The notes beneath the pieces are model-generated. The model did no database searches, was not told the origin of the DNA, and saw only the letters and a list, made by a program, of their open reading frames with translations. From Longimicrobiales bacterium (lineage in GTDB: Bacteria; Gemmatimonadota; Gemmatimonadetes; Longimicrobiales; Gaopeijiaceae), in assembly GCA_963664435.2 (NCBI GenBank), contig CAXXKM010000001.1:1184001-1248000 (forward strand): 64,000 nt of DNA, given 5' to 3'. Position numbers and translations under genes: made by a program. This document shows positions 1 to 64,000 of the stretch, piece by piece. Position 1 is the stretch's first letter. Each line of letters opens with the position of its first letter.

Positions 1-71
1 CGGTGGTGCATCGTGACATAGATGAGCACCCCGGCCAAGGGGGCCAGCAGCGCTGAGACGATAGGGAGCAT
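1..71 (-). CDS. Possible N-terminus of a membrane protein running off the window edge (MLPIVSALLAPLAGVLIYVTMHH...)
   Basis: ATG at 71 on the minus strand followed by a hydrophobic helix; divergent from cassette 1; only about 23 codons visible. Confidence 0.4.
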   Translation of the reverse strand, partial: MLPIVSALLAPLAGVLIYVTMHH

Positions 72-168
72 GGGCTACAACATTAGCGGTTTCGTCTGCT
101 TGCGCGGAGGACCCCCGAGGGCTATTCCTCTACGGTTAGGCGTCTTCAGGATCGTGGAGAGGAATGTC

Positions 169-2634
169 ATGCGCGCAATCGCGGCATCCGGGCTCATCTC
201 GGGACTTCTGCTGGCGAGCGGAAGCAGTTTCGTCGGCCCGGGTGCGTCCGGGCCCGATCGGGAACCGGCGACAGGCTTGGTCCGGCCCCATTCCGCCATC
301 GCCAGCCACGGCTCCGGCACCATTTCCAACGACGAGCTCACCGCCGTGGTGGTACGCTACTGCCAGGTGTGCCACAACGACTTTCTCCAGACCGGCAACC
401 TTTCCCTGATCGGCTTCGACGTCGCCGCCGCCTCGAGCGCGCCGGAGACGGCCGAGAAGATGATCCAGAAGCTGCGGGCCGAAATGATGCCGCCCCCGGG
501 GATCCCGCGTCCGGGGGGCGACACCCTCCGGATGCTGGTCGAGACCCTCGAGGCCAACATGGACCGGGCGGCCGCCGAAGCCCCCAACCCGGGCGGCCGG
601 ACCTTCCAGAGGCTGAACCGGGCCGAGTACCAGAGTTCCATCCGCGACCTTCTCGAGATGGATATCGACGCGGCCGACTTCCTGCCGCTCGACACCAAGA
701 GCGCGAACTTCGACAACATCGCCGACGTGCAGGCGCTCTCGCCGACGCTCCTGAGCGCCTATCTCAAGGCGGCCAGCGAAATCTCGCGCCTCGCGGTCGG
801 CAACCCGCTCGCGGGGAACCAGGAGACCACCTACCGCATCCCCCGGCTGGCTTCCCAGCGGGAGCGGGTGCCGGGCGCGCCCTATGGATCGCGCGGCGGC
901 ACCTCGGTGGTACACAACTTCCCTGCCGACGGGACCTACGAGTTCAGCGTATCGTTCCACTACTCGCCGGAAGGCTACCTGTTCGGCCGCAACGAACCCG
1001 GCGAACAGGTCGACATCTCGATCGACGGCGAGCAGGTCGCACTGCTGCCGATCGACCGATTCATGGGCGAGGTCGATCCCGGCGGAAAGGGCCTGATCCT
1101 CGAGACCGGCCCCATCCAGGTGCGCGCCGGTCCCCACCGTGTCTCCGCGGTCTTCATCCCCACGGAGCGCGGCCCGGTGGACGACCTCTTCTCCGCGCAC
1201 GGCCACAGCATCGCCGACACCCAGATCGGCATCGGCTACGGGCTCTCCATGCCGCCCCACATCCGTGACCTGGTGATCAAGGGACCGGCCAGGGTGACGG
1301 GCGTTTCGGACACCCCCAGCCGCCGCAGGATCTTCTCCTGCCGTCCCACCGGGGCGGACGAGGTCCGGCCGTGTGCCCGCACCATCATCGAGCGGGTCGC
1401 GACCGACGCCTACCGCAGGCCGGTGGATGACGCGGACCTGGCCGGCCTCATGGCCTTCTACGACCAGGGCGCACAGGAGTCCGGCTTCGAAGGCGGGATC
1501 CGCTACGCGCTGGAGGCGATCCTGGCGAGCCCACACTTCATCTTCCGCTTCGAGGAGTGGCCGGAGGGGGTGGAGCCGGGCGAGACCTACCGCATCAGCG
1601 ACGTCGACCTGGCCTCCCGCCTCTCCTTCTTCCTGTGGGCCTCGCCTCCGGACCAGGAGCTGGCGGCCCTGGCGCGCGCCAACCGGCTTTCCGGCCGCGT
1701 GCTGCGCGAACAAACGCTGCGCATGCTGGCCGATCCCCGCTCGAGCGCGCTCAGCAGCCGCTTCGCCGCGCAGTGGCTGCGCCTCTCGGATCTGGAGAAG
1801 CTGAACCCGGACATGGTGCTCTTCCCGGACTACGACCAGCAGCTCGCCGATGCGCTCATTCGCGAGACCGAGCTGTTCTTCGACCACCTCTTCCAGGAAG
1901 ACCGGCCCGTCACCGAGTTCATCACCGCCGACTACACCTTCATCAACGAGCGCCTGGCCAACCACTACGGGATTCCCGGGGTGGTGGGCGAGGAGTTCCG
2001 CAAGGTGCAGTACCCGACGGAACGGCGCCGCGGCGTCTTCGGGCACGGCAGCGTCCTCGCGCAGAGTTCGCTCGCCAACCGCACTTCCCCGGTTCTGCGC
2101 GGGAAGTGGGTGATGGAGGTCATCCTCGGCACGCCGCCTCCTCCTCCGCCCCCGGGCATACCCGACCTCGACGAGACCGAGGGTTCCGAGGGCACGCGCA
2201 TGCTCACTACGCGCGAGCGCATGGAGATCCACCGCGCCAACGTCGTCTGCAACGCCTGCCATCAGTTCATGGATCCAATCGGGCTGGCGCTCGACAACTT
2301 CGACGTCACGGGCCGCTGGCGCATTCGCGAGAACGGCATCGCGCTCGACACCCGGGGCCAGCTCTACGACGGCACGCCGCTCACCAGCCCCACCGACCTG
2401 CACGAAACGATGCTGCGGCTGAGAACGCCGGTGTTGCGCAACTTCACGGCGAACCTGATGGCCTACGCCCTGGGACGCCGCGTGGAATACTACGACATGC
2501 CCGCCGTGCGCCGAATCGTGCAGCGGGCCGAAGAAGACGACTATCGTCCTTCCGAGTTCGTCCTCGGCATCGTCGAGAGCGATGCCTTCCGCATGCGCAA
2601 GGCGGCGGAACTGGCTACCGAAGCACAACGCTGA
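169..2634 (+). CDS. Cassette 1 gene A: secreted di-haem c protein, DUF1587/1595/1592/1588/1585 (PSD) family
   Basis: RBS GGAGAGGA before ATG 169; signal peptide; CQVCH and MMPPP; RLNRAEY, LASRLSFFLW, TSPVLRGKWV, poly-Pro, CNACH, LMAYALGR motifs. Confidence 0.9.
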   Translation: MRAIAASGLISGLLLASGSSFVGPGASGPDREPATGLVRPHSAIASHGSGTISNDELTAVVVRYCQVCHNDFLQTGNLSLIGFDVAAASSAPETAEKMIQKLRAEMMPPPGIPRPGGDTLRMLVETLEANMDRAAAEAPNPGGRTFQRLNRAEYQSSIRDLLEMDIDAADFLPLDTKSANFDNIADVQALSPTLLSAYLKAASEISRLAVGNPLAGNQETTYRIPRLASQRERVPGAPYGSRGGTSVVHNFPADGTYEFSVSFHYSPEGYLFGRNEPGEQVDISIDGEQVALLPIDRFMGEVDPGGKGLILETGPIQVRAGPHRVSAVFIPTERGPVDDLFSAHGHSIADTQIGIGYGLSMPPHIRDLVIKGPARVTGVSDTPSRRRIFSCRPTGADEVRPCARTIIERVATDAYRRPVDDADLAGLMAFYDQGAQESGFEGGIRYALEAILASPHFIFRFEEWPEGVEPGETYRISDVDLASRLSFFLWASPPDQELAALARANRLSGRVLREQTLRMLADPRSSALSSRFAAQWLRLSDLEKLNPDMVLFPDYDQQLADALIRETELFFDHLFQEDRPVTEFITADYTFINERLANHYGIPGVVGEEFRKVQYPTERRRGVFGHGSVLAQSSLANRTSPVLRGKWVMEVILGTPPPPPPPGIPDLDETEGSEGTRMLTTRERMEIHRANVVCNACHQFMDPIGLALDNFDVTGRWRIRENGIALDTRGQLYDGTPLTSPTDLHETMLRLRTPVLRNFTANLMAYALGRRVEYYDMPAVRRIVQRAEEDDYRPSEFVLGIVESDAFRMRKAAELATEAQR

Positions 2635-2690
2635 AGGCAGACCAAGAGACAGTTAGGCAGGGTACATCCCGTCACCGACAGGAGCACGAC

Positions 2691-4112
2691 ATGAAGTTCA
2701 TCACCGGAACCCACATTCCTCGACGGACATTCCTGCGAGGGTCGGGGATCGCGCTCGCGCTGCCCCTTCTCGACAGCATGATCCCGGCGGGCAGGCTCTG
2801 GGGCGACGCGGCCAGCGAAGTGCAGAAGCCGCGCCTGATCGCCATCGAGAACTCGCACGGAGCCGCGGGGAGCAACGAGTGGGGGGCAACCCAGAACCTT
2901 TGGGCTCCGGCGAAGCTGGGTCGCGACTTCGATCTGAGCCCGAGCGCGCTCAAGCCGCTCGAGGCCTTCCAGGATCGCCTGACGATCATCAGCAACACCG
3001 ATGTTCGCCAAGCGGAGGCCTTCGCGCCGAAGGAGATCGGGGCCGACCACTTCCGGTCCAGCGCCACCTTCCTGACCCAGGCGCATCCCCGGCGCACCGA
3101 GGGCTCCGACGTCTACGTCGGCACCTCGATGGATCAGCTCTTCGCCCAGCGCTTCGGCCAGGAGACCGCGATTCCCTCCATGCAGCTCTGCATTGAGAAC
3201 GTGGACCAGTCGGGCGGCTGCTCGTACGGGTACGCCTGCGCGTACACGGACTCCATCAGTTGGGCCTCTCCGACCGATCCGCTGCCCATGACCCGGGATC
3301 CCCGCGTGGCCTTCGACCAGCTCTTCGGAGCCGGGGGAACGCCCGAGGAGCGGGCGCGGCGGCGGCAAACCCAGAAGAGCATCCTGGACTGGGTGACCGA
3401 AGAAGTCGCGCGCCTGCGCACCGCGCTCCCGCCCGAGGACCGAATCCGGATGGAGCACTATCTGGAGGACGTGCGCGAGCTGGAGCGGCGCATCGAGCGG
3501 ACCGAGGCGCGCAACACGAGCGGATTCGAGCGCGAGCTGCCCGAGGCCCCGGTCGGCGTCCCGGACTCCTACACCGAGCATGTGCAGATGATGTTCGACC
3601 TGCAGGCGCTCGCCTTCCAGACCGACATGACCCGCGTCTTCTCGCTCAAGATGAGCCGCGACGTATCGTCCCGCGTCTTCCCCGAGAGCGGCTGCGAAGG
3701 CGGCTTCCACCCGCAGTCGCACGCTTCCGGCAACGAGGGCGTGCTGGGCTTCTACCAGATCAACCAGTACCACGTGGGTCTGCTGCCGTACCTGCTCGAG
3801 AAGCTCAACAACACGGCGGAAGTGGACGGCACGTTGCTCGACAACACGATGGTCGTCTACGGATCCCCCATGGGCGACGGCAACCTTCACAACCACCGGC
3901 GCGTGCCCTTCATCGTAGTGGGCGGACAGTCCATGGGGCTCGAGGGCGGGGTCCACGTCAAGGCCCCGGACGGTACGCCGCTGGCCAATGCCATGCTCAC
4001 CCTCCTCCACAAGCTGGGGCGGGACGACCTCGACAGCTTCGGCGACAGCACCGGCGAGATGCTGATGTCGCTCCCGACCTCCTACGCCGACGAAGTCAGT
4101 TCGAGTTCGTAG
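2691..4112 (+). CDS. Cassette 1 gene B: Tat-exported DUF1552 (HXXSHH) family protein
   Basis: RBS AGGAG before ATG 2691; RRTFLRG twin-arginine signal; CSYGYACAY; HPQSHA variant of HxxSHH; TLLDNTMVVYGSPMGDGNLHNH; FGDSTG. Confidence 0.9.
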   Translation: MKFITGTHIPRRTFLRGSGIALALPLLDSMIPAGRLWGDAASEVQKPRLIAIENSHGAAGSNEWGATQNLWAPAKLGRDFDLSPSALKPLEAFQDRLTIISNTDVRQAEAFAPKEIGADHFRSSATFLTQAHPRRTEGSDVYVGTSMDQLFAQRFGQETAIPSMQLCIENVDQSGGCSYGYACAYTDSISWASPTDPLPMTRDPRVAFDQLFGAGGTPEERARRRQTQKSILDWVTEEVARLRTALPPEDRIRMEHYLEDVRELERRIERTEARNTSGFERELPEAPVGVPDSYTEHVQMMFDLQALAFQTDMTRVFSLKMSRDVSSRVFPESGCEGGFHPQSHASGNEGVLGFYQINQYHVGLLPYLLEKLNNTAEVDGTLLDNTMVVYGSPMGDGNLHNHRRVPFIVVGGQSMGLEGGVHVKAPDGTPLANAMLTLLHKLGRDDLDSFGDSTGEMLMSLPTSYADEVSSSS

Positions 4113-4197
4113 TCGAGAGAGGAGACGCTGGAACGAGCATCACTCACAGCCGGCTGACGGGCACGGAACCGAGAATGCGCACACGGAAGGAGAGCCG

Positions 4198-5985
4198 ATG
4201 AAGGCCGCATGGAAGATCAACCTGGTGTGTCTGACGCTGCTGATCTCGGCAGCCGTCCCGCCGGATTCGCCGGTAGCCGACGCGGCCATGCGCGGCGATG
4301 CCGACGAGGTGCGCGAGCTGCTGCGCACGGGGGCGGACGTAAACGCGGCCCAGGGCGACGGCATGACCGCGCTCCACTGGGCGGCGGATAACGGCCAGAC
4401 CGAACTGGCCGACGTCCTCGTGTTTGCGGGGGCTAACCTGGAGGCCACCACCCGGCTGGGCGGCTTCACGCCCCTCATGGTGGCCAGCCGCGCGGGCCAC
4501 GCCGGCATCGTGCGTCTGCTCGCGAATGCGGGCGCCAACCTCGAGGCGACCACCGAGACCGGCGAGACCGCGCTCCACTACGCCGCCTGGTCGGGCAACC
4601 CGGAGATCGCGGTGGCCCTGGCGGAGAAGGGCGCAGATGTCGACGTCCGGGAATCCGCCAACGGCCAGACCCCGCTCATGTTCGCCGCCGCCTACGGCCG
4701 GACCGACATGGTGGGCACGCTCCTCGAGGCGGGAGCGGACCCGTCGATCCAGACCAACGTGATCGACTATCCGGCCATGGCCCGCGAGGACCGCGAACTC
4801 ATCAAGCAACGGGACGCACGCCTCTCCGCTCTCTTTGGTGAAGACATCATTTCGGACACGCCCGTGGACGGAACCCGGGAGGACGACGACGAGGAGGAAG
4901 ACGACGAAGCGGAGGAGGAGGCCGAAGAGGAAGAGGATCGGCCGGCCGGGAGCGCCGCGACCCGCGGGCAGACCCGGGCCCGGTTGTCCTACGACCAGCT
5001 GGTCGGCAGGCAGGGCGGCAACACCGCGCTGCACTACGCGGTCCGCGAAGGCCACCACGACGTCGTCAAGACCCTCCTGGAAGGCGGCGCCGACATCGAC
5101 CGGATCACCGGCGGCGACCTGAGTTCCCCCCTGCTCATGGCGACCCTGAACGGGCACTTCGACCTCGCCATGTGGCTGCTGGAACAGGGCGCCGACCCCA
5201 ACCTGCAGAGCGATCCGGGAGCGACGCCCCTCTACGCCGCCGTCCACCTGCAGTGGGTTCCCAAGTCCTTCTACCCGCAGCCCACCGCGATCAAGCAGGA
5301 GAACACCACCTACCTGGAGCTCATGAAGGCGCTGCTCGACGCGGGCGCCGACCCCAACGTGCGGCTGCAGCGCCACCTCTGGTACACCTCCTTCAACCAC
5401 AACGTCCTGGGCGTCGACACCTGGGGCGCCACGCCCTTCTGGCGCGCGGCCTACGGCACCGACGTGGACGCGATGAGGCTGCTGGTTGCGTACGGAGCCG
5501 ACTACACCACCCCCACCTTCCGCCCGCCGGGACGTCCCGCGACCGGAAACGGCCGCGACGACAGCGAGAAGAAGCCGGATCCATCGGGGCTGCCCGAGGT
5601 GGCGATCGGAGGCCCGGGCGTGCAGCCCATCCACGCGGCCTCCGGAGTCGGCTATGGCCTGGGCCTGGCCGGCAACGCCCATCGCCACGCCCCCAACGGC
5701 TGGCTCCCGTCGGTGCGCTACCTGATCGAGGAGCTGGGCGCGGACGTGAACGCGCGCGACTACAACGGTTTCTCCCCCCTGCACAACGCGGCGGCCCGCG
5801 GAGACCGCGAGCTGATCGAGTACCTGGTCGGGCGCGGCGCGGACGTCACCGTGCTCACGCGCAAGGGCGAGACCACCGCCGACATGGCCAACGGTCCGGT
5901 GCAGCGCGTCACCGTCTTCCCGGAGATCGTCGCGCTGCTTGAGAGGCTGGGCTCGGAGAACAACGACAACTGCGTGTCCTGCTGA
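4198..5985 (+). CDS. Cassette 1 gene C: secreted ankyrin-repeat protein with acidic insert and terminal CxxC
   Basis: Signal peptide; repeated G-T(A/P)LH/LM-AA ankyrin motifs; DDDEEEDDEAEEE tract; ends NNDNCVSC*. Confidence 0.9.
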   Translation: MKAAWKINLVCLTLLISAAVPPDSPVADAAMRGDADEVRELLRTGADVNAAQGDGMTALHWAADNGQTELADVLVFAGANLEATTRLGGFTPLMVASRAGHAGIVRLLANAGANLEATTETGETALHYAAWSGNPEIAVALAEKGADVDVRESANGQTPLMFAAAYGRTDMVGTLLEAGADPSIQTNVIDYPAMAREDRELIKQRDARLSALFGEDIISDTPVDGTREDDDEEEDDEAEEEAEEEEDRPAGSAATRGQTRARLSYDQLVGRQGGNTALHYAVREGHHDVVKTLLEGGADIDRITGGDLSSPLLMATLNGHFDLAMWLLEQGADPNLQSDPGATPLYAAVHLQWVPKSFYPQPTAIKQENTTYLELMKALLDAGADPNVRLQRHLWYTSFNHNVLGVDTWGATPFWRAAYGTDVDAMRLLVAYGADYTTPTFRPPGRPATGNGRDDSEKKPDPSGLPEVAIGGPGVQPIHAASGVGYGLGLAGNAHRHAPNGWLPSVRYLIEELGADVNARDYNGFSPLHNAAARGDRELIEYLVGRGADVTVLTRKGETTADMANGPVQRVTVFPEIVALLERLGSENNDNCVSC

Positions 5986-6013
5986 CGGACTGGAGGTTCT
6001 TCCAAGAGGACGA

Positions 6014-8053
6014 TTGTCCGGAAAAACAGTAATGATCTTCGCCGGCGCCGCGGCCGTTCTGGTCGCGGCGCTGGTGGTTTTCTACGGCCCCACGCGTGCA
6101 ACCTCGCCCCAGTTGCGCCCCGGGCTTCCGATCGACGCGCTGGCCGAGACCGTGTGGATCGAAGAGTTCGACATCTCGCCCGATGGCGGTCTCCTCGTCT
6201 TCAAGTCCGCCGCGGGCGGGTCCTACGACCTCTGGACCGTGCCCACCGCGGGAGGCGCACCCACGCGCATCACCGGGATGGCGGGCCGCGAGATGGCACC
6301 GCGCTTCAGCCCCGACGGGCGCTGGATCGCCTTCGAGGCCGACTTCGGTGGAACCGATGTGCGCGACATCTACGTGGTGCCCTCCGGCGGCGGGGAGCCC
6401 ACGCGCCTGACCGACCACCCGCTGAGCGACGCCGGCATCTCCTGGGCGCCCGACAGCCGCCGCGTCTACTTCAACACCAGCATGTTCTGGGACAACTCGG
6501 TCGCGGCGGTGGACATCGAGACCGGCGGGATCGAGCGGGTCGGGCCGGGGGGCAGCGGTCAGCTGTCCGCCGACGGCGCCATGTTCGCCTTCACCCGCAA
6601 CACCCGCCCGCAGGACGACGCCCAGAGCAACCAGGACATCTGGATCATGCCGGCGGCGGGCGGGGACGCGCGCGCCCTCACCCCGGGCACCTTCGACTGG
6701 CGCGACACCGAGCCGCGCTGGTCCCCCGACGGCACCCGCCTGGCCTTCGTCTCCGACCGCAACGGCTTCAACAACCTGGGCGTGCTGGACGCGGCCACCG
6801 GCGAAGCCACCATGCTGCTCACCGAGGACGTCGAGCACAGCGAGCCGCGCTGGTCCCCGGACGGCCGCTGGATCTCCTTCACCCGTAACCTCGACTACGA
6901 GTACCACATCTTCCGCATCCCCGCCGAAGGCGGAGAACCGGAGCAGCTCACCCACGCCACCGGGGTCAACGGCGGGTCGCGGGCCACCGGCCAGACGCGC
7001 GGCGGCCACCTCTGGCACCCGGACGGCGAGCACATCGTCTACACCCATTCGGGGCCTTCGCGGACCGGAGACCTCTGGATCCTGCCGGTCGAGGGCGGCG
7101 AGCCGCGCCGGATCACCGACCACCAGCACCCGGCCCTCGGCGACCCCGAGCTGTTCGTCGAGCCGGAGTTCATCGAGTACACCAGCTTCGACGGCCTTGA
7201 AGTTGCCGGGCTGGTCTACAAGCCGAAGGGCGCCAGCGCCGGCGATCGCCTCCCGGCCCTCTTCTTCTTCCGCGCCAACTCCAACGGGCAGCACCCGAAG
7301 CAGTGGCATCCGTACATCCAGTATTTCGTGAGCCGCGGCTATCTGGTCTTCGCGCCCAACTTCCGCGGCAGCACCGGACGGGGAAAGGCGTACCGGCAGG
7401 CCGTGCACACCCACGGGGGCGACCGCGACCTGCGCGACGCCTTCGCCGGCATGGACCTGCTCGCCGGGCAGGGCTGGGTGGACCCGGAGCGGGTGGGCGC
7501 CTTCGGGGGCTCGACCGGCGGCTTCTACACCACGACCGCGGTCACCAAGGATCCCGGCCGCTTCCGCGCGGGCATCGTCTGGTACGGCTCGACCGACCTG
7601 GTGACGCTGTCGACCTACGGCGGCATGGAGGGATGGAACCGGTTCCTGATCGGCCGCACGCCGATGGAGAACCCGCGCAACTACTACGAGCGCTCCATCA
7701 TCTACCACGCCGACGAAATCGATGTCCCGCTCCTGTTCCTGTACGCCCAGGGGGACGGGGCAGCGCGCTTCCAGCAGATCGAGCAGTACGGCATCCAGGC
7801 CGAGATCCACGGCAACTGGTACGACTGGGTCGTTTACGGCGGCGAGCCGCACGGCTGGTATCACTGGGGCCCCGCGAGCGTCGGGCAGTCGCTCGAGATC
7901 ATGAGCGCGATGTTCGACACCTTCATCCTCGGCGACGAACACGACGTTCACGCGATGGCGCGGACCCAGCGCGAAGGCATCCGGATCCAGCGCAACCCGA
8001 CCATCGAACTCTGGAACTCCCTGGTAAACGGCCAACCCCCGGGCGGAGGCTGA
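6014..8053 (+). CDS. S9 (prolyl oligopeptidase / acylaminoacyl peptidase) family protein with PD40 beta-propeller
   Basis: N-terminal hydrophobic segment; repeated PRWSPDG; NFRGSTGRG; nucleophile GGSTGG; QGD and GEPHG triad positions. Start is TTG 6014 or ATG 6032. Confidence 0.88.
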   Translation: MSGKTVMIFAGAAAVLVAALVVFYGPTRATSPQLRPGLPIDALAETVWIEEFDISPDGGLLVFKSAAGGSYDLWTVPTAGGAPTRITGMAGREMAPRFSPDGRWIAFEADFGGTDVRDIYVVPSGGGEPTRLTDHPLSDAGISWAPDSRRVYFNTSMFWDNSVAAVDIETGGIERVGPGGSGQLSADGAMFAFTRNTRPQDDAQSNQDIWIMPAAGGDARALTPGTFDWRDTEPRWSPDGTRLAFVSDRNGFNNLGVLDAATGEATMLLTEDVEHSEPRWSPDGRWISFTRNLDYEYHIFRIPAEGGEPEQLTHATGVNGGSRATGQTRGGHLWHPDGEHIVYTHSGPSRTGDLWILPVEGGEPRRITDHQHPALGDPELFVEPEFIEYTSFDGLEVAGLVYKPKGASAGDRLPALFFFRANSNGQHPKQWHPYIQYFVSRGYLVFAPNFRGSTGRGKAYRQAVHTHGGDRDLRDAFAGMDLLAGQGWVDPERVGAFGGSTGGFYTTTAVTKDPGRFRAGIVWYGSTDLVTLSTYGGMEGWNRFLIGRTPMENPRNYYERSIIYHADEIDVPLLFLYAQGDGAARFQQIEQYGIQAEIHGNWYDWVVYGGEPHGWYHWGPASVGQSLEIMSAMFDTFILGDEHDVHAMARTQREGIRIQRNPTIELWNSLVNGQPPGGG

Positions 8054-8185
8054 TTGCCGGCCATTCCGCTTGATCCCGGCGAGTCCGGGACCTATTGTGG
8101 GGTTTGCTTCCCCAAGGGGTGGGGGAGTTCTATACCTCCGGGCTGACATACGGCCCTGTTTCCTGTTCGCAGCAGAGGAGGCCAG

Positions 8186-11104
8186 ATGGTGCATCCAAGG
8201 TCGGACTACACAAACCTGCACGCCGGCATCGCCCGGCTGAGGAGGGCGGCCCTTGTCGCCGTGGCGATGATTCCGCTGGCGGTGGCGTTCGGGTTCGCGA
8301 CGCCCCGCACGGTTGACGCCCAGGAAAACGGTCAGGTGATCGGCCAGGTGACCGATCAGGCCACAGGTCGCCCGCTGGTTCAGGTGCAGGTCTACCTGGC
8401 GGGCACCGGGCTGGGGACCCTGACCCGGGGCGACGGCCGCTTCCTGCTCCTGAACGTCCCCGCGGGCAACTACACCCTGACCGCGGAGCGCATCGGCATG
8501 CGCACGGCAACGGCGCAGATCACGGTCGATGCCGGCCAGTCCACCACGGCCGACCTGCAGCTGGAGGAGGAGGCGCTCGGGCTGGACGAGATCGTGGTCA
8601 CCGGCACCGCCGGGCAGGCGCGCCGCCGCGAGGTCGGCACCTCCGTCGCCCAGGTGGATGTGGCCACCCTGGCCGACCCGGTGCCCACGGTCGACCAGCT
8701 GCTCTCCGCGCGGGCGCCCGGCGTGGTCGCCGTCCGGACTTCCGGAATGTCCGGCTCCGGCTCGCAGATCCGCCTGCGCGGCAACGTGAGCGTGGCGATG
8801 TCGAACCAGCCGCTCGTCTACGTGGACGGCGTGCGCATCCGCAGTGACGGCCTGGCGCTGAACCACGCCGTCGGTCAGCACGTCGCCTTCGGCCCCAAGG
8901 ACGTGATGGGGCCGCTGAACGACATCAACCCCAGCGACATCGAGCGCATCGAGATCGTCAAGGGTCCGGCCGCGACCGCACTCTACGGCACGGAAGCGGC
9001 GGGCGGCGTCATCCAGATCTTCACCAAGCGCGGCTCGGGCGGCGACGCGCAGTGGAGCGCGCAGATCGACCAGGGCGTCAACTGGGTCCAGGAGTTCGGC
9101 CCTCCCAACGCGCCCTATATGAGGCTCGATCCCTGGCTCCGCAACGGCCACCAGCAGCGGTATTCGCTCTCCGTGCGCGGCGGAACCGAGACCGTCTCCT
9201 ACTACGTGTCCGGCAGCATGGACAACAACGAGGGCATCCTGCCCAACGACGCCGACCAGAAGTACCTGGGACGCATCAACCTGGGATTTCAGCCCCGCAG
9301 CGACCTCGACGTTCAGCTGACCACATCGATCACGCGCCAGCACGTCGAGAATTCGCCCAGCGGATCGAGCCCCTACAGCATTTCCCACAACGGCTACAAG
9401 AGGGCGCCCGCCCGCCAGGCCCACGCCACGTATGTGCGCACATGGGAGGAGGACGTCATCTGGCGGCTCCTCGACTACGAGATCGACACGGACGTGGATC
9501 GCGTGGTGGCCGGCATCACCACGACCTACACGCCGATGCCGCGCTTCACCAATCGGCTCACGCTGGGGCTCGACCGCCTTGCCAGCGACATGCGCAACGT
9601 CCGGCCCTTCGGCTACGTGAACGACCCCACGGGTTCCGTCTCCGACCGCACCTGGACCGCCGAACAGCTCACCGCCGACTACGTGGGCAGCTTTGATCTG
9701 CGCCTGACCGAAAGCTTCCGCACCAGCCTCTCCTGGGGCGGGCAGTCGATCGTTGCGCGCGACACCGATCTGGGGGCGAGCACGAACACGCTCCCCGGAC
9801 CCGGCGAGCACACGGTCACCAGCGGCGCATCCTATCAGGCCCGGGAGGCACGCTCGCGCGTCGTCAACGCGGGCATCTTCGGTCAGACCCTGCTCGACTT
9901 CAGCGACCGCTACTTCCTGACCCTGGCGCTGCGCATCGACGGCAACAGCGCCTTCGGCGAGGACTTCGGCCTCCAGCCCTACCCGCGCGCCACTTTCTCG
10001 TGGGTGGTTTCCGACGAGAGCTTCTGGTCTCCGGACTTCGGCGAGATGAAGTTCCGCGTTGCCTGGGGACACGCCGGGAGGGCTCCGGGCGCCTTCGACG
10101 CCGTGCGAACCTGGCAGCCGATTCCCTGGCTCGGCCAAACCTCCTTCAATCCGCTCAACGTGGGCAACCGCGACCTGGGGCCCGAGCGCACCGTCGAACT
10201 CGAAGCCGGCATCGACGGCGTAATGCTCGACGAGCGCCTCAGGATCGGCTTCACCTACTACGACCAGGAGACCCGCGACGCGCTCGTCCCGGTGCAGCTG
10301 GTCCCGAGCCTCGGCTTCACGGGCTCGCAGCTGCGCAACGTGGGCGTGTTGTCGAACAAGGGCATCGAGCTCGACGTGAACGGCACCGTGATTCAGAGCC
10401 GCGCGCTCAGTTGGGACCTGGGGGTCACGCTCTACACCAACAAGAGCGAGGCGGTGGATCTCGGCGGCAACGCCGGATTCGGTGTCAGCGGGGGTGGATG
10501 GCTCGAGGAGGGACAACCGGTACCCGCGGTCCGCTACGACCGGCTGACGAACCCCGACCAGATCGGGGAGCCCGTTGTCGAGCGGAATCACATCTGGGGC
10601 CCGAACCAGCCCACGCTGACCATCACCCCCAACACCTCTCTCGCCCTGGGGGGCGGCATCACGATTTCGGCGCGCGGCGAGTACCTCGGTGGCCACTACA
10701 TCTTCGACCGCCAGAGCACCACCTCGGCCCAGCGCGGTCAGGTCAGTCCGCTTTGCGACGATGCCGTGCCGAGCCTTCAGGCTGGCCAGCGCGCCCAGTT
10801 GACGGCCTTCGACATCTACGCGTGCAGCGGCGAATTCAGCGCGCACCTCGTCTATCCCAACGACTTCTTCCGAATTCGCGACCTGACCGTGTCGGCACCT
10901 GTGCCGTTCACCGTCCCGGGAACCACCAACGCCACCATGACCCTCTCCGTGCAGAACTTCTGGACGTGGAAGAACGAGGATTTCCTCGCCATGGATCCGG
11001 AGATGGCCGGCAACAATGGGATGGAATCGGGAATCACGCGCGCGATCTGGGAACATCCACCGCCGCCGGCGAGCTTCATCGCCTCCCTCAGGATGGCCTT
11101 CTGA
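8186..11104 (+). CDS. SusC/RagA-like TonB-dependent receptor
   Basis: Signal peptide, carboxypeptidase-regulatory-like N-domain, DEIVVTG, DINPSDIERIEIVKGPAATALYGTEAAGGVIQIFTK plug, RIDGNSAFG, terminal Phe. Confidence 0.9.
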   Translation: MVHPRSDYTNLHAGIARLRRAALVAVAMIPLAVAFGFATPRTVDAQENGQVIGQVTDQATGRPLVQVQVYLAGTGLGTLTRGDGRFLLLNVPAGNYTLTAERIGMRTATAQITVDAGQSTTADLQLEEEALGLDEIVVTGTAGQARRREVGTSVAQVDVATLADPVPTVDQLLSARAPGVVAVRTSGMSGSGSQIRLRGNVSVAMSNQPLVYVDGVRIRSDGLALNHAVGQHVAFGPKDVMGPLNDINPSDIERIEIVKGPAATALYGTEAAGGVIQIFTKRGSGGDAQWSAQIDQGVNWVQEFGPPNAPYMRLDPWLRNGHQQRYSLSVRGGTETVSYYVSGSMDNNEGILPNDADQKYLGRINLGFQPRSDLDVQLTTSITRQHVENSPSGSSPYSISHNGYKRAPARQAHATYVRTWEEDVIWRLLDYEIDTDVDRVVAGITTTYTPMPRFTNRLTLGLDRLASDMRNVRPFGYVNDPTGSVSDRTWTAEQLTADYVGSFDLRLTESFRTSLSWGGQSIVARDTDLGASTNTLPGPGEHTVTSGASYQAREARSRVVNAGIFGQTLLDFSDRYFLTLALRIDGNSAFGEDFGLQPYPRATFSWVVSDESFWSPDFGEMKFRVAWGHAGRAPGAFDAVRTWQPIPWLGQTSFNPLNVGNRDLGPERTVELEAGIDGVMLDERLRIGFTYYDQETRDALVPVQLVPSLGFTGSQLRNVGVLSNKGIELDVNGTVIQSRALSWDLGVTLYTNKSEAVDLGGNAGFGVSGGGWLEEGQPVPAVRYDRLTNPDQIGEPVVERNHIWGPNQPTLTITPNTSLALGGGITISARGEYLGGHYIFDRQSTTSAQRGQVSPLCDDAVPSLQAGQRAQLTAFDIYACSGEFSAHLVYPNDFFRIRDLTVSAPVPFTVPGTTNATMTLSVQNFWTWKNEDFLAMDPEMAGNNGMESGITRAIWEHPPPPASFIASLRMAF

Positions 11105-11160
11105 TGCGGCGGGCGAACGAGGAGAGAGCGAACAGCGATAACAAGAAGGAGTCGTTGAAG

Positions 11161-12429
11161 ATGCGCATACAGCAAACCACCACAGGCGGGCGCCGGATCG
11201 CGCGGCTGGTGGCCCTGGCCGCCCTCGCCGCCACCGGCTGCGATCTGGAAGTGACCAATCCCGGCCCCGTCCAGGACGAATTCCTTAACGACACCCAGGC
11301 GTTCCCGTCGGTGCTGCAGGGCGTTCGACGCGCAAACGCGCTCGCGTACACGCGTCTGGCCTACGACTCGGGGCTGACGAGCTTCGAGGGAACGCCGGGA
11401 GGGCTGGTCGACTCGGAGTTCTACAACGGGAAGCTCACCTCGGAAAACGTGGACGATCACTGGGAGCGGGCCCAGCAGGCGCGCTGGATGGCGGAGGACG
11501 GCGTGCGCCGACTGCGCGACGCTCTGGGCGGCGAGTTCAGCTCAAACGAGATCGCCGGCAGGCTTCTGGTGCTGTCCGGCTTCGCCAACCGCACGCTGGG
11601 CCACAACATGTGCATCGCCGTGTTCGATGGAGGTCCCGAACAGCCCTCCACCGACTTTCTGACACGCGCAGAGGAACACTTCACCGAGGCCATCGGCGTC
11701 GGCAACGCCGCCGGAGCGTCCGACATCGCGCTCGCCGCCCAGGCCGGGCGCGCTGACGTGCGCATGTGGCTCGGAGACTGGAGCGGCGCCCGGAGCGACG
11801 CCACCGGCATCCCCGAGGACTTCGTCTTCCAGCTGCACCATTACGATCTGGACGATTTTCCGGATCCCAACGAGGTCTACTTCCGCGGGGCGTCGGACCC
11901 GTGGCGGGAGTACACCATCTGGGGCACCTTCGCCGAGAGCTACTACGCCGAGACCGGCGACCCGCGCATGGGGTGGTTCGAGATCGCGGACGCCGTCACC
12001 ATGGTGTACAACCTGCCCTTCTATGTACAGAAGAAGTTCACCAGCAAGACATCGCCGCACACCCTCGCATCAGGACGGGAAATGATCCTGATTCAGGCGG
12101 AGGAGATCCTGGCCAACAACCCGGGGAACTTCCAGGCGGCGATGGATCTCATCAACCAGGTCCGCACGAGCGTGGTGAGCGACCACACCGGCGAGGCCCT
12201 GCCGCCCGCAACCGCCGCCAACGCGACCGAGGCATGGACCGCGCTCAAGCAGGAGCGGCGCGTGGAGCTGTGGTTCGACAACCGTCGTTTCGCCGACCTG
12301 CGCCGCTGGGGCCTACAGTCAAGGCCGGGCGCCACCCCCATGGAGGACATGTCGGGGCGCAGCAACTGCTTCCCCGTCGGGGTCAGCGAGATCGACACCA
12401 ACTCGAACCCTCTCAATCGCGTCAGCTGA
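11161..12429 (+). CDS. SusD/RagB-like lipoprotein
   Basis: Lipobox ATGC followed by DLEVTNPG; ILIQAE, LINQVR, ERRVELWFDNRRFADLRRW, FPV..EIDTN; directly after the SusC-like gene. Confidence 0.85.
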   Translation: MRIQQTTTGGRRIARLVALAALAATGCDLEVTNPGPVQDEFLNDTQAFPSVLQGVRRANALAYTRLAYDSGLTSFEGTPGGLVDSEFYNGKLTSENVDDHWERAQQARWMAEDGVRRLRDALGGEFSSNEIAGRLLVLSGFANRTLGHNMCIAVFDGGPEQPSTDFLTRAEEHFTEAIGVGNAAGASDIALAAQAGRADVRMWLGDWSGARSDATGIPEDFVFQLHHYDLDDFPDPNEVYFRGASDPWREYTIWGTFAESYYAETGDPRMGWFEIADAVTMVYNLPFYVQKKFTSKTSPHTLASGREMILIQAEEILANNPGNFQAAMDLINQVRTSVVSDHTGEALPPATAANATEAWTALKQERRVELWFDNRRFADLRRWGLQSRPGATPMEDMSGRSNCFPVGVSEIDTNSNPLNRVS

Positions 12430-12468
12430 ACTGAAGCCGGTGCGGGGGGAGCCCTCCAGGAGGTTTTC

Positions 12469-13746
12469 GTGCAAAAAGGTACCGTCGATGCTGGCGAGAA
12501 CGTCATCTTCGACTGGAACCAGTTGCACAAGCGGGCTCCTCTCGCACCCGGTCGCTTCGACCTGGTGGACGAGACTCTGAGGGACGGCCTTCAGTCACCC
12601 TCGGTCACCGATCCCAGCATTGAGCAGAAGATCGAGCTCATCCACCTCATGGAGGACCTCGGCATCCGGATGGCGGATGTCGGGCTTCCCGGGGCAGGTA
12701 CGCGGGCGCAGGACGATGTCCGGGCTCTGGTCGAGGAGATTCGCGACAGCCGCATGAAGCTGACGCCCATGTGCGCCGCCCGTACCATGGTGCGCGACGT
12801 GGAGCCGATCGCCGACATCGCCCAGAAGACGGGCATGCCGATCGAAGTCTACGCCTTCATCGGCTCGAGCCCCATCCGTCTTTTCGTCGAGTCCTGGAGC
12901 GTCGATACGCTCCTGCGCCGCATCGACGAGACCGTGACCTTCGCCATGCGCGAAGGACTCGAGGTCTGCATCGTGACCGAGGACACCACCCGGTCGCGGC
13001 CGGATGTGCTGGATCCTCTCTTCCGCGCCGCGATCCGCCTGGGGGTGCGCCGCCTCTGCCTGTGCGACACCGTGGGACACGTCACCCCGGACGGAATGAA
13101 GAACCTGTTCGACTGGACCCACTCGCTGATCCGCGGCATGGGTGAGCCCGTCGAACTGGACTGGCACGGCCACAACGACCGCGGCCTGGGCGTCACCAAC
13201 GCCATCCTGGCCATCGAGTACGGCGCCACCCGGGCCCACGGCACCGGACTGGGCGTGGGCGAGCGGGTCGGGAACGCCTCCATCGACCAGATGCTGCTGA
13301 ACCTCAAACTGCTGGGCGAGTGGGACCACGACCTGTCGAAGCTCGGCCGCTACTGCCAGGCGGTGTCACGCTATTGCAGGGTGGACATCCACCCCAGCTA
13401 CCCCATGGCCGGGCGCGATGCCTTCCGCACGGGCACCGGGGTGCACGCGGCGGCGATCATAAAGGCCCTCAAGCGGGGGGACCGGCGGCTGGCCGACCGT
13501 GTGTATTCGGGCGTGCCCGCCAACTGGTTCGGCCGGGAACAGGAGATCGAGATCGGCCACATGAGCGGGCTGTCCAACGTCAGCTACTGGCTGGCCTCGC
13601 GCCGCATTCCCGTCGACGACGAACTGTGCTCCGCCATTCTTGCCCGCGCCAAGTCCTCCAACCGCATCCTCACCGATGATGAGGTGATGGACATCGTGCG
13701 GGCGCACCGCGGCGACCCGGTGGAGGAGGCGATCGCCGAAGGCTGA
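12469..13746 (+). CDS. LeuA/homocitrate-synthase-like DRE-TIM acyl-CoA condensing enzyme lacking the C-terminal regulatory domain
   Basis: RBS GGAGG plus GTG; DETLRDGLQ, LCDTVG, HGHNDRG, GERVGN, GVHAAAI; only 425 aa. Confidence 0.8.
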   Translation: MQKGTVDAGENVIFDWNQLHKRAPLAPGRFDLVDETLRDGLQSPSVTDPSIEQKIELIHLMEDLGIRMADVGLPGAGTRAQDDVRALVEEIRDSRMKLTPMCAARTMVRDVEPIADIAQKTGMPIEVYAFIGSSPIRLFVESWSVDTLLRRIDETVTFAMREGLEVCIVTEDTTRSRPDVLDPLFRAAIRLGVRRLCLCDTVGHVTPDGMKNLFDWTHSLIRGMGEPVELDWHGHNDRGLGVTNAILAIEYGATRAHGTGLGVGERVGNASIDQMLLNLKLLGEWDHDLSKLGRYCQAVSRYCRVDIHPSYPMAGRDAFRTGTGVHAAAIIKALKRGDRRLADRVYSGVPANWFGREQEIEIGHMSGLSNVSYWLASRRIPVDDELCSAILARAKSSNRILTDDEVMDIVRAHRGDPVEEAIAEG

Positions 13747-13799
13747 GGACCGCGAACGGCAGCGGCTGCGCCCGGCCCGTTGCGCCCGGGCCGACAAGT

Positions 13800-14309
13800 C
13801 TACCTGCTCAGGTGCAGCGTCAACCCCAGCATGAATTCGGTGATGGGCCCCCCTCCCGCTGACGCAGGGTCTCCCTCGATCGACAGGAGCAGCCCGAGGC
13901 CGAGCGCGGCCCCCACGCCCGCCGCCAGCCAGGTGCGGGTCTGGTTCAACTCTCGGCGGGAGATGGCCTCGATGTCGGATACCGCGAAGGAAACAGGATC
14001 CGTCGTCACCGACCCCAACTCCGGCAGCAAATCGAGGCGTCCGGCGTCCAGGTCGACCACGGTGCCTTCGACCTGCGTCCTCCTCTCCAGTTGCGCGGGG
14101 AGTCGGTCGACGGCCTGATCGAACACGCGCAAGCGCACCGCTTCGCCCGGCGCCACGGTCTCCACCCCCACCTGGGTATAGCTGTAGCAGCCGGTCGCGA
14201 GTGGAAGTGCGAGCGGGAGAAGCAGCGTGGCGACTCGCGGCAGCCTGCCGGGGAAGGCGCAACGGCGTCGCGATGTTCGGACCGGGTTCCGACGATTCAG
14301 GGGCAACAT
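13800..14309 (-). CDS. Hypothetical lipoprotein, paralog of 24492-25001; start uncertain
   Basis: Lipobox LATGC-YSY; late hydrophobic helix; convergent with the LeuA-like gene. Confidence 0.65.
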   Translation of the reverse strand: MLPLNRRNPVRTSRRRCAFPGRLPRVATLLLPLALPLATGCYSYTQVGVETVAPGEAVRLRVFDQAVDRLPAQLERRTQVEGTVVDLDAGRLDLLPELGSVTTDPVSFAVSDIEAISRRELNQTRTWLAAGVGAALGLGLLLSIEGDPASAGGGPITEFMLGLTLHLSR

Positions 14310-14641
14310 CCGTACGAAGGCCCTCGGGTTTTGAGGTCGGTCAAGCGGGTTGGGAGCGCAATATCAGCGAGCACCTGCGCACAGGGCTGCGGGGGAAAAC
14401 GGGACACGGACCGGCCGTTCCACCCGTCCAAATGTAATGTCGCGTCCGAGGAATGTCGCGATTGGACGAGGCACCCCGTCCGCAGGGCGTGCGCAACACT
14501 TCAACTTCCCTCGTTGTCCCCAAGGATAACCTGCCGCGTGCTGCGGAGCCCGTTCCACGGCGCTCATTTCCCGCCGAGCAGTCCTCGCCGCCGCAGCGAG
14601 GCCAAAGGCCAAACCCTACGCTTCAGAGGAGTTCAACCGAC

Positions 14642-15034
14642 ATGTCGCGATCCATCGCCACCGCCCTCGCCGTGCTGCTGATCCCAGCCTCCGCCACCGC
14701 GCTCTCGGCCCAGAATCCAACTGATTTCGCGGCCGTGCTCGGAGCCTGGGAGATGACCCTGGAAACGCCGCGCGGCAGCATTACCCAGACGCTGACCTTC
14801 GCCGCCGAGGGCGACCAGCTGGAAGGCACGCTCACCGCGCCCAACGGAAGTGTCGAGCTTCAGGAGGTCGCCTTCCAGGACGGCACGCTGACCTTTCGGG
14901 TAACGCGCAACATGCGCAATCGCCAGATTGCCCAGAGCTTCACCGCCACCATCGACGGCGACCAGATGACAGGCACCATCTCCGGCGGCCGGGGTGGAGG
15001 GCGGGAATTCACCGCCATGCGCTCCACCACCTGA
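14642..15034 (+). CDS. Small secreted beta-rich hypothetical protein
   Basis: RBS AGGAG, signal peptide ending ALSA-Q, GAWEMTLETPRG beta-strand pattern. Confidence 0.7.
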   Translation: MSRSIATALAVLLIPASATALSAQNPTDFAAVLGAWEMTLETPRGSITQTLTFAAEGDQLEGTLTAPNGSVELQEVAFQDGTLTFRVTRNMRNRQIAQSFTATIDGDQMTGTISGGRGGGREFTAMRSTT

Positions 15035-15160
15035 CCGCCGCCGGGCGCGCGCGACCGCCCGTTTCGCGTTAGCATCCCTTCCACGACATCGCTCCGTCGC
15101 CGCGCCTTTGCGGCGGTGGGCAGCGACCGGAACCGGGATGCACAACGCGGGAGGAAAACC

Positions 15161-16453
15161 ATGGCCGGGCTGTCACGACGCGCGTTCGTGGGGGCAGGCG
15201 CGGCCGGGGCCGCCGGCGCCTGGCTGACGGGTTGCGGCCAGAGCACGCCGCAGGCCGATGACGGCGCACCCCCGGCCCGGCCGGACGACACCCCCCTCGC
15301 CCGACCGGACGGGGTCGACGACCCGGCATGGGCCCATGTACGGGCGGCCTTCAACCTCGAGGCCGGCATCGCCTACATGAACAACGCCGGCCTGGGCGTG
15401 CCTCCCGGGAGCGTCGCGCGCGCCGTCGCCGACGGGTACCAGGCGGTCTCGCGCGAACCCCGGCGGGCCACCGGCGCACTCCGCGAACTCGTCGCCGGGC
15501 GGGTCCGTCCCGGCCTCGCGGCCTTTCTGGGAGCCGACGTGGACGAGCTCTCCCTGACCCGCAACGCCACCGAGGCGCTGCACCTCAGTGCCGCCGGCTT
15601 CGACCTGCGCCCCGGCGACGAGGTCGTCTTCACCACCCAGGAGCATCCGGCCGGCCGCCGTCCCTGGCAACTGCGGGCCGCCCGCGACGGCATCGCGACC
15701 CGGGAAGTGTTCATTCCCAGCCCCCTGCCCGGCCCCGACCAGGTCGTCGAGGCCTTCGAGGCCGCGCTCACCCCCCGCACCCGGGTGGTCGCCTTCTGCC
15801 ATGTCACCCGGGGCGGGCACCTATATCCGGTCCGCAGGCTCGCGGCCCTCGCGCGCGACCGCGGCATCCTCACCCACGTGGACGGCGCGCAGGCCGTGGG
15901 CATGTTCCCGATCGACCTGCACGCCCTGGGGTGCGACACCTATTCGGCCAGCCTGCACAAGTGGTTCCTGGGCCCCATGGGCACCGGTTTCCTATACGTG
16001 CGCGCGGGCGCAAGAGAGAGCATCCGGTCCGCCTTCGCCTACGACGCCACCCCCGACAACCCGGCGTTCGAGCCCCCCGGCACCAACGATCTGCCGGTCC
16101 GTGCCGCGCTGGCCGCTTCCCTGGCGTTCATGGAACAGGTGGGCATCGACCGCATCGAAGCCCGCACGCGCTTCCTCTCCGACTACCTGAAGGAACGGCT
16201 CGCGGGGATGCCGGGAGCCCGCCTCGTCAGCGGTGCGACCCGCGAGACCAGCGGTCCCGCATCGACCATCTTCGAGATGGACGGCGTCGACGCCGTCGCC
16301 TCGGTGCCGGTCATTGCCGAACGAGCCTCCATCCACATCGACGAACATCGCCGCGACGGTCACGAGGCCATCCGTGTTTCCACGCACGTGTACAACACCG
16401 CGGCGGAGATCGACCGCCTCGTCGAAGCGCTCGCGGGCCTGCGGCCGGCGTAG
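15161..16453 (+). CDS. Tat-exported class V PLP-dependent aminotransferase (isopenicillin-N-epimerase / C-S lyase-like)
   Basis: RBS GGAGGA; SRRAFV Tat motif plus LTGC lipobox; YMNNAG, RNATEAL, HVDGAQ, ASLHKWFLGPMGTG (PLP Lys), IRVSTHVYN. Confidence 0.85.
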   Translation: MAGLSRRAFVGAGAAGAAGAWLTGCGQSTPQADDGAPPARPDDTPLARPDGVDDPAWAHVRAAFNLEAGIAYMNNAGLGVPPGSVARAVADGYQAVSREPRRATGALRELVAGRVRPGLAAFLGADVDELSLTRNATEALHLSAAGFDLRPGDEVVFTTQEHPAGRRPWQLRAARDGIATREVFIPSPLPGPDQVVEAFEAALTPRTRVVAFCHVTRGGHLYPVRRLAALARDRGILTHVDGAQAVGMFPIDLHALGCDTYSASLHKWFLGPMGTGFLYVRAGARESIRSAFAYDATPDNPAFEPPGTNDLPVRAALAASLAFMEQVGIDRIEARTRFLSDYLKERLAGMPGARLVSGATRETSGPASTIFEMDGVDAVASVPVIAERASIHIDEHRRDGHEAIRVSTHVYNTAAEIDRLVEALAGLRPA

Positions 16454-16495
16454 GCCGGGACCGGCCATCGTGCGCGGGCCGCCTCCGTCCCTGCC

Positions 16496-18430
<1,935 letters not shown>

Positions 18431-18589
18431 TGGCGAAGCCCGGGGTTTCGCTGTAGAATCAAGGCTGCGGGGTTGTCTCCGTCCGGGTTGGGGTGCGCCC
18501 CCGGGGAAGGTACCCGCCGGCGGAGAATCTTCGAGCACACCGCACTCGCCGCGAGCGGGCGGGTCAGGCAGAGAAGCGGGGACGACGGC

Positions 18590-21129
18590 ATGAGAGTATT
18601 CGCATCGATCGCGGTTGTGGCGGGCATCGGGATGGCGGCTGCCGGCACGGACGATTCCGGGCCCGTAACCTCGACGTTCCATCCCGGCGACGCGGATGGG
18701 ATCGCGCGAATCCTGGCGGACAACGCGTCAGGACCTGCCGGCGAGGCCCTCTCTCCAGCTCGGGCGGGGAACGCGTCCGGCGCCGCTCACCTGCCCGCAG
18801 CCACGCTCACCGAAGTCGTTCAGCGCTACTGCCAGGTCTGCCACAACGACGCGCTCCTCACCGGCAACATGTCCCTCGCCGGCTTCGACATCGACAACTT
18901 GGCCGCGCGCGCCGAGACCGTGGAGCGGATGATCCTCAAGCTGCGCGCGGGGATGATGCCCCCACCGGGGATGCCCCGCCCGGCCGGCGACACGCTCGAG
19001 CTGCTGGTCACCACGCTCGAGGATCGCATGGACGCCGCTTTCGCGGCGAACCCCAATCCCGGCGCCCGCTCCTTCCAGCGCCTGAACCGCGCCGAGTACG
19101 AACGCTCGGTCAAGGACCTGCTCGATCTCGACATCGACGCCGGCGAATACCTCCCGCTCGACACCAAGAGCGCGAACTTCGACAACATCGCCGACGCCCA
19201 GATGCTCTCGCCCACCCTGCTCGAAGCCTACCTGAACGGGGCCAGCGACATCGCACGGCTGGCGCTGGGCGACGCAGCCGCCACCGCGAGCGAGACCCAG
19301 TACCAGGTCTCCCGCTGGGCTTCGCAGACCGAGCGGGTCGAGGGCGCGCCCTACGGAACGCGCGGCGGCCTCAGCGTCGAACACAACTTCCCGGCCGACG
19401 GTGAATACGTCTTCCGCGTCTCCTTCCACCACGAAACCACCGGCACCCTGGTCGGCAACGGGCGCAACGCGCTCCACACCGACGAATCCCCGGAACAGCT
19501 CGAGATCTCCATCGACGGCGAGCGGGTGGCGGTCCTCGAACTCGACCGCTGGATGCACGTCTCCGACCCGGACGGCGTCAACATGCGCACCGAACCGGTG
19601 TTCGTGCGCTCCGGCAACCACCGGGTGACCGCCGCCTTCCTCAAGCACGCGGAAGGCCCGGTTCAGGACCTCATCTCCCCGCACGACTGGTCGCTCGCGA
19701 GCACCGCCATCGCCGGCACCTACGGGCTGCTGGCGCTGCCGCACCTGCGCGATCTGGTCATCGGCGGCCCCTTCAACCCCACCGGGGTGTCGGAGACCGC
19801 CAGCCGGCGGGCCATCTTCACCTGCCGGCCCACCGACCCCTCCGAAGAGACCGCCTGCGCGACCGAGATCATCTCCCGGCTGGGGCAGAAGGCGTTCCGG
19901 CGGCCGCTGGTCGACGAGGACATGACGGCGCTGATGGCGTTCTTCCGCACCGGCGCCGACGAGGGCGGTTTCGAGGCGGGTATCGGCACCGCGCTGGAAG
20001 CCATCCTCGCGAGCCCGCACTTCGTCTTCCGGTTCGAGGAGCCGCCTGCGAGCACGCGTGCCGACGGAGGCTACCGGATCCGCGACATCGACCTCGCCGC
20101 GCGCCTGTCCTTCTTCCTCTGGGGCACCTCCCCGGACGAGGAACTGATGGAGCTGGCGGTGGCAGACCGGCTGTCGGATCCGGCGGTGCTCGACGCCCAG
20201 GTGACGCGCATGCTGGCCGACCCGCGCGCCGAGGCGCTGGGCACGCGCTTCGCGGCGCAGTGGCTGCGTCTCCAGGATCTCGAAAAGATCAATCCCGACG
20301 TCCGCCTGCAGCCCGATTTCTACCAGCAGCTGCGCGAGTCGATGCACCGCGAGACCGAGCTCTTCTTCTACAATCTGGTTCGGGAGGACCGCAGCGTCTT
20401 CGACCTGTACAACGCCGACTACACCTTCGTGGACGAGCGGCTGGCGCGGCACTACGGCATCCCGGATGTCGCCGGCGACCACTTCCGCCAGGTTGAGTAC
20501 CCGGACGAGAACCGGCGTGGGCTTTTCGGCCACGGCAGCATTCTGACCCTCACCTCGCACGCCGGGCGCACCTCGCCGGTGCTGCGGGGCAAGTGGGTCA
20601 TGGAGGTGCTGCTCGGCACTCCGCCCCCCCCTCCGCCCCCGGGCGTACCCGATCTCGAGGAGACCGAGGAATCGGAGGGTGGCCGCATGCTCACCACCCG
20701 CGAGCGCATGGCAATGCACGCCGCCAACCCGGTGTGCAACGCCTGTCACCAGTTCATGGACCCGATCGGCCTCGCTCTCGACAACTTCGGGGTCTCCGGC
20801 AAGTGGCGCATTCGCGAAAACGGCATGCCGCTCGACACCCGGGGGACGTTCTACGACACGACGCCGGTCTCGAGTCCGACCGAGCTGCAGCAGGCACTGC
20901 TCAAGCGTCCGGAACCCCTGATCCGCACGTTCACCGCCAACCTGATGGCCTACGCTCTGGGACGGCGGGTCGAGTACTACGATCAGCCCGCATCCGGGCC
21001 ATCGTGCGCGAGGCAGAGCAACAGGACTACCGCATCTCGGCGTTCATCCGGGGCGTCATCGAAAGCGATGCCTTCCAGATGAGCGGACCCGAGCCCGCGG
21101 TCGCGGAAAGTCAGGGAGAGTCCCGATGA
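18590..21129 (+). CDS. Cassette 2 gene A: di-haem PSD/DUF1592 protein with a 1-nt frameshift near 20991 (as read, the frame ends at 21082)
   Basis: Same motifs as copy 1; after YYDQP the conserved tail IRAIVREAEQQDYRISAFIRGVIESDAF continues in another frame to the stop at 21129. Confidence 0.85.
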
Positions 21130-21233
21130 CGACAACCAGATGCTGCGCTCGCGATCACGAGCCACGCAGTCGGCCCCGGAGGGCCGTGCGATAAGACAGC
21201 TGACCGACAGTCATACCACGAGTGGAGACCTCG

Positions 21234-22655
21234 ATGCACTTCATTACCGGAAAGCACATCCCCCGGCGCACCTTCCTGCGGGGCGTGGGCGCCACCGTCG
21301 CGCTGCCCATGCTCGACGCCATGATCCCCGCGGGCCGCACCTGGTCGAGGGCGGCCCGCAACGACGATCCCACCCGGCTCATCGCCATCGAGATCGTCCA
21401 CGGGTCGGCCGGCGCCAACGAGTGGGGAGCCACCCAGAACCTCTGGTCTCCCGCCACCACGGGGAGCGACTTCGAGCTGGGCCCCAGTTCGCTCGCCCCC
21501 CTGGAGCGCTACCGCGACTACCTCACCATCTTCAGCAACACCGATGTCGCGAACGCCGAAGCCTACCAGCCCAAGGAGATCGGTGGTGACCACTTCCGGT
21601 CGAGCGCCGTCTTCCTCACGCAGGCCCACCCCAAGCAGACCGAAGCCTCGGATGTCTATGTCGGCACCTCGCTCGACCAGCTGCACGCGCAGCGCTTCGG
21701 GCAGGACACGCCGATCCCGTCCATGCAGCTCTGCATCGAAAACGTGGATCAGGCCGGCGGATGCGCCTACGGCTACGCATGCGTTTACACCGACACCATC
21801 AGCTGGGCCTCCCCGACCGAGCCGCTGCCGATGATCCGCGATCCGCGCATCGCCTTCGACCAGCTCTTCGGCGCGGGCGGGACCGCGGAGGAGCGAGCCG
21901 CCCGGCGCCGCACCAGCCGCAGCATCCTCGACTGGATCGCCCGCGACGTGGCCCGTCTGAAGCAGGAGCTCCGGCCCTCGGATCGGCAGCGCATCGACCA
22001 GTACCTGGAGAACGTGCGCGAGATCGAGCGCCGGATCGAGCGCATCGAGGCGCACAACAGCAGCGGCGAGGAGAGGGAGCTCCCCGAAGCCCCTGCCGGG
22101 GTCCCGGACTCCTTCACCGAGCACGTCGAAACCATGTTCGACCTGCAGGCGCTCGCCTTCGCCTCCGACATGACGCGCGTCTTCTCCTTCAAGCTGGGGC
22201 GGGACGCGTCTTCGCGGGTGTATCCCGAGAGCGGCACCGACAAGCCCTTCCACCCGGCGTCGCACCACGGCGGGAGCCCGGAGGGCGTTGTCGACTTCGC
22301 CACCATCAACAAGTACCACGTGAGCATGCTGCCCTACCTCATGGACCGCCTGCGCGAGAACATGGAAGGCGACACGCACCTGCTCGACAAGACCATGATC
22401 GTCTACGGCTCGCCCATGGCCGACGGGAACCTGCACAACCACCGCAGGTGCCCGCTGATCACGCTGGGCGGGGCCAACGGCAGGCTCCAGGGCAACCTGC
22501 ATCTGAAGGCTCCCGACGCCACGCCCATGGCCAACGTCATGCTGAGCCTTCTGCACGCGCTGGGACACGACGACATGACCAGTTTCGGCGACAGCACGAG
22601 CGCATTCCCCCTGGGGATGTCCGGCACAGCCGCCGCCCAAAGCAGCTCCCGATAG
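21234..22655 (+). CDS. Cassette 2 gene B: Tat-exported DUF1552 protein
   Basis: GGAG RBS; RRTFLRG; CAYGYACVY; HPASHH; GSPMADGNLHNHRRCP. Confidence 0.9.
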   Translation: MHFITGKHIPRRTFLRGVGATVALPMLDAMIPAGRTWSRAARNDDPTRLIAIEIVHGSAGANEWGATQNLWSPATTGSDFELGPSSLAPLERYRDYLTIFSNTDVANAEAYQPKEIGGDHFRSSAVFLTQAHPKQTEASDVYVGTSLDQLHAQRFGQDTPIPSMQLCIENVDQAGGCAYGYACVYTDTISWASPTEPLPMIRDPRIAFDQLFGAGGTAEERAARRRTSRSILDWIARDVARLKQELRPSDRQRIDQYLENVREIERRIERIEAHNSSGEERELPEAPAGVPDSFTEHVETMFDLQALAFASDMTRVFSFKLGRDASSRVYPESGTDKPFHPASHHGGSPEGVVDFATINKYHVSMLPYLMDRLRENMEGDTHLLDKTMIVYGSPMADGNLHNHRRCPLITLGGANGRLQGNLHLKAPDATPMANVMLSLLHALGHDDMTSFGDSTSAFPLGMSGTAAAQSSSR

Positions 22656-22683
22656 CGACCGCATCCCGATGGAGAGGAAGGCG

Positions 22684-24438
22684 ATGACACAGCTTCCGCG
22701 CACGATGGCCACGCTGACTCTGACCCTCCTGGTCCTGGCTGCCGCGCCGCCGCCGGACTCCCCCGTCGCCGACGCCGCCATGCGGGGCGACCTCGCGGGG
22801 GTTCGCGCGCTGATCAACCAGGGTGCCGACGTCAACGGTGCCCAGGGCGATGGCATGACCGCGCTGCACTGGGCGGCCGAGAACGGCAGCGCGGCCACCG
22901 CCGAACTGCTCCTCAGCGCCGGAGCGAACCTGTCCGCCGTCACCCGGCTGGGCGGCTACACCCCGTTGCACCTGGCCGCCAAGGCGGGAAGCGCGGAAGT
23001 CGTGAATGCGTTCCTGAACGCCGGAGCGGACCCGCGCGCCGCCACCACCACCGGGGGCGTCACCGCGCTGCACTTCGCCGCCGCCGCCGGCAGTGGGGAA
23101 GCGGTCAAGGCGCTGATCGACCACGGCGCCGACCCGAACGCGGTGGAATCCGCCTGGGGGCAGACGCCCCTCATGTTCGCGGCGGCGGCCGACCGCGCCG
23201 GAGCCATCCACGCCCTCATGGACGGCGGGGCGGATCCCTCCGTCACCGCCCGCGTGATCGACATCGCGGCTCGCGACAATGAGGACCGGGAGGCGCAGCG
23301 CCGCCGCGACGAGCGGGTTGCGGCCCTCCAGCAGCTGCAGGGCGGGAGCGGTGGCGGGCGCCCGGCCCAGCCCGATCCCACGGTCAGCACCCTCCTGAAC
23401 CCGGACGAGCCGCCGCCGTCGCTGGCGCGTGACCGCAACCGGACCGTGCCCCAGCCGCTCTCCCACGCGGACCTGGTCGGACACTACGGCGGGCTGACCG
23501 CGCTGCTGATGGCCGTGCGCGACGGCCGGCGCGCCGCCGCCGAGGCACTCCTGGACCGGGGCGCCGACATCGACCGGGTGAGCGCCGGAGACCAGACCAG
23601 CCCGCTACTCATGGCAACCCTGAACGGGCACTTCGACCTGGCCAGAGTCCTTTTCGACCGCGGCGCCGACATCACCCTGGCGAGCGACGCGGGAGCGACC
23701 CCGCTGTACGCAGTACTCAACACCCAGTGGATCCCCAAGTCACGGCATCCGCAGCCGACCGACTACTCGCAGCAGGAGACCAGCTACCTGGAGTTGATGG
23801 AGACTCTCCTCGAGGCTGGCGCGGACCCCAACGTGCGCCTCCACAAGACCCTGTGGTACACGGAGTTCGGCCGCAGCTTCCTGAGCGTCGACCGGATGGG
23901 CGCGACGCCCTTCTGGCGCGCGGCGTTCGCGCTGGACGTCACGGCCATGAAGCTGCTGGTCGCGCACGGGGCCGATCCCCACATCCCCACGGTAAACGCC
24001 CCGCGGCGCTTCCGCCGCGGCGGCCGTACCGACATGTCCGGGCTGCCCCCTGTCCCGATCGGCGGACCGGGTTCCTGGCCCATCCACGCGGCGTCGGGCA
24101 TCACCTACGGCGAAGGCTTCGCCGCCAATGTGCACCGCCACGTGCCCGAGGCGTGGGTTCCCGCCGTACGCTATCTGGTCGAGGAACTGGGCGTCGACGT
24201 AAACGCCCGCGACCGCAACGGCTACAACGCCGTGCACCACGCCGCCGCCCGGGGCGACAACGAGTTGATCCTGTACCTGGTCAGCCAGGGCGCCGACGTC
24301 ACCGCCGTGAGCCGGAGCGGCCAGACCACCGCCGACATGGCAAACGGCCCGGTGCAGCGCATCCTGCCCTTCCCGGAGACGGTCGAACTGCTCGAGTCGC
24401 TCGGATCCCACAACAACAACAACTGTGTAGCCTGCTGA
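22684..24438 (+). CDS. Cassette 2 gene C: secreted ankyrin-repeat protein
   Basis: Signal peptide, PPDSPVADAAMRGD, ankyrin repeats, ends NNNNCVAC*. Confidence 0.9.
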   Translation: MTQLPRTMATLTLTLLVLAAAPPPDSPVADAAMRGDLAGVRALINQGADVNGAQGDGMTALHWAAENGSAATAELLLSAGANLSAVTRLGGYTPLHLAAKAGSAEVVNAFLNAGADPRAATTTGGVTALHFAAAAGSGEAVKALIDHGADPNAVESAWGQTPLMFAAAADRAGAIHALMDGGADPSVTARVIDIAARDNEDREAQRRRDERVAALQQLQGGSGGGRPAQPDPTVSTLLNPDEPPPSLARDRNRTVPQPLSHADLVGHYGGLTALLMAVRDGRRAAAEALLDRGADIDRVSAGDQTSPLLMATLNGHFDLARVLFDRGADITLASDAGATPLYAVLNTQWIPKSRHPQPTDYSQQETSYLELMETLLEAGADPNVRLHKTLWYTEFGRSFLSVDRMGATPFWRAAFALDVTAMKLLVAHGADPHIPTVNAPRRFRRGGRTDMSGLPPVPIGGPGSWPIHAASGITYGEGFAANVHRHVPEAWVPAVRYLVEELGVDVNARDRNGYNAVHHAAARGDNELILYLVSQGADVTAVSRSGQTTADMANGPVQRILPFPETVELLESLGSHNNNNCVAC

Positions 24439-24491
24439 CCCCGGGGGAGTCCGACTGAAGGGTCTTCAGACACCGCAGAAGGAGCAATCTC

Positions 24492-25001
24492 ATGAGTGAA
24501 GCCACGTATGTCCTGCGCCCTTGCCTCAAGCTCACGGCCATGTCGGTGCTTCTCCTCGCCGTCGGAGGGTGCTTCTCCTACTCGACGGTGCCGCTGGAGA
24601 CGATCGCGCCCGACCAGCAGGCACGCCTTGTCCTCGACCAGGAGGCCTTCGGTCGCGTGATGAACCAGGCGGCCAGGGAAGGGTTCCCGGTCCAGATGAT
24701 GAACCTTTCCGGCAACCGCATCAGCGGCCGCGTGGCGGGCGTTTCGTCCGACGCGCTCACCATCCAGTTGCGTGGCGCCGGCGCGTCGGTGTTGAGCACC
24801 CAGGTGGCAACCGGCGCGATTCAGGAAGTCGCGGTCCGGCAGTTCGACCGCACCAACACCATCATCACCGTTGGCGGGAGCGTGGCCGCTTTTTCACTCA
24901 TGATCCAGGGCGGCGTGTTTCCGGGCGGCACGCAGGGCACCGATGACGTGGATCCGGAAAACATGATCGGCTTGCGTCTCTTTTCCATCTCCGTGCCTTG
25001 A
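24492..25001 (+). CDS. Hypothetical lipoprotein
   Basis: RBS AAGGAG; lipobox VGGC-FSY; late hydrophobic helix; similar to 13800-14309. Confidence 0.7.
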   Translation: MSEATYVLRPCLKLTAMSVLLLAVGGCFSYSTVPLETIAPDQQARLVLDQEAFGRVMNQAAREGFPVQMMNLSGNRISGRVAGVSSDALTIQLRGAGASVLSTQVATGAIQEVAVRQFDRTNTIITVGGSVAAFSLMIQGGVFPGGTQGTDDVDPENMIGLRLFSISVP

Positions 25002-25239
25002 CGACAACCTGCGGTCTGGCCACGCGGCGTTGTGTCTGACCGGCCGCGCTGCACGACGAAAAGGTCACCCCTTGCGCGTCACGCGAAGGGACTTCATTCT
25101 GATCGGGTTGCGCCCGGACGCTGGGCAGGATTGTCTGTGCCTTACGAGTGCGGACTCGTTTCCTGGCCGGTTCCGGAGGGGGGGGTTGAGGGGATTTTAA
25201 ACCGGTGGCGGGAACGCCACCACAGAGGAGGAGCGTGTT

Positions 25240-28200
25240 ATGCGAGTCATCCGGCTACTAACCCTTACTCTGCTGCTCGGGGCTTCGTCGTGGTCGTTCG
25301 CGGAGGCTCAGGTGCCCGCGAACAGCGATGTCGGTGCCCAAGCGGTGGACCAGGCCGCCAGATCCCTTGGCGACGCCTTGGGAATCCGCGTGACGGAGGC
25401 GACTCCGTTCGTGGGTTCGCTGACCGGACTGGTGACCGACGCCGGCTCCGGTCGTCCGTTGTCCGCGGCTCAGGTGTTCATCGACGGCACCGGCCTCGGC
25501 GGTCTCACCAACGCCTCCGGACGGTACCTCATCATCAACGTCCCGGCGGGCACCCACACGCTGCGCGTTGAGCTGATCGGGTACACCGCGGCGGCGCAGG
25601 AAGTGACCGTGGCCGACGATCAGGCTACGACGGCCGACTTCGGGCTGAACGAAGAGGTCATCGACTTCGACGAGATCGTCGTCACCGGGACCGCGGGGCA
25701 GGCCCGCCGCCGCGAAGTCGGCAACGCGATCGAGCAGATCAACATCTCCGAGGTCGCAGAGCCCGTGAACGATGTTGGAGCCTTGCTCCAGGCGCGCGTT
25801 CCGGGTGCTCGCATTCAGTTCGGTTCGGGCAACTCCGGGTCCGGGGTCGACATCCGCCTGCGCGGGAACGTGAGCACCGCGCTCAGCAACCAGCCGATCA
25901 TCTACATCGACGGCATGCGCGCCAAGAGCGAGCCCACCTCCAGTGAGAATGGAGCGGAGGACCCCTACAGCCCCCTCGCCGATATCAACCCCGACGACAT
26001 CGATCGCATCGAGGTCATCAAGGGTCCCGCGGCGACCACGCTGTACGGAACCGAGGCGGCCGCCGGCGTAATCCAGATCTTCACCAAGCAGGGCGGCCAG
26101 GGCGCTCCGCAGTGGACCGCGGAAGTGCAGCAGGGATTCTCCTACTTCCGTCCTTTCGGCACCGCCGAGGTGCCCCACATGTTCCTCCATCCTGTCTTCC
26201 GGAACGGCCACCGCCAGCGCTATTCCATGCAGGTTCGGGGCGGCACCGGCGATGTCGGATACTTCGTGTCGGCCGCCTGGAACGACAATATCGGAGCGGT
26301 GGAGACGGACAGCGAACAGAAGCTGAACCTCCGCGCGAACACGACGTTCCGTCCCCATGAGGACGTACTGATTCAGTTCAACAACACGTTGACGCGCACG
26401 GACTTGACGCAGGCGCAGATGGGGAACTCGGTTACCTCCATCATGATGACCGCCATCCGGGGGCCGCGGAGCTACATGCCCGGCTTCTCAAACACCGGGC
26501 GCGACTATGAGACGCTCAGCCTCCTGTTGAGCGAGGATTACAGGAACCAGATCACACGCGCGGTCAGCGGTCTTACAGTCAACTACACGCCGGGCGCGGA
26601 TTTCACCCACCGTCTCACGCTCGGCTATGACTACTCCCAGGACGATCATTTCAACGATCAGCAGCACTGCTGGCTCTGCCCCATCGGTCGTTACGGCGAT
26701 TTCTCCGACTACATAGCGGGCGGAGAGCAGCGCCGCGGCATGTCCCAGAACACGGTGGTCAGCTTCGACTACATCGGCACCTGGGGGTTCGACCTGAGCA
26801 GCAACATCCGCAGCACGCTGTCCTTCGGCGCACAGGGAGTTGAGAACGAGATCGAGAACTCCGAGTATGTGGTTCGCCACTACCCGGGCCCCGGCGACTT
26901 CACCCTGCAGACGGGTGCAACGAGGCAGGATGTCGACCACAACCGCCTCCGCATCATCACGGGCGGCTTCTTCATGCAGGACCAGATCGGCATCTCCGAC
27001 AAGTACTTCCTGACGGTCGGCGCTCGCGTTGATGGAAACAGCGCCTTCGGTGAGCAAGTCGGTTTTGCGCTCTTCGGCGATGATTTCCGCTTTGATATCT
27101 ATCCGAAGATCAGCGGCTCCTACGTGGTCTCCGATGAGGAGTTCTGGCCTGAAGCGTTCGGCCAGGTGAAGTTCCGCGGCGCCTACGGCCTCGCGGGCCG
27201 GGCACCCGGCGCCTTCGACAAGGTGCGAACGTGGAATCCCGTCGGGATGGGACCGGGCGGTCAGGCCTACTACCCTCAAAACCGCGGCAACGACGCACTT
27301 GGCCCGGAGAGGACCATCGAATACGAGTTCGGGATGGACGGCGCGTGGTTGGGCGGACGCTTCAACGCCGAAGTGACGTACTATCAGCAAAAGACCACTG
27401 ACGCTCTCTTCCGCGTGGCGAGCCCTCAGAGCGAAGGCGGCTGGGGTTCCCAGCTCCAGAACGTCGGGGAGTTCGAGAACAAAGGCATCGAAATCCAGAC
27501 CAACACGACCGTCCTCGACACCCGTTCCCTTCGTTGGGACATCGGATTGGGACTCGCCACCAACCACAGTAAAGTGCTGGACCTCGGCAGTGCGGCACAG
27601 TTCTCCGTCGGTGAGTATGGCTGGGTCATCGAGGATCAGCCCGTACCGGTGATCTACGGCCAGCGCGTCATGAACCACAACGAGCTGGCGGATCCAATTT
27701 ATTCGGACGGCCGCACTCTTTACGGTCCGGCGAATCCCCCCTACATGTTCACGGGGAGCATGTCCTTTGACCTTCCGGGCGGACTGAATCTCTCCGCCCG
27801 TGGCGAGTACCTGCGAGGAGGATGGATCTCCAACTACTTCGAGACCGGCGCGACCTGGCGCACCATCTCTCATCCGAAATGCTACGATGCATACCGCAAG
27901 GTGGAGCCCGGTTGGACCAACGGCGGCGAGTTCGGAGAGGCTCCGCCCCCGTCATATCCCGCGAGCCGTCCCGCCGACATGTACGCCTGGGAGGTGGCAC
28001 AGTGCTTCGGTCTGGCCACCAACGAGCACGGCGTATCGGAATCGGACTTCGCCGAGTTGCGTGACGTCACGCTCTCGATTCCGGTCTCGAACCTGCTTCC
28101 GTCGCTCACGACCTGGGCCAGCCGCGCCGACTTGGTCATTTCAGGACGCAACGTCGCGTTCTGGACCCACAAGAACCTGGTGACGGGGCATCCCGAGCAG

Positions 28201-28320
28201 AACGAGAACGGGATTGGCACAACCGATTCGGGCGAGTTCCGGCACGATCTGGTCAAGGGCATTGACGAGACACTTCCACCGGTCTCCTACTTCACGGTTT
28301 CCCTGCGCGCCATCTTCTAG
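25240..28320 (+). CDS. SusC/RagA-like TonB-dependent receptor
   Basis: RBS GAGGAG; signal peptide; DEIVVTGTAGQARRREVG; DINPDDIDRIEVIKGPAATTLYGTEAAAGVIQIFTK; terminal Phe. Confidence 0.9.
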   Translation: MRVIRLLTLTLLLGASSWSFAEAQVPANSDVGAQAVDQAARSLGDALGIRVTEATPFVGSLTGLVTDAGSGRPLSAAQVFIDGTGLGGLTNASGRYLIINVPAGTHTLRVELIGYTAAAQEVTVADDQATTADFGLNEEVIDFDEIVVTGTAGQARRREVGNAIEQINISEVAEPVNDVGALLQARVPGARIQFGSGNSGSGVDIRLRGNVSTALSNQPIIYIDGMRAKSEPTSSENGAEDPYSPLADINPDDIDRIEVIKGPAATTLYGTEAAAGVIQIFTKQGGQGAPQWTAEVQQGFSYFRPFGTAEVPHMFLHPVFRNGHRQRYSMQVRGGTGDVGYFVSAAWNDNIGAVETDSEQKLNLRANTTFRPHEDVLIQFNNTLTRTDLTQAQMGNSVTSIMMTAIRGPRSYMPGFSNTGRDYETLSLLLSEDYRNQITRAVSGLTVNYTPGADFTHRLTLGYDYSQDDHFNDQQHCWLCPIGRYGDFSDYIAGGEQRRGMSQNTVVSFDYIGTWGFDLSSNIRSTLSFGAQGVENEIENSEYVVRHYPGPGDFTLQTGATRQDVDHNRLRIITGGFFMQDQIGISDKYFLTVGARVDGNSAFGEQVGFALFGDDFRFDIYPKISGSYVVSDEEFWPEAFGQVKFRGAYGLAGRAPGAFDKVRTWNPVGMGPGGQAYYPQNRGNDALGPERTIEYEFGMDGAWLGGRFNAEVTYYQQKTTDALFRVASPQSEGGWGSQLQNVGEFENKGIEIQTNTTVLDTRSLRWDIGLGLATNHSKVLDLGSAAQFSVGEYGWVIEDQPVPVIYGQRVMNHNELADPIYSDGRTLYGPANPPYMFTGSMSFDLPGGLNLSARGEYLRGGWISNYFETGATWRTISHPKCYDAYRKVEPGWTNGGEFGEAPPPSYPASRPADMYAWEVAQCFGLATNEHGVSESDFAELRDVTLSIPVSNLLPSLTTWASRADLVISGRNVAFWTHKNLVTGHPEQNENGIGTTDSGEFRHDLVKGIDETLPPVSYFTVSLRAIF

Positions 28321-28329
28321 AACGTTCCC

Positions 28330-28378
28330 GCGGCGTCCGGGCTCCACCGCCTCGGCGGTTGCGTGAGCCCGGCGCCGC
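28330..28378 (+). promoter_or_regulatory. GC-rich intercistronic stem-loop between SusC2 and SusD2
   Basis: GCGGCG.CCGGGCTC...GAGCCCGG.CGCCGC inverted repeat with inner ACCGCC/GGCGGT; no U-tract. Confidence 0.5.
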
Positions 28379-28443
28379 AAGAACGGAGGATGTGCAAGTA
28401 AGGAAGAGTCGAGGACTCCGGAATCAAGGAGAAGTTTACGACG

Positions 28444-30090
28444 ATGAATGCGAAACTATTCATGAAGAGAATCATGGCGACCGGCACACTCGCTGGTGTC
28501 GTTTCTCTCGCCGCGTGTGATCTGGCGGTTTCCAACCCCGGGCCGGTGCAGGACGCGACGCTCAACCTCGAAGGCGCGTACCAGGGCATCGTGAACGGTG
28601 CCGTGCGGAGTGTCCAGGAGGGGTTCGACCAGTACGCGCTCCTGGGTGGGTCCATCGTGCACGATCTCATGCCGAGCGGGCACACCGGGGCAGCGGGCGT
28701 GCAGGTAGTCGAGGAAATCGCCGTCCTTACCGCTGAGAACAATGGAGCCGGTGGTGACTGGGGATCCCTCCACCGAGGTCGATGGATCGCCGAAGAGGCG
28801 GTTCGCCGCTTCACGGATCCCGAGGCGGAGACCCCTGGGTCGACTAGCCTGGTCGCCCAGGCGCACTTCTGGGCCGGCGCTGCGACAAGATACCTGGGCG
28901 AGAATGCCTGCACGGCCGTCTTTGATGGTGGTGCGCCAGAGCCCAAGCTGTCGCATTTCGATTACGCGATCAACCACTTCGATCAAGCGGTCTCGGTCGG
29001 CAACTCTGCTGGCGAGAGTACCCTCGTCACTGCCGCCATCGGCATGCGGGCAGCAGCGAAGCTGTTCAAGGGCGATTATAGTGGTGCCGCCGCCGATGCG
29101 AACCAGGTTCCGTTTGATTTTGTATTCCAGACGAGCTATACGGGGTTCGGCAACGAGTATTACGTGCTGTACGGCCACGTCCTTTCAGAGGGCTTCCAAT
29201 CCCTCTCGTATTGGGGCACTCCGGCGGGCGAACACTTCCTGCTGACGGGTGACTCGCGCGTGGCCTGGGGTTACGACAACGGGTCCCGGGAGGTCCGGGA
29301 GGGTTTGAGTCACGCCGACCGTGCTCAGAATCACCCGGCTCGCCCCACGTGGACGGCTCTCGTCCCCATGTTCTATCCTCTCAAGGGAATCGCGCCCCGT
29401 GACGCGAGTCGGGAGTTTCTCTTCTTCGAGCCCGACCGCGCCCAGCAGCGCGAGACACTGCAGGTCGATCTGATCGATGGCCGCGAAATGGAACTGATCA
29501 AAGCCGAGGTCGAGCTGCGCAACGGGAACTGGCAGGCCGCCATGGCGCACATCAACAACGTGCGCACCACCACGCCGGTCTATCCCATCGACATGACGGA
29601 TCCGAACAAGTTCGACCTGAAGCTGCATCCTCAGGAGCAGACGGACTGGGACGACAACCCGGAACTGGCCGCGTACTTCAATCAATTCGAATACGAATTG
29701 AAGGACTTCACCGAAGGCGCGATGATGGAGCCGATGGCCAACATGATGCTCGGTGACCGGATGATGGAGCCGGTTCATGCCATGAGCGCCGAAGAGGCGT
29801 GGGCTGCACTCAAGTTCGAACGGCTCATCGAGTTGACGCTGGAGGGCCGCCGTCTTGGCGATCGTTGGCGCTGGCGGAGAAACTCCGAGCCAGTGGCACC
29901 CTCATCCGGGCCTGGAGGCGAAGACACGCCGGGCGAATATCACCGGTTGGAGTTCATTCCACCGTCGCATGCGGCGCGGTACAACGTGCCGACCGACCCG
30001 CTAAACCTGTGCTTCCCGCTGCCTGTGGCGGAGAACGACACCAACGACAACGTTCCCGAGGACTACCGGGACTGGGTACCCAGGCCGTAG
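28444..30090 (+). CDS. SusD/RagB-like lipoprotein with insertions
   Basis: Lipobox LAAC-DLAVSNPGPVQD; ELIKAE, HINNVR, ERLIELTLEGRRLGDRWRW, CFPLPVAENDTN. Confidence 0.85.
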   Translation: MNAKLFMKRIMATGTLAGVVSLAACDLAVSNPGPVQDATLNLEGAYQGIVNGAVRSVQEGFDQYALLGGSIVHDLMPSGHTGAAGVQVVEEIAVLTAENNGAGGDWGSLHRGRWIAEEAVRRFTDPEAETPGSTSLVAQAHFWAGAATRYLGENACTAVFDGGAPEPKLSHFDYAINHFDQAVSVGNSAGESTLVTAAIGMRAAAKLFKGDYSGAAADANQVPFDFVFQTSYTGFGNEYYVLYGHVLSEGFQSLSYWGTPAGEHFLLTGDSRVAWGYDNGSREVREGLSHADRAQNHPARPTWTALVPMFYPLKGIAPRDASREFLFFEPDRAQQRETLQVDLIDGREMELIKAEVELRNGNWQAAMAHINNVRTTTPVYPIDMTDPNKFDLKLHPQEQTDWDDNPELAAYFNQFEYELKDFTEGAMMEPMANMMLGDRMMEPVHAMSAEEAWAALKFERLIELTLEGRRLGDRWRWRRNSEPVAPSSGPGGEDTPGEYHRLEFIPPSHAARYNVPTDPLNLCFPLPVAENDTNDNVPEDYRDWVPRP

Positions 30091-30127
30091 ACCGAAACGA
30101 ACAGCAGGAGTCGTAGCGGCTCCGGAG

Positions 30128-30163
30128 GGGGGGGGGAGGGTGCTTCGGCACCCTCCCCCCCCC
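30128..30163 (+). terminator. Perfect 16-bp hairpin with C(UUCG)G tetraloop downstream of SusD2
   Basis: G9-AGGGTGC TTCG GCACCCT-C9; weak U-tract (GATTGGTTT). Confidence 0.65.
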
Positions 30164-30423
30164 GATTGGTTTAATGAGATCCGGCGCCGCCGCGAAATGG
30201 CCCGTTCTCCGCCGCATCACGCGGGTGCGCCGCGGCTCCGGTCTCGGCCCCGGGTCAGCCTCCATCTCGATGTCCTGGAAACGAACCGCCGGTTCTCAGG
30301 GTATCCCATGAACCTCGGGGTTGTCCCTGTTACTGCCCCCGGGTCGATGGATCAGCCGCAGTTGATGTCGGCCTCGCCGGGGCGATCCCCGCATCCGGCG
30401 ATGCTTCGTGAAGGAGAATCTCG

Positions 30424-31149
30424 ATGAACCGACGGTCGATTCCGCTTTCTTCGGCAGCGGTCGCCCTGCTGGCGGCTGCGCCGGTGCTGGGCCAGGCCGG
30501 CGGCTCCATCGTGGGCGAGGTGGTGGACAACGTCACCCTGGAGCCCATCGAGGGCGCCACCATAACGGTGGTGAGCCACGAACTCTCCGGCGGCACCAAC
30601 GAGGACGGTCATTTCTCCCTGCGCGACGTGCCGCCCGGCAACATCTCCGTGAGAGTCGAGCAACTGGGATACATCGCCATTGTGGGCGAGGTGGAGGTTC
30701 GAGCGAACGACGTGACCTTCGTGCAATTTCCGCTTTCTCCCATGGCCTTCCTGCTGGACGAGCTGCGCGTCGTCGCGGACAGGCACGAAGAGCCGGTGGA
30801 GGACGGCGGAATCTACACCGAGATCATACCCGACGACTCAGACTCGGCCCGCAATGCCCTGGAACTTCTGACCGCGCGGGTGCCTTCGCTGACGGTACGC
30901 ACGGATGCCATGGGCGGCGCCACGCGGAGCGAGATACGCATTCGAGGAAACGCCTCGGTCTCGCAGAGCAACATGCCTTCGATCTACATCGACGGGGCGA
31001 GAGCGGATATCGTCTACCTGGAGGACCTTTCCGCGACCGAAGTGCGCAGGATCCGCGTGCTGCGCGGCCCCTCTGCCGCCTCGCTCTACCCGGACGCGGC
31101 CAACGGTGTCATCGTGGTCGAGACCTGGCGGTCTCGCGGTGGAACCTGA
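30424..31149 (+). CDS. Secreted protein with carboxypeptidase-regulatory-like domain and TonB plug domain, no barrel
   Basis: RBS AAGGAG; signal peptide; IRIRGNAS, IYIDG, EVRRIRVLRGPSAASLYPDAANGVIVVET, then stop. Confidence 0.75.
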   Translation: MNRRSIPLSSAAVALLAAAPVLGQAGGSIVGEVVDNVTLEPIEGATITVVSHELSGGTNEDGHFSLRDVPPGNISVRVEQLGYIAIVGEVEVRANDVTFVQFPLSPMAFLLDELRVVADRHEEPVEDGGIYTEIIPDDSDSARNALELLTARVPSLTVRTDAMGGATRSEIRIRGNASVSQSNMPSIYIDGARADIVYLEDLSATEVRRIRVLRGPSAASLYPDAANGVIVVETWRSRGGT

Positions 31150-31273
31150 GGCCGGATTCCCCCTCTTCCATCCCCAGCCATGCATCGCCGAGTGTCGCTA
31201 CCGTACCCACGGCCAGAGGGCTTGGGTACCTCTCCCTCGAAGCCGGTTGGCTTGGCAACCAAAGGAGCAAACC

Positions 31274-31516
31274 GTGACGGAGAACCGGAGCCCGTCCGCG
31301 GAGGAAATCCGCCAGATCGTCCGCGAGGAAGTTGGCAAACAAGTCATTCCCGAGGCCGAAATCCGCTGCATCATTCGTGAAGAAACCGGGCCCCGGTTCG
31401 ATTCCCTGGAGGGGAGGGTGGATGCGGTTCACCGCGATTTGTTGAGTCTGCGCTACGAGCTGCGCGGAGTGATCGACCCGGACTTCCCCCCGGTGAGGGC
31501 CAAGGTTCAAGGGTAG
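31274..31516 (+). CDS. Small hypothetical helical protein (80 aa)
   Basis: RBS AAGGAG plus GTG 31274; internal repeat EEIRQIVREE / AEIRCIIREE. Confidence 0.55.
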   Translation: MTENRSPSAEEIRQIVREEVGKQVIPEAEIRCIIREETGPRFDSLEGRVDAVHRDLLSLRYELRGVIDPDFPPVRAKVQG

Positions 31517-31598
31517 CAAGAGCAGCACGACCGCCATCGCCGGGAACGGCAAATGATCACGGGTGTGCATGAGCGAATGGCGCCTGTGTCGCTCCTTG

Positions 31599-34020
31599 TC
31601 ACCCGTCGGAAATCAGCGGTGACAGGTTGCTCGCCAGCAGGCGCCGGTTGAACTCGGCGACTTCCCCTTCGAACAATTCATCGACCTGTGCCCGATACTC
31701 CGCGACCTCTCCGTTCAGCAGCCGCTGGACCTCGCCCGCCTGGTCCGTCGGAGGAAAGTCCCCGTTCATGATGGCGCCGGCCAGGTAGCGCAGCTCCTCG
31801 GCCAGCTTCGGCGCCCAGCGCACGCCGTCCTGCCCCGTGCCCGTGGTGACGCGCAATTCCTGCGACTGGCTCTGCTCGCCATCCACCTCGAGCGTGACGG
31901 TGTAGGTGCCCGGCGGCATGAGCATCGAGAGCCCCTGCCCGCCGGAGCGCGTGCGGTCGTCGCCGAGGTCCACCCAGTCGGCGTAGAGCGGCTTGGTGCG
32001 GAACACGATCCCGGGTGACGGTTCGTCACGGAGGTCCCACCACACACGGTTGATCCCGGCCTGTCCTGAACCCTCGAGCGAACGCACCGGGTTCCCGGCC
32101 GCATCCGCGATGTGGATCGTGGCTCCACCCGCGCTGCCATCCCTCAGCCAGTAGTTGATCGACGCGCCGTAGGGCGGGTTGCCCCGTCGGACTGGTCGTT
32201 CGGCGTCGAGCGCGCGGAGGTGATGGCCCGGAAGCGGTAGGCGTCGCGCGGCGCGAACAGATGCGCCTCCGACACCGCGACCTCAGCGCTCAACTGCTGC
32301 AGCGGCGTGATGTCGTCCAGGATCCAGAAGCCGCGCCCGTAGGTCCCCACCACCAGGTCGTTGAAGTGCTTCTGCACCTCGATCCGGTACATCGGCGACA
32401 CCGGCATGTTGTTCATCAGCGGCTGCCAGTTGTCCCCGTCGTCGAACGACACGTAGAGGATGTTCTCGGTGCCGAGATACAGGAGCCCGGGCCGCACCGG
32501 GTCCTCGTGGATGTCGCGCGTGTAACTGAGCGGACTGTCGGCGATGCCCTCGACGATCTTCGTGAAGCTCTCGCCGTAGTCGTCGGTGCGGTACACGTGG
32601 GGCTCGAAGTTGCCCTGCTGGTGATGCTCGATCGCGAAGTAGGCCTTGCCGGCCTCGTGCGCCGAAGCGTGGATGCCGCGCACCACGCCGTCGGGCGGCA
32701 GGTCGGGAATGTTGTCGGTCACGTTGTTCCATGTCCCGCCCCCGTCCCGCGTGACGTGGACGAGCCCGTCGTTTGACCCGGCCCACATCAGGTTCGCGTC
32801 GAGGGGAGGCTCGGCGAAGGCGTAGATCACGCCGCAGAACTCGACCCCGATGTTGTCCGGGGTGAGCCCGCCTGAGATCCCCATGCGGGACTCGTCGTTG
32901 GTAGTCAGGTCGGGGCTGATGATCTCCCAGCTCTGGCCGCCGTTCATGGTCCGGTGCACGTGCTGGCCGGTAACGAAGACGGTGTTGCGGTCGTGCGAGC
33001 CACCCCTTGCGCCCGAGCCCGACGCGCTCGACCACACGATGTTCGGGTCCTCCGGATCGGGGGTCGCGAACCCACTCTCGCCTCCGCCCACCGTCACCCA
33101 CTCGGACCGCGAAATGGGCCCGCCGATGCCTCCGAAGCCCCCCGTGCGGCTGTTGTTGGGACCGCGAAAGGAGGGTCCGTCCTGCCGGTTGTCGTGGAAG
33201 TCGCCGCCGGGCCGCTGCAGGCCCTGGTGGTTGACGTAGGTCGCGCCCCCGTCCAGCGACCGAGACAGCCCCGAGGTCTGGAAATACACTTCATCGGGGT
33301 CGTCGGGGCTGACGAAGCAGTTGTTGTAATAGGCCGTGCGGCCACCCAGGTCGCGGGAGTGGTTCATCAGCTCCCACGTCGACCCTGCGTCGAGCGAACG
33401 CCAGAACTCCCCGCTCTCGGTCTCGCGCCCGTGCCAGGGCACCCCGTCTCCGGTTTCGATCAGCGCGTAGACCCGGTTGGGATCGGCCGGGGTCAGACAC
33501 ATGTCGGTCTTCCCCACCGGCAGCAGCGGCAGCCCGTTGCCCTCGAGCTTCCTCCATGTGTCGCCGCCGTCCTCCGAGAGATAGACGCCGCTGCCCTCTC
33601 CCCCGCTTTCCCGTCCCCAGGTGTGCACCTCCACGGTCCACATCCCCGCGAAGAGCCGGCGCGGGTTGGAGGGCTCCATCTCGATGCTCGACGCGCCCGT
33701 GTTCTCGTCCGCGAAGAGCACGTGCTCCCAGCTCTCGCCGCCGTCCATCGTGCTGAAGACGCCGCGCGCCTGCTGCGGGCCGTGTGCGTGGCCCAGCGCC
33801 CCCACATATACGATGTCCGGATCGTGGGGATGGTCCACGATGCGCGACGTGCGCGTCGGCCCTCCCTCGCCGAGCCCCATGTGGCGCCACGTCCTGCCCG
33901 CGTCGGTGGACTTGTAGACGCCGGTGCCGAGCGAGACGTTGGAGCGAATGTGGGGCTCACCCGTCCCGGCCCACACGATCGACGGGTCCGACGGCGCCAC
34001 CGCGAGCGCTCCCACCGAGT
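31599..34020 (-). pseudogene. Decayed BNR/VPS10 (sortilin-like, often annotated glycosyl hydrolase) beta-propeller gene
   Basis: Many Asp-box SxDGGxTW repeats; no signal peptide or N-terminus; frameshift near 32181 joins ORFs 32144-34015 and 31599-32087 (restores [12 protein letters not shown]); abrupt junctions suggest internal deletions. Confidence 0.8.
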
Positions 34021-34350
34021 GACCCTCGCCAAGGACCTGGTCGGGGGTATCGATGGCACCATAGGTCCGTCGTCAATCGCCTCGCAAGCGAGCCTGAGCA
34101 GGGGCCGGCACGCCTCTCGAATCTGCTTGCCGGAAACCCTGCTTCGCATTATTCTCACCGACTAGTTGAAATGCCCCCGGGATCCTCGAAAAAGCGAGCC
34201 CAAGGTCAACGTTTTCGGGGGGTCGGGGGTCATGAAGGGCGCGGGAGGGGGCTGTTGCGTATGGACGCCACAGCCGAGGTTCCTCCGCGAAGGCGGCGGT
34301 TTTCAGGCGATCACAGATTGGTTCGCAAGACAAGGACGGGAGCACCGCAT

Positions 34351-36792
34351 ATGAAGATCCTCAACCCTGGCGCGGTACTGGTTGGTGGCCTCCTGCTGAC
34401 GGGAGCCGGAATCGGCACGAGTTCAGGTCCCACGGCACCCGACGGGGAAGCCGTTCGGCCGTCGGACGCGATGCACGCCGCCTCCATGCCCACGGAGGAG
34501 CTGACCACCGTCGTGCGCACCTACTGTCAGGTGTGCCACAACGACGCGCTGCTGACCGGCAACGTCTCGTTCGCCGAGTTCACCGTCGAGGGCGCTGCCG
34601 ACAATGCCGCGCTCGCGGAACGCATGATCCGCAAGCTGCGCGCGGGCATGATGCCGCCGCCGGGCATGCCCCGTCCGGAAGCCGAAGTGCTGCTCTCACT
34701 GGTCGAGACGCTCGAGAAGAACGTCGACGACGCCTACCGGCGCCATCCCAACCCCGGGGTGCGGACTTTCCAGAGACTCAACCGGGCCGAGTACTCGGCG
34801 GCCATCCGCGAACTGCTGGGCATCGAGGTCGACGCCGGCGTCTGGCTTCCTCTCGACCAGATGAGCGAAAACTTCGACAACATCGCCGATGTCCAGGCGC
34901 TCACCCCGACCCACCTCGACGCCTACCTGAACGCCGCCAGCGAAGTGAGCCGCCTGGCGGTCGGAAGCCCGAACGTCGACCCGACCGACGCCACCTACAA
35001 CACCTCGCCCTACGGCTCGCAGCACGCCTGGGAGTACGTGGAAGGCGCGCCCTACGGCACCCGCGGCGGAATCGTGGTGACCCACGACTTCCCGGCCGAC
35101 GGCGAGTACATCCTCACCCCCGTGATCGAGGGTGGCCGGAGCGCCCGCTTCGAGGACGTGGACATTTCCATCGACGGAGAGCCCATCGCGCTGCTGGCGG
35201 CCGGGCCCTTCCCCCGCGGCGGCGCGGACTTCCGCGGCGGTTCGCCCATCAAGACCAACCCGACCTTCATCCGCGCCGGACAGCGTCCGGTGTCCGCCGC
35301 CTTCGTCCGCCGCATCGACGGTCCCTACGACGACCTCATCAAGCCGCCCGAGTGGTCGCTAGCCGGCGGAGCCGGGGGGAGCCCCGGGCAGACGACGCTG
35401 CCGCACCTGAAGAGCCTGATCATCAGCGGCCCCTACAACGTCACCAGCGTTTCCGAGACCGAGGCCCGCCGCCGCATCTTCTCCTGCCGGCCCACCACCC
35501 CCGAGGAAGAGCGCCCCTGCGCCGAGCAGATCATCGACCAGGTCGGAAGCGCCGCCTACCGGCGTCCCCTGGACGAGCGCGACATGGCCGGGTTGATGGC
35601 GTTCTACGACGATGGCGCCGGCGACTCGGGCTTCGAGACCGGGGTGCGGCGGGCGCTCCAGGCCATCCTGGCGAGCCCCCATTTCATCTTCCGCATCGAG
35701 AAGCAGCCGGAGGACATCAAGGCGGGCGAGCGCTACGAAATCAGCGACCTGGCTCTGGCCACGCGCATGGCCGCGTTCCTCTGGGGCACCCAGCCGGACG
35801 CCGAACTGATCGACCTGGCCGAGCGCGGAAGGCTCTCCAGAGACAGCGAACTGGAGAAGCAGACCCGACGCATGCTCGCCGACCCCAAGGCCGAGGCGCT
35901 TGGACCGCGCTTTGCGGCCCAGTGGTTCCGCCTGCAGGACCTCGACAAGGTGCACCCGGACTCCTACTGGTTCCCGAACTACAGCCAGCAGCTGGCCGAC
36001 GCCATGCGCACCGAGACCGAGATGTTCTTCAACAGCCTCGTGCGCGACGACCGCAGCATTCTGGACCTGTTCACCGCCGACTACACCTACATGAACGAGC
36101 GGTTGGCCAGACACTACGGCATGCCGGGCGTGCTGGGCGACGAATTCCGTCGCGTGCAGTACCCCGACAGCCGCCGCGGCGGCGTCCTGGGACAGGGATC
36201 GATCCTGGTGCTGACCTCGATGGGTACCCGCACCTCTCCCGTTCTGCGCGGGAAGTGGGTGATGGAAGTGTTGCTGGGCACACCCCCGCCTCCCCCTCCG
36301 CCGGACGTTCCGGCGCTCGAGGAGACCGAGGGAGCCACGGACGGACGCTTCCTGACCACGCGGCAGCGCATGGAGATCCATCGGGCCAACCCGACCTGCC
36401 ATGCCTGCCACCAGTTCATGGACCCGATGGGGCTCGCGCTCGACAACTTCGACGTCACCGGCAAGTGGCGTATCCGCGAGAACAACATGGCGCTCGACAC
36501 CCGCGGCAACCTCTATGACGGCACGCCGCTGGCCACTCCGGAAGATCTGCGGAATGCGCTCATGCAGCGGCCGATCCCGCTGGTTCGCACCTTCACCACG
36601 AACCTACTGGCGTATGCGCTGGGACGGCGCGTAGAATACCACGATCAGCCCACTGTGCGCGCGATCTCGCGCGAGGGCGAAGAGGATGACTACCGCATCT
36701 CGTCCTTCATCATCGGCGTCGTCAAGAGCGACCCGTTCCGGATGAGGATGGCGGACGTGGTGGCCGAAGAAGAGATGGAGACCGGAGGATAA
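34351..36792 (+). CDS. Cassette 3 gene A: di-haem PSD/DUF1592 protein
   Basis: GGAG RBS; signal peptide; CQVCH, RLNRAEY, TSPVLRGKWV, CHACH. Confidence 0.9.
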   Translation: MKILNPGAVLVGGLLLTGAGIGTSSGPTAPDGEAVRPSDAMHAASMPTEELTTVVRTYCQVCHNDALLTGNVSFAEFTVEGAADNAALAERMIRKLRAGMMPPPGMPRPEAEVLLSLVETLEKNVDDAYRRHPNPGVRTFQRLNRAEYSAAIRELLGIEVDAGVWLPLDQMSENFDNIADVQALTPTHLDAYLNAASEVSRLAVGSPNVDPTDATYNTSPYGSQHAWEYVEGAPYGTRGGIVVTHDFPADGEYILTPVIEGGRSARFEDVDISIDGEPIALLAAGPFPRGGADFRGGSPIKTNPTFIRAGQRPVSAAFVRRIDGPYDDLIKPPEWSLAGGAGGSPGQTTLPHLKSLIISGPYNVTSVSETEARRRIFSCRPTTPEEERPCAEQIIDQVGSAAYRRPLDERDMAGLMAFYDDGAGDSGFETGVRRALQAILASPHFIFRIEKQPEDIKAGERYEISDLALATRMAAFLWGTQPDAELIDLAERGRLSRDSELEKQTRRMLADPKAEALGPRFAAQWFRLQDLDKVHPDSYWFPNYSQQLADAMRTETEMFFNSLVRDDRSILDLFTADYTYMNERLARHYGMPGVLGDEFRRVQYPDSRRGGVLGQGSILVLTSMGTRTSPVLRGKWVMEVLLGTPPPPPPPDVPALEETEGATDGRFLTTRQRMEIHRANPTCHACHQFMDPMGLALDNFDVTGKWRIRENNMALDTRGNLYDGTPLATPEDLRNALMQRPIPLVRTFTTNLLAYALGRRVEYHDQPTVRAISREGEEDDYRISSFIIGVVKSDPFRMRMADVVAEEEMETGG

Positions 36793-36866
36793 CGGAACGC
36801 GCTTCCACCGAACGGAACAGCGCATGACCGACATCGGGTTGTACACCCTGCTTCAGGAGATCTGAA

Positions 36867-38297
36867 ATGCAATTCATCACCGGCAAGCACATCGCCCGTC
36901 GCACCTTCCTGCGGGGGATGGGCGCAACAGTAGCGCTTCCGCTGCTCGATTCGATGCTGCCCGCGGCGAGCCCGTGGGTTAGCCGGAAGCTGGCGGAAGG
37001 AAAGACGCGCCTCCTCGCGATCGAGGTGGTGCACGGAGCTGCCGGAAGCGTCGACTGGGGCGCCCAGCAGTACCTGTGGTCGCCGGAGAAGATCGGACGC
37101 GACTTCGAGTTCGTGGCCCAGAGCGCGCTGACGCCGCTGGAGGACTGGCGCAGGTATCTCACGATCGTGAGCAACACCGACGTGCGCATGGCCGAAGCCT
37201 TTACCGGGCCCGAGATCGGCGGTGACCACTTCCGCTCCAGCGCCACCTTCCTGACCCAGCAGCATCCGAAGCAGACCCAGAGTTCCGACCTCTACGTCGG
37301 CACCTCGCTCGACCAGACGTTTGCGCGCCGTTTCGGGCAGGATACTCCCCTGCCGTCCATGCAGCTGTGCATCGAGGATCTCGATCAGGCCGGAGGCTGC
37401 ACGTACAACTATTCGTGCGCCTACACCGACTCGATCAGCTGGGCCGCGCCCAACGAGCCGCTGCCGATGATCCGGGACCCGCGCACCGCCTTCGACCTCC
37501 TCTTCGGCGCCGGCGGCACCCCGGAGGAACGCCAGGCGCGCCGCCGCGAGAACGCGAGCATCCTCGACTGGATCGTCGGCGAAGTCGCGCACCTGAGGGG
37601 CGAGCTGGGTGCCACTGACCGCCGTCGCATGGACCAGTATCTGGACAACGTGCGCGAGATCGAGCGCCGGATTCAGATGGTCGAGGCGCAGAATACGAGC
37701 GGAGAGCAGCGCGAGTTGCCGGAGGCGCCGGCGGGCGTGCCGGATTCCTTCACCGAGCACATGCAGATGATGTTCGACCTGCAGGTGCTGGCGCTGCAGT
37801 CCGACATGACGCGCGTCTTCTCCTTCAAGACCGGTCGCGACGCGTCCAACCGGATCTATCCGGAGAGCGGCACCGACAAGCCGTTCCACCCGACCTCGCA
37901 CCACGGCAACAACGAGGAGACCATCCTCGACTTCAACACCATCAACCGGTTCTACGTGGGCCTGCTGCCGTACCTGCTGGAGAAGCTGCACAACAGCCAG
38001 GACGGCGAATCGAGCCTGCTCGACCAGACCATGATCATCTACGGGTCGCCCATGGGAGATCCGAACATCCACAATCACCGCCGGTGCCCGCTGCTGCTGC
38101 TGGGTGGGGCCAATGGCCAGCTCGCAGGCAACATGCACCTGAAGGCGCCGGACGGAACCCCGATGGCCAACGTCTTCCTGAACGTCATGCACAGGCTCGG
38201 TTTCGAAGATATGTCGAGCTTCGGCGACAGCACGGGCGAGTTCAACGTGCCCAGTTCAGTGTTGACCGCGGTTGAGGAAGCAAGTCAGTCACGCTAA
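36867..38297 (+). CDS. Cassette 3 gene B: Tat-exported DUF1552 protein
   Basis: RRTFLRG; CTYNYSCAY; HPTSHH; GSPMGDPNIHNHRRCP. Confidence 0.9.
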   Translation: MQFITGKHIARRTFLRGMGATVALPLLDSMLPAASPWVSRKLAEGKTRLLAIEVVHGAAGSVDWGAQQYLWSPEKIGRDFEFVAQSALTPLEDWRRYLTIVSNTDVRMAEAFTGPEIGGDHFRSSATFLTQQHPKQTQSSDLYVGTSLDQTFARRFGQDTPLPSMQLCIEDLDQAGGCTYNYSCAYTDSISWAAPNEPLPMIRDPRTAFDLLFGAGGTPEERQARRRENASILDWIVGEVAHLRGELGATDRRRMDQYLDNVREIERRIQMVEAQNTSGEQRELPEAPAGVPDSFTEHMQMMFDLQVLALQSDMTRVFSFKTGRDASNRIYPESGTDKPFHPTSHHGNNEETILDFNTINRFYVGLLPYLLEKLHNSQDGESSLLDQTMIIYGSPMGDPNIHNHRRCPLLLLGGANGQLAGNMHLKAPDGTPMANVFLNVMHRLGFEDMSSFGDSTGEFNVPSSVLTAVEEASQSR

Positions 38298-38313
38298 ACC
38301 GGGGACGGTCAGC

Positions 38314-40107
38314 ATGAAGAAGAGAGTGCATGTAAACGCGCTGGCGGCGCTGGTCGTCAGCATGCTGTTCACGTCGGCGGCCGCGCCCGATTCGCCCTTG
38401 GCGGACGCCGCCATGAGCGGTGATGCGACCGCGGTGCGGACACTGCTGGCGAGCGGCGCGGACGTGAACGCGGCGCGCGGGGACGGCATGACCGCCCTGC
38501 ACTGGGCAGCCGAGACCGGCAACGCCGAGATCGCCGAGATCCTGGTGAATGCGGGAGCGATCCTCGAGGTCACCACCCGCCTGGGTGCCTACACGCCGCT
38601 GCATGTAGCCGGCAGGAAGGGAGCCGCCGGGGTCATCCGCGTGCTGTTGGACGCCGGTGCGAACCCGAAGGGAGCGGCAGCCACGGGCTCCACGCCCCTG
38701 CACCTGGTTGCGGGGGCGGGAAGCGCCGCGGGGGCTAAGCATCTGCTGGACGCCGGCGCCGAGATCGACGCGCGGGCCGGCGACGCCCAACAGACGCCCC
38801 TGATGTTCGCGGCGGCCGCAGACCGCGCGGATGTCGTGACGCTTCTCCTGGAGAACGGAGCGGAACCGGACATCACGACCACGCTGATGGAAGCGGCTAC
38901 CCGGTCGGCGGTGGACAACTATGCGGGCGAGCGCATGCAGGAAGTTCTCGACGCCTTCAAGGGAGACGGCAACGAGTTGCCGACGCCCGCCCAGATCCAG
39001 GCCGCTCTGGAGGTCGCCCGGGCCGTGCAGCGGGCGGGCGTGGTGCCCGAGGAGGAAGAAGAGGAGGATGAGGACGACCCCAGGGCCTTCTTCCGCCAGC
39101 CTCCCGACGATAAGTGGGGGAGCCTGACCGCGCTTCACCATGCAGCCCGCGAGGGTGCCATCGACGCGGCGATGGCGTTGCTGGACGGTGGCGCCGACAT
39201 CAACTACGTCACCGAGTCCGACAACACCAGCCCGCTCACGATGGCGGTCATCAACGGCCGCTTCGACCTGGCGATGAGGCTGCTGGAACGCGGCGCCGAT
39301 CCCAACCTGGCAACGGTCGACGGCGTGGCGCCGCTCTACGCCACCTTCAACGTCCAGTGGTCGCCGCGGTCACGGTATCCGCAGCCGCGCGCCCACGAGC
39401 AGCAGGCAACGGAATATCTCGACCTGGCAATGGCGCTGCTCGACGCCGGTGCGGAAGTGAACTACCAGGTCACCGAGAACTTCTGGTACTTCACCTACAG
39501 CGGGTGCGGCAACGGCAACTGCGGCCTGGAGAACCAGGCGGGCGTGACGCCCTTCTGGCGGGCCTCGCGCGCACTCGACCTCGACGGCATGAAGCTGCTG
39601 CGCTCCTGGGGTGCGGACTGGAACATGGCCACCTTCAAGCAGCCCGAGCGCCGCAGGGGACGGAACCCGCGCACCGGCGACACCGAGGACGAGGACCAGG
39701 TCGATCCGTCAGGGCTGCCGCCGGTTGAGGTGGGGGGTCCCGCGGTGTTCCCGATCCACGCCGCCTCGGGCGTCGGCTACGGCGAAGGCTTCGCCGGCAA
39801 CGCACACACCCACATTCCGGGCAACTGGATCGCGGCGGTCGAATACCTGCTCGAGCTCGGCGCCGACGTCAACCAGCGTGACGCCAACGGCTACACCCCG
39901 CTTCATCACGCGGCCGCGCGCGGCGACGCCGAGATGATCCAATGGCTGGTGGACCACGGCGCCGACGTAATGGTGGTGAGCCGCAAGGGACAGACCACGG
40001 TCGACATGGCCAACGGTCCGGTCTCGCGCGTGACGCCGTATCCGGAGGCGATCGCCCTGCTGGAGAGCATGGGCGCGATCAACAACCACAACTGCGTCTC
40101 CTGCTAG
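38314..40107 (+). CDS. Cassette 3 gene C: secreted ankyrin-repeat protein
   Basis: Signal peptide, ankyrin repeats, EEEEEEDEDD tract, extra CGNGNC loop, ends NNHNCVSC*. Confidence 0.9.
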   Translation: MKKRVHVNALAALVVSMLFTSAAAPDSPLADAAMSGDATAVRTLLASGADVNAARGDGMTALHWAAETGNAEIAEILVNAGAILEVTTRLGAYTPLHVAGRKGAAGVIRVLLDAGANPKGAAATGSTPLHLVAGAGSAAGAKHLLDAGAEIDARAGDAQQTPLMFAAAADRADVVTLLLENGAEPDITTTLMEAATRSAVDNYAGERMQEVLDAFKGDGNELPTPAQIQAALEVARAVQRAGVVPEEEEEEDEDDPRAFFRQPPDDKWGSLTALHHAAREGAIDAAMALLDGGADINYVTESDNTSPLTMAVINGRFDLAMRLLERGADPNLATVDGVAPLYATFNVQWSPRSRYPQPRAHEQQATEYLDLAMALLDAGAEVNYQVTENFWYFTYSGCGNGNCGLENQAGVTPFWRASRALDLDGMKLLRSWGADWNMATFKQPERRRGRNPRTGDTEDEDQVDPSGLPPVEVGGPAVFPIHAASGVGYGEGFAGNAHTHIPGNWIAAVEYLLELGADVNQRDANGYTPLHHAAARGDAEMIQWLVDHGADVMVVSRKGQTTVDMANGPVSRVTPYPEAIALLESMGAINNHNCVSC

Positions 40108-40161
40108 GAGAAGCGTAGAAGCCACTTTCGCACCTCCCTGAAAGGGGGGCGCTGGAACGGC

Positions 40162-40199
40162 AAAACGCCCGCCACGGTTCTCGTGGCGGGCGTTTTTTT
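40162..40199. terminator. Intrinsic terminator, probably bidirectional
   Basis: AAAA-CGCCCGCCACG gttct CGTGGCGGGCG-TTTTTTT between convergent genes. Confidence 0.85.
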
Positions 40200-40228
40200 G
40201 GGGGCGTGCCTGGTGTGCCCCGTCAGCG

Positions 40229-40780
40229 TCAGCCGCCCCCGCCCCTCATGGTAGTGACCTCGATCAGCCCGTTGGGGAAGCCGGTTCCCCAGCGCATGGT
40301 GGCGTCCGCGGCGCTGTGAAAGCGAACCGACTGGACCTGGTCGGGGCGCAGAGAGTCCAGGATCCCCCAGTCCTGCGGAGCGCCGCCATCCAAGACGACG
40401 GGTACCCGGCGGTCACCCCCGAACTCGATGCTTGGCGCGCCGCGCACGTTCATCCACCGGGGCCGCAGCTGACGGATCGCGTCGGCGAGCATCATGGTGG
40501 AGTAGTTCGCGAGTTCCTGGGCCAGGATCACGCTCGGATCGCGCCGGACATTGCGGTCGCACAAGTGGTCGAGTTCCTCCGCCGAGAGAACGCTGGCTTC
40601 GGATGCGCCCGGCGCGTCGGCCACTGGACTGTCGGCGGCGCACACCTGCGCCAGCTGGTCGCCCGTAAGGGTCTCGCGCAGCTCACGCACGGCCGGGGTG
40701 TCGCCGGGGGTGCTGACGCACGCCTGGGCAAGCATGATGAGCGACACCGCAATCAAGGGGTTCAGTGCTGTTCGTCGCAT
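40229..40780 (-). CDS. Lipoprotein with stand-alone TonB-plug-like domain
   Basis: RBS GGAGG; lipobox LAQAC; DAIRQLRPRW, VVLDG, LDSLRPDQVQSVRFHSAADATMRWGTGFPNGLIEVTT. Confidence 0.7.
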   Translation of the reverse strand: MRRTALNPLIAVSLIMLAQACVSTPGDTPAVRELRETLTGDQLAQVCAADSPVADAPGASEASVLSAEELDHLCDRNVRRDPSVILAQELANYSTMMLADAIRQLRPRWMNVRGAPSIEFGGDRRVPVVLDGGAPQDWGILDSLRPDQVQSVRFHSAADATMRWGTGFPNGLIEVTTMRGGGG

Positions 40781-40948
40781 GGTGCTTGCCTCCATCACGG
40801 GGTTCCGGTACCTGGGTCCATCCTTCGCGAGATGCGCTTGTCCAGACAACCCCTGTGGCACACCGGGGCACACGCGCCTTCTCGTACTACCGGTGCGCCC
40901 GGTCAGGGGTCCAACCGCACGCGAGCCTGGAGCCGATTGCCAGACCGG

Positions 40949-41419
40949 CTACCCTGTCGCGCGAGCCCGGAATGGGCGATGGCAGCCGCCGCACGTACGG
41001 CCCAGACCCGCGGCCGCGTCACCGACGCCCGTCATGTCACCTGCTCGGGCCGCTTCGGCCAGCGCGTCGGCAGCGCTCTGGAAAGCCGAGAGAGCCTCTC
41101 CGAAGCCGGCGGCATCCTCCCATATGTCCGGAAGTGCACGCGAACCCTCGCCGAGGGACCCCGCGGGGAAGATGTCGGACGCCATCGCCGACAGTTGCTG
41201 CAGCGAGAGCGCGTGTCCCAGGACATGGCCCTGATGCGGCACATCCTCGTTCAGGATGGCGGTGAGGGCCCCCCGGTGCGCCCCGAGGCTGTTCATGATG
41301 GTCTGACGGTACTCCATGTCCGGAGTCGGGTCCTGCGCCGCCACGCGGGCGGGGGCCAACCCGGCGACGATGCAAGCGGCGAGAGCGGTGCGGGTTACGA
41401 CTGCATACGAGCGGGCCAC
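40949..41419 (-). CDS. Cytochrome c' (class II cytochrome c)
   Basis: RBS GGAGGAGG plus GTG; signal peptide; YRQTIM, SRALPDIWED, C-terminal CGGCH..FR. Confidence 0.88.
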   Translation of the reverse strand: MARSYAVVTRTALAACIVAGLAPARVAAQDPTPDMEYRQTIMNSLGAHRGALTAILNEDVPHQGHVLGHALSLQQLSAMASDIFPAGSLGEGSRALPDIWEDAAGFGEALSAFQSAADALAEAARAGDMTGVGDAAAGLGRTCGGCHRPFRARATG

Positions 41420-41614
41420 GGCGTTTCCTCCTCCCCGAAGAATGAGACCCGGAGGCACCCGTGAAGCGACCACCCGGGCGGGTTCGAGCGCGTTGTCACG
41501 AAACCCTAGATAGATCGCCGGGGGCGTCGGCGCAAGGGAGGACGGCGAGCCGACCTGGGCCTGGAAGCGTACGTGGCCGCTTGACGCACCCGTCAGGCCG
41601 TGGGCCCGTCCGAG

Positions 41615-42319
41615 CTACCGGTCCATGCCCGACGCCTCATCGGTCGCCGCCATGCTTCCGTCCAGATACCCGCCGAAGGTTTCGTTGAACGCTCCCGGGA
41701 AGAATTCTCCGGTCACGATCGACGCCCGGGTGGGGTCTCCGTCCACCACCACGATGTTCAGCGGCGTGCCCCACTTGCGCGGATCCAGGAGAGCCTTGCG
41801 CATGCGGAAGTGCGAAGTGGTGACCCGCACCAGGTCCTCGTCGTCAGGATCGGGATTGGGACTGCCCAGGATGACCGGGTATTCGATGCCGAACTCGTCG
41901 ACGTACTCGGCCACCACATCGGGGTGGGAGTATTCGCTGCGCCCGATGATCATCAGACCGTCGTCCCGGTGCACGCCGTACTTCGAGACCAGGTCGGGGG
42001 CCTCGTAGCGGCAGTTGGCGCACCACTCGGCGAAGTAGGTCAGGAGGGTGACGCGATTCCCGCGCACCACGTCCTCGAGGTCGATCTCCTTTCCGTCCCT
42101 CGAAGTGCCGGAGAAATCACGGCGCAGGACTTCCCAGGGCACCAGGTGGTCGCCGCCAGCTCCGGCCACCTCCGCGGTCAGGTCGATCGCGACCACCGGC
42201 GAGTATTCGTGCGGGTGAGGCGCCGCCGCCTCTTCCACGGGAGCCGCGGGATTCATCACCAGCCAGCCGCCGCCGGCCAGGACCAGCAACGCTACCGCTG
42301 AAACGATCCATCTCGTCAT
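41615..42319 (-). CDS. Membrane-anchored TlpA-like thioredoxin (redoxin)
   Basis: RBS AGGAGG; N-terminal TM segment; FAEWCANCRYEAPDL; WGTP cis-Pro motif. Confidence 0.82.
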   Translation of the reverse strand: MTRWIVSAVALLVLAGGGWLVMNPAAPVEEAAAPHPHEYSPVVAIDLTAEVAGAGGDHLVPWEVLRRDFSGTSRDGKEIDLEDVVRGNRVTLLTYFAEWCANCRYEAPDLVSKYGVHRDDGLMIIGRSEYSHPDVVAEYVDEFGIEYPVILGSPNPDPDDEDLVRVTTSHFRMRKALLDPRKWGTPLNIVVVDGDPTRASIVTGEFFPGAFNETFGGYLDGSMAATDEASGMDR

Positions 42320-42368
42320 CGGAACCTTCCTCCTTCGGGGATTGCCTGAATCCGGTTCTCGGCAAGGG

Positions 42369-42408
42369 AAAACAAAAAACGCCCGCCAGCCGGGTCGCTG
42401 GTCGGGCC
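42369..42408 (-). terminator. Intrinsic-terminator-like hairpin about 50 nt upstream of the TlpA-like start
   Basis: Minus strand GCCCGACCAGC gacccg GCTGGCGGGC GTTTTTTGTTTT. Confidence 0.65.
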
Positions 42409-42573
42409 TCCGAGCATCCTCTGCCGATCGTGAGGGAGCTACATGGGTCGGCCCGCCCGACCCCGCATCGGGGTGTAGCATGGACACGAGCAGACCTCGA
42501 CGACGGACTGCTGCCCGCCGTGGCGTCGCGTATCTTCGTTGTGGCTCCGGATTGCGTACATTGCGAACCGGGG

Positions 42574-42627
42574 TTTGTGAGCGGGATTGCTCGGCCAACG
42601 TTTTGTGAGCGGGACTGCTCGGCCAAC
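42574..42627. repeat. Tandem 26-nt direct repeat (2 copies, 1 mismatch, 28-nt period)
   Basis: TTTGTGAGCGGGA(T/C)TGCTCGGCCAAC at 42574 and 42602. Confidence 0.85.
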
Positions 42628-42812
42628 CTCGCAAGACCCAAAATGAACCTGAACCGGGGATCGCGCAACGGCGGCCCCGGGAGTGCCGGTCGCCCGAACA
42701 CGGGAATACCTTCTTGAAGCGACAGATTCCGACCGGCACCAGGGGCTCGGCAGCGAATGCCCGCTTCAGAGCTGCGGTGGCACTTGCAGCCCATGGACCG
42801 GCTTCCCCCGGC

Positions 42813-45152
42813 ATGGGAGCGCGCGGATTCGTCCGGGGACTGCTGGCGGTATTCGGCCTCCTGCCCGGCGTACTCGCGGCACAGACCGGCGGCGTGGAAG
42901 GAAGGATCCTCGATCCGGACGGGCCGCCCGTCTTCGCCGCCAACCTCATGGTCGCCCTCCAGGCGACGCCGGACCAGGTCGAGCGCATCGCTGAATCGGA
43001 TCGCTTCGGCTACTTCCGGATCGAGAGTCTGCTTCCGGGGCAGTATCTTCTGCGTGTCGAGCGAATCGGATACGGAGAGGTCGTCCAGCCGGTCGAAATC
43101 GTCGCCGGCCGGCGCATCGAGATCGACGTCACGCTGACCGCCTCCCCGGTCGAGCTGGAGGGCATCTCCGTCAGCACGGCGGAAACCCGCGAGCGCAGCC
43201 GCTTCCTGGAAACCGCGGGCGTCACGGTGCGCGAGATCTCGCAGGCGGAGCTGCGTCTCGTGCCCGGACTCGCCGAAGCGGATCCGATCAGGGCCGTCGA
43301 GGTTCTGCCCGGGGTGGTGTCCACCTCCGACTTCACGGCGTCCTTCAACGTGCGCGGCGGCTCCGCGGATCAGAACCTGATCCTGCTGGACGGCGTGCCC
43401 ATCTTCAACCCGTTCCACCTGGGCGGCATCTTCTCGGTCTTCAACGCCGACATGGTGGGGCGGGTCGAGCTGAGCTCGGGCGGCTTCCCCGCCGAGCATG
43501 GCGGACGGGTGTCGTCGCTGCTGCTCGTCGAGAGCGACCCCGGGCCCGATGACTTCAGCGTCCGGGGCGGCGTGTCGCTGCTCGCGGCGCGGGCCGCTCT
43601 CGGAGGCAGGGCACCCGCGGTGATGGAGCAGACGCTCGGGCTCCAGCGTCTCAAATGGCGAGCTTCCGGCCGGCGCTCCTGGTTCGACCAGCTGCCGAGG
43701 TCGGTCCCCTATCACCTCACGGACTTCCAGGGCGTGGTGGAAGGGTGGACGCCCGGCGGAAGCCGCATCCTGATCACGGCCTACACGGGCGACGACGTCT
43801 TCAACCTCACCGAAGTGGACGAGGACGACGAGGATGGTTTTCCCCTGCGCGCGGCCTGGGAATGGGGCAACGACCTCATCGGGGTGCGCTGGACCATGCC
43901 TCGCCGCGACGGCGGAGCCCTCGACGTGCGCGCGGGCTACACCCGCTTCAACTCCGCCCTGGCCTTCCCCGATTTCTCGGATACCGAGTTCAGCAGCGGC
44001 ATCTCGCAGCTGTCGATGGGAGCTGAACTCGAACACGCCGTGGGTCGCCAGTGGACGTTCAAGAGCGGGATTTCGGCGGACCGCATGACGCACCTCAACC
44101 TGGTCCGGGCTGGGGGCACCCAATTCACCGACAACTCGGGCAAGGGATGGCTGGGAGGCGTCTTCGCGCATGCCGAGTGGAGGGGCGGGCTGGCCTGGCT
44201 GGTCGAAGCCGGAGTGCGCGCGGACCGCTGGGGACCCACCGTGAGCGATCCCATCAACCAGCTGGCCCCGAGGTTCGCGGTGAAGCGGTTCCTCCGCGGC
44301 GGCGACATCGCAGTGAAGGCCGCGGCAGGGCGCTTCACCCAGTTTCTGCATTCGGCACGTGACGACGAAGTGCCCATCGGCATCGATGTGTGGGTGCTCT
44401 CCGGCCACCTGGCGCCCCACATCGCTTCCGACCAGGCCCAGGTGGGGGTCGACGCATACTTCCCGGGAGGGTGGTTTGCGTCGCTGGAAGTCTACGAGCG
44501 GTTCTTCGACGGCGTGACCACCTTCAACCCGGTCGACGACCCGAACCGGGGCGACGACGACCTCTTGCCCGGCAGCGGCCGGTCGCGCGGGCTCGACTTG
44601 TTCCTGCGCAAGACCGGAGAGGGCCTGACCGGCTGGGTGTCCGCTTCGTGGCTGCGCGCCACCCGCACCTTCCCGAACTACCTGAGCGGCCGGCAGCCCC
44701 CACCCGACCACACCTACCCCCCGATCTTCGACCGCCGGCTGGACCTGGACGTCGTCCTGCGGATTCCCATGCCCGCAGGCTTGCGTGGCGGAGTGCGCTG
44801 GAACCTGGGGACAGGGTTGCCCTACACCCGCCCCCTGGCCTCGTTCACGTACTTCTCTCCGCAGAACGTGTCCGGCGGGCGGCTTACGATGCAGGACGAC
44901 GAAGCCAATGCCATGTTGCTCGGCCCCCGCAACGAGACCCGCTACCCGGCGTATCACCGCCTCGACCTGAGCATGCGCCGAACCTTCACCTTCGGCTGGG
45001 GCACGCTCACGCCCCACCTCGACGTGCTCAACGTCTACAACCGCAAAAACGTCCTCTTCTACTTCTTCGACTATTCCGCGGACACGGCGACCCGCTCCGG
45101 CCTGTCAATGTTCCCGATTCTGCCCACGGTAGGGGTGGAGGTGACGTTCTGA
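42813..45152 (+). CDS. TonB-dependent receptor (start may be as early as 42714)
   Basis: Signal peptide; LPGVVS, FNVRGGSADQNLILLDGVPIFNPFHLGG plug; YPAYHRLDLS, LNVYNRKN; terminal Phe. Confidence 0.88.
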   Translation: MGARGFVRGLLAVFGLLPGVLAAQTGGVEGRILDPDGPPVFAANLMVALQATPDQVERIAESDRFGYFRIESLLPGQYLLRVERIGYGEVVQPVEIVAGRRIEIDVTLTASPVELEGISVSTAETRERSRFLETAGVTVREISQAELRLVPGLAEADPIRAVEVLPGVVSTSDFTASFNVRGGSADQNLILLDGVPIFNPFHLGGIFSVFNADMVGRVELSSGGFPAEHGGRVSSLLLVESDPGPDDFSVRGGVSLLAARAALGGRAPAVMEQTLGLQRLKWRASGRRSWFDQLPRSVPYHLTDFQGVVEGWTPGGSRILITAYTGDDVFNLTEVDEDDEDGFPLRAAWEWGNDLIGVRWTMPRRDGGALDVRAGYTRFNSALAFPDFSDTEFSSGISQLSMGAELEHAVGRQWTFKSGISADRMTHLNLVRAGGTQFTDNSGKGWLGGVFAHAEWRGGLAWLVEAGVRADRWGPTVSDPINQLAPRFAVKRFLRGGDIAVKAAAGRFTQFLHSARDDEVPIGIDVWVLSGHLAPHIASDQAQVGVDAYFPGGWFASLEVYERFFDGVTTFNPVDDPNRGDDDLLPGSGRSRGLDLFLRKTGEGLTGWVSASWLRATRTFPNYLSGRQPPPDHTYPPIFDRRLDLDVVLRIPMPAGLRGGVRWNLGTGLPYTRPLASFTYFSPQNVSGGRLTMQDDEANAMLLGPRNETRYPAYHRLDLSMRRTFTFGWGTLTPHLDVLNVYNRKNVLFYFFDYSADTATRSGLSMFPILPTVGVEVTF

Positions 45153-46105
45153 TGAATCCCCGCGGCTTCGGCATCCCCTGCGCGCTGGCAGCCCTTCTGG
45201 TGTCGGTCGCGGCGTGCGAAATCCAGGAGATCACCGTGGCGCAGTCCGAGGACGTGGTCGTCGCCGAGATCTACCTCTCCTCCGATATCGACGGTGTCTC
45301 CGGCAGTGCGTGGATTCACCGGACGCTGGGGAGTGCCGGCTCGACGCGGGAGCTGTCCTCCGCGGATGTGTTCCTGCGCGCGGAATCGCGCGTCTCCACC
45401 GTTCGCCTCCGTCCTTCCGACCTTTCCTCCTGTGCCGGCGACGAGCTTCCGGCGGACTTCCCGGGATCGTGTTACTTCGTGGGACCGCTCGATCCCCGCC
45501 ACTTCGGGCCGGGTTCGCTCGTGGAAGCGATCATTCGTCTGCCCGACGGAGGCCGCATCACGGGACAGACGCGCGTTCCGGGACCCTACGAACTTCGGAG
45601 CCCGCGCATCAATCGCCGCCGGATGTGCTCGCTGAAACCGGCCCGGCGCCTCACTGTGGAATGGACCCGCGCCGAAGGGGCGTGGGCCTACATTTCCGAG
45701 ACGCAGATCATCAACCTCACGGCAGCGCTCGAGGACACCAACATCGAGGTGGAGGAAGATCCGCTGCTCCTGGTGGGGCTGTCCGTATCGGAAGCGGATA
45801 CCACGATCGTATTCCCCTCCGAATTCGGCCTGTTCGACCGCCCCAACCTGGGGCGCGATCTGGCATTGGTCTTACAGGAGGGACTACCTTTCGGGACGCA
45901 GGCGGAAGTAGTGATCGCGGCCGCCGACCGCAACTACGTCAACTGGGTACGGCGCGGGGCCTTCAACCCGTCGGGCATCGTTCGCGTTCCCAGCCTGCAC
46001 GGGGACGGTACGGGTGTATTCGGGTCGGTCGTGCGCCAGCGCTTTACGGTCGATGCAGGTCTGGACCTCCCGACGCCGGGACCCTGCGAGCCTGCGGAGC
46101 CGTAG
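45152..46105 (+). CDS. Lipoprotein partner of the TonB receptor (DUF4249-like, tentative)
   Basis: TGATG stop/start overlap; lipobox VAAC-E; C-terminal PSLHGDGTGVFGS. Confidence 0.7.
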   Translation: MNPRGFGIPCALAALLVSVAACEIQEITVAQSEDVVVAEIYLSSDIDGVSGSAWIHRTLGSAGSTRELSSADVFLRAESRVSTVRLRPSDLSSCAGDELPADFPGSCYFVGPLDPRHFGPGSLVEAIIRLPDGGRITGQTRVPGPYELRSPRINRRRMCSLKPARRLTVEWTRAEGAWAYISETQIINLTAALEDTNIEVEEDPLLLVGLSVSEADTTIVFPSEFGLFDRPNLGRDLALVLQEGLPFGTQAEVVIAAADRNYVNWVRRGAFNPSGIVRVPSLHGDGTGVFGSVVRQRFTVDAGLDLPTPGPCEPAEP

Positions 46106-46180
46106 AATGGTGGCGAGGCCGGGACATCCTTTCGCATCCCCCTCCCCTGTCCGCAACGCGAGGTACGAGAAGAGAAGACC

Positions 46181-47287
46181 ATGGCGAACATCATCATCCC
46201 TCCCCGATGGCGTATTTCGGACGCGCATGCGACCCCCCGGGAGGTGTATCTGCGGCGTCGCGAATTCGTGCGCACCCTGGGTCTCGGCGTGGCCGCGCTG
46301 GGATCGGCCGCGTGCGGCTCCAAGTTCATCGCGAACGAGGAAGATCCCGTCGAGCCGGATCCGCCGCCGGATCCCACGGATCCCACGGATCCCACCCAGC
46401 CCGTAACCCCGCCGGATGCCGACCCGCCCACGTGCGACGACAATCCGCCGCGAAACCCGTTGCACACCATCTGCGCCTCTCCCAACGCCGACCTTTATCC
46501 GGCGGAGCGGAACACCACCTATACCCTGGGCTCGCGCGCGATCACCGACCGCAACATCACGTCGACCTACAACAACTACTACGAGTTCATGCAGAGGGCC
46601 GGGAGCATGTGGAGGCTGACGGGCCCGTTGCAGGTACGTCCGTGGACGGTGACCTTGTCCGGGCTGTGCAACGCGCCCGCCACCTGGGACATCGACGAAC
46701 TCGAGCGCCTGTTCGGCATCGAAGAGCGCCTCTACCGCCTGCGCTGCGTCGAGACCTGGTCGATCGCCGTGCCCTGGAGCGGTTACCCGCTGAGCAAGCT
46801 GATCGAACTCGCCGAGCCCCTGTCGTCGGCCAGGTATGTCGCCTTCCGCAGCTTCCACCGGCCCGACGAGGCGATCGGGCAGGAAAGCGGTTCGCATTGG
46901 CCGTGGCCCTACTACGAAGCGCTGCGGCTCGACGAGGCCATGAACGACCTCGCCTTCGTGGTGACGGGCGCCTACGGCGAGCCGCTGCCCAAGCAGAACG
47001 GGGCGCCGCTGCGACTCGCGCTTCCCTGGAAGTACGGCTACAAGAGCGCGAAAGCCTTCCTGGAGGTGGAGTTCACGGAGACGCAGCCCGCGACGTTCTG
47101 GTCGGACTACGCGCCCAACCAATACGGCTTCTACTCCAACGTCAATCCGGACGTCGGCACCCCCTGGGCACAGAACAATGAAAGACATCTGCCCAGCAAC
47201 ACCGACCAGCCGACGCAGCTCTTCAACGGCTACGGGGAGTTCGTGGCGGACCTGTACGATCCGGAGCTGCTGACCCGCGTGAGCTAG
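46181..47287 (+). CDS. msrP: MsrP (YedY)-family molybdoenzyme, protein-methionine-sulfoxide reductase catalytic subunit
   Basis: TPREVYLRRREF Tat motif; YNNYYEF; EERLYRLRCVETWS (Mo-ligand Cys); WPYYEALRLDEAMN; LPKQNGAPLRLALPWKYGYKSAK; YGFYSNVNP; TQLFNGY. Confidence 0.9.
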   Translation: MANIIIPPRWRISDAHATPREVYLRRREFVRTLGLGVAALGSAACGSKFIANEEDPVEPDPPPDPTDPTDPTQPVTPPDADPPTCDDNPPRNPLHTICASPNADLYPAERNTTYTLGSRAITDRNITSTYNNYYEFMQRAGSMWRLTGPLQVRPWTVTLSGLCNAPATWDIDELERLFGIEERLYRLRCVETWSIAVPWSGYPLSKLIELAEPLSSARYVAFRSFHRPDEAIGQESGSHWPWPYYEALRLDEAMNDLAFVVTGAYGEPLPKQNGAPLRLALPWKYGYKSAKAFLEVEFTETQPATFWSDYAPNQYGFYSNVNPDVGTPWAQNNERHLPSNTDQPTQLFNGYGEFVADLYDPELLTRVS

Positions 47288-47369
47288 CCGGGACGCGCCA
47301 GCCCCGCAGCGGCAGGAGACAGCTCGTCAGGAAGGGTGCGAACGGCCTCTCCGCGAAGAAACGGGTGCC

Positions 47370-48227
47370 CTACAGGGAGAGGCGGGTGAAGTAGCCCACC
47401 ACAATCTCGGGGCCAGTGGCGAGGTTCTGGCCCGACAGGGGCAGCCGGGATCCCAGTTCCACCTGCCCGGGACCCGCGGTCACCAGCAGCGAGGGATAGA
47501 GCCGCACCATCTCGCGCTCCTGTCCCTCCCCCGTGAGTCCTCCGAAGCTGGGAACGCCGCCGTACCACCCCTCGAACTGGACCTTGAAGCCGAGCGGTTC
47601 GCCGCCTCCGCCCAGGCTCACGTTGAAGAAGCGCTCGTCGCCGAAGTCGCCGCCGGTTTCCTGGGCCTCGCGCCATCGGTAGCCGGCCCAGGCCTGCAGG
47701 TAGAAGGGACGCGGCCAGAAGGAGTGTCCCACCTCCGCCAGCACTTCCCAGTCGCGCTGCCCATCGCCCAGCGGAATAAGGTCGGTGCCCGACTCGAAGT
47801 CGGTGGGAAGCTTGGTGCCCGCGCGGATGGCGAAGGGGAAGTCGCTGCCCACAAGCCGCAGCGGAGCCGTGCGCACGTACACGCGGGTATCGCCGAATCC
47901 CCACGAAATGCGGGTGCCTTCAAGGTCGGCGAACTCGAGGCGGTGATAGGACGGCTGAACCCAGATGTCCACGCCGGGCGCGATGCCCATCGCAACCGTC
48001 AGGAAGGAGGACGCGGTCTGCGCGTGACCGTCCAGAACGAAGTTGCGGACTTCGCCCGTGGGGCTGAACTGCTCCCGCGTATCCAGATAGTACATGGCGA
48101 ACGAGGCCCACCCCTGGCGCTCGGGTTCGATCCACTGTCCATATCCCGGCGAGGCAATGAGCGAGAGCGAGAAGGCGGCCAGCGCAAGTCCGCGGCAGAT
48201 CGCCGGGGCGCGTTTCTGTTGAGTCAT
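47370..48227 (-). CDS. Secreted, putative outer-membrane beta-barrel hypothetical protein (paralog 1)
   Basis: Signal peptide; alternating amphipathic strands; GFGD..., PLGDGQRDWE; similar to the adjacent gene. Confidence 0.7.
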   Translation of the reverse strand: MTQQKRAPAICRGLALAAFSLSLIASPGYGQWIEPERQGWASFAMYYLDTREQFSPTGEVRNFVLDGHAQTASSFLTVAMGIAPGVDIWVQPSYHRLEFADLEGTRISWGFGDTRVYVRTAPLRLVGSDFPFAIRAGTKLPTDFESGTDLIPLGDGQRDWEVLAEVGHSFWPRPFYLQAWAGYRWREAQETGGDFGDERFFNVSLGGGGEPLGFKVQFEGWYGGVPSFGGLTGEGQEREMVRLYPSLLVTAGPGQVELGSRLPLSGQNLATGPEIVVGYFTRLSL

Positions 48228-48352
48228 GGCGTATCGTCGGAAGCTGTTTCAGGAGCGGAACGCTCGACCAGGTCGCGCTCGACCGAGTGAGGAGGCCGCT
48301 TGTCGGCTTTGGGCGATGGACGGGCACAATCCGTGCCGCCATCCATGCCGGA

Positions 48353-49252
48353 TCACGTCTGCGGTCGTAACCTTACAAAATAGCCGATCACCAGCGTGTT
48401 GCCAGCCGGCAGGTTGGTGCCCCGCACCGGAATCTGTACGCCGGCCTTCGCCGAGCCCGCTCCCAGCCTGTAGTTCAGGGATGGCGTCAGGCGGAGCATC
48501 GAGCGGGACGCGGTGGCGATCGAGAGCCCCTCGATGACCGGGACTCCGCCGTCCCAGCCCTCCGCGATGAGGCTCGCCCCCAGGCGCCCGAACTCGATTC
48601 CCCCCGAGAGCAGGAAGAACACTTCGTCGCCGAAATCCCTCCGCGACTCCACGTTCGCCTCCCGCCAGCGGTGGCCGAGCCAGGCGCTCACATACGCAGG
48701 CAAAGGGTAGAAGGAGTGGCCCAGCTCGAGGACGAGCTCCCAGTCCCTTTGTCCGTCTCCGAGCGGAATGATCTCGGCGTCCACGGCGAAATCGCCGACC
48801 GGGACCTTCGCTCCTCCGCGGACCGCCAGCGGAAACCCGCTCCCGAAGTAGCGGCCGGGCTGAACGCGCAGGTAGAAGCGCGCGTCGCCGATGCCCGTGC
48901 GCAGCCGGTCGCCGGCCAGGTCGTCGAAGCGGAGGCGCTGGTAGGGCACCTGCACCCAGGCGTCGACGCCGGGAAACAGTCCCATCGCGACGGTAGCGAA
49001 GACAGACGTGCTGACGGCGTGCGCTTGCGTGAATGGGTCGAAGGCCGCGATGTCGCCGTCGGAGTGAAAGGCCTCTCGCGTGTCCAGATGGAAGACCGAC
49101 AGGTCCAGCCAGCCTCGGCCGGGCGGCTCGACCCACTGGGCGCCGGCCTCCGGGGCGCGGCCGGGCAGGGTCATGATCACGAAGGCCGCGATGAGCAGAT
49201 CCCGACGGGCGCGGGAGCGAGGGCTGCGGGATGTGGATGGCCGGCTGCGCAT
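48353..49252 (-). CDS. Secreted, putative outer-membrane beta-barrel hypothetical protein (paralog 2)
   Basis: ATG overlaps the upstream TAA; QWVEPPGRGW, GIGD, IPLGDGQRDWE, GHSFYP. Confidence 0.7.
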   Translation of the reverse strand: MRSRPSTSRSPRSRARRDLLIAAFVIMTLPGRAPEAGAQWVEPPGRGWLDLSVFHLDTREAFHSDGDIAAFDPFTQAHAVSTSVFATVAMGLFPGVDAWVQVPYQRLRFDDLAGDRLRTGIGDARFYLRVQPGRYFGSGFPLAVRGGAKVPVGDFAVDAEIIPLGDGQRDWELVLELGHSFYPLPAYVSAWLGHRWREANVESRRDFGDEVFFLLSGGIEFGRLGASLIAEGWDGGVPVIEGLSIATASRSMLRLTPSLNYRLGAGSAKAGVQIPVRGTNLPAGNTLVIGYFVRLRPQT

Positions 49253-49773
49253 TACGGTCCGCTGATCTGCACCGTCACCGTGGCGGACCGCGAATCTCCC
49301 GCCACCGTGGAAACCGTTGCGCGCGCGACGTAGGTGCCCGGTTCGTCGTAGGCGTAGTCGAAGTGGCCGGCCTGCGAGTTGATGTTCACGGGCGCGCCGC
49401 CGCCGTAAATGAACGGGATTGTCTCCACGTCGCCCGTGCCGTATTCCACCATGGTCTGGGACAGGTTGGTGCCCCGCGACTCGTAGCGAAACCGGATCTC
49501 CTGGCCCACGGACGCACTCTCCCGGCTGGCGGTCAGGTCTACCGTCAGGGGCTGGGGCTCCAGAGGCGGGTTCAGGCACGAGACCAAGAGGAGCGCGCAA
49601 GCCCCCGGGACGAGCCCCAAGTGCCGGGGAAACCGCCGGCCCGCGGATCCCCGGAATACCCGCAGGAACCTCGATCCGGGATGGGTCCGGCCGGTGGGTC
49701 TTCCGGCCCCGCGTAGCGTGCTTCCCGCCGGAGCGGCGTCCGTCGTGGAACTGCGTATGGATTGGCTGAACAT
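49252..49773 (-). CDS. Small lipoprotein with PKD/Ig-like domain; start uncertain
   Basis: LLLVSC lipobox; VGQEIRF, EYGTG, YAYDEPGTYVARATV PKD-like pattern. Confidence 0.6.
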   Translation of the reverse strand: MFSQSIRSSTTDAAPAGSTLRGAGRPTGRTHPGSRFLRVFRGSAGRRFPRHLGLVPGACALLLVSCLNPPLEPQPLTVDLTASRESASVGQEIRFRYESRGTNLSQTMVEYGTGDVETIPFIYGGGAPVNINSQAGHFDYAYDEPGTYVARATVSTVAGDSRSATVTVQISGP

Positions 49774-49958
49774 CGTGGACCCGCCTCGCTGTTTTCCGCC
49801 CCCGTCTCTGGTGGCGAAGAGATCTGTGGAAACCTATGTTAGCTGTAGGATATTGTCTGCATCTCGGACCTGCGAGATCAGGCCGGTCCGACCGGGTGGC
49901 TTGCGTCGTCCGGGCGGGCCGGGCCGGTTGCGCATGTCCGCGAACCGGAGGTCACGGA

Positions 49959-52385
49959 ATGAATGCAATCTCTGGCGCCACGGCCGTCCTGGGCGTCGTC
50001 CTGCTGGTCGGGGCGAGCGGAAGCGGCTTCTTTCCGGACGCCCCTCCCGTCCCGGCCCCTCCCGCGGGCCACGCGCGCGCCGCCCCCGACCTCCCCCCCG
50101 CCACGCTCACCGATGTCGTGGTCCAGTACTGCCAGGTGTGCCACAACGACGCCCTCCTGACCGGCAACATGACCCTGTCGGGCTTCCAGGTGGAGGCGGC
50201 CGCGGAGAACGCCGAGACCGCCGAGCGCATGATCCGCAAGCTGCGTGCCGGCATGATGCCCCCACCCGGCATGCCCCGCCCCGCCGGCGACACCCTGCTG
50301 GCCCTGGTCCAGACCCTCGAGAGCACCATTGACGATGCCGCGCGCCGCAACCCCAACCCCGGAGGGCGCACCTTCCAGCGCCTCAACCGGGCGGAGTACG
50401 AGCAGTCGGTGAAGGATCTGCTCGGCCTCGACATCGCCGCCGGCGAATACCTGCCCCTGGACACCAAGAGCGCCAACTTCGACAACATCGCCGACGTCCA
50501 GATGCTCTCTCCGACGCTGCTCGAGGCGTACCTCAACGCAGCCAGCGAGATCAGCCGGCTGGCGATCGGCGACCGCGAAGCCAGCCCCCGCGAGGTTGCC
50601 TACAAGGTCGAGAAGCGCGCTTCCCAGCTCGTTCATGTGGAGGGTACCCCCTACGGCTCGCGTGGTGGCATCGCCATCGACCACACCTTCCCGGCCGACG
50701 GGGAATACATCTTCTGGATGCAGTTCCACGGCGTGGGCGGCAGGGCAACCGGAGAGAAGATCGAGGTCTCCTTCGACGGTGAGCGGGTGGCCCTCCTGGA
50801 CGTGAACCTGCGCGGCGGGACGGAGAACGAGCAGCAGGGCCGCGAGATGGTCACCGACCCCATATTCGTGCGCGCCGGTCCCCGCAGCGTGTCCGCGGCG
50901 TTCGTCAGAACATTCGAGGGGCCGGTGGAGGAAGTACGGGCGCCGCTCGGACGCGCCGTCAACAGCGGCTGGCCCGACCTGGCTCTCACGACGGTGCCCC
51001 ACCTGCGCGAGTTCGCGGTACGCGGACCCTTCAGCGTAACCGGCGTATCGGAGACGCCGAGCCGCCAGAAGATCTTCAGCTGCCGGCCGACCGCTCCGGA
51101 AGAAGCGCCCGGATGCGCGCGCAGCATCTTTTTGCGCCTGGCCTCGGAGGCCTATCGGCGTCCCGCCACCGAAAGCGACGTCGCCGACCTGATGGCCTTC
51201 TACGAGATCGGCGCCGAGGAGGGAGGATTCGAGCGCGGCGTCCGCTTCGCTCTTCAGGCCCTTCTGGCGAGCCCGCATTTCGTCTTCCGCTTCGAGGAAC
51301 CGCCCTCGGGCACGCGAGCCGGCGAGGAATACGAACTCGACGGCGCCGCCGTCGCCTCGCGGCTGTCGTTCTTCCTCTGGGGATCTCCTCCGGATGAGGA
51401 ACTGATGGAGGCGGCCCGCCGTGGGAGGCTGGACGACGAAGACGAGCTGGAGCGGCAGGTCCGGCGAATGCTGGCGGATCCGCGCTCCGACGCCCTCTCG
51501 ACCCGCTTCGCGTCGCAGTGGCTGCGGCTGCAGGACCTGGAGAAGGTGTCGCCCGACATCTACACCTTCCCCTACTTCGACATGACGCTGTCGGACGCGA
51601 TGCGGCGGGAGACCGAGCTCTTCTTCCAGAATCTCGTGCAGGAAGATCGCAGCCTGCTCGAGATCCTTACCGCGGACTACACCTTCGTCAACGAGCGGCT
51701 TGCCGCCCATTACGGGATGCCGGATGTCGCGGGCAGCAACTTCCGCCGGGTCGAGTACCCGGACGACCGGCGCAGCGGGCTCCTCGGACAGGGCAGCATC
51801 CTCATGCTTACGTCGATGGCCAACCGCACCTCGCCCGTCCTGCGCGGCAAGTGGGTCATGGAGGTCCTGCTCGACTCGCCTCCGCCCCCGCCTCCACCCG
51901 ATGTTCCGGCACTGGAGGCCACCGAGGGGATCGAGGAGGGCAAGTTCCTGACCACGCGCGAGCGCATGGAGAAGCACCGGGCCAGCCCGGTTTGCCAGGC
52001 CTGCCACCAGTTCATGGATCCCATCGGGCTGGCGCTCGACAACTTCGACGTGACCGGAGAGTGGCGCGTGCGCGAGTACGGGATGCCACTCGACACGCGC
52101 GGCACCTTCTACGACGGAACCACCGTGGCGAGCCCGGGAGACCTGCGCGACGTGCTCCTCAAGCGCCCCATCCCGATCGTGCGCGCCTTCACCAAGAACC
52201 TGATGGCGTACGCGCTCGGGCGCCGCGTGATGCATTACGACCAGCCGACGATCCGCGAAATCACGCGCGAGGCGGAGGCCAGCGACTACCGGATGTCGTC
52301 GTTCATTCTGGGCATTGTCCAGAGCGACGCGTTCTCCATGAAGCGGACGGATGCGCTCCTGACCGAGGAGACATCCTCCAACTGA
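49959..52385 (+). CDS. Cassette 4 gene A: di-haem PSD/DUF1592 protein
   Basis: RBS GGAGGT; signal peptide; CQVCH; CQACH; all PSD motifs present. Confidence 0.9.
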   Translation: MNAISGATAVLGVVLLVGASGSGFFPDAPPVPAPPAGHARAAPDLPPATLTDVVVQYCQVCHNDALLTGNMTLSGFQVEAAAENAETAERMIRKLRAGMMPPPGMPRPAGDTLLALVQTLESTIDDAARRNPNPGGRTFQRLNRAEYEQSVKDLLGLDIAAGEYLPLDTKSANFDNIADVQMLSPTLLEAYLNAASEISRLAIGDREASPREVAYKVEKRASQLVHVEGTPYGSRGGIAIDHTFPADGEYIFWMQFHGVGGRATGEKIEVSFDGERVALLDVNLRGGTENEQQGREMVTDPIFVRAGPRSVSAAFVRTFEGPVEEVRAPLGRAVNSGWPDLALTTVPHLREFAVRGPFSVTGVSETPSRQKIFSCRPTAPEEAPGCARSIFLRLASEAYRRPATESDVADLMAFYEIGAEEGGFERGVRFALQALLASPHFVFRFEEPPSGTRAGEEYELDGAAVASRLSFFLWGSPPDEELMEAARRGRLDDEDELERQVRRMLADPRSDALSTRFASQWLRLQDLEKVSPDIYTFPYFDMTLSDAMRRETELFFQNLVQEDRSLLEILTADYTFVNERLAAHYGMPDVAGSNFRRVEYPDDRRSGLLGQGSILMLTSMANRTSPVLRGKWVMEVLLDSPPPPPPPDVPALEATEGIEEGKFLTTRERMEKHRASPVCQACHQFMDPIGLALDNFDVTGEWRVREYGMPLDTRGTFYDGTTVASPGDLRDVLLKRPIPIVRAFTKNLMAYALGRRVMHYDQPTIREITREAEASDYRMSSFILGIVQSDAFSMKRTDALLTEETSSN

Positions 52386-52419
52386 AGACGGGCGGCAACG
52401 TCCCTGGGAGGCAGACCCC

Positions 52420-53847
52420 ATGAATTTCCTCACCGGCAGACACATCCATCGGCGGACGTTCCTTCGCGGAATGGGCGGATCGCTCGCCCTCCCGCTCTTG
52501 GACGCCATGTTGCCCGCGGGCGCGGGATGGGCCCGGGCCTCGGCCAACCTGGACAAGACCCGCTTCATCGCCGTCGAGATCGTGCACGGCGCCTCGGGAT
52601 GCACGGAGTGGGGCGCGACCCAGAACCTGTGGTCCCCCGCGAAGACGGGGCGCGATTTCGATCTGAGCCCCACGGCCATGAAGTCGCTCGCGCCCTTCCA
52701 GGACCACCTCACCATCGTCAGCAACACGGACGTGCGGATGGCGGACGCCTACACCTCGCCCGAGATCGGCGGGGATCACTTCCGCTCGAGCGCGACCTTC
52801 CTGACGCAGGCGCACGCGAAGCAGACCGAGGGATCGGATGTCTTCGTGGGGACGTCGATGGATCAGCTGTACGCGCAGCGCTTCGGCCAGGAGACGCCGA
52901 TTCCGTCGATGCAGCTGTGCATCGAGAACGTGGACCAGGCGGGCGGATGCGCCTACGGCTACGCCTGCGTGTATACCGACACCCTCAGCTGGGCCTCCCC
53001 CAGCGAGCCGCTGCCGATGATCCGCGACCCGCGGGTCGCCTTCGACATGCTCTTCGGAGCCGGAGGAACGCCCGAAGCGCGCGCCGAGCGCCGTCGGGCC
53101 AACCGCAGCATCCTGGACTGGATCGCGGGCGAGGTGGCCGAGCTGAAGATGGTGCTGGGCGGCGAGGACCAGGTCCGGCTGGAGCAGTACCTGGACAACG
53201 TGCGGGAGCTCGAACGCCGCATTCAGATGATCGAGGAGCAGAACGCGAGCGGCGAGGAGCGGGCCCTTCCGGAAGCCCCGGCAGGCGTCCCCGACTCCTT
53301 CACCGAACATCTGCAGCTCATGTTCGACCTGCAGGTGCTGGCCTTCCAGACCGACATGACCCGGGTCTTCACGCTCAAGCTCTCGCGCGACGCAACCAAC
53401 CGGGTGTATCCGGAGAGCGGGCTGGACCTGCCCTTCCACCCGACGTCGCACCACGGGAACAACCGTGAGGAGATCCTCAAGTTCCAGCAGTTCAACGAGT
53501 TCTTCACCGGACAGATGCTCTATCTGCTGGAGAAGATGGACGAGTCGATGGACGGGGACGCGAGCCTGCTCGACCGCAGCATGGTGCTGTACGGGTCACC
53601 TATGGGCGACCCCAACGTCCACAACCACCGGCGGGTGCCCATGTTCCTCGCCGGCAAGGCCAACGGCCAGCTGGAGGGCAACCTGCACCTGCACGCCCCG
53701 GACGACACGCCCATGGCCAACGTGATGCTCACCATGCTGCACAAGCTGGGGCTCGACGACATGGAGGACTTCGGCGACAGCACCGGCGAATTCGCGCTTA
53801 CGCTGCCCGCGGCGGCAACCGCCGACGCCAGCAGCTCGAGCCGATAG
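52420..53847 (+). CDS. Cassette 4 gene B: Tat-exported DUF1552 protein
   Basis: RRTFLRG; CAYGYACVY; HPTSHH; GSPMGDPNVHNH. Confidence 0.9.
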   Translation: MNFLTGRHIHRRTFLRGMGGSLALPLLDAMLPAGAGWARASANLDKTRFIAVEIVHGASGCTEWGATQNLWSPAKTGRDFDLSPTAMKSLAPFQDHLTIVSNTDVRMADAYTSPEIGGDHFRSSATFLTQAHAKQTEGSDVFVGTSMDQLYAQRFGQETPIPSMQLCIENVDQAGGCAYGYACVYTDTLSWASPSEPLPMIRDPRVAFDMLFGAGGTPEARAERRRANRSILDWIAGEVAELKMVLGGEDQVRLEQYLDNVRELERRIQMIEEQNASGEERALPEAPAGVPDSFTEHLQLMFDLQVLAFQTDMTRVFTLKLSRDATNRVYPESGLDLPFHPTSHHGNNREEILKFQQFNEFFTGQMLYLLEKMDESMDGDASLLDRSMVLYGSPMGDPNVHNHRRVPMFLAGKANGQLEGNLHLHAPDDTPMANVMLTMLHKLGLDDMEDFGDSTGEFALTLPAAATADASSSSR

Positions 53848-53907
53848 GCGGGTCCGGGGCGACGGATGTCACGACTTCATGGATGTGCCGCGCACACTGG
53901 AGAAACG

Positions 53908-55680
53908 ATGAGAAAGATGTTGCGTGAGAAGAGGCGGAAAGCCGGAACCGGGAGAATCGGCGACGGAAGGCCGGGGACACTTGTGGCCGCCCTGGTCCTG
54001 ACCCTGCTGGTCTCGGCGGCGACGCCGCCCGAGTCACCGGTCGCGGACGCGGCCATGCGCGGCGATCAGGGGTCGGTGCGCGCGCTCCTTCAGCAGGGAG
54101 CCGACGTAAACGCCGCCCAGGGCGACGGCATGACCGCGCTCCACTGGGCGGCCGAACGCGGCGACCTCGAGATGGCGCGGATGCTCATCTACGCCGGGGC
54201 CGGTCTGGAAGCGGTCACGCGCATGGCGGAGTACACGCCCCTGCACCTCGCCAGCCGGGCCGGACACGGGGCGGTGGTGGGCGCGCTGCTCGAGGCGGGA
54301 AGCGACCCTGCGGCGCCCACCGGCAGCGGTGGAGCCACCCCCCTGCACCTGGCGGCCGCGGCGGGTGATGCGCGGGCGGTCGCCGTGCTCATCGAACACG
54401 GGGCCGACGTGAACGCCCGCGAGGAGAGGGCCGGGCAGACGCCGCTCATCTTTGCCGCGGCGCAGAACCGGGTGGAGGCGATCCAGGCGTTGCTCGCGGG
54501 CGGCGCCGACCCATCGCTCATCACCACGGTGGTGGACATGGTCGAGTTGGAGGAGTCGCTCCGCGGCGGCGCCGACGACGCCGTGCGCCAGCAGATCGCG
54601 GCTCAGATCGCCGCCAGGGACGCGCAGAAAGAGGAGGAGAAGGAGGAGGAGGGCGAAGAGGAAGAGAAACCGCCAGAGGCCCCAAAGCCCCTCTCCATGG
54701 GGCAGCAGGTGGGACACATGGGCGGGATGACCGCGCTACTGCACGCCGCGCGCCAGGGTCACAGCCAGGCCGTCGAGGCGCTTCTCGACGCCGGCACCGG
54801 CATCGACCAGGCCAGCGCCGACGGAACCACGCCGATCTTCATCGCTGCCCTGAACGGCCACTTCGACCTGGTGCTGGCGCTGCTCGAGCGCGGCGCCGAC
54901 CCGACCCGGGCCAACGATGCCGACGGCACGCCGCTCTTCGCCACCATCAACCAGCAGTGGATCCCCAAGACCGGGTACGCCCAGCCCAACGTCCACCTCC
55001 AGCAGAACGCCACCCACCTGGAGGTCATGGAGGCGCTCCTGAAGGCGGGAGCCGACCCCAACGTGCGCCTCTCCAAGCGCCTCTGGTTCACCCAGTACGG
55101 CGGAAACATCCTGAGCGTCAACATGGTGGGAGCCACGCCCTTCTGGCGCGCCTCCTACGCGGCCGACATCGAGGCGATGCGACTTCTGGTGGCATACGGC
55201 GCCGACCACCGCATCCCGACGCAGAGGCCGCCTCCGCGCCGCCGCATTGCCTGGGACGAGGACCCGGGCGCGGACAAGTCCGGCGTTCCCGCGGTTCCGG
55301 TCGGAGGGCCCGGCGTCTATCCCATCCACGCCGCGTCCGGCGTCGGCTACGGACAGGGCTTCGCCGCCAACGCCCACCGCCACGCGCCCGACGGCTGGAT
55401 GCCGGCGATGCGCTATCTTGTGGATGAGTTGGGAGCGGACGTCAACGTGCGCGACCACGACGCCTACAACGCGCTCCACCACGCCGCCTCCCGCGGAGAC
55501 ACCGGGATGATCCGGTTTCTGGTGGAGCGCGGCGCAGACGTGATGGCCATCAGCCGCATCGGCCAGACGACCGCGGACATGGCCAATGGGCCCTACCAGC
55601 GCACCACGCCCTACCCGGATGCGATCGCGCTGCTGGAGTCGTTCGGTTCCCTGAACAACAACAACTGCCAGTCCTGCTGA
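53908..55680 (+). CDS. Cassette 4 gene C: secreted ankyrin-repeat protein
   Basis: GGAG RBS; hydrophobic signal; ankyrin repeats; KEEEKEEEGEEEE tract; ends NNNNCQSC*. Confidence 0.88.
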   Translation: MRKMLREKRRKAGTGRIGDGRPGTLVAALVLTLLVSAATPPESPVADAAMRGDQGSVRALLQQGADVNAAQGDGMTALHWAAERGDLEMARMLIYAGAGLEAVTRMAEYTPLHLASRAGHGAVVGALLEAGSDPAAPTGSGGATPLHLAAAAGDARAVAVLIEHGADVNAREERAGQTPLIFAAAQNRVEAIQALLAGGADPSLITTVVDMVELEESLRGGADDAVRQQIAAQIAARDAQKEEEKEEEGEEEEKPPEAPKPLSMGQQVGHMGGMTALLHAARQGHSQAVEALLDAGTGIDQASADGTTPIFIAALNGHFDLVLALLERGADPTRANDADGTPLFATINQQWIPKTGYAQPNVHLQQNATHLEVMEALLKAGADPNVRLSKRLWFTQYGGNILSVNMVGATPFWRASYAADIEAMRLLVAYGADHRIPTQRPPPRRRIAWDEDPGADKSGVPAVPVGGPGVYPIHAASGVGYGQGFAANAHRHAPDGWMPAMRYLVDELGADVNVRDHDAYNALHHAASRGDTGMIRFLVERGADVMAISRIGQTTADMANGPYQRTTPYPDAIALLESFGSLNNNNCQSC

Positions 55681-55711
55681 AGACGCAGCGGCATCCAACG
55701 GGCGGAGCACG

Positions 55712-58201
55712 GTGAAGAACGTCACGACTGTCGGACTGCTGGGCCTGATATCGGTTGCACTGGGAGCCTTTGGGGATCTCGATGCCGGCAGGGAGGTCGG
55801 GGTGTCCCCGGGCTGGGGAATGGCGGAGGAAGCCGGGCGCGCGGCGGGCACGGACATCGTCCACACCTCCATCGCGCCCGAGACGCTCACCGGCGTGGTG
55901 CAGCGTTACTGCCAGGTGTGCCACAACGACGCACTCCTGACCGGCAACCTTTCGCTTGCCGGGTTCGACGTGGAGCAGGCGCCGTCGCGCCCCGAGACCG
56001 CGGAGAAGATGATCCTCAAACTGCGTGCCGGGATGATGCCGCCCCCCGGGATGCCCCGGCCCGCGGGCGACACCCTGGTGGCGCTGGTGGAGGAACTGGA
56101 GGCGAGGATGGACGCCGCCGCGCGCGCGGCCCCCAACCCCGGCGGGCGCACCTTCCAGCGGCTCAACCAGGCCGAGTACGCAAGGTCGGTCGAGGACCTT
56201 CTGGACCTGCGCATCGACGCCGGCGACTACCTGCCGCCCGACACCAAGAGCGCGAACTTCGACAACATCTCCGAGGCGCAGCTGCTCTCGCCCACGCTCC
56301 TCGACGCCTACATGAACGCGGCCAACCAGATCAGCCGCCTGGCCATCGGCAACCCCGGCGCCCAGCCCGCCGAGCGGACGTACACGGTTTCCGGCTACGT
56401 CTCCCAGCGGGAGCGGGTCGAGGGGGCGCCCTACGGCACGCGCGGCGGCGTGAGCGTGGTGCACCACTTCCCCGCGGACGGCACCTACCAGTTCCGCATC
56501 GTCTTCGAGCACACCACCACGGGCGAGGGCTTCTTCGGCCAGATCGCCCGCTTCGAGCAGCTCGAGGTCTCGATCAACGGCGAGCGCGTGGCGCTGCTGG
56601 ACGTGGACCAGTGGATGCACATTTCCGATCCGGAGGGCATCTCCATGCGCACGGATCCGGTCTTCGTGCGCGCCGGGCCCCAGCGGGTGACCGCGGCCTT
56701 CGTCAAGCGTACCGAAGGGCCGGTGGAAGACCTGATGTCGCCCCACGAGTGGTCGCTCGCGGACCGGCACACCGGTATCAGCGGCTACGGCCTGACGCTG
56801 CTTCCGCACCTTCGGGATCTGGTGATCGGCGGGCCCTACGAGGCTGCCGGCATCTCGGAGACCCCGAGCCGCCAGCGCATCTTCACCTGCCGTCCTGAAT
56901 CGGCGGAAGAGAGCGAGAGCTGCGCGCGCGGCATCCTCGCCCGGCTGGCAGGCAAGGCGTACCGCAGGCCGCTGCTCGAGCGCGACATCGCGCCGCTCAT
57001 GGCCTTCTACCGCACCGGCGAGGAGGAGGGTGGCTTCGAGGCGGGCATCGGGACCGCGCTGCAGGCGATCCTGGCAAGCCCGCACTTCGTGTTCCGCATG
57101 GAGGAGGCGCCGGCCGGCATCCAACCCGGAGAGACGTTCCGAATCGGGGATGTGGACCTGGCTTCGCGGCTGTCCTTCTTCCTGTGGGGAACGCCTCCGG
57201 ACGGTGAGTTGATGGCGCTGGCACAGGAAGGCGCCCTTACCGGGGACGACGTCCTGGAAACGCAGGTGCGGCGCATGCTGGCCGATCCGCGCGCGGCTTC
57301 GCTGGGACCCAGGTTCGCGGCCCAGTGGTTGCGCCTGCAGGACCTGGAGCTGGTTCATCCGGACCAGTTCTGGTTCCCGGACTACGACCAGCAGCTCGCC
57401 GACGCCATGCTGCGCGAAACGGAGCTGTTCTTCAACCATCTGGTGGAGGAGGACCGGAGCGTCCTCGATCTGTACGACGCCGACTACACCTTCGTCAACG
57501 AACGTCTTGCGCGTCACTATGGCATTCCGGGGGTGCTGGGCAACCAGTTCCGGGAGGTGACCTATCCGGGTCTCGAGCGGCGGGGCGTACTGGGCCACGG
57601 CAGCATCCTCACCTTGACCTCGGTGGCGAACCGGACATCGCCGGTGCTGCGCGGCAAGTGGGTGATGGAGGTGCTGCTGGGAACGCCTCCGCCCCCTCCG
57701 CCTCCGGGGATTCCGGACCTGGAAGAGACCGAGGACTCGGAGGGCGGACGCATGCTCACCACGCGCGAGCGCATGGAGAAGCACCGGGCCAATCCGGTAT
57801 GCAACGCGTGCCACCAGTTCATGGACCCGATCGGGCTGGCGCTCGACAACTACGACGTGACCGGCAAGTGGCGCATTCGCGAGAACGGCATGCCGCTCGA
57901 CACGAGGGGCACCTTCTACGACGGCAGCACGGTCGCGAGCCCGGACGACCTGCGGGAAGCACTCCTGCGGCGTCCGGAGCCGCTCATCCGCACGTTCACC
58001 GCGAACCTGATGACGTACGCGCTGGGCCGCAGGACGGAGTACTACGATCAGCCCGCCATCCGCGCCATCGTGGCGCAGGCGGCGGAAGACGACTACAGGA
58101 TGTCGTCCTTCATCACCGGCGTGGTGAAGAGCGACGCCTTCAGAGCCAAGAGGGTACCCGAGGCGCTGGCGGAGAGCGCCCCGCAGCCGCCGGACCGGTA
58201 G
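55712..58201 (+). CDS. Cassette 5 gene A: di-haem PSD/DUF1592 protein
   Basis: GGAG plus GTG, 31 nt after cassette 4; CQVCH; CNACH. Confidence 0.9.
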   Translation: MKNVTTVGLLGLISVALGAFGDLDAGREVGVSPGWGMAEEAGRAAGTDIVHTSIAPETLTGVVQRYCQVCHNDALLTGNLSLAGFDVEQAPSRPETAEKMILKLRAGMMPPPGMPRPAGDTLVALVEELEARMDAAARAAPNPGGRTFQRLNQAEYARSVEDLLDLRIDAGDYLPPDTKSANFDNISEAQLLSPTLLDAYMNAANQISRLAIGNPGAQPAERTYTVSGYVSQRERVEGAPYGTRGGVSVVHHFPADGTYQFRIVFEHTTTGEGFFGQIARFEQLEVSINGERVALLDVDQWMHISDPEGISMRTDPVFVRAGPQRVTAAFVKRTEGPVEDLMSPHEWSLADRHTGISGYGLTLLPHLRDLVIGGPYEAAGISETPSRQRIFTCRPESAEESESCARGILARLAGKAYRRPLLERDIAPLMAFYRTGEEEGGFEAGIGTALQAILASPHFVFRMEEAPAGIQPGETFRIGDVDLASRLSFFLWGTPPDGELMALAQEGALTGDDVLETQVRRMLADPRAASLGPRFAAQWLRLQDLELVHPDQFWFPDYDQQLADAMLRETELFFNHLVEEDRSVLDLYDADYTFVNERLARHYGIPGVLGNQFREVTYPGLERRGVLGHGSILTLTSVANRTSPVLRGKWVMEVLLGTPPPPPPPGIPDLEETEDSEGGRMLTTRERMEKHRANPVCNACHQFMDPIGLALDNYDVTGKWRIRENGMPLDTRGTFYDGSTVASPDDLREALLRRPEPLIRTFTANLMTYALGRRTEYYDQPAIRAIVAQAAEDDYRMSSFITGVVKSDAFRAKRVPEALAESAPQPPDR

Positions 58202-58280
58202 GCGCGCCGGCCACCGGAGGCGAAGACGCGTCCGGCCGCCCCGCCCGCCAGCGGCGACGAACCATCCGAGGAGAGTGGAG

Positions 58281-59714
58281 ATGCACTTCATCACCGGGAC
58301 ACACATCCCCCGCCGTACCTTCCTGCGCGGCGCCGGCGCGACCGTCGCCCTGCCCTTCCTGGATGCCATGATCCCCGCGGGGGGCGTCTGGTCACGGCGC
58401 GCGGCGGCCGAGCCCGCCACCCGCCTGGTGGCCATCGAGATGGTGCACGGAGCCGCGGGCTGCAACGAGTGGGGCGCCACCCAGTACCTGTGGTCTCCCG
58501 AGGCGACCGGCCGCAACTTCGACCTCTCCTCCAGTTCGCTTCTTCCACTCGAGCCCTACCGCGACCGTCTCACCATCATCAGCAATACCGACGTGCGGAT
58601 GGCCGAGGCGAGAATGCCCCACGAGATCGGCGGCGACCACTTCCGCTCGAGCGCCGTCTTCCTCACACAGGCCCATCCCAGGCAGACGCGGGGCTCGGAC
58701 GTGTTCGCCGGCACCTCCATGGACCAGGTGCACGCGCAGCGCTTCGGGCAGGATACGCCGATCCCTTCGATGCAGCTCTGCATCGAGAACGTGGACCAGT
58801 CGGGAGGCTGCGCGTACGGCTACTCGTGCGTCTATACCGACACCATCAGCTGGGCCTCGTCGACCGAGCCGCTCCCCATGATCCGCGACCCGCGGGTGGC
58901 GTTCGAGATGCTCTTCGGCGCCGGAGGCACGCCGGAGGAGCGCGCCGCGCGCAGGCGCACGGACGGGAGCATCCTCGACTGGATCGCCGGCGAGGTCGCG
59001 TATCTCAGACGAGCGCTGGCACAGGACGACCAGCAGCGCCTCGACCGCTACCTGGAGAACGTCCGCGAGCTGGAGCGGAGAATCGAGGGAATCGAGAACC
59101 GCAACACCAGCGGGGAGGCGCGCGAGCTGCCGGAAGCGCCGGCCGGAGTCCCGGACTCCTTCACCGAGCACATGCAGCTCATGTTCGACATCCAGGTTCT
59201 GGCCTTCGCGTCGGACGTCACGCGCGTATTCTCGTTCAAGACGGGAAGGGACGCGTCGTCGCGGGTCTATACCGAGAGCGGCATCGACAAGGCCTTCCAC
59301 CCGGCCTCGCATCACGGAGGCAACGAGGAGGCGATTCTGGACTTCGCCCGCATCAACACCTTCCAGGCGGGGCAGCTCCCGTATCTCCTCAGGAAGCTGG
59401 ATGAGACGATGGAGGGCGACGCCAGCCTGCTCGACAAGACGATGATCGTATACGGCTCGCCGATGGCGGACGGGAACCTGCACAACCATCGCCGCTGTCC
59501 GCTCATCGTGCTGGGCGGCGCGAACGGGCGCCATGAAGGCGGGCTGCACCTGAAGGCTCCCGACGGCACCCCCATGGCCAACGTGATGTTGAGCATGTTG
59601 CACGCCCTGGGGCACGACGACAGGGACAGCTTCGGCGACAGCACGGGCGAGTTCCGGTTGAGCCCGCCGGCGGTCGCCGTCGAGGCTTCGAGCCCCTCCG
59701 GCGGAGGCCGGTAA
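58281..59714 (+). CDS. Cassette 5 gene B: Tat-exported DUF1552 protein
   Basis: RRTFLRG; CAYGYSCVY; HPASHH; GSPMADGNLHNHRRCP. Confidence 0.9.
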   Translation: MHFITGTHIPRRTFLRGAGATVALPFLDAMIPAGGVWSRRAAAEPATRLVAIEMVHGAAGCNEWGATQYLWSPEATGRNFDLSSSSLLPLEPYRDRLTIISNTDVRMAEARMPHEIGGDHFRSSAVFLTQAHPRQTRGSDVFAGTSMDQVHAQRFGQDTPIPSMQLCIENVDQSGGCAYGYSCVYTDTISWASSTEPLPMIRDPRVAFEMLFGAGGTPEERAARRRTDGSILDWIAGEVAYLRRALAQDDQQRLDRYLENVRELERRIEGIENRNTSGEARELPEAPAGVPDSFTEHMQLMFDIQVLAFASDVTRVFSFKTGRDASSRVYTESGIDKAFHPASHHGGNEEAILDFARINTFQAGQLPYLLRKLDETMEGDASLLDKTMIVYGSPMADGNLHNHRRCPLIVLGGANGRHEGGLHLKAPDGTPMANVMLSMLHALGHDDRDSFGDSTGEFRLSPPAVAVEASSPSGGGR

Positions 59715-61582
59715 TGCGCGCACCGCGGATGGCGACGCCGCGGAGGCGGGAATGCGCACTGGGAACGGGGTTTGCCGGACAGGCGCTGCCGCCCATCGTT
59801 CCGGCGGTGCCCCGGCGGAGGCGGGGGTTCCGGTTGAGCGCGGGAGCTGTCGCGCTTCTGCTCTGGGCCGCGCCGCCTGCGGACTCGCCGGTGGCGGACG
59901 CGGCGATGCGGGGAGACGCGGAGGCGGTCGTTGCCCTGATCGGCCAGGGCGCGGACGTGAACGTCCCCCAGGGCGACGGCATGACCGCGCTGCACTGGGC
60001 CGCCGAACGGGCGGACGCCGCACTTGTCCGGACGCTGCTGGACGCGGGGGCTGACGTGACCGCCGTCACGCGCATCGGCGACTACTCTCCCCTGCACCTC
60101 GCGGGGAAGGCGGGGAGCGGCGACGCCGTGGAGGCGCTGCTGGAGGCGGGGAGTGACCCGCATGCGGTGACCGCGACCGGCGCGGTGACGGCCATGCATT
60201 TCGCCGCCGGAGCCGGGAGCGCCGACGCCATCGCTTCCCTGGCCCGCCACGGCGCGGCAGTCGACGCCCGCGAAGCGGACCGGGGACAGACGCCGCTCAT
60301 GTTCGCCGCGGCCAACGACCGGATGGACGCGTTGCAGGCCCTGCTGGCGCTGGGCGCCGACCTGACCCTCCGCACCCGGGTGGTGGACATCGTGGACCTC
60401 GCCGCCGTCGACCGCGAGGCGGGAGAGGCGCGGGACGCCGTACTGCAAGAGTTCCGGGCGCAGGCGGAGGACCCGCGCTCCTGGCGGCCCACGCCGGAGC
60501 AGGTGCAGGCCGCAGTGCGGGCGGGCCACGAGGTGCAGGCTTCGCGCACCCGGGCCCTGGCCGACCAGGAAGAGCCGGAGGCAGCCCCGGACGCCTTCCC
60601 GGGATACACGGGCCTGGTGGGCCGCCAGGGCGGGATGACCGCGCTCCTGCACGCGGTGCGCGAAGGACACGCCGAAACCGCGCTGGCACTCCTCGACGCC
60701 GGCGCGGACATCAACGGCGTGAGCGGCGGCGACCATACCGGTCCGCTGCTCATGGCGACCATCAACGGTCACTTCGACCTGGCCATGACCCTGCTCGGCC
60801 GCGGGGCCGATCCGCGCACCGCCAGCGACGCCGGCGCGACGCCCCTCTACGCCACCATCAACGCCTACTGGGTGCCGAAGTCGCGCTATCCCCAGCAGCA
60901 GGCCTACCAGCAGCAGCATACCACCTACCTGGAGCTGATGGAGGCCCTCCTCGAAGCCGGCGCCGACCCCAATGCACGCCTGACCCGCCACCTGTGGTAC
61001 ATGTCCTATACCTTCGACCTTCTGCGGGTGGACACCCAGGGCGCCACGCCCTTCTGGCGGGCCGCCTACGGGACCGACGTGGAGGCGATGAAGCTGCTTG
61101 TGGCGAACGGCGCCGATCCGTCCATTCCGACCATGAAGCCGCCCGAGCGACGCAGGGGCGGCGCGGACGCGGAGGATCCTTCCGGGTTACCGCCGGTGCC
61201 GGTCGGAGGACCCGGAGTGTACCCGATTCACGCGGCCTCGGGTGTTGGCTACGGAGAGGGCTACGCGGGCAACTCGCACCGCCACGCCCCCAACGGCTGG
61301 CTGCCCTCCGTCCGGTACCTGGTGGAGGAACTCGGAGTCGACGTGAACGCCCGCGACCACAACGGCTACAACGCCCTGCATCACGCCGCCGCGAGAGGGG
61401 ACGTGGAGCTGATCCGCTACCTGGCCGAGCGGGGAGCCGACGTGACGGCGGTCAGTCGCCGGGGACAGACCACCGCGGACATGGCGAACGGACCGGTGCA
61501 GCGCATCCAGCCCTTCCCCGAGGCGCTGGCCCTGCTGGAAAGCCTGGGTGCGCACAACAACGACAACTGCCTGTCGTGTTGA
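59714..61582 (+). CDS. Cassette 5 gene C: ankyrin-repeat protein (start uncertain)
   Basis: TAATG overlap with gene B; PPADSPVADAAMRGD; ankyrin repeats; ends NNDNCLSC*. Confidence 0.88.
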   Translation: MRAPRMATPRRRECALGTGFAGQALPPIVPAVPRRRRGFRLSAGAVALLLWAAPPADSPVADAAMRGDAEAVVALIGQGADVNVPQGDGMTALHWAAERADAALVRTLLDAGADVTAVTRIGDYSPLHLAGKAGSGDAVEALLEAGSDPHAVTATGAVTAMHFAAGAGSADAIASLARHGAAVDAREADRGQTPLMFAAANDRMDALQALLALGADLTLRTRVVDIVDLAAVDREAGEARDAVLQEFRAQAEDPRSWRPTPEQVQAAVRAGHEVQASRTRALADQEEPEAAPDAFPGYTGLVGRQGGMTALLHAVREGHAETALALLDAGADINGVSGGDHTGPLLMATINGHFDLAMTLLGRGADPRTASDAGATPLYATINAYWVPKSRYPQQQAYQQQHTTYLELMEALLEAGADPNARLTRHLWYMSYTFDLLRVDTQGATPFWRAAYGTDVEAMKLLVANGADPSIPTMKPPERRRGGADAEDPSGLPPVPVGGPGVYPIHAASGVGYGEGYAGNSHRHAPNGWLPSVRYLVEELGVDVNARDHNGYNALHHAAARGDVELIRYLAERGADVTAVSRRGQTTADMANGPVQRIQPFPEALALLESLGAHNNDNCLSC

Positions 61583-61650
61583 AGGGGTCGCTGTCCTGAG
61601 AAGGCGGCGATGTCCTTCTGAAGGCGTCGCTGTCCTGCTGAGAAGGCGTC
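61580..61650. repeat. Degenerate ~20-nt tandem repeat, about 3.5 units
   Basis: Units TGAAGGGGTCGCTGTCC / TGAGAAGGCGGCGATGTCCTTC / TGAAGGCGTCGCTGTCCTGC / TGAGAAGGCGTC. Confidence 0.6.
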
Positions 61651-61678
61651 CGACGGTCGCCGCGGCGACCGGTCCTGG

Positions 61679-63118
61679 CTATCCGCCGGGCACCAGCAGG
61701 CGGATGACGCCGTCCCGCTTGTTGAGCAACAGCACCTGATCGTCGGGTCCCGACCCGAAGCGCAGGTCTGCCCGGGTCGCGGCTTCGCGGCCCTGTGAGG
61801 CGTTCGTCTCCCGAATCACCTGAAGCAGCGTCTTCGCCTGACCGTCGTCGTTGAGCAGGACTCTCCGGATCGCCTCCTGACCCCCGTCCGGCAGCTCGTC
61901 GGCGCTGATGTAGAAGATCTCGCCGCTCGGGTTGTCGCCGAACAGGACGAGATCGGCGAGCTGAGGGATCGCCCCGGAGCGGTAGACGTGGACGCCGGTT
62001 GCGGCCGACTGCCGCTGCAGCAACGGATCCAGCTGGCCATACTCCGCGACCGGATACCGGAACGCCGGGTCGCCGCGCCGATTCTCGAGACGGACCTCGG
62101 AGCGGCTCACGAACCTGAAGCTGCCCTCCCAGGAGTTCCAGCCCAGGTTGTCGCCCGCTTCCACCACGCTCAGCTCCTCCACGATGTTCTGGCCGATGTC
62201 GGCCATGAACATCCGGCCGGTCTCGGGATCCCAGGCGAAGCGCTGGGGATTGCGGGCGCCGTACGCGTAGATCTCGCCCAGCGCCTCGTCGGATCCGTCG
62301 CCGGCGAAGGGGTTGTCGGCGGGGATCCCGTACTGGCCGTTGGCGCTGTTCGACCCCAGTGGATCGATCCGGAGGATCTTTCCGAACGCCGAGCCGAGAT
62401 CCTGCGAGAGGTTCAACGGGTCGCCGCCGCTCCCCCCGTCCGCCGAACCCACGTAGAGCATCCCGAAGTCGGTGTCACCGGGTGAAGCGGTCGGGTTGAA
62501 GGCCAACTGCCCGCCGTTGTGGTTGCCGAAGGGCTGCTGCTGCCGAAGGAGTTCGCGGGGCGCACCGCCGTCGAAGGTGGCCGCCCCGGGGTCGCGCGCG
62601 ATCCATCCGTGCAGGACCGTGTCGTGGGCGTCGTTGCCGCCTGCCGGGGTGAAGTCGGGTGGCGGATCCGTATTGTCGGTATCGGTCCAGGTGTAGAACC
62701 GGCCGAATCCCGGGCTTCCCGGCTCTCCGAACTGCGGATGGAAGGCGAAGCTCTGGAATCCCCTCTCGCTGCCGCGCGAGTGGACGCCGATCCCCCACCG
62801 CGGATCGTTGATGTCCAGGTATTCCCTCACCGCCCGGCCGCTGTAGCTGACGGTGTAGAGCGGGCCCCGCATGTCGTTCACGAACATGCGGCCCGTGCCC
62901 GGCTCATCGACGAGGAGCATCATCCTGGCGGGCGCCCCGTCGACATCGGGCAGCCGCGCGAACTCGACGAAGTCCACCACGATCACACCGTCGGATGCCT
63001 CGATGGGGCGCGGGAATGGGTCGTTGGTACCCTGGGCTGCCGCCGGGGCGGGCGCGAGCGCTGCTGCGACGGGCGCGGCAACGAGCGCCGCCGCGACCAC
63101 CCTGCCGAGCAGGCTCAT
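61679..63118 (-). CDS. Secreted PQQ-dependent sugar dehydrogenase (GSDH) family beta-propeller
   Basis: Signal peptide; ERGFQSFAFHPQF; NHNGGQLAF; DGGSGGDP; GKILRIDP; IPADNPF; EIYAYGARNP. Start may be 63160. Confidence 0.82.
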   Translation of the reverse strand: MSLLGRVVAAALVAAPVAAALAPAPAAAQGTNDPFPRPIEASDGVIVVDFVEFARLPDVDGAPARMMLLVDEPGTGRMFVNDMRGPLYTVSYSGRAVREYLDINDPRWGIGVHSRGSERGFQSFAFHPQFGEPGSPGFGRFYTWTDTDNTDPPPDFTPAGGNDAHDTVLHGWIARDPGAATFDGGAPRELLRQQQPFGNHNGGQLAFNPTASPGDTDFGMLYVGSADGGSGGDPLNLSQDLGSAFGKILRIDPLGSNSANGQYGIPADNPFAGDGSDEALGEIYAYGARNPQRFAWDPETGRMFMADIGQNIVEELSVVEAGDNLGWNSWEGSFRFVSRSEVRLENRRGDPAFRYPVAEYGQLDPLLQRQSAATGVHVYRSGAIPQLADLVLFGDNPSGEIFYISADELPDGGQEAIRRVLLNDDGQAKTLLQVIRETNASQGREAATRADLRFGSGPDDQVLLLNKRDGVIRLLVPGG

Positions 63119-63179
63119 GCCCCTGTTATTGCGATCCTTCGGGACAGCCCCTCGATCCACAATGATGCCGCTGACGACG

Positions 63180-63560
63180 TCAGGCCCCGCCCCTCTCCTC
63201 GAGGATGCGCTCGAACTCTTCGCGGCGGGCCTGGTCGAGGCTGACCTCGAGGGTGAAGAGCTGGTATTCCTCCTGGGACATCCCGTGGGTCTCGTAGATC
63301 TCGGCGAGCCGCTGGTCCATCTCGGAGCGCAGTTCCTCCTTGCCGGGATCGTCGTGGACTACGGCGATCGCCTGGTTGAACTCCTCGCGGGCGTCAACAA
63401 CCTCGATGTGGACCTGAACGAAGAGCATGAACCGCTCGTCGCTCGTGCCTGCCGCCGGTGCCTCCTCCTGCTGGCCGTGGAGGGCCGCGGGTCCGATGGT
63501 GAACAGAGAGGCAAGCGCCAGCAGACCGCCCGGAACCGTGAGTCTAGGGGCCTTTCTCAT
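63180..63560 (-). CDS. Small secreted helical hypothetical protein (DUF4168-like, tentative)
   Basis: RBS AGGAG; signal peptide; HGMSQEEY motif. Confidence 0.6.
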   Translation of the reverse strand: MRKAPRLTVPGGLLALASLFTIGPAALHGQQEEAPAAGTSDERFMLFVQVHIEVVDAREEFNQAIAVVHDDPGKEELRSEMDQRLAEIYETHGMSQEEYQLFTLEVSLDQARREEFERILEERGGA

Positions 63561-63796
63561 CGCAGATACGCTCCTTCCAGCTACGCCTTGTCCAGGCACG
63601 GATACATGTCGACCAGGGTACGACGGCCAAGGCTCGGGACGCCCTGCCGACGCGACCAACGTTCTATATTATCTCCTTCGGACTCGTCCGGAAACAAGCC
63701 CCGGTTGCGTGGACTGCGGCGGATGATGATCTTGGGCCGGACCGTTCCTTGCAGGAACGGCTGCATTGGCGATGGCGCGGTTATGGGAGTGAGGCG

Positions 63797-64000
63797 ATGC
63801 CCGTCTACGAATACGTATGCAACGATTGCGCACGGCAGTTCGAGGTGTTGCTGTTGAGGAAGGAGACGGCGGCCTGTCCTTCATGCGAAGGCGTCGACCT
63901 GAAGCGGATGCTCTCCGCACCCAGGGTCAAATCCTCAACGACGCGGGAGCTGGCGATGCGCGCCGCGAAGAAGCGTGACCGGGCCCAGGCGTGGGAACGG
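63797..64000 (+). CDS. FmdB-family zinc-ribbon protein, truncated by the window edge
   Basis: Not in the ORF track; MPVYEYVCNDC...FE...CPSCEG..LKRMLS. Confidence 0.85.
   Translation, partial: MPVYEYVCNDCARQFEVLLLRKETAACPSCEGVDLKRMLSAPRVKSSTTRELAMRAAKKRDRAQAWER

Follow-up and report, generated by a model that had tools for sequence, protein, structure and literature searches.

Several neighbouring genes recur together in the 64,000-nucleotide window (the whole stretch of DNA analysed here), which raises the question of whether their products, a di-haem PSD-type protein (A), a DUF1552 protein (B) and an ankyrin protein (C), work together in the periplasm, and as what.

Five A-B-C gene sets and their age

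A sequence-only reading had placed five A-B-C copies on the plus strand, and this was borne out, with all 15 genes located in that order (Table 1) and the DUF1552 gene directly adjoining A in each copy. The reading frame of A2 is broken in the window; one extra base was present there in four of four public runs, which possibly include the window's own DNA source, so the frameshift probably reflects an error in the assembly. A2 would then end at 21129, and its reading as a pseudogene was rejected.

Table 1. Genes of the five A-B-C sets in the window
Gene	Position	Strand	Description
A1	169..2634	+	Di-haem PSD3/PSD5/PSD4/PSCyt3/PSD2 protein, DUF1592 type
B1	2691..4112	+	DUF1552; twin-arginine N-terminus; HPQSHA variant
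C1	4198..5985	+	Ankyrin protein with signal peptide; terminal CxxC
A2	18590..21129	+	Di-haem PSD protein; one-base frameshift near 20986, likely assembly error
B2	21234..22655	+	DUF1552
C2	22669..24438	+	Ankyrin-CxxC
A3	34351..36792	+	Di-haem PSD protein
B3	36867..38297	+	DUF1552
C3	38314..40107	+	Ankyrin-CxxC
A4	49959..52385	+	Di-haem PSD protein
B4	52420..53847	+	DUF1552
C4	53866..55680	+	Ankyrin-CxxC; start codon uncertain
A5	55712..58201	+	Di-haem PSD protein; modelled with N-terminal cytochrome c domain, PSD3, CBM-like jelly-roll, PSD5/PSD4/PSCyt3/PSD2
B5	58281..59714	+	DUF1552; modelled AP/sulfatase fold with H120, H340, H344, H401
C5	59714..61582	+	Ankyrin-CxxC; start codon uncertain

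No sigma-70 promoter was found in 49500-62000, terminators there were not in excess, and no tRNA was found. RNA contigs from related strains (~89-94% identical; three runs from two studies) covered all bins and bridged A4-B4, B4-C4, C4-A5 and A5-B5, with DNA possibly present and with strand and a single transcript not resolvable from them.

The five sets are only part of the complement of the whole genome, which comprises 12 A, 11 B and 12 C genes (11 to 12 sets), and 9 to 13 B matches were obtained in 17 of 18 congeners. Judged by their divergence, the five window copies are old paralogues, with identities of 55-66% for A, 63-75% for B and 50-61% for C; a recent amplification was rejected, because the paralogues are only 50-75% identical and the copy spacing is the same in congeners. 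Elsewhere in the genome an apparent A-C operon lacks B; it was rejected as evidence of an A-C link, since comparison with congeners indicates a 5.5-kb deletion there. B matched 14,120 clusters at 50% identity, one acidobacterial genome has 53 B matches, and the trio is present in a cultured Novosphingobium strain.

The DUF1552 protein: predicted fold and putative four-histidine site

All five B match the HXXSHH/DUF1552 family (E 1e-82 to 1e-87) and carry the RRTFLRG, CxYxYxC and HNH motifs. The motifs previously described for A, B and C were recovered, except that HxxSHH is complete in only four of the five B; the HPQSHA of B1 retains both invariant His. The Cys pair of B is missing from the planctomycete branch. 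The two Arg of the twin-arginine motif are present in 84 and 88 of 91 B, TatC is encoded in the genome, and residues 1-42 of the B model are of low confidence.

With the B model (pLDDT 86.4), all 50 matches listed by VIA belonged to the alkaline-phosphatase (AP) superfamily (best Z 16.3, rmsd 4.5, 277 residues aligned), and Foldseek was concordant. B is predicted from this model to have the alkaline-phosphatase/sulfatase superfamily fold, at identities of 7-13% and Z of 13-16 to AP-superfamily structures; sequence searches of solved structures returned nothing for B alone or for the B profile, and the Atlas returned DUF1552 clusters only.

Four His are near-invariant, both in diverse B (H120 in 88, H340 in 87, H344 in 89 and H401 in 85 of 91) and in planctomycete-type B (80, 78, 71 and 80 of 80, respectively). 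In a motif register drawn by eye against NPP-type and sulfatase proteins (L183, L208), H120 falls at the Thr/Cys nucleophile and HxxxH at DxxxH, the Zn2 Asp and Asp-His are apparently lost, position 56 is Asn or His, and a late strand ends G-S-P-M; profile-profile alignment of B to NPP/sulfatase by hhalign backs the late strand only and, at 1.8% probability, is too weak to fix the register. By sequence spacing only, H340-x3-H344 plus H401 fits the Zn1 pattern of D-x3-H plus a later His, with an Asp-to-His change. The sulfatase (S1) motif C/S-x-P/A-x-R is absent, His occupying that register in 88 of 91 B, and neither the NPP/AP Thr/Ser nucleophile nor the Zn2 ligands were found in B in the by-eye register. 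The predicted fold and the four His lend support to the proposal that B is a metalloenzyme, in that it is likely a metalloprotein. We know of no oxidoreductase in the AP superfamily.

The di-haem subunit and its predicted binding to B

PSD3, PSD5, PSD4, PSCyt3 and PSD2 were found above Pfam cut-offs in all five A, as were two CxxCH and MMPPP. With two CxxCH, a signal peptide (signal peptides were assigned by eye) and a maturation system in the genome, where CcmF is encoded, A is a predicted c-type di-haem cytochrome. Among 107 A, haem 2 is preceded six residues earlier by His in 106, and MPP is located after haem 1 in 99. Haem 2 is kept in all nine distant A examined. Six distant A have one haem each, and a separate cytochrome gene adjoins two of these six (cytochrome c' plus b561 in one case, a tri-haem cytochrome c in the other).

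The A central domain resembles CBM6/35/36 at Z 8-9, near the tool's background range, and the two haem domains matched the cytochrome c peroxidase YhjA weakly (Z 7.2, 85 residues), within background Z. The jelly-roll filled the VIA list for A, so the PSD/PSCyt3 core was barely covered; Foldseek gave no A match at E<=0.001, the A profile found nothing in a sequence search of solved structures, and A did not match the bCCP/MauG Pfam family. The two haem motifs and the CBM-like jelly-roll support the suggestion that A is an electron-transfer and possibly a recognition subunit.

The suggested A-B complex is likewise supported by prediction: the A core with B scored 0.74 and the best of three controls 0.00, the complex mark being reached by 116 of 157 solved pairs and 2 of 215 mismatched pairs. 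The A-B runs shared at least 76% of contacts, with a partner pLDDT of at least 82. In the predicted docking, a helical insert of B (residues 199-267) sits on the PSD3 and PSD5 domains of A through the most conserved non-His motifs of B (S230, L232, D250, Y257). Neither the haem-2 domain of A nor the His residues of B appear in the confident interface, so electron transfer between A and B is putative only. A lies directly upstream of B in 75 of 80 loci and in 47 of 51 loci; their paralogues are paired strictly 1:1, and their trees are congruent.

Neighbouring genes and a proposed periplasmic oxidoreductase

Flanking genes are mostly heterogeneous, with four cytochrome b561 and six TonB-receptor-type proteins, and no conserved signalling or transport gene, among the 91 scanned. 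Cytochrome b561 directly follows C in four loci, and SusC and SusD lie inside the operon, in the order A-SusC-SusD-B-C, in all three congeners examined. Such cytochrome b561/c and SusC/SusD neighbours suggest a periplasmic oxidoreductase acting on imported organics, a reading about which belief and doubt are roughly balanced. An even chance is given to the overall view that A and B bind each other, likely as an exported haem-metal oxidoreductase, with C as a likely branch-specific assembly or scaffolding partner.

In such an enzyme, B would be exported by Tat and loaded with one metal (probably Cu or Fe, possibly Zn) at the four-His site, with H120 at the nucleophile position and H340, H344 and H401 at the Zn1 position, while A would be exported by Sec and receive two c haems from the Ccm system. 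Oxidation of a substrate at B would release electrons that are taken up first by haem 2 (H-x5-CxxCH, perhaps with bis-His ligation) and next by haem 1 (CxxCH...MPP, perhaps with His/Met ligation), before they reach soluble cytochromes or cytochrome b561. The substrates may be organic molecules entering via SusC/SusD-type importers, different paralogues serving different substrates.

The best-surviving alternative, although unlikely, is that B has remained a hydrolase, or a group transferase, in which a Zn-His3 site is combined with H120 acting as the nucleophile through a covalent phospho- or sulfo-histidine, A being a redox-sensitive activator or scaffold. The predicted fold does belong to a hydrolase superfamily, H120 is in the nucleophile register, Zn1-type ligands are kept, and the confident A-B interface lies away from the His site; the Zn2 ligands, however, appear lost by eye, B is nearly always paired with an upstream haem protein, haem 2 persists in every distant A examined, and cytochrome b561 or c adjoins some loci. 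Less probable again is that A is a MauG-like maturase oxidising the B active site to a protein-derived cofactor, with C chaperoning the transient complex. The strict paralogue pairing with congruent trees, the predicted direct binding and the weak YhjA match would favour this, but the latter does not rise above background Z, only one haem is present in six distant A, and neither the CBM-like domain nor one copy per substrate gene is obviously needed by a maturase. Such a step would loosely parallel formylglycine formation in sulfatases. A non-catalytic unit, namely a scaffold or sensor in the envelope that binds metal or a ligand (e.g. in Cu or haem handling), seems slightly more doubtful still: up to 53 paralogues per genome, the His-rich site and the lack of a consistent metabolic neighbour would suit it, but the invariant residues coincide with positions that form the active site in an enzyme fold, and a conserved signalling or transport gene is absent among the 91 neighbours.

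An ankyrin companion in one branch of the family

Each of the five C (~600 aa) was assigned to ankyrin families, has two blocks of repeats along with long conserved inserts, and terminates in CxxC; matching ankyrin families only, C is not a thioredoxin-like CxxC redox protein. Chance is of no concern, since the C profile matches just four other ankyrins in 4.5 Mb. The idea that the ankyrin is a real third component stood insofar as it is a conserved companion gene with broadly congruent trees, flanking 77 of 80 loci of the ankyrin-bearing branch in four phyla, but it proved branch-specific, being beside none of 80 planctomycete-type loci in a DUF1552 locus sample without Myxococcota or Verrucomicrobiota. 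Among the 80 ankyrin-branch loci it lies downstream of B in 66 and only upstream of A in 11, on either strand, and in one genome (G325) it adjoins A-B in 38 of 51 paralogues and is absent in 13. Over 107 triplets the C tree follows the A tree (rho 0.89) and the B tree (0.86), as it also does among 38 paralogues from a single genome (0.85 and 0.86), and the types of C and B co-vary in 100 of the 107; A-C and B-C distances among the eight intact triplets of this genome are uncorrelated (rho 0.24 and 0.18).

The terminal CxxC is limited to one sub-branch (18 of 80 loci, 22 of 107 triplets) and was rejected as a universal C feature. Because of this restriction, and because Cx11C replaces it in two C paralogues of the genome, an essential thiol or metal role for it is disfavoured. 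The Cys pair would most simply form a capping disulfide.

We found no paper joining DUF1552 with an ankyrin. In the accessible text of the sources, KatB activity is described as depending on AnkB (PMC12754779), and at the Chromatium vinosum flavocytochrome c locus an ankyrin homologue is encoded alongside multihaem cytochromes and a flavoprotein (Dolata 1993, cited in PMC5573963), so that an ankyrin gene is linked to a haem enzyme in both, as here; the partners of C are unrelated to catalase or flavoprotein, and the likeness to these loci is analogy, not system homology. C probably has a part in assembly or scaffolding that is specific to its branch: it would help A and B assemble or hold them in place, as AnkB is reported to be needed for the catalase KatB. 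That C has only been inherited alongside an A-B pair working as proposed, unconnected to it physically or functionally, would fit its absence from planctomycete-type loci and from 13 G325 paralogues and the uncorrelated A-C distances in this genome, but is the least probable alternative, given that C has stayed next to A-B across four phyla and through rearrangement, that its tree tracks theirs and that C and B types co-vary.

Relation to known systems and significance

The A-B pair is already published, and the added ankyrin marks one large branch of the family. A PSCyt3/PSD ('Group III') cytochrome gene adjoining a DUF1552 (HXXSHH, PF07586) gene, of unknown function, was reported in Verrucomicrobiota and Planctomycetota, with the same Pfam domains, A-B adjacency, multiple copies and, for some A, additional domains of CBM type (He et al. 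2017, PMC5615132, as far as its accessible text goes, which gives no fold, complex or ankyrin for the pair). Compared with that pair, the system here has an exported ankyrin third gene, a Cys pair in B and a fixed jelly-roll in A, and its phylum labels are Gemmatimonadota, Acidobacteriota, Pseudomonadota and Actinomycetota. The DUF1501 + PSCyt1/PSCyt2/PSD1 module, for which electron transfer was proposed (Kamneva et al. 2012, PMC3542564), is built along similar lines, pairing a functionally uncharacterised twin-arginine protein with a Sec-type cytochrome that has binding domains, but comprises different Pfam families, and 'ankyrin' and 'DUF1552' are absent from the main text of that paper.

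With the AP superfamily (sulfatases, NPP/ENPP, PafA, LtaS, EptA), B shares the predicted core fold and Zn1-type spacing, but differs in the His at the nucleophile position, the Asp-to-His change at Zn1, the apparently absent Zn2 ligands and the helical insert predicted to bind the cytochrome. Tentatively, and somewhat short of an even chance, DUF1552 may be an AP-fold protein turned redox enzyme, with a four-His Cu/Fe centre replacing the hydrolase site, a dedicated cytochrome of unsolved fold and its own ankyrin assembler. Periplasmic oxidoreductases would thereby gain a new class, with which uncultured bacteria abundant in soil and sea would oxidise the organic matter they import.

Among envelope modules of environmental bacteria that still lack an explanation, the PSCyt3 + DUF1552 pair is one of the larger, and the named residues, the predicted interface and the three-gene expression unit make its function directly testable. 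Redox activity in B, if real, would add to the AP superfamily a chemistry that, to our knowledge, was not previously known for it.

Five units and the copy number of the family

All five A-B-C units claimed in the sequence-only reading were found on the plus strand with gaps of about 0-105 bases between genes, and the Pfam domains were consistent across copies, i.e. PSD3, PSD5, PSD4, PSCyt3 and PSD2 in 5/5 di-haem cytochromes (A), DUF1552 in 5/5 twin-arginine proteins (B) and ankyrin repeats in 5/5 exported C proteins. The motifs named there were present as well, except that B1 reads HPQSHA. A2 is frameshifted in the window sequence and was treated as an intact gene, because one more base was present at 20986 in 4/4 aligned runs (which may include the source DNA). 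The five copies are 50-75% identical to one another. B was found in 85/301 genomes of the phylum, which the labels of close relatives indicate to be Gemmatimonadota (order Longimicrobiales). The whole genome (G000) holds 12 A, 11 B and 12 C, with only 4 other hits of the C profile; B is present in 18/18 congeners (9-13 matches each, except 3 in one 67%-complete genome), has 53 matches in one Vicinamibacterales genome (G325) and matched 14,120 clusters at 50% identity; therefore, five copies are an ordinary number for the DUF1552 family. Protein P0001 matches C5 with full identity across the region searched; one source labels it Gammaproteobacteria, probably from a mislabelled bin, and the other labels are Gemmatimonadota.

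Predicted structures of A, B and their complex

The best reading, to which we give about half of our confidence, is that A-B would be an exported haem-metal oxidoreductase with C as accessory. The B model (from 100 sequences; pLDDT 86.4, residues 1-42 under 50, in keeping with a signal peptide) had 48 Foldseek matches at E<=0.001 and VIA matches with Z up to 16.3 (rmsd 4.5, 277 aligned), and the matches listed are alkaline phosphatase (AP) superfamily proteins. Among 91 diverse B (B5, 86 full-length representatives of 150 returned and 4 plasmid proteins), H120 (88/91), H340 (87/91), H344 (89/91) and H401 (85/91) were conserved, with H345 in 79/91 and the Cys pair in 72/91; planctomycete-type B keep the four His and lack the Cys pair. 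In both the NPP-type protein L183 and the sulfatase L208 the nucleophile lies nine residues ahead of TG, and H120, at the beginning of helix 119-126, stands in the same register; H340-x3-H344 comes just ahead of the long helix, like the D-x3-H of L183, and the strand ending SDHG in L183 ends GSPM in B. This mapping, made by eye with established AP active-site knowledge and supported by hhalign for the last strand only (1.8%), implies a candidate His4 site without Zn2 ligands. The rival that B is a His-nucleophile hydrolase seems unlikely.

In the A model (pLDDT 90.7), a cytochrome c domain at the N-terminus is followed by PSD3, a beta-sandwich (model residues about 163-326) and a helical core made up of PSD5/PSD4/PSCyt3/PSD2. 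The sandwich is similar to CBM36/35/6 at a level close to background (best Z 8.9, rmsd 2.7, 107 residues aligned). In 106/107 A and 8/9 distant A there is a His six positions ahead of haem 2, and MPP follows haem 1 in 99/107; this His may serve as axial ligand for haem 2 and the MPP Met for haem 1. That A is a MauG-like maturase is improbable.

The pairing of A with B was borne out in prediction: the cognate complex (A5 core, model residues 330-762 and 88-162, plus haem and B5 43-465) scored 0.74 (runs 0.73, 0.77, 0.74), with 0.00 as the highest score among 3 controls, passing a mark that is reached by 116/157 solved and 2/215 mismatched pairs and is a rough guide with custom alignments and ligand. 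Contact agreement between runs was at least 76% and partner pLDDT at least 82; sequence search of solved structures found no solved relative of A or B. The confident predicted interface sets the helical insert 199-267 of B on PSD3 and PSD5 of A, and leaves out both the haem-2 domain and the His site of B. D233, D250, Y257 and R262 of the insert occur in 80/80 planctomycete-type B, and A-docking would explain insert motifs conserved in both branches. That A-B-C is a non-catalytic module is a shade more doubtful than the maturase.

The ankyrin gene is a branch-specific companion of A-B

The ankyrin protein had been proposed as a real third component, and the same profile was run on two locus sets. 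The first comprised the best 80 of 590 GTDB loci and is limited to the Cys-motif branch because the Cys motif of B was part of the query; the control comprised the best 80 of 583 metagenome loci with Planctomyces-type B, one tight clade. The GTDB loci (titles: Acidobacteriota, Gemmatimonadota, Pseudomonadota and Actinomycetota) had A immediately upstream of B in 75/80 and an adjacent ankyrin gene in 77/80 (following B in 66, solely ahead of A in 11); of the three lacking it, two are on short or cut contigs. The ankyrin count was 0/80 for the Planctomyces-type loci (at least 1 kb downstream in 54, of which 34 also had at least 4.5 kb upstream). So the neighbour is conserved, but in one branch. 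In G325 it stood beside 38 of the 51 B copies examined, on either side and either strand; of the 5 plasmid loci inspected, from 15 records, the Novosphingobium locus alone had it. The distant ankyrin-less A examined were also without the central jelly-roll typical of the ankyrin branch. At one distant single-haem locus, a Sel1-repeat gene adjoins B on the opposite strand (L166:6062-7282), where other loci have the ankyrin; at two more, a Lipoprotein_15 'secreted repeat' protein, perhaps a third partner in another branch, lies directly 3' of B (L165:3289-4611, L167:6226-7557).

The trees from 107 complete triplets, incomplete or frameshifted ones being left out, were broadly congruent (57-60 of 104 splits in common; Mantel rho 0.92 for A-B, 0.89 for A-C, 0.86 for B-C; 0.84-0.86 for 38 G325 paralogues), but among the 8 intact triplets of G000 only A-B correlated (rho 0.70; A-C 0.24, B-C 0.18). 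Such congruence speaks for inheritance as a unit, not for binding. The terminal CxxC of C held in the window copies and 120/120 close homologues but only 18/80 GTDB loci; it tracks one B subtype (both 18, neither 82, discordant 7 of 107 triplets), two G000 paralogues carry Cx11C instead, and a capping disulfide would be its simplest reading. That C is a bystander is the least probable alternative.

Neighbouring genes

The neighbour scan covered 91/112 flanking proteins of the GTDB loci and 6/106 of the second set; among the 91, 6 were TonB-receptor-type. A metallo-beta-lactamase-fold gene lay ahead of A in 10 loci, mostly proteobacterial, and cytochrome b561 after C in 4 (L042, L044, L061, L068), making a five-gene version of the unit possible; the other neighbours were mixed. 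With single-haem A (n=6), one locus had cytochrome c' and b561 after B and one a tri-haem cytochrome ahead of A. TatC and CcmF are encoded in the genome.

Genes neighbouring the units
Feature	Location	Strand	Remark
TonB-dependent receptor genes	window 8267-12429, 25312-30090, 42813-46105		between triads; two with SusD partners
AhpC/TSA protein	window 41615-42289
Molybdopterin oxidoreductase	window 46181-47287		presumably MsrP-like
Two adjacent similar-looking exported proteins	window 47370-49174	minus	first: no Pfam match
Glucose/sorbosone dehydrogenase-family gene	window 61679-63118
Metallo-beta-lactamase-fold gene	L042, L044, L046, L048, L049, L053, L068, L078, L096, L109		5' of A

The order A-SusC-SusD-B-C was seen at one locus in 3/3 congeners fetched, and SusC-SusD-B-C at another; within the genus, SusC/SusD-type importer genes thus lie inside or directly before the operon (L179:1749-12047, L182:4663-12300). 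For the oxidoreductase reading, these neighbours and the CBM-like domain suggest imported organics as substrates. At the first of these loci, G000:C1:284657-289473 (L176) lacks about 5.5 kb compared with L179-L181, whether by deletion or by assembly artefact; most of SusC, all SusD and all B are missing, and the N-terminal part of SusC runs on in frame into the ankyrin. A Planctomyces plasmid (L112:4181-11102) carries GntR, a split A, B and then a DUF1080 gene, which we take to be of a 3-keto-glycoside hydrolase family, a hint of oxidative sugar breakdown.

Relation to published gene pairs

PSCyt3-DUF1552 adjacency, with no function assigned, is reported in He 2017 (PMC5615132), in whose searchable supplements 'ankyrin' is absent. 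The DUF1501 module is a parallel system (Kamneva 2012, PMC3542564) and AnkB, an exported ankyrin, offers an analogy for C (PMC12754779); PMC2754498 has a single table row on a DUF1552 gene. Outside subscription journals and bioRxiv supplements, no paper was found combining DUF1552 and ankyrin, or joining at least three of AP superfamily, His nucleophile, DUF1501 and cytochrome c. The A-B-C unit is real, conserved and branch-specific, and is a variant of an already published, uncharacterised gene pair; its enzymology is testable and possibly new.
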